DNA of 13,055 bases from Clostridium sp. 27_14 (GCA_001916035.1 MNRQ01000021.1:57307-70361), one strand, 5' to 3'. Positions 1-13,055 are shown, counted from the first letter of the stretch. Numbers and translations: made by a program. Notes: generated by a model from the sequence alone, not told the origin.

Positions 1-120
1 ATAATAAAAAAATAATAATAAAAAAATAATAATAAAAAAATAATAATAAAAAAATAATAATAAAAAATAATAATAAAAAATAATAATAAATAAATAATAA
101 TAATAATAATAAATAAAAAT
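1..120. repeat. AT-only tandem repeat with unit TAATAATAAAAAAA (14 nt, about 4.5 copies), decaying to 13-nt units and then (TAA)n. It is cut by the window edge.
   Basis: There is no G or C in 120 nt. T triplets fall at 13/16/19, 27/30/33, 41/44/47, 55/58/61, 68/71/74 and 81/84/87. The periods are therefore 14, 14, 14, 13, 13, followed by degenerate TAA repeats at 95..110. Confidence 0.85.
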
Positions 121-1824
121 TTATTTAAAATAAGAAATCATTTTTATTTTTTGAGGAATAAAAATTTTTTTACCATCTGACAAAAAAGACAAAGCAGAAA
201 AAGTTTCTAAATTCTGAGTAAAAAATTTTGTATCATAAATAAAATCATTTTGAATAACAGTACTATAAGATTCAGAAATATTAGAATTTTCAGAATTCAA
301 AGTATTAGTTATATAACTAAATTTTGTCTCTTTAGCATTTTCAGAAACACTTTTAGAAATTTTTTCTTTATCCTCTTTCCCTAATTGTTTTTGAGCCTCT
401 TCAATAGTAAAAATATCATCAGTTCTAAACCAAATTTTATTAACCAAATTTTGAATAATAACTTTAACACTAGCATCATCTTTAAGAGTATTTTTTAAAG
501 AAGAATAACTTTGAGTAGAAACAATATTAATACATTTAGCTTCTCTACTCATAGAAAAGAAATCAGCATCAGTTTTAGTACAAAATTTATCATACTCATC
601 ACAAACAAAAATATTTTTTTTAGCAATATTATTTGCCAAAAAAGACATAACCTCAGTTTGAAAGTCTAATTTCAAATAAGTAGCAATAATTTTAGACAAA
701 AATGTGTATTCTGAAACATTAATATTTAAAACAACAATTTTACCATTTTGAATAATATCAGAAAAACCATCAAAGTTTAATTTATCTTTTGGAGGACAAA
801 AAGTTGAACAAACATCATAATCTGAAACAAAAACATTAGTAATGCGAGTAATTTCAGAAACTAAAATACCTTTAGTACGTTCATCTAAGCACAAAAATTC
901 ATTTTGAAAAAAATTCAAACACTCATTTAATTCATAAATATCACGATTAGAAAAATTAGAGCTAACGAATAAATCACGTAAAAAGTTTACTTTAGAAAAA
1001 TAATAAGAAGTATCAGTAATCAACTTATGAAGTTCCAAAAAAGTAACATAGCCATTATTATATAATCTACATAATTTAATAGCCTCTGCTAAAATTTGTT
1101 CAGCTTTATCAAGCCAATAAGATTCAGAATTATTTTCAGAAAATAAAGTTAAAATTGTCTTTAAACGATTTGCCAAAATCTGAGGTTTCAAATTAGGCTT
1201 ATGCAAAGGATTGTAAAAAACATTGTTATGCAAAGAAATAACAAATAGATCATTTTGCAAATCATATTTGCAAACAATATTAGAAACATAATTATAAAAA
1301 TTACCTTTTACATCTAAAATAAGCATACCAAATTTATCAGTTAAATTTTCACTATTATATTTTATAAATTGTTCAACAAAAGGATAAATAGCTGAAGAAG
1401 TTTTACCAGTTCCAATAGTCCCAGTAATTAAAAAATTTTGAAATAAACCAGATTCTTGTAAATAAATAGGAGAATTATCAGAATAATTGTTACCAACAAA
1501 AAGACTAAAATTATTATTCAAAAACGAAATATCTGCAAATTCAGTAGTATTAAAAAAATTAAAATTCCTAAAAGAAAAATGAATAAAAAAACGGGTATAC
1601 AGAAACCTTATAAAAATAAAACTAGAAAAAGGAAAAGTAAAAAGATAAGTATTTTTAATAAAATTCCAAAGAACAGGCTGTGAAGAACAAATATCAAAAG
1701 GATGAATTGCGTAAGGAATAATAATTTCATCTGCTACATAAATAGGATAAAAAAATTTAAAATTTAAAACACAAAAAAATATAAAAAGAAAAAAGGAAAA
1801 GCAAAAAGAAAATTTATGACGAAT
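121..1824 (-). CDS. Membrane-anchored type IV coupling protein-like P-loop ATPase (VirD4/TraG/TraD family). The proposed start is ATT at 1824; the track start at 1521 is a TTG.
   Basis: The frame stays open for 101 codons upstream of the track start and contains no ATG, GTG or TTG. The SD GGAGGTGA (1836..1829) lies 7 nt before the in-frame ATT at 1824..1822. The extension encodes two hydrophobic segments, FSFCFSFFLFIFFCVLNF and TYLFTFPFSSFIFIRFLY. The soluble part carries Walker A GTIGTGKTSS (~1399..1422), ILDVKG, YNPL, Walker B IFVCDEY and SREAKCINIVSTQSYSSL. That is the motif order typical of T4CPs. The stop is TAA at 121. Confidence 0.7.
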   Translation of the reverse strand: MRHKFSFCFSFFLFIFFCVLNFKFFYPIYVADEIIIPYAIHPFDICSSQPVLWNFIKNTYLFTFPFSSFIFIRFLYTRFFIHFSFRNFNFFNTTEFADISFLNNNFSLFVGNNYSDNSPIYLQESGLFQNFLITGTIGTGKTSSAIYPFVEQFIKYNSENLTDKFGMLILDVKGNFYNYVSNIVCKYDLQNDLFVISLHNNVFYNPLHKPNLKPQILANRLKTILTLFSENNSESYWLDKAEQILAEAIKLCRLYNNGYVTFLELHKLITDTSYYFSKVNFLRDLFVSSNFSNRDIYELNECLNFFQNEFLCLDERTKGILVSEITRITNVFVSDYDVCSTFCPPKDKLNFDGFSDIIQNGKIVVLNINVSEYTFLSKIIATYLKLDFQTEVMSFLANNIAKKNIFVCDEYDKFCTKTDADFFSMSREAKCINIVSTQSYSSLKNTLKDDASVKVIIQNLVNKIWFRTDDIFTIEEAQKQLGKEDKEKISKSVSENAKETKFSYITNTLNSENSNISESYSTVIQNDFIYDTKFFTQNLETFSALSFLSDGKKIFIPQKIKMISYFK

Positions 1825-1859
1825 AAAATCACCTCCAAAAAATAATTAAAAAAAGAAAA

Positions 1860-2006
1860 TTAAGAATTAATATTTCTTTTAATTTGTAATTTTGATCCTT
1901 GTTTGTTATGAAAAAACTTTATATAAAAAAACATATATAATGAATATAAAGAAATAAAAAAACAGATAATAAATGAAAAGAAAAATAAATTAATTAAGAA
2001 TTGCAT
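1860..2006 (-). CDS. Candidate 48-aa small membrane protein (MQFLINLFFFSFIICFFISLYSLYMFFYIKFFHNKQGSKLQIKRNINS), too short for the ORF track
   Basis: ATG at 2006 lies 4 nt after the SD-like AAGGTGGTGG (2020..2011). The ORF has one hydrophobic helix and a basic tail, and ends in TAA at 1862..1860. It stops 23 nt before the SD of the downstream ATPase gene. 48 stop-free codons is notable in such AT-rich DNA. Confidence 0.4.
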   Translation of the reverse strand: MQFLINLFFFSFIICFFISLYSLYMFFYIKFFHNKQGSKLQIKRNINS

Positions 2007-2062
2007 AATTCCACCACCTTTAAGAATGGATTGCAAAACTATAATACAACAAAATTATTAAT

Positions 2063-2091
2063 TTGTCTATACTTTTTTTAAAAAATATGAT
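2063..2091 (+). promoter_or_regulatory. Sigma-A-type promoter candidate for the DUF1858 gene
   Basis: TTGTCT (2063..2068), a 17-nt spacer, then TATGAT (2086..2091), about 50 nt upstream of the ATG at 2143. Confidence 0.4.
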
Positions 2092-2142
2092 AAAATTAAA
2101 AAAATACCAAAATTTATAAAATAGAAAAGGAGGATATAAGCA

Positions 2143-2328
2143 ATGGAAATAAATAAAGACACAACAATAGGAGAAATATTAGAAAAAGCTCCAGAAAAAG
2201 CAGAATTATTACTAGAAGTAGGTATGCATTGTTTAGGATGTCCAGCTTCACAAATGGAGACATTAGAAGAAGCATGTGCAGTACATGGAATAGATGTAAA
2301 CGAAGTTGTTGAAAAATTAAATAAATAA
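2143..2328 (+). CDS. DUF1858 protein (hybrid-cluster-protein-associated redox disulfide domain)
   Basis: 61 aa with the family-typical GMHCLGCP...LEEAC..HGID signature. RBS AAAGGAGG (2128..2135) lies 7 nt before the ATG. Stop is TAA. Confidence 0.85.
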   Translation: MEINKDTTIGEILEKAPEKAELLLEVGMHCLGCPASQMETLEEACAVHGIDVNEVVEKLNK

Positions 2329-2352
2329 TCAAGCAAAAATAACATAAAAAGA

Positions 2353-2408
2353 GCGGATAAAAACAAAAAAATATAAAGAATTAAAAAATCCGCATCTTTG
2401 TTTTTTAT
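2353..2408 (+). terminator. Weak terminator candidate after the DUF1858 gene
   Basis: GCGGAT (2353..2358) pairs with ATCCGC (2388..2393), followed by CTTTGTTTTTTAT. The 29-nt A-rich loop is atypically long, so confidence is low. Confidence 0.3.
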
Positions 2409-2457
2409 ACACAGAATATACAAAAACAATAAATTTTAAAAAATTTGTAAAAAAGTA

Positions 2458-2486
2458 TTGACAAATGTAAAAAAACATAGTATTAT
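2458..2486 (+). promoter_or_regulatory. Strong sigma-A promoter of the tRNA cluster
   Basis: TTGACA (2458..2463), a 17-nt spacer, then TATTAT (2481..2486), with an A-rich UP-like tract upstream. It shares GTATTGACAAAT and AGTATTATA with the promoter at 8829. Confidence 0.6.
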
Positions 2487-2514
2487 ATAAAAGCGTTATG
2501 GAGAACACGCAAAT

Positions 2515-2590
2515 GGGCTATTAGCTCAGGTGGTAGAGCACTTGACTTTTAATCAAGTTGTCCCGCGTTCGAGTCGCGGATAGCTCACCA
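2515..2590 (+). tRNA. trnK: tRNA-Lys (anticodon TTT), CCA encoded
   Basis: Folded by hand into a cloverleaf. Acceptor GGGCTAT/ATAGCTC, D stem GCTC/GAGC, anticodon stem CTTGA/TCAAG with loop CTTTTAA, T arm CCGCG-TTCGAGT-CGCGG. Confidence 0.9.
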
Positions 2591-2630
2591 AGAACTAAAT
2601 AACTAAAACAAACAGTTATTTAGTTCTTTA
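2591..2630 (+). terminator. Terminator-like perfect 14-bp hairpin directly after tRNA-Lys and inside the tRNA cluster
   Basis: AGAACTAAATAACT (2591..2604), a 9-nt loop, then AGTTATTTAGTTCT (2614..2627), followed by TTATATT. The next tRNA starts at 2637. Confidence 0.5.
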
Positions 2631-2636
2631 TATTAA

Positions 2637-2711
2637 GGCCCCGTGGTCAAGCGGTTAAGACATCGCCCTTTCACGGCGGAGACATGGGTTCGATTCCCGT
2701 CGGGGTCACCA
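2637..2711 (+). tRNA. trnE: tRNA-Glu (anticodon TTC), CCA encoded
   Basis: Acceptor GGCCCCG/CGGGGTC, anticodon loop CTTTCAC, T arm TGGGTTCGATTCCCG. It closely resembles canonical Firmicute tRNA-Glu. Confidence 0.9.
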
Positions 2712-2728
2712 AAATATTTATATATTTT

Positions 2729-2804
2729 GCCACTTTAGCTCAGCTGGTAGAGCATCGCACTTGTAATGCGAGGGTCATCCGTTCAAGTCGGATAAGTGGC
2801 TCCA
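2729..2804 (+). tRNA. trnT: tRNA-Thr (anticodon TGT), CCA encoded
   Basis: Acceptor GCCACTT/AAGTGGC, anticodon stem TCGCA/TGCGA with loop CTTGTAA, T arm ATCCG-TTCAAGT-CGGAT. Confidence 0.9.
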
Positions 2805-2823
2805 AAATTGTCAGTAGTTTTGC

Positions 2824-2851
2824 AAAAGCAGAATTACTGGCTTTTTGTTTT
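2824..2851 (+). terminator. Candidate rho-independent terminator of the tRNA operon
   Basis: AAAAGCAG (2824..2831), loop AATTA, then CTGGCTTTT (2837..2845, one bulged C), running into TTTTTGTTTT. Confidence 0.4.
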
Positions 2852-3033
2852 ACGCAAAACAAAAAAATAAATTCAACAAATATACAAAAATTCAATAAGA
2901 AATATAAATAATAAAAAATGCAAATATTCAATAAAAAATACAAATAAAATTGCTAAGCAAAGCAAATAATTTATAAAGAAAAGTAAAAAATTATACAAAT
3001 AATATAATAAAATCAGAAAGGAAAGCAAATAAA

Positions 3034-3768
3034 ATGGAAAAAAAAATTATAATAGTAACAGGTGCATCAAGAGGAATAGGAAAAGAAATAGCAAAAACAT
3101 TAGCAAAAGAAGGACATACAGTAATCGCAAATTATAACAAATCAGAAAAAGAAGCACAGAAATTAAAAGAAGAGTTAAAAAAAGAAAACAAAGAAATAGA
3201 AATATACAAAGCAGATATTTCAAAAGAAGAAGAAATAAAAAAAATGGTAGAATACACAATAAAAAAATATAAAAAAATAGATATTTTAATTAATAATGCA
3301 GGAATAGACAAAATACAATTATCAACAGAAGTGACAAAAAAAGATTGGGACGAAATAATAAACACAAATCTATATGGAACATTCTACATAACTCAACAAG
3401 TAACAAAAAACATGATACAAAATAAAAAAGGAAAAATAATAAATATATCATCAATATGGGGACAGATAGGAGCATCAATGGAAGTAGTATACTCAATATC
3501 AAAAGCAGGAGTAGACGGATTAACAAAAGCATTAGCAAAAGAATTAGGACCATCAGGAATACAAGTAAATTCAATAGCACCAGGATTTATAAAAACAGAA
3601 ATGAATGCAGGATACAATAAAAAAGAACTAGAAGAAATAAAAGACGAAATACCACTACAAAAATTAGGAGAATGTGAAGACATAGCAAGATGTATAAAAT
3701 GGCTTATAGAAGATAAATATGTAACAGGACAAATAATAGCAATAAATGGAGGATGGAGTATAACATAA
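3034..3768 (+). CDS. fabG: Short-chain dehydrogenase/reductase, 3-oxoacyl-ACP reductase (FabG)-like
   Basis: 244 aa with TGASRGIGKEIA (NAD(P)-binding), NNAG, the catalytic S...YSISKAG (Y-x3-K) and PGFIKTEM. RBS is GAAAGGAAAG. The gene is not within a fab operon, so the symbol is tentative. Confidence 0.8.
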   Translation: MEKKIIIVTGASRGIGKEIAKTLAKEGHTVIANYNKSEKEAQKLKEELKKENKEIEIYKADISKEEEIKKMVEYTIKKYKKIDILINNAGIDKIQLSTEVTKKDWDEIINTNLYGTFYITQQVTKNMIQNKKGKIINISSIWGQIGASMEVVYSISKAGVDGLTKALAKELGPSGIQVNSIAPGFIKTEMNAGYNKKELEEIKDEIPLQKLGECEDIARCIKWLIEDKYVTGQIIAINGGWSIT

Positions 3769-3781
3769 AAAAAGCTATTAG

Positions 3782-3814
3782 AAAAACAAAAAAAGGATAT
3801 TCATAAATATCCTT
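3782..3814 (-). terminator. Rho-independent terminator of the minus-strand CBM-like gene
   Basis: AAGGATAT (3793..3800), loop TCATAA, then ATATCCTT (3807..3814). On the minus strand the hairpin is followed by TTTTTTTGTTTTT (complement of 3782..3792+). Confidence 0.6.
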
Positions 3815-3826
3815 AAAAATCAACAA

Positions 3827-4306
3827 TTATTGAGCTTGATCAAAAGCTCTATTTTTTTTCTTATAATTTCCAGAAATCAATTTTGGAAGATAAGTAATAA
3901 TCTTATAAACAGCCAAACGAATTTTTTTACTCCATAAATAAGATTTTCTAAGTTTTCTAGGAGCACCAATAGAAGAAGGCACATCCTCTAAAACAATCAA
4001 TTCTGTTTGAGGTTTTTCCAATTGAAAAACATAATTTTGACCATCATTATTATCCCATTGACCATTAGAATTTCTAAAACAAAAATTAAAAGTATCACCT
4101 TCGCACAATAGAAGTTCAGCCTGAAAACCTAATTCCGTTTTTTCCATTTGAATCTCATTAATATTATCCCAATTATGACCAAAACCATAATGAATAAAAA
4201 CATCTTCAGATCCATCTTGAAAAAATTCACCAGTATAAGATATTTTAACATTACTATTTTCAATTAATTTATCAGTATTAAAAAATATATTTTTCATTAA
4301 TTCCAT
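3827..4306 (-). CDS. CBM25/CBM53-like carbohydrate (starch/glycogen)-binding module protein with a basic C-terminal tail
   Basis: Carries HYGFGHNW....M...GFQAEL......FNFCFRNSNGQWDNNDGQNYVF, the hallmark WDNN-x-G-x-NY pattern of CBM25/53. The start is moved to ATG 4306 because AAGGAG (4320..4315) lies 8 nt upstream of it. The track's TTG at 4312 is only 2 nt from the SD. Confidence 0.65.
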   Translation of the reverse strand: MELMKNIFFNTDKLIENSNVKISYTGEFFQDGSEDVFIHYGFGHNWDNINEIQMEKTELGFQAELLLCEGDTFNFCFRNSNGQWDNNDGQNYVFQLEKPQTELIVLEDVPSSIGAPRKLRKSYLWSKKIRLAVYKIITYLPKLISGNYKKKNRAFDQAQ

Positions 4307-4340
4307 GTTCAAAACTCCTTATTTATCTTTTGCTACAAAC

Positions 4341-4369
4341 ATTATAATATTAAAATCAACAATGTGCAA
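4341..4369 (-). promoter_or_regulatory. Sigma-A promoter candidate for the CBM-like gene
   Basis: Read on the minus strand: TTGCAC (4369..4364), a 17-nt spacer, then TATAAT (4346..4341). Confidence 0.5.
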
Positions 4370-4487
4370 GAGTTTTTTTGAAAAAAATGAAAAAAATTGT
4401 CAAAAAAATAAAAAGAAGAATAAAATAAAAAAGCAAACATAAGATAAAATAAGGAAAATTAAAGCAATAGAAAAAACATAAAAAATA

Positions 4488-4516
4488 TTGTAAAAAAAAA
4501 ATATTTGTGCTAAAAT
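4488..4516 (+). promoter_or_regulatory. Sigma-A promoter candidate (extended -10) for the VanW gene
   Basis: TTGTAA (4488..4493), a 17-nt spacer ending in TGC, then TAAAAT (4511..4516). Confidence 0.45.
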
Positions 4517-4549
4517 TTTAAATAGAAAAAACAATAAGGGGAAATGAAA

Positions 4550-6466
4550 ATGGAAGAAAACTTAAAAGAACGAGAAGAAGAAAAGCAAAAAGAAGAAAAC
4601 ACAAAAAAAAGAGAAGAAGAATTTAAACAAATAAAAGAAAAACCAAAGAAAATAAAGAAAGAAAAAGACAAAATGAAAGAAAAAAAGAAAAAAAGAAAAT
4701 GGATACCAATAACAATATTGATAATATTAATAATGGGAATAATAATATCAACAATATTTGCATTTGCAAACATAAATAAAGAAACAATAGCAAGTGGAGT
4801 AAAAATAGAAGGAATAGATGTATCAGGACTATCAGCAGACGAAGCAAAAGGAAAACTAGAAACAATATATAAAGAAAAGCTAGAAACAGAAATACCAGTA
4901 CAATATAATGAATACGAATCAACAATAAATGCAAATCTATTTGAAACACAATACAATATAGAAAAAGCAGTAAAACAAGCAACTAACATAGGAAAAGGCG
5001 GAAACATATTTGAAAATAACTATAACATACTATTTGCACTAATAGGAAAAAAAGATATAAAAGTAGAAATGCAAATAAACGAAGAAGCAGCAAAAAAGAT
5101 AATAGAAGATTTAGGCACAAACCTACCAGGAGTAGTAATAGAATCATCATATTATATAGAAGACAATAAGCTAATAATAACAAAAGGACAATCAGGAGTA
5201 AAAATAAACACAGATAAAATGCTAGAAGAATTAAAAGAAAAACTAAAAGGAACAGAAAAAATAACAAACTATATAAACATACCAGTAACAGAAGAAAATC
5301 CAACAGCGATAGACATAGACAAAATACATGAAGAAATATATAAAGAAGTTAAAGACGCATATTACACACAAAACCCATTCGAAATACACCCAGAAGAAGA
5401 AGGAATAGACTTTGACGTAGAAACAGCTAAAAAAGCATTAGAAGAAGAAAAAGAAGAATATGAAATAGAACTAAAAATAACAAAACCAAAAGTAACAACA
5501 AGTCAAATAGGAACAGAAGCATTTCCAGACCAATTAGCAACATTCAGAACAAACTATGATGGAGGAGACAAAGACAGAACAACAAACCTACAAATAGCAT
5601 GCAACAAAATAAACGGAAAAGTAGTAATGCCAAATGAAACATTTTCATACAACAAAACATTAGGAGCAAGAACAGCAGCAGCAGGATACAAAAACGCAAA
5701 AGTATACGAAGCAGGCCAAGTAGTAGACGGAATAGGAGGAGGAATATGCCAAATATCAACAACACTATATAATACAGTATTAAGAGCCAATTTAGAAATA
5801 GTAGAAAGAAAAAACCATCAATTTGTAACATCTTATGTAGAAGCAGGAATGGATGCAACAGTAGTATACGGAATGACAGACTTCAAATTTAAAAACACAA
5901 GAAAATATCCAGTAAAAATAATAGCATCAGCAAAAAACGGAGTAGCAACAGTATCATTATACGGAATAAAAGAAAGTGAAGAATACACATTTTCATTTAG
6001 AACAGTAACAGTATCAACAATACCAACATCAACAAAATATGTAGACGATCCAACATTAGTAGTAGGAACAGAAAAAGTAAAACAAAAAGGAGCAAATGGC
6101 AAAAAAACAGAAACATACATGACAAAAATGTTAAATGGAAAAATAATAGAAACAAAAATCATATCAAGAGACATATATGACGCAATGCAAAGAATAGTAT
6201 TAAGAGGAACAAAAGGAGCAACAAACACAACAACTAAAACAGAAACAAACAATACAACAAAGGCAGAAACGACAAACACAAACAACGGAACAACAAACAA
6301 CAAAGAAACGAACAATAAAGAAACAAACTCAGGAACAACAAATAAACAACAAACAACACCGTCAACTGAAAAACAAAAAACAGACGCCACACCAACAAAT
6401 AATAATAAAACAACACAATCAACACAAAAAAGTGACAGCACAAAAACAAATGAGAAAGCAGAATAA
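4550..6466 (+). CDS. VanW family protein with an N-terminal charged region, one TM, a VanW domain, a G5 domain and a T/N/K-rich tail
   Basis: The TM is WIPITILIILIMGIIISTIFAFA. The VanW core is FSYNKTLGARTAAAGYKNA....GGGICQISTTLYN....ERKNH. The G5-like block is VDDPTLVVGTEKVKQKGANGKKTE...RIVLRGTK. Two in-frame ATGs exist at 4544 and 4550. AAGGGGA (4536..4542) favours 4550 by spacing, and 4544 is the alternative. Confidence 0.85.
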   Translation: MEENLKEREEEKQKEENTKKREEEFKQIKEKPKKIKKEKDKMKEKKKKRKWIPITILIILIMGIIISTIFAFANINKETIASGVKIEGIDVSGLSADEAKGKLETIYKEKLETEIPVQYNEYESTINANLFETQYNIEKAVKQATNIGKGGNIFENNYNILFALIGKKDIKVEMQINEEAAKKIIEDLGTNLPGVVIESSYYIEDNKLIITKGQSGVKINTDKMLEELKEKLKGTEKITNYINIPVTEENPTAIDIDKIHEEIYKEVKDAYYTQNPFEIHPEEEGIDFDVETAKKALEEEKEEYEIELKITKPKVTTSQIGTEAFPDQLATFRTNYDGGDKDRTTNLQIACNKINGKVVMPNETFSYNKTLGARTAAAGYKNAKVYEAGQVVDGIGGGICQISTTLYNTVLRANLEIVERKNHQFVTSYVEAGMDATVVYGMTDFKFKNTRKYPVKIIASAKNGVATVSLYGIKESEEYTFSFRTVTVSTIPTSTKYVDDPTLVVGTEKVKQKGANGKKTETYMTKMLNGKIIETKIISRDIYDAMQRIVLRGTKGATNTTTKTETNNTTKAETTNTNNGTTNNKETNNKETNSGTTNKQQTTPSTEKQKTDATPTNNNKTTQSTQKSDSTKTNEKAE

Positions 6467-6563
6467 ATAAAAACAAAACAATAAAAAAGTAAAAATTCAT
6501 AAAATATGTATAATAACATTTTATAAAAGCAAATATGTTACAACTTACTACAATACTAAAAAT

Positions 6564-6624
6564 AAAAACGGTACACAGGCTATAATAAGAATAAATCAAT
6601 TATATAGCACAAAGTACCGTTTTT
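6564..6624. terminator. Bidirectional terminator between the convergent VanW and dapA genes
   Basis: AAAAACGGTAC (6564..6574) pairs with GTACCGTTTTT (6614..6624), with an inner stem GCTATA (6579..6584)/TATAGC (6603..6608). An A-run lies on the left and a T-run on the right, so it can terminate both strands. Confidence 0.55.
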
Positions 6625-6682
6625 AATGTTATATATAATATAAAATGAAAAACAAAATGCAATTTATAAATTTTAAATAAAA

Positions 6683-7552
6683 TTATGCTAATAAATTATC
6701 CAAAAGTAATTTATTTTTAGAAGAAAGTTCAGAAAGAGGAAGTCTAGGAACACCAAAATCAAAGCCCAAAATATTAAGAGCATATTTAACAGGAATAGGA
6801 TTAACTTCACAAAAAAGAGCAGAAATAAGAGGCAATAAACCCAACTGCAAATTTTTAGAAGCAGACAAATTCCCATCAAAAAAAGAAGTAACCATATTAT
6901 GAGTCTCCAAAGGCTTAATATTAGACAAAACAGAAATAACACCAATACCACCTAAAGACAAAATAGGAATAACTTGATCATCATTTCCAGAATAAATAAA
7001 AAGATTATCATTACATAAAGCAGAGATTTTAGCAACCTGAGAAATATTACCACTAGCCTCCTTAATAGCAACAATATTAGAAACTTTAGAAAGTTCAAAA
7101 CAGGTTTCAGGTTCAATATTTACACCAGTTCTACTAGGAACATTATACAAAATAATCGGAATAGAAACACTTTCAGCAATTTTAGAATAATGTTTAATCA
7201 AACCAGACTGAGTACATTTATTATAATAAGGAGTAACAACTAAAAGACCGTCAGCCCCTAAGGACTCAGCCATTTTAGCATTAAAAATAGCCTTATTAGT
7301 ATCATTACTACCACAACCAACAATAATAGGAATTTTTTTATCAACAAAATCAACAGCACATTTTATAATAGAAGACTTTTCATCATCTGACATTGTAGAA
7401 GCTTCACCAGTCGTACCACAAACTATAATGCTATCAACAGAATTTAACAACTGAAAACTCAACAACTTTTCAAAAGCAGGAATATTAACACCATCAGAAT
7501 TAAAAGGAGTAGCAATAGCAGTACCAACACCCTTAAATAAAATTTTTTTCAA
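6683..7552 (-). CDS. dapA: 4-hydroxy-tetrahydrodipicolinate synthase
   Basis: Carries GVGTAIATPF, VCGTTGE and the YNVPSRTG motif typical of DapA. The start is moved to TTG 7552, giving MKKILFKG and 289 aa, a typical length, with GAAAGGG upstream. The track's GTG at 7588 has no RBS and adds 12 atypical residues. Confidence 0.85.
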   Translation of the reverse strand: MKKILFKGVGTAIATPFNSDGVNIPAFEKLLSFQLLNSVDSIIVCGTTGEASTMSDDEKSSIIKCAVDFVDKKIPIIVGCGSNDTNKAIFNAKMAESLGADGLLVVTPYYNKCTQSGLIKHYSKIAESVSIPIILYNVPSRTGVNIEPETCFELSKVSNIVAIKEASGNISQVAKISALCNDNLFIYSGNDDQVIPILSLGGIGVISVLSNIKPLETHNMVTSFFDGNLSASKNLQLGLLPLISALFCEVNPIPVKYALNILGFDFGVPRLPLSELSSKNKLLLDNLLA

Positions 7553-7612
7553 AACAAAATCAACCCTTTCAAAAATTATTAAAGACACAAAAAGTATCTC
7601 TAAAAAATATAT

Positions 7613-7658
7613 TCAAAAAAATAAAAAAAATAACACTATATTAAAAATATAATGTTAT
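7613..7658 (-). terminator. Rho-independent terminator after corA
   Basis: A 12-bp stem (7630..7641 pairs with 7647..7658, one G-T pair) with a 5-nt loop. On the minus strand it is followed by TTTTTTTTATTTTTTT. Confidence 0.6.
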
Positions 7659-7677
7659 AAAATATATAAAATCAAAA

Positions 7678-8628
7678 TTAATTAAGCATATCCTTTTTCT
7701 TCAAAAGCCAAGTAACTAATAAAGTAAGAACTACAGAAACAAAAATCATAATTACAAAACCAAAAGGATTATTTTGAAAAGGAATCTGAACATTCATCCC
7801 CCAAAAACTAGAAATCATAGTAGGAACAGCAAGAACAATAGTAATAGAAGTCAAAGTTTTCATGACAGTATTAAGATTATTAGAAATTATAGAAGCATAA
7901 GCCTCCATAGTACCATTCAAAATATCACTATAAATCTTAGCCATCTCAATAGCCTGTCTATTCTCAATAATAGCATCCTCAAGAATATCCTCATCCTCAT
8001 CATATAACTTAATAATTTTACCCTTCAAAGTTTTTTCCATAACCAATTCATTAGACTTTAAAGAAGTAGTAAAATAAACCAAACCTTTTTCCAAACTTAA
8101 CATTTTCAAAAGCTCTTTATTTTTCATAGAATTTTTTAATATATACTCAGCAATTTCAGTTTCCTTATTAATTTGTTTCAAATTAGTCAAAAAATAAGAA
8201 GAATTCAAATAAAGAATTTGAAAAATAAAACGAGTTTTTTTATAAGTTTGAAAATTTTTAATTTTACGTTTTTCAAAATCCTCAATAACCTTATTTTTTC
8301 TCAAAGAAACAGTAATAAAAAAATCATCTCTAACAACAATCATCCCTAAAGGCATAGTAGAATAAATATCACTCTCTTCAGATTTTTCCTTTATAGGAAC
8401 ATCAACAACAAACAAAATAGTTTCATCATCTTCCTCAGTATCAATTCTAGCCTTTTCCTCAAAATCCAAAGCATCACGTATAAAATCTTCTTGAATATTA
8501 ATACTATCACAAACTTTTTTAATTTCATCTTCCGAAGGATTTACGAGATTAATCCAACTTCCTTTTTTGAATTCTTTTATTTCTTCAAATTTGTTAGTAT
8601 CTACATCTGTATTATAAATTTTAATCAT
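7678..8628 (-). CDS. corA: CorA family magnesium/cobalt transporter
   Basis: 316 aa with an acidic N-terminal cytoplasmic domain, two C-terminal TM helices and the signature FWGMNV (GMN motif). Starts at ATG and stops at TAA. Confidence 0.9.
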   Translation of the reverse strand: MIKIYNTDVDTNKFEEIKEFKKGSWINLVNPSEDEIKKVCDSINIQEDFIRDALDFEEKARIDTEEDDETILFVVDVPIKEKSEESDIYSTMPLGMIVVRDDFFITVSLRKNKVIEDFEKRKIKNFQTYKKTRFIFQILYLNSSYFLTNLKQINKETEIAEYILKNSMKNKELLKMLSLEKGLVYFTTSLKSNELVMEKTLKGKIIKLYDEDEDILEDAIIENRQAIEMAKIYSDILNGTMEAYASIISNNLNTVMKTLTSITIVLAVPTMISSFWGMNVQIPFQNNPFGFVIMIFVSVVLTLLVTWLLKKKDMLN

Positions 8629-8742
8629 TATAAATCACATTCCTTTCTCGCATAGCTAAATAAAACTAGCCCAAATCCCTCATATACGCAAAATAGACTA
8701 AAAAAACAAAAATTTCTTTAATCGAACATATACTATATAATA

Positions 8743-8771
8743 ATTTTAAACTGATTTGGTAAAATTGTCAA
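8743..8771 (-). promoter_or_regulatory. Sigma-A promoter candidate for corA
   Basis: Read on the minus strand: TTGACA (8771..8766), a 17-nt spacer, then TAAAAT (8748..8743). This implies a leader of about 108 nt. Confidence 0.5.
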
Positions 8772-8828
8772 TAGATTCAAAAAACAATTTACATAAAACT
8801 ACAGACAATAAAAAAATAAACAATTGTA

Positions 8829-8858
8829 TTGACAAATAAATAAAAAAAGTATTATAAT
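8829..8858 (+). promoter_or_regulatory. Strong sigma-A promoter of tRNA-Lys(CTT)
   Basis: TTGACA (8829..8834), an 18-nt spacer, then TATAAT (8853..8858). It shares GTATTGACAAAT and AGTATTATA with the promoter at 2458. Confidence 0.6.
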
Positions 8859-8891
8859 GAATACGCAAAAGAAAAAATAATAATAAAAAAT

Positions 8892-8967
8892 GCACCATTA
8901 GCTTAGTTGGTAAAGCAGCTGACTCTTAATCAGAAGACCCTCGGTTCGAGTCCGAGATGGTGCACCA
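8892..8967 (+). tRNA. trnK: tRNA-Lys (anticodon CTT), CCA encoded
   Basis: Acceptor GCACCAT/ATGGTGC, D stem GCTT/AAGC, anticodon loop CTCTTAA, T arm CTCGG-TTCGAGT-CCGAG. The anticodon stem has 4 bp plus one G-A mismatch at 27:43. Confidence 0.85.
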
Positions 8968-9047
8968 AAAATAAAAATAAATATATAAAAAAGTGAATAA
9001 CAAAAGAAAAAAAGCAAAAAATAAAGAAAAAACAAGGAGGAAATAAA

Positions 9048-9587
9048 ATGGAATTAAAAGGAAGTAAAACAGAAAAAAATTTAATGGAAGCATTTGCAGG
9101 AGAATCACAAGCAAGAAACAAATACACATATTTTGCAAGTAAAGCAAAAAAAGAAGGATATGAGCAAATAGCAGCAATATTCCAAGAAACAGCAGATAAC
9201 GAAAAAGAACACGCAAAACTATGGTTCAAATTATTAAACGGAGGAGAAATAGGAACAACAGAAGAAAACTTAAAAGCAGCAGCAGAAGGAGAAAACTATG
9301 AATGGACAGACATGTATGAAAGAATGGCAAAAGAAGCTAGAGAAGAAGGATTTGACCACATAGCATACCTATTTGACGGAGTAGCAAAAATCGAAAAAGA
9401 ACATGAAGAAAGATACAAAAAATTATTAGAAAATGTAAAAGACGGAAAAGTATTTGAAGCAGGAGAAATAAAAATCTGGAAATGCAGAAACTGCGGACAC
9501 ATAGTAGTAGGAACAAAAGCACCAGAAATATGTCCAATATGTGCACACCCAAAAGCATACTTTGAAATAAAAGCAGAAAACTATTAA
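9048..9587 (+). CDS. rbr: Rubrerythrin
   Basis: 179 aa with an N-terminal ferritin-like diiron domain ([13 protein letters not shown] twice). The C-terminal rubredoxin-like domain is CRNCG...CPICAH. RBS AAGGAGG lies 7 nt before the ATG. Confidence 0.9.
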
Positions 9588-9596
9588 TAAAAAGTA

Positions 9597-9638
9597 AAAA
9601 ACTCAAATTATAAAAACTATTTTATAATTTGAGTTTTT
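9597..9638. terminator. Bidirectional terminator between the convergent rbr and CapA-family genes
   Basis: A perfect 19-bp stem, AAAAACTCAAATTATAAAA (9597..9615) pairing with TTTTATAATTTGAGTTTTT (9620..9638), with the 4-nt loop ACTA. U-runs are available on both strands. Confidence 0.75.
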
Positions 9639-9683
9639 TCAGAAGAAAAGCACTCAATAATATAATTAAGAGCCAAATAAAAC

Positions 9684-10973
9684 TTAAAATTTATCACCAA
9701 GAATACTCTTAATTTTCTGAAGTTGAACTTTAAGATACTCATATTTAGCCTTACCAATAGAAGTATCCAAACCAGCATCAAATCTAGCAATAGATTTCTC
9801 AATATTCAAAAGTTTAAATTTATGAGAAGAAACATTAGGATTCTTATACATATAAATAGGAACATAGGAAATACTATCAAAAGAAAGTTTTTTATCAGAA
9901 TCAAAAGAAAGATTCAAATTCAAAATAATAGAATTACGAGTATTTTCAGCATTCTGATCACAAATAAAATTTCCCAAAGCATAAATAACAAAACAATCCT
10001 TAGAAGAACCATCAGACAAAGTAACAGTTCTTTTTTCCATAGGCTCCAAGGTATGAGGATGATTACCCAAAATAATATCAACACCATTCTGAAACAAAAA
10101 GTCAGCCAAATCAATTTGTTCATCATTAGCAGTAGTCCTATACTCAGTACCCCAATGCATACAAGCAACAATAATATCAGCCTCTTCAGATTTCGCCTTA
10201 TCAATTTGAGATTTAATCAAATCTCTATTAATCAAATTAACACAAAAATCCTTCCCCTTAGGAACAGGAATACCATTAGTTCCGTATGTATAATCAATAA
10301 AAGCAATTTTAATACCCTTAACAGTTTTAAACAAAATCTCCTTTTGAGCCTCTTCAGATTTATAAGTACCCAGATGAGAAATACCATAAGAATCCAAAAC
10401 ATCAATAGTCCTAGAAAGACCAGAAAAGCCCATATCCAAACAATGATTACCAGCAGTAGAAATAACATCAACGCCAATATCAGCAACAGCCTTAGCCAAG
10501 CTATCAGGAGAATTAAAAGTCGGATAATTACTATAACCACGATCCTTACCCGCAAAGCTAGTCTCCAAATTAGCAACAGTAATATCAGGAGATAAAGTAT
10601 AATCTTTAATATCATCAAAAACATAAGAAAAATCATACTCATCAGTAGACTTAATATAAGCATCCCAATACTGAGTATTATGACACATAATATCACCAAT
10701 AGCAGTCAAAGTAAAAGACGTCTTAAACTTTTTATTAATATCATCATTTTTTTGAGAATCATCAGAATCAGAACTATCATCTAAAGAAACAACTTCATTA
10801 GACTTTTTAGACAAACTCCTTAAAATATTATAATTTTTAACTTTAGTAAAAACAAAAAGAAATAAAAAAATAACAGCAAAAACTAAAACAGTAAAAAATA
10901 AAAAACGAATACCCTTTGAAGCAAAACGTCTAGGATTACCATAACCACGAGTATTTCTACGATTTCTCGCCAT
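9684..10973 (-). CDS. CapA family (PGA_cap metallophosphatase-like) membrane-anchored protein
   Basis: The N-terminus is basic with a TM (MARNRRNTRG...FLFFTVLVFAVIFLFLFVF). Metallophosphoesterase-type motifs are AIGDIMCH, GNHCLD, ACMHWGTEY and LGNHPH. The start is moved to ATG 10973 because AAGGGGAG lies 6 nt upstream of it. The track's TTG at 10991 overlaps that SD. Confidence 0.85.
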   Translation of the reverse strand: MARNRRNTRGYGNPRRFASKGIRFLFFTVLVFAVIFLFLFVFTKVKNYNILRSLSKKSNEVVSLDDSSDSDDSQKNDDINKKFKTSFTLTAIGDIMCHNTQYWDAYIKSTDEYDFSYVFDDIKDYTLSPDITVANLETSFAGKDRGYSNYPTFNSPDSLAKAVADIGVDVISTAGNHCLDMGFSGLSRTIDVLDSYGISHLGTYKSEEAQKEILFKTVKGIKIAFIDYTYGTNGIPVPKGKDFCVNLINRDLIKSQIDKAKSEEADIIVACMHWGTEYRTTANDEQIDLADFLFQNGVDIILGNHPHTLEPMEKRTVTLSDGSSKDCFVIYALGNFICDQNAENTRNSIILNLNLSFDSDKKLSFDSISYVPIYMYKNPNVSSHKFKLLNIEKSIARFDAGLDTSIGKAKYEYLKVQLQKIKSILGDKF

Positions 10974-11074
10974 ATAAAACTCCCCTTTCAAAAAGCAAGA
11001 ACAAAAATAAACATTAATAAAATTAGTACTTATTAGAACATTTTAAAGTTCGTGCATATTTAATATCTACAAAC

Positions 11075-11102
11075 ATTATAGCAAAATTTGTAAAAAATTC
11101 AA
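11075..11102 (-). promoter_or_regulatory. Sigma-A promoter candidate (extended -10) for the CapA-family gene
   Basis: Read on the minus strand: TTGAAT (11102..11097), a 16-nt spacer ending in TGC, then TATAAT (11080..11075). Confidence 0.45.
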
Positions 11103-11249
11103 TAAAAATAAAAGAATAAATTTTTAAAAAAAGAAAATAATAGTATTAGAAAGAATAGAAAAAATATAAGAAACTTAAAAAATAGAAAATTGAAAAAAAC
11201 TACAAAATCAATCATGTATTTTTTAAGAAACTTAGGAAAGGGGTTAAAA

Positions 11250-11438
11250 ATGAAAGTTATAGATAAAATAGCACTAGTATTAATCATAATAGGTGCAATA
11301 AATTGGGGACTAATAGGATTTTTTAATTTCAACCTAGTAGGAACGATATTTGGAGATATGACAGTAATATCAAGAATAATTTATGCATTAGTAGGAATAT
11401 CAGGAATATGGGGAATAAAACTATTATTTGATGACTAA
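11250..11438 (+). CDS. DUF378 family small membrane protein
   Basis: 62 aa, MKVIDKIALVLIIIGAINWGLIGFF.......YALVGISG, with two TM helices and the family-typical GAINWGL motif. The start is moved to ATG 11250 because GGAAAGGGG lies 6 nt upstream. The track's TTG at 11190 has no RBS. Confidence 0.8.
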   Translation: MKVIDKIALVLIIIGAINWGLIGFFNFNLVGTIFGDMTVISRIIYALVGISGIWGIKLLFDD

Positions 11439-11527
11439 AAATATTATAATTGAATATAAAGTAATTAAATTGTAAAAATCGAAAAGATAGCTTACAGAAA
11501 ACAAAAAAAGAACTAAAAAATTAATAA

Positions 11528-11590
11528 AAAGAACTCTATCTTGAACTCAATATCCAATTTAGTAGGGTATAGTTCAAAATGGAGTTCTTT
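11528..11590 (+). other. Long interrupted hairpin, either the distal terminator of the DUF378 gene or an uncharacterised structured RNA
   Basis: AAAGAACTC (11528..11536) pairs with GAGTTCTTT (11582..11590), and TTGAACT (11541..11547) pairs with AGTTCAA (11571..11577). There is a 4x4 internal loop and a 23-nt apical loop. It is followed only by TTTAAAATT. Confidence 0.4.
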
Positions 11591-11646
11591 AAAATTAGGT
11601 ATTAACCTTCAAAATGTTCTCTTTTTGAATCATATTCAGCTGAAAC

Positions 11647-11675
11647 TTGAAAAAAAGCAAAAAATATTATATAAT
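11647..11675 (+). promoter_or_regulatory. Sigma-A promoter candidate for the ABC-F gene
   Basis: TTGAAA (11647..11652), a 17-nt spacer, then the consensus TATAAT (11670..11675). A small inverted repeat, TGAAT-CAT-ATTCA (11626..11638), lies just upstream. Confidence 0.55.
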
Positions 11676-11710
11676 AGCAAAAATGAAAAAAAGAGAGAGG
11701 AGAAAATAAA

Positions 11711-13055
11711 ATGTTAAATGCAAACGGAGTCACAGTAAGATTTGGAAAAAGAGTATTATTTGAAGATGTAAATATCAAATTTACAAAAGGAAACTGTTAC
11801 GGAATAATAGGAGCAAACGGAGCAGGAAAATCAACATTTTTAAAAGTACTATCAGGAGAAATAGAACCAAGCAAAGGAGACGTAAGTCTAGAAAAAGGAG
11901 CAAGACTATCAGTACTAAAACAAGACCACTTTGCATATGAAGACTACACAGTAATAGACACAGTAGTAATGGGAAACAAAGAACTATACAGTATAATGAA
12001 AGAAAAAGACGCAATATATAGCAAACCAGACTTCTCAGAAGAAGACGGAATGAAAGCAGCAAAACTAGAAGAAAGATTTGCAGAATTAGACGGATGGAAC
12101 GCCGAATCAGACGCAGCAATGTTACTAAACGACTTAGGAATAGCACCAGAAGACCACTATAAACAAATGAAAGAAATAGAACCAAGAATAAAAGTAAAAA
12201 TCTTACTAGCACAAAGCCTATTCGGAAACCCAGACGTATTACTATTAGACGAACCAACAAACGACTTAGACCTAAAAAGCATAGAATGGTTACAAGAATT
12301 TCTAATAAACTACGAAAACACAGTAATAGTAGTATCACATGACAGATACTTCCTAAACAAAGTATGTACATATATAGCAGATGTAGACTTTGGAAAAATA
12401 ACACTATACCCAGGAAACTACGACTTCTGGTATGAATCAAGTCAATTAGCATTAAAACAAGCAAGAGAACAAAACAAGAAAAAAGAAGAAAAAATAAAAG
12501 AACTACAAGACTTCATAGCAAGATTCAGTGCAAACGCCTCAAAATCAAAACAAGCAACATCAAGAAAAAAGACACTAGAAAAAATACAACTAGACGAAAT
12601 AAAACCATCAAACAGAAAATATCCATATGTAGACTTCAAACCAGACAGAGAACCAGGAAAAGAAATACTACAAGTAAAAAATATATCAAAAACAGTAGAC
12701 GGAGTAAAACTACTAAACAACATATCATTCACAGTAAAACAAGACAACAAAATAGCATTTTTAGCAGACAACGAAAACGCAAAAACAATATTATTCCAAA
12801 TAATAGCAGGAGAAATAGAACCAGACGAAGGAGAACTAATATGGGGAACAACAATAACACAAAGCTATTTCCCAAAAGACAACAACTACCTATTTGAAAC
12901 AAACGAAAATATAACAGACTGGCTAAGAAAATACTCAAAAGACCCAGACGAAACATACGTAAGAAGTTTTTTAGGAAGAATGTTATTCTCAGGAGACGAA
13001 GCACTAAAAGAAGTAAAAGTACTATCAGGAGGAGAAAAAGTAAGATGTGTATTAT
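11711..13055 (+). CDS. ABC-F family ATPase, YbiT-like translation factor, 3'-truncated by the window end. It is absent from the ORF track because no stop is reached.
   Basis: ATG 11711 follows GAGAGGAG. The translation MLNANGVTVRFGKRVLFEDVNIKFTKGNCYGIIGANGAGKSTFLKVLSGEIEP...LLLDEPTNDLD...VSHDRYFLN...FSANASKSKQATSRKK...LSGGEKVR aligns along its length with my recollection of E. coli YbiT. The frame is open through 13055, about 448 codons. Confidence 0.9.
   Translation, partial: MLNANGVTVRFGKRVLFEDVNIKFTKGNCYGIIGANGAGKSTFLKVLSGEIEPSKGDVSLEKGARLSVLKQDHFAYEDYTVIDTVVMGNKELYSIMKEKDAIYSKPDFSEEDGMKAAKLEERFAELDGWNAESDAAMLLNDLGIAPEDHYKQMKEIEPRIKVKILLAQSLFGNPDVLLLDEPTNDLDLKSIEWLQEFLINYENTVIVVSHDRYFLNKVCTYIADVDFGKITLYPGNYDFWYESSQLALKQAREQNKKKEEKIKELQDFIARFSANASKSKQATSRKKTLEKIQLDEIKPSNRKYPYVDFKPDREPGKEILQVKNISKTVDGVKLLNNISFTVKQDNKIAFLADNENAKTILFQIIAGEIEPDEGELIWGTTITQSYFPKDNNYLFETNENITDWLRKYSKDPDETYVRSFLGRMLFSGDEALKEVKVLSGGEKVRCVL

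Follow-up and report, generated by a model that had tools for sequence, protein, structure and literature searches.

The stretch of DNA analysed here, 13,055 nt long and called the window, comes from a common, uncultured, low-GC gut Clostridia bacterium with a genome of ~1.7 Mb (contigs of 1.69-1.72 Mb). Its features are listed in Table 1. Gene orientation in the window is balanced, with ~5.0 kb on each strand.

Table 1. Features of the window, with coding-strand AT skew at third codon positions (AT3) and base counts at four-fold degenerate sites
Feature	Coordinates	Strand	Codon ending	AT3 skew	4-fold sites	Remarks
TraG/VirD4-like coupling ATPase gene	121..1521	-	T	-0.44	A15 T118	Pfam PF10412/PF12696
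Spacer where bias strength steps up	1522..2142	.				From binned profile
DUF1858 gene	2143..2328	+	A	+0.54		
tRNA-Lys(UUU), tRNA-Glu(UUC), tRNA-Thr(UGU)	2515..2804	all +				
SDR/FabG-like gene	3034..3768	+	A	+0.72	A71 T3	
CBM53-domain gene	3827..4312	-	T	-0.33	A5 T36	
VanW/G5 gene	4544..6466	+	A	+0.75	A221 T6	
dapA	6683..7588	-	T	-0.63	A5 T112	
corA	7678..8628	-	T	-0.46	A6 T79	
tRNA-Lys(CUU)	8892..8967	+				
Rubrerythrin gene (rbr)	9048..9587	+	A	+0.73	A50 T1	
CapA/PGA_cap gene	9684..10991	-	T	-0.72	A4 T137	
DUF378 gene	11190..11438	+	A	+0.53		
ABC-F ATPase gene	11711..13055	+				Most extreme gene; continues past window end

Base composition and codon choice on the two strands

The window holds A6306 T3244 C1845 G1660, and AT skew is positive in every 1-kb segment of it (+0.10 to +0.57). 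The AT3 ranges of + and - genes do not overlap (+0.53 to +0.75 versus -0.33 to -0.72), and GC3 skew ranges from +0.45 to +0.87 in - genes but is mostly below zero in + genes. The strand component that is independent of orientation amounts to +0.65 for AT3 and -0.63 for GC3. At four-fold sites the + strand is ~93-100% A in either gene orientation; pooled over the window and its right flank, + genes have A1709 T51 G16 C89 and - genes T553 A47 G23 C13. Individual codons show the same opposition between + and - genes: GGA/GGT counts are 102/3 versus 7/56, ATA/ATT 147/5 versus 13/145, AAC/AAT 68/40 versus 6/129 and TTA/TTG 59/2 versus 51/72. A full-length copy of the ABC-F ATPase gene from the same species has A174 T0 G0 C3 at four-fold sites and C/(C+T) of 0.74 at two-fold sites.

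An earlier sequence-only reading had described this flip of codon choice with orientation from hand counts of third positions, which were reproduced exactly for the first 30 codons of rbr (A21 T5 G2 C2) and of dapA from TTG 7552 (T22 A4 G4 C0); its base counts for 3061-3120 (A32 T7 G14 C7) and 7021-7080 (A23 T16 G8 C13) were also recovered. The effect is stronger than was then claimed. Computed gene by gene, third-position skew separates cleanly by strand in the window; the sampled region covers ~75 kb of a 1.69-Mb contig (-24 to +49 kb from oriC). Long spurious ORFs, earlier ascribed to the scarcity of T, are present in T-/A-poor frames. The proposed shift in protein composition was borne out for K, E and T in + genes and for F, L and S in - genes, and failed for N and I: the amino acids higher in + genes are E, K, A, G and T, and those higher in - genes are S, F, L, D and N.

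Skew is larger at third codon positions and four-fold sites than at positions 1-2. Non-coding DNA shares it, with A exceeding T on the + strand in each of the 20 spacers that measure 30 bp or more in the window and right flank (pooled skew +0.37). T and G are thus almost gone from the + strand at silent sites and in spacers, in both gene orientations. As spacers are far less skewed than four-fold sites (+0.9), either they are constrained or a coding-specific factor contributes; the coding-strand term K, which favours A, is small (~0.3 ln units).

Errors of assembly or sequencing, or a chimeric contig, might be suspected from the long-read contigs with split genes, which probably reflect homopolymer errors. 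However, more than 16 assemblies made independently in different studies, from short as well as long reads, contain the same sequence and gene order (98.8-99.7% identity), and CorA is indexed in 1732 blocks. This recovery refutes an artefact, whose probability we consider negligible.

Strand-flipped orthologues, relatives and strain polymorphism

Orthologues that have changed strand are especially informative. Four-fold sites of corA are A6/T79 here (-) and A76/T5 in the relative L005 (+), despite 83.5% amino acid identity, and those of dapA are A5/T112 here (-) versus A98/T9 in L005 (+). A histidine kinase whose orthologues lie on opposite strands in sister species has A220/T1 versus A51/T168. 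Since codon usage in all three flips with the strand, gene-specific and translational selection are ruled out. The bias belongs to the DNA strand and not to transcription direction or the gene, because it is seen in both orientations, in spacers and in strand-flipped orthologues; the earlier statement that it is not transcription-coupled therefore stands.

Selection on codons or nucleotide cost (preference for A-ending codons, avoidance of stop codons, cheap amino acids) has been argued to be the source of Firmicute AT skew (PMC3174206). The stronger skew of four-fold sites relative to spacers and the small coding-strand term towards A would fit such selection. Genes on + and - prefer opposite codons, however, and an orthologue that switches strand switches its preference too, so that the shared optimal codons of translational selection are absent. 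Moreover, skew peaks at four-fold sites instead of positions 1-2, the reverse of the published selection signature (PMC3174206), and single nucleotide polymorphism (SNP) fluxes are balanced rather than dominated by A>T. The flipping codons and balanced flux largely refute codon or cost selection, which is very improbable.

At the same syntenic locus, four-fold AT skew of the + strand is graded among relatives, in both gene orientations: ~0.4 in L003, ~0.45 in L040, ~0.5 in L027, ~0.75 in L005 and ~0.93 in the window species. The relatives' + strand has A:T of ~2.5:1 at this locus, whichever way genes point. On the + strand of relatives that share the synteny, G exceeds C, unlike in the window species (C > G).

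The direction of recent mutation was read from low-frequency, third-position SNPs among 16 strains, as per-site rates on the + strand. The rate ratio was 2.1 for G>A/C>T (p=0.012), 3.6 for T>C/A>G (p=1e-4) and 4.2 for T>A/A>T (p=0.006), and the asymmetry pointed the same way in + and - genes. Flux into A equalled flux out of A (35/35), which fits mutational equilibrium and not selection against symmetric mutation. As the SNP asymmetries match composition, the silent-site asymmetry is mutational, as first surmised, and still ongoing; it is also lineage-specific. Transcription, translational selection and artefact are excluded as its sources.

The origin and the course of the bias around it

The window occupies the interval ~21-34 kb right of a canonical oriC (rpmH<-|->dnaA-dnaN-recF-gyrB-gyrA), an arrangement recovered in many independent assemblies. 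Clusters of DnaA boxes flank dnaA (-0.25 to -0.03 kb and +1.46 to +1.61 kb). Right of oriC ~70% of genes and all tRNAs are on the + strand, and in the 24 kb to its left 19 of 19 called genes point left; a search from -24 to +49 kb around oriC yielded no dif-like site. From position and gene orientation, the + strand is predicted to be leading, and most probably is, assuming that oriC fires bidirectionally. The minus strand had previously been taken as leading, with the tRNAs and rbr on the lagging strand. The location right of oriC, the orientation of genes and tRNAs and the G>C of the relatives' + strand speak against the former view, and with + leading by position the latter would fall with it.

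Right of oriC, A and C rather than G and T are enriched on the strand that shares the orientation of dnaA>gyrA. If + is leading, as is most probable, polarity is thus reversed relative to the classical leading strand, which is rich in G+T. In mutation-accumulation lines of B. subtilis, mutations at C are commoner on the leading strand and those at T on the lagging strand (PMC11890065); both transition asymmetries would then run opposite to those lines (PMC11890065).

Classical polarity would be restored if - were leading and forks crossed the window leftwards, the - strand becoming G+T-rich through C>T and A>G damage to the lagging-strand template while it is single-stranded. Both transition polarities would then match B. 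subtilis and classical theory (PMC11890065, PMC3269012), and the transition-type skews do keep their sign across oriC, with the overall profile declining leftwards, gradually or in steps, over ~70 kb, as expected of mixed fork direction. Such a scheme needs an active origin to the right of the sampled region and would turn the dnaA area into a broad, termination-like zone where forks meet. That area, however, has the gene order, bipartite DnaA-box clusters and divergent genes of a canonical Firmicute origin, genes on either side and all tRNAs are oriented accordingly, and the dif-like site is lacking over the same -24 to +49 kb. Syntenic relatives also have G>C and A>T on +, and A excess on this strand rises continuously across species without reversal. 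We consider leftward forks unlikely, if the most serious alternative to a leading + strand.

At oriC, ln(A/T) at four-fold sites of the + strand jumps from ~-0.06 on the left to +1.63 on the right. The sequence-only reading had expected a sign switch at ori, and held that a sign which never switches anywhere in a closed genome would speak against replication bias. The outcome is mixed and counts partly against it: the A/T term falls to ~0 at oriC, with no mirror-image inversion in the 24 kb to its left, and the C/T and G/A components stay constant (C/(C+T) ~0.2 and G/(A+G) ~0.07 on the + strand on both sides). Leading-strand (-) genes of the left 24 kb have A ~ T, G/(A+G) of 0.1-0.3 and C/(C+T) of 0.05-0.16, a pattern that agrees between two lineages ~13% diverged.

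To the right of oriC, binned bias strength is 1.3-1.9 ln units at 0-23 kb and ~3.2 beyond. G/(A+G) on the + strand is uniformly saturated low and C/(C+T) climbs with position (0.2, 0.2, 0.24, 0.22, 0.45 and 0.68 from left to right over 75 kb), in steps as much as in a gradient. Across the spacer of Table 1, + strand ln(A/T) at four-fold sites of - genes rises from 1.6 to 2.9, and C/(C+T) increases likewise (0.22 before it, 0.41-0.50 after); DnaA boxes, iterons and strong hairpins were sought in this spacer and none was seen. The TraG/VirD4-like gene before it (G/(A+G) 0.22) belongs to an 'intermediate' domain, with milder bias than the genes to its right. Stepwise strengthening is not predicted by a single fixed origin. 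Polarity and geometry are anomalous; missing mirror symmetry and rightward steps suggest that fork direction near the origin may be non-standard.

Equal absolute-strand polarity on both sides of oriC, with stepwise or graded intensity, could also arise from a fixed-strand process loosely related or unrelated to forks, giving a strand pair like that of mitochondrial DNA (mtDNA) with position-dependent intensity; the signature is the mtDNA pattern (PMC3269012). The - strand might repeatedly become single-stranded through rolling-circle or conjugative (Hfr-like) processing, T4SS-like and DnaD/DnaI-like modules near oriC might be the source of such exposure, or extra plasmid-type origins might create a multi-origin initiation zone. 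Genes for VirB4-like, TraC-like, TrbC, VirD4-like and DnaB_2/IstB proteins do occur on either side of oriC, interspersed with housekeeping genes, and these modules are also kept in a relative. No relaxase, oriT or iterons were identified, however, exposure by transfer would have to dominate every cell's ancestry, and relatives with the same modules have just moderate skew. This process is accordingly rated improbable.

Proposed copying-linked mutation bias and comparable systems

The explanation we favour, at a probability of roughly 0.55, is a strand-specific chromosomal mutation bias tied to the direction of DNA copying, with + as the leading strand and polarity reversed. It sits less well with the missing mirror image left of oriC, the stepwise strength, the transition asymmetries opposed to those of B. 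subtilis and the weaker skew of spacers. The + strand would lose T (T>C, T>A) and G (G>A) much faster than it undergoes the complementary changes, equivalent to A>G, A>T and C>T on the - strand. Silent sites would be pushed to ~95% A on + and ~90% T on -, and amino acid usage would be dragged along. This may be an exaggerated clade-wide habit, as the moderate A excess of relatives on this strand suggests, with a newly gained transition asymmetry on top that inverted GC skew. The likeliest enzymology would be G.T/T.G (and T.T) mispairs that go uncorrected during discontinuous synthesis of the - strand or, alternatively, A and C being deaminated there. In this small genome of ~1.7 Mb, either may be amplified by a lost or weakened repair or proofreading function.

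Firmicutes are known for purine asymmetry and atypical, PolC-associated AT skew (PMC4070872, PMC3174206, SkewDB PMC8941118). This low-GC representative of the Bacillota likewise has more A than T on the strand that runs in the direction of dnaA. In S. aureus and C. difficile, however, AT skew follows the sense strand, resides at positions 1-2 and vanishes without gene-strand bias (PMC4070872, PMC3174206, PMC8941118), whereas here it is bound to the DNA strand in both orientations and peaks at four-fold sites, with balanced gene orientation and C>G, not G>C. The selection-driven Firmicute skew of Charneski et al. is thus rejected for this locus, where skew is strand-bound, at position 3 and orientation-balanced.

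The H and L strands of vertebrate mtDNA are likewise A+C-rich and G+T-rich at four-fold sites, one of them undergoing both A>G and C>T; the C>T effect is saturated throughout and the A>G effect grows with position (PMC3269012). Unlike mtDNA, which replicates by strand displacement, the replicon here is a bacterial chromosome of 1.7 Mb whose DnaA origin is canonical, and its position dependence has steps. To our knowledge, strand-displacement replication is not known for DnaA-origin bacterial chromosomes of 1.7 Mb.

Replichore-asymmetric chromosomes in SkewDB resemble this one in that skew strength differs strongly across the origin (PMC8941118). SkewDB gives GC-skew slopes of a few percent in cultured genomes, offers no explanation for replichore asymmetry and, unlike what is seen here, reports no near-monobasic silent sites (PMC8941118).

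Separation of codon usage by replication strand is known from Borrelia burgdorferi, Treponema pallidum, Chlamydia, Buchnera, Blochmannia, Bartonella and Lawsonia (PMC2671203). As in the Borrelia type, the strand rather than the gene sets the third position, amino acids follow, both orientations show the pattern and third-position skews sort genes cleanly by strand, whatever their function; non-coding DNA is skewed too, and here the recent polymorphism spectrum is also strand-asymmetric. In contrast to that type, the predicted leading strand is A+C-rich, not G+T-rich, and there is no mirror inversion at oriC within 24 kb. The strand bias is real, mutational and specific to this lineage, and its size is without precedent. 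The earlier estimate of at least Borrelia strength was, if anything, cautious: strand components computed for Borrelia lp54 are ~0.15-0.3 versus 0.65-0.9 in this species, a skew index ~3-5x as large, with A:T odds of ~30:1 versus ~1.4:1.

Strand-dependent silent sites in the window and its relatives

The window is rich in A on the strand as read (A 6306, T 3244, C 1845, G 1660; 26.8% G+C over 13,055 bp) and carries 11 protein genes and four tRNAs in near-balanced orientation, with about 5.0 kb each way. The + strand encodes DUF1858, SDR/FabG-like, VanW, rubrerythrin and DUF378 proteins, an ABC-F ATPase (incomplete, continuing past the window end) and tRNA-Lys, tRNA-Glu, tRNA-Thr and tRNA-Lys. 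The - strand encodes a TraG/VirD4-like ATPase, a CBM53 protein, DapA, CorA and CapA. An Rfam search of the window returned nothing beyond the four tRNAs.

The sequence-only reading had proposed that silent-site codon choice follows the DNA strand, and a recount gave numbers identical to all of its hand counts. All + genes had a coding-strand AT skew at third positions (AT3) between +0.53 and +0.75, and all - genes one between -0.33 and -0.72; the corresponding GC3 skew lay between +0.45 and +0.87 in - genes and was mostly below zero in + genes. Individual codon pairs behaved in the same manner: GGA/GGT numbered 102/3 in + genes and 7/56 in - genes, ATA/ATT 147/5 and 13/145, AAC/AAT 68/40 and 6/129, and TTA/TTG 59/2 and 51/72. 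The strand component (the mean over both gene orientations, which cancels coding-strand effects) was +0.65 for AT3 and -0.63 for GC3. Pooled four-fold sites of the window plus its right flank were A1709 T51 G16 C89 in + genes and T553 A47 G23 C13 in - genes, and those of the ABC-F gene were A174 T0 G0 C3. A exceeded T on the + strand in every spacer (pooled skew +0.37), and the window is, as first noted, full of long false ORFs.

Codon usage governed by strand-specific mutational bias is of a known kind, found in Borrelia and others (PMC2671203), and the bias here had been suggested to be at least as strong as such classic cases. With the same script, strand components of Borrelia burgdorferi lp54 were only 0.15-0.3, and published phylum averages for coding-sequence skew associated with replication reach a maximum near 0.1 (PMC2031905). 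The silent-site strand asymmetry of the window is thus genuine, exceeds chance by far and surpasses the classic cases. As 16 strains match the window at 98.8-99.7% identity, an assembly or sequencing artefact is excluded.

Gene order around the ABC-F gene is kept in relatives, several genes are inverted between species, and silent sites follow the strand. At four-fold sites corA (83.5% amino acid identity) has A6 T79 on the - strand of the window species and A76 T5 on the + strand of the relative L005; dapA has A5 T112 on - and A98 T9 on +, and a histidine kinase A220 T1 on + and A51 T168 on - in the same two genomes. Since the codon usage of orthologues flips with the strand, gene-specific or translational selection is excluded. 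At the shared locus, + strand four-fold AT skew rises from ~0.4 (L003) through 0.45 (L040), 0.5 (L027) and 0.75 (L005) to 0.93 in the window, in both gene orientations; along this series + strand C/(C+T) climbs from ~0.1 to ~0.6 and G/(A+G) drops from ~0.1 to 0.03. The skew is thus a clade-wide trait that has escalated in the window species.

The window lies beside oriC

A leftward walk from the window by exact-protein look-ups reached dnaA. In the window orientation, the genes to its left are all on the - strand (TrbC, TrbC, ..., parB, parA, rsmG, mnmG, mnmE, jag, yidC, yidD, rnpA, rpmH), and dnaA, dnaN, a gene-less A-rich tract, recF, gyrB, TraC-like and VirB4-like genes, two unknown genes and gyrA follow on the + strand. 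IstB-like, DnaB_2 and other genes and TraG lie on the - strand between gyrA and the rest of the window. DnaA boxes, perfect or nearly so, are clustered directly 5' of dnaA and between dnaA and dnaN; this region is the bipartite Firmicute oriC. The window lies ~21-34 kb to its right, and ~70% of right-side genes and all tRNAs are on the + strand, which is therefore the predicted leading strand. Position thus lends no support to the proposals that the minus strand is leading and that the tRNAs and rbr sit on the lagging strand. If oriC fires normally, the leading strand is A+C-rich here, the reverse of the classical polarity. In Bacillus subtilis, mutations of C are commoner on the leading strand and mutations of T on the lagging one (PMC11890065); the + strand of the window, if leading, has both transition asymmetries reversed.

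Silent-site composition was followed from ~-24 to +49 kb from dnaA (homologous contigs reach ~-33 kb).

Silent-site composition across oriC, in + strand terms (binned four-fold and two-fold sites, with ln(A/T) from four-fold sites; left of dnaA, sister lineage; right, window species)
Distance from dnaA (kb)	ln(A/T)	C/(C+T)	G/(A+G)
-25 to -14	-0.36	0.19	0.07
-14 to 0	-0.06	0.21	0.08
0 to 16	+1.63	0.24	0.05
16 to 23	+1.60	0.22	0.06
23 to 32	+2.9 to +3.5	0.41-0.50	0.03-0.04
32 to 50	+2.9 to +3.65	0.65-0.70	0.02-0.03

The coding-strand term is only ~0.3 ln units. Composition shifts at oriC, where the A/T component drops to about 0 on the left and does not invert within 24 kb, so the anticipated sign switch was not seen and there is no mirror image: leading-strand genes left of oriC have A roughly equal to T and more G-ending than C-ending codons, and those on the right have A far above T and more C-ending than G-ending codons. 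The transition-type asymmetry keeps its absolute-strand polarity across oriC. Spacer AT skew was -0.03 on the left versus +0.42 on the right. A second increase in strength, at ~+23 kb, coincides with the spacer between TraG and DUF1858/tRNAs, in which there were no DnaA boxes, iterons, convincing hairpins or recognisable origin or oriT.

The non-mirrored pattern is not the transient state of one strain, since the window species (L113) and the sister lineage (L103-L107, 12.7% diverged) agree gene by gene. It is unlikely that the left block was imported recently or that fork direction changed recently, as both lineages share the intermediate values. In a more distant relative (L117/L118; RecF 77% identical) the two sides of oriC look roughly like mirror images, each with a moderate coding-strand excess of A over T. 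There, coding strands carry more A than T in recF, gyrB and the genes left of rpmH, whereas dnaA and dnaN have T at or above A at four-fold sites (AT4 -0.07 to -0.17); the compositional switch of this species seems to fall 3' of dnaN, not 5' of dnaA.

Mutation, selection and replication geometry

Low-frequency third-position SNPs among the 16 strains, polarised by the majority and expressed for the + strand, were asymmetric in per-site rate: G>A exceeded C>T 2.1-fold (p = 0.012), T>C exceeded A>G 3.6-fold (p = 1e-4) and T>A exceeded A>T 4.2-fold (p = 0.006), the same way in + and - genes. Fluxes into and out of A were equal (35/35), as were A>T and T>A (8/8) despite four times as many A sites. 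Such balance is the expectation of mutational equilibrium and not of selection against symmetric mutation. Spacers are far less skewed than four-fold sites; either they are constrained (hairpins, promoters, ribosome-binding sites) or there is a coding-specific addition.

Left of oriC, third-position SNPs (2 among six A-lineage strains, 14 among three B-lineage strains) were too few to decide, amid patchy recombination tracts. In six strains (L111-L116) third-position diversity around the origin was 2.95% in gyrB and 1.7% in the VirB4-like gene and 0% in dnaA, dnaN, yidC, jag and a 238-aa gene, which also suggests recombination tracts. A/B-lineage substitutions polarised with L117 gave T-loss of one polarity on both sides of oriC; this was discounted, as the outgroup approaches saturation and the ratio could stem from the base composition of the outgroup itself.

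The best supported interpretation is an ongoing strand-specific mutational bias tied to chromosome copying, which exaggerates a clade-wide tendency. Uncorrected G.T, T.G and T.T mispairs while the - strand is synthesised discontinuously may be its source, or alternatively deamination of A and C on that strand; a lost repair function would amplify either. Three geometries remain. The oriC may fire bidirectionally as normal, which does not account for the arm asymmetry; the origin may be displaced, multiple or largely unidirectional, making + leading on both sides; or the polarity may be classical, as first proposed, with forks meeting at the dnaA region. A terminus at that region was rejected, as no dif-like site was found from ~-24 to +49 kb.

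In vertebrate mitochondria, an A+C-rich strand faces a G+T-rich one, the consequence of C>T is saturated and that of A>G depends on position (PMC3269012); the composition pattern found here resembles this. This likeness, together with T4SS-like and DnaD/DnaI-like modules among the housekeeping genes around oriC, keeps alive a model in which one fixed strand is exposed as single-stranded DNA, although no relaxase or oriT was seen. Our most far-reaching reading, to which we give a probability of only about 0.3, is that this free-living gut bacterium has an mtDNA-like asymmetry of absolute strand that is not mirrored at the origin. One strand would lose A and C to the left and to the right of a canonical oriC, with intensity rising in steps, through non-standard replication (an origin that is displaced or not the only one, a fork that runs largely in one direction, or a template that stays single-stranded for long) and a lost repair function; no cellular chromosome would be known with a stronger strand bias in composition.

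Strand skews are the chief computational handle on bacterial replication and the chief natural record of replication-linked mutagenesis, with values of a few percent in known genomes. The skew here is almost saturating and changes measurably between sister species of equal synteny. No report was found in the literature on the skew of this organism or on a cellular chromosome with near-monobasic silent sites; SkewDB lists asymmetric replichore skews without explanation (PMC8941118). New here would be the anomalous polarity and the non-mirrored origin. With the host abundant in hundreds of public gut metagenomes, existing data can address which lesion or polymerase error lies behind AT skew in PolC bacteria, whether such skew arises by mutation at all (against Charneski et al.), at what speed codon and amino acid usage respond to gene inversion, and whether replication geometry can depart from the symmetric bidirectional model. 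On a practical level, gene callers, codon-based predictors of horizontal transfer or expression, k-mer binning and origin finders misbehave on such genomes.

The host genome and further features

By exact-protein look-ups the window species is extremely common, with CorA indexed in 1732 blocks, and near-complete single contigs exist (CAXVQW010063528.1, 1.69 Mb, with dnaA at about 665.4 kb; ERZ28757995 contig_8763, 1.72 Mb). Uncultured low-GC gut Clostridia MAGs encode proteins 81-92% identical to the ABC-F protein. Among species-representative genomes the best ABC-F match is only 92% identical, though the species is in hundreds of assemblies; the species may lack an entry among these representatives, perhaps because binning or quality control is thrown off by its composition. 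Split gyrB and dnaN genes, intact in other assemblies, are probably homopolymer errors of long-read assembly in a genome rich in A runs.

Coordinates of features in the window and in homologous contigs
Feature	Sequence	Coordinates	Remarks
T4SS-like/replication-module genes	window	121-1521	
	L099	4932-9604; 12672-18132	
	L107	10001-20429	
Spacer at second step	window	1522-2142	
ABC-F leader	window	11440-11710	270 bp, 5' of ABC-F gene
dnaN-recF tract	L113	8058-10000	~+2.8 to +4.8 kb from dnaA start
	L103	7566-10001	
dnaA, dnaN of distant relative	L117	6102-8904	
	L118	6241-9079	
Split gyrB	L099 (1.69-Mb NCBI contig)	2191-4120	440 + 190 aa
Split dnaN	L105 (1.47-Mb contig)	6325-7444	150 + 147 aa

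Attenuator leaders are frequent in ABC-F resistance and regulatory genes; the leader in the window had no Rfam match. The gene-less tract directly right of oriC (1.9-2.5 kb, 12-20% G+C, ~65-80% A on the + strand) consists of degenerate A-rich tandem repeats with periods of 6-438, and the corresponding gap in L117 is only ~1.1 kb.

Both left and right of oriC, genes of T4SS-like and replication modules are mixed in among core housekeeping genes. These include TrbC pilins, two opposed TraC-like/VirB4-like pairs, a coupling ATPase of VirD4-like type, an M23 peptidase of 1784 aa, and DnaB_2 with an IstB/DnaC-like loader. The gyrB-TraC-like-VirB4-like order is also kept in L117. Homologues of the peptidase were one protein at 69% identity and metagenome matches at 56-80%, whose contigs all break at one shared repeat. 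Four independent contigs homologous to the left T4SS island (L119, L120, L121 and L124) share a 284-aa gene downstream of the 1.8-kaa peptidase and all stop ~100 bp past it, probably at an assembly-breaking repeat (an rRNA operon or IS?).
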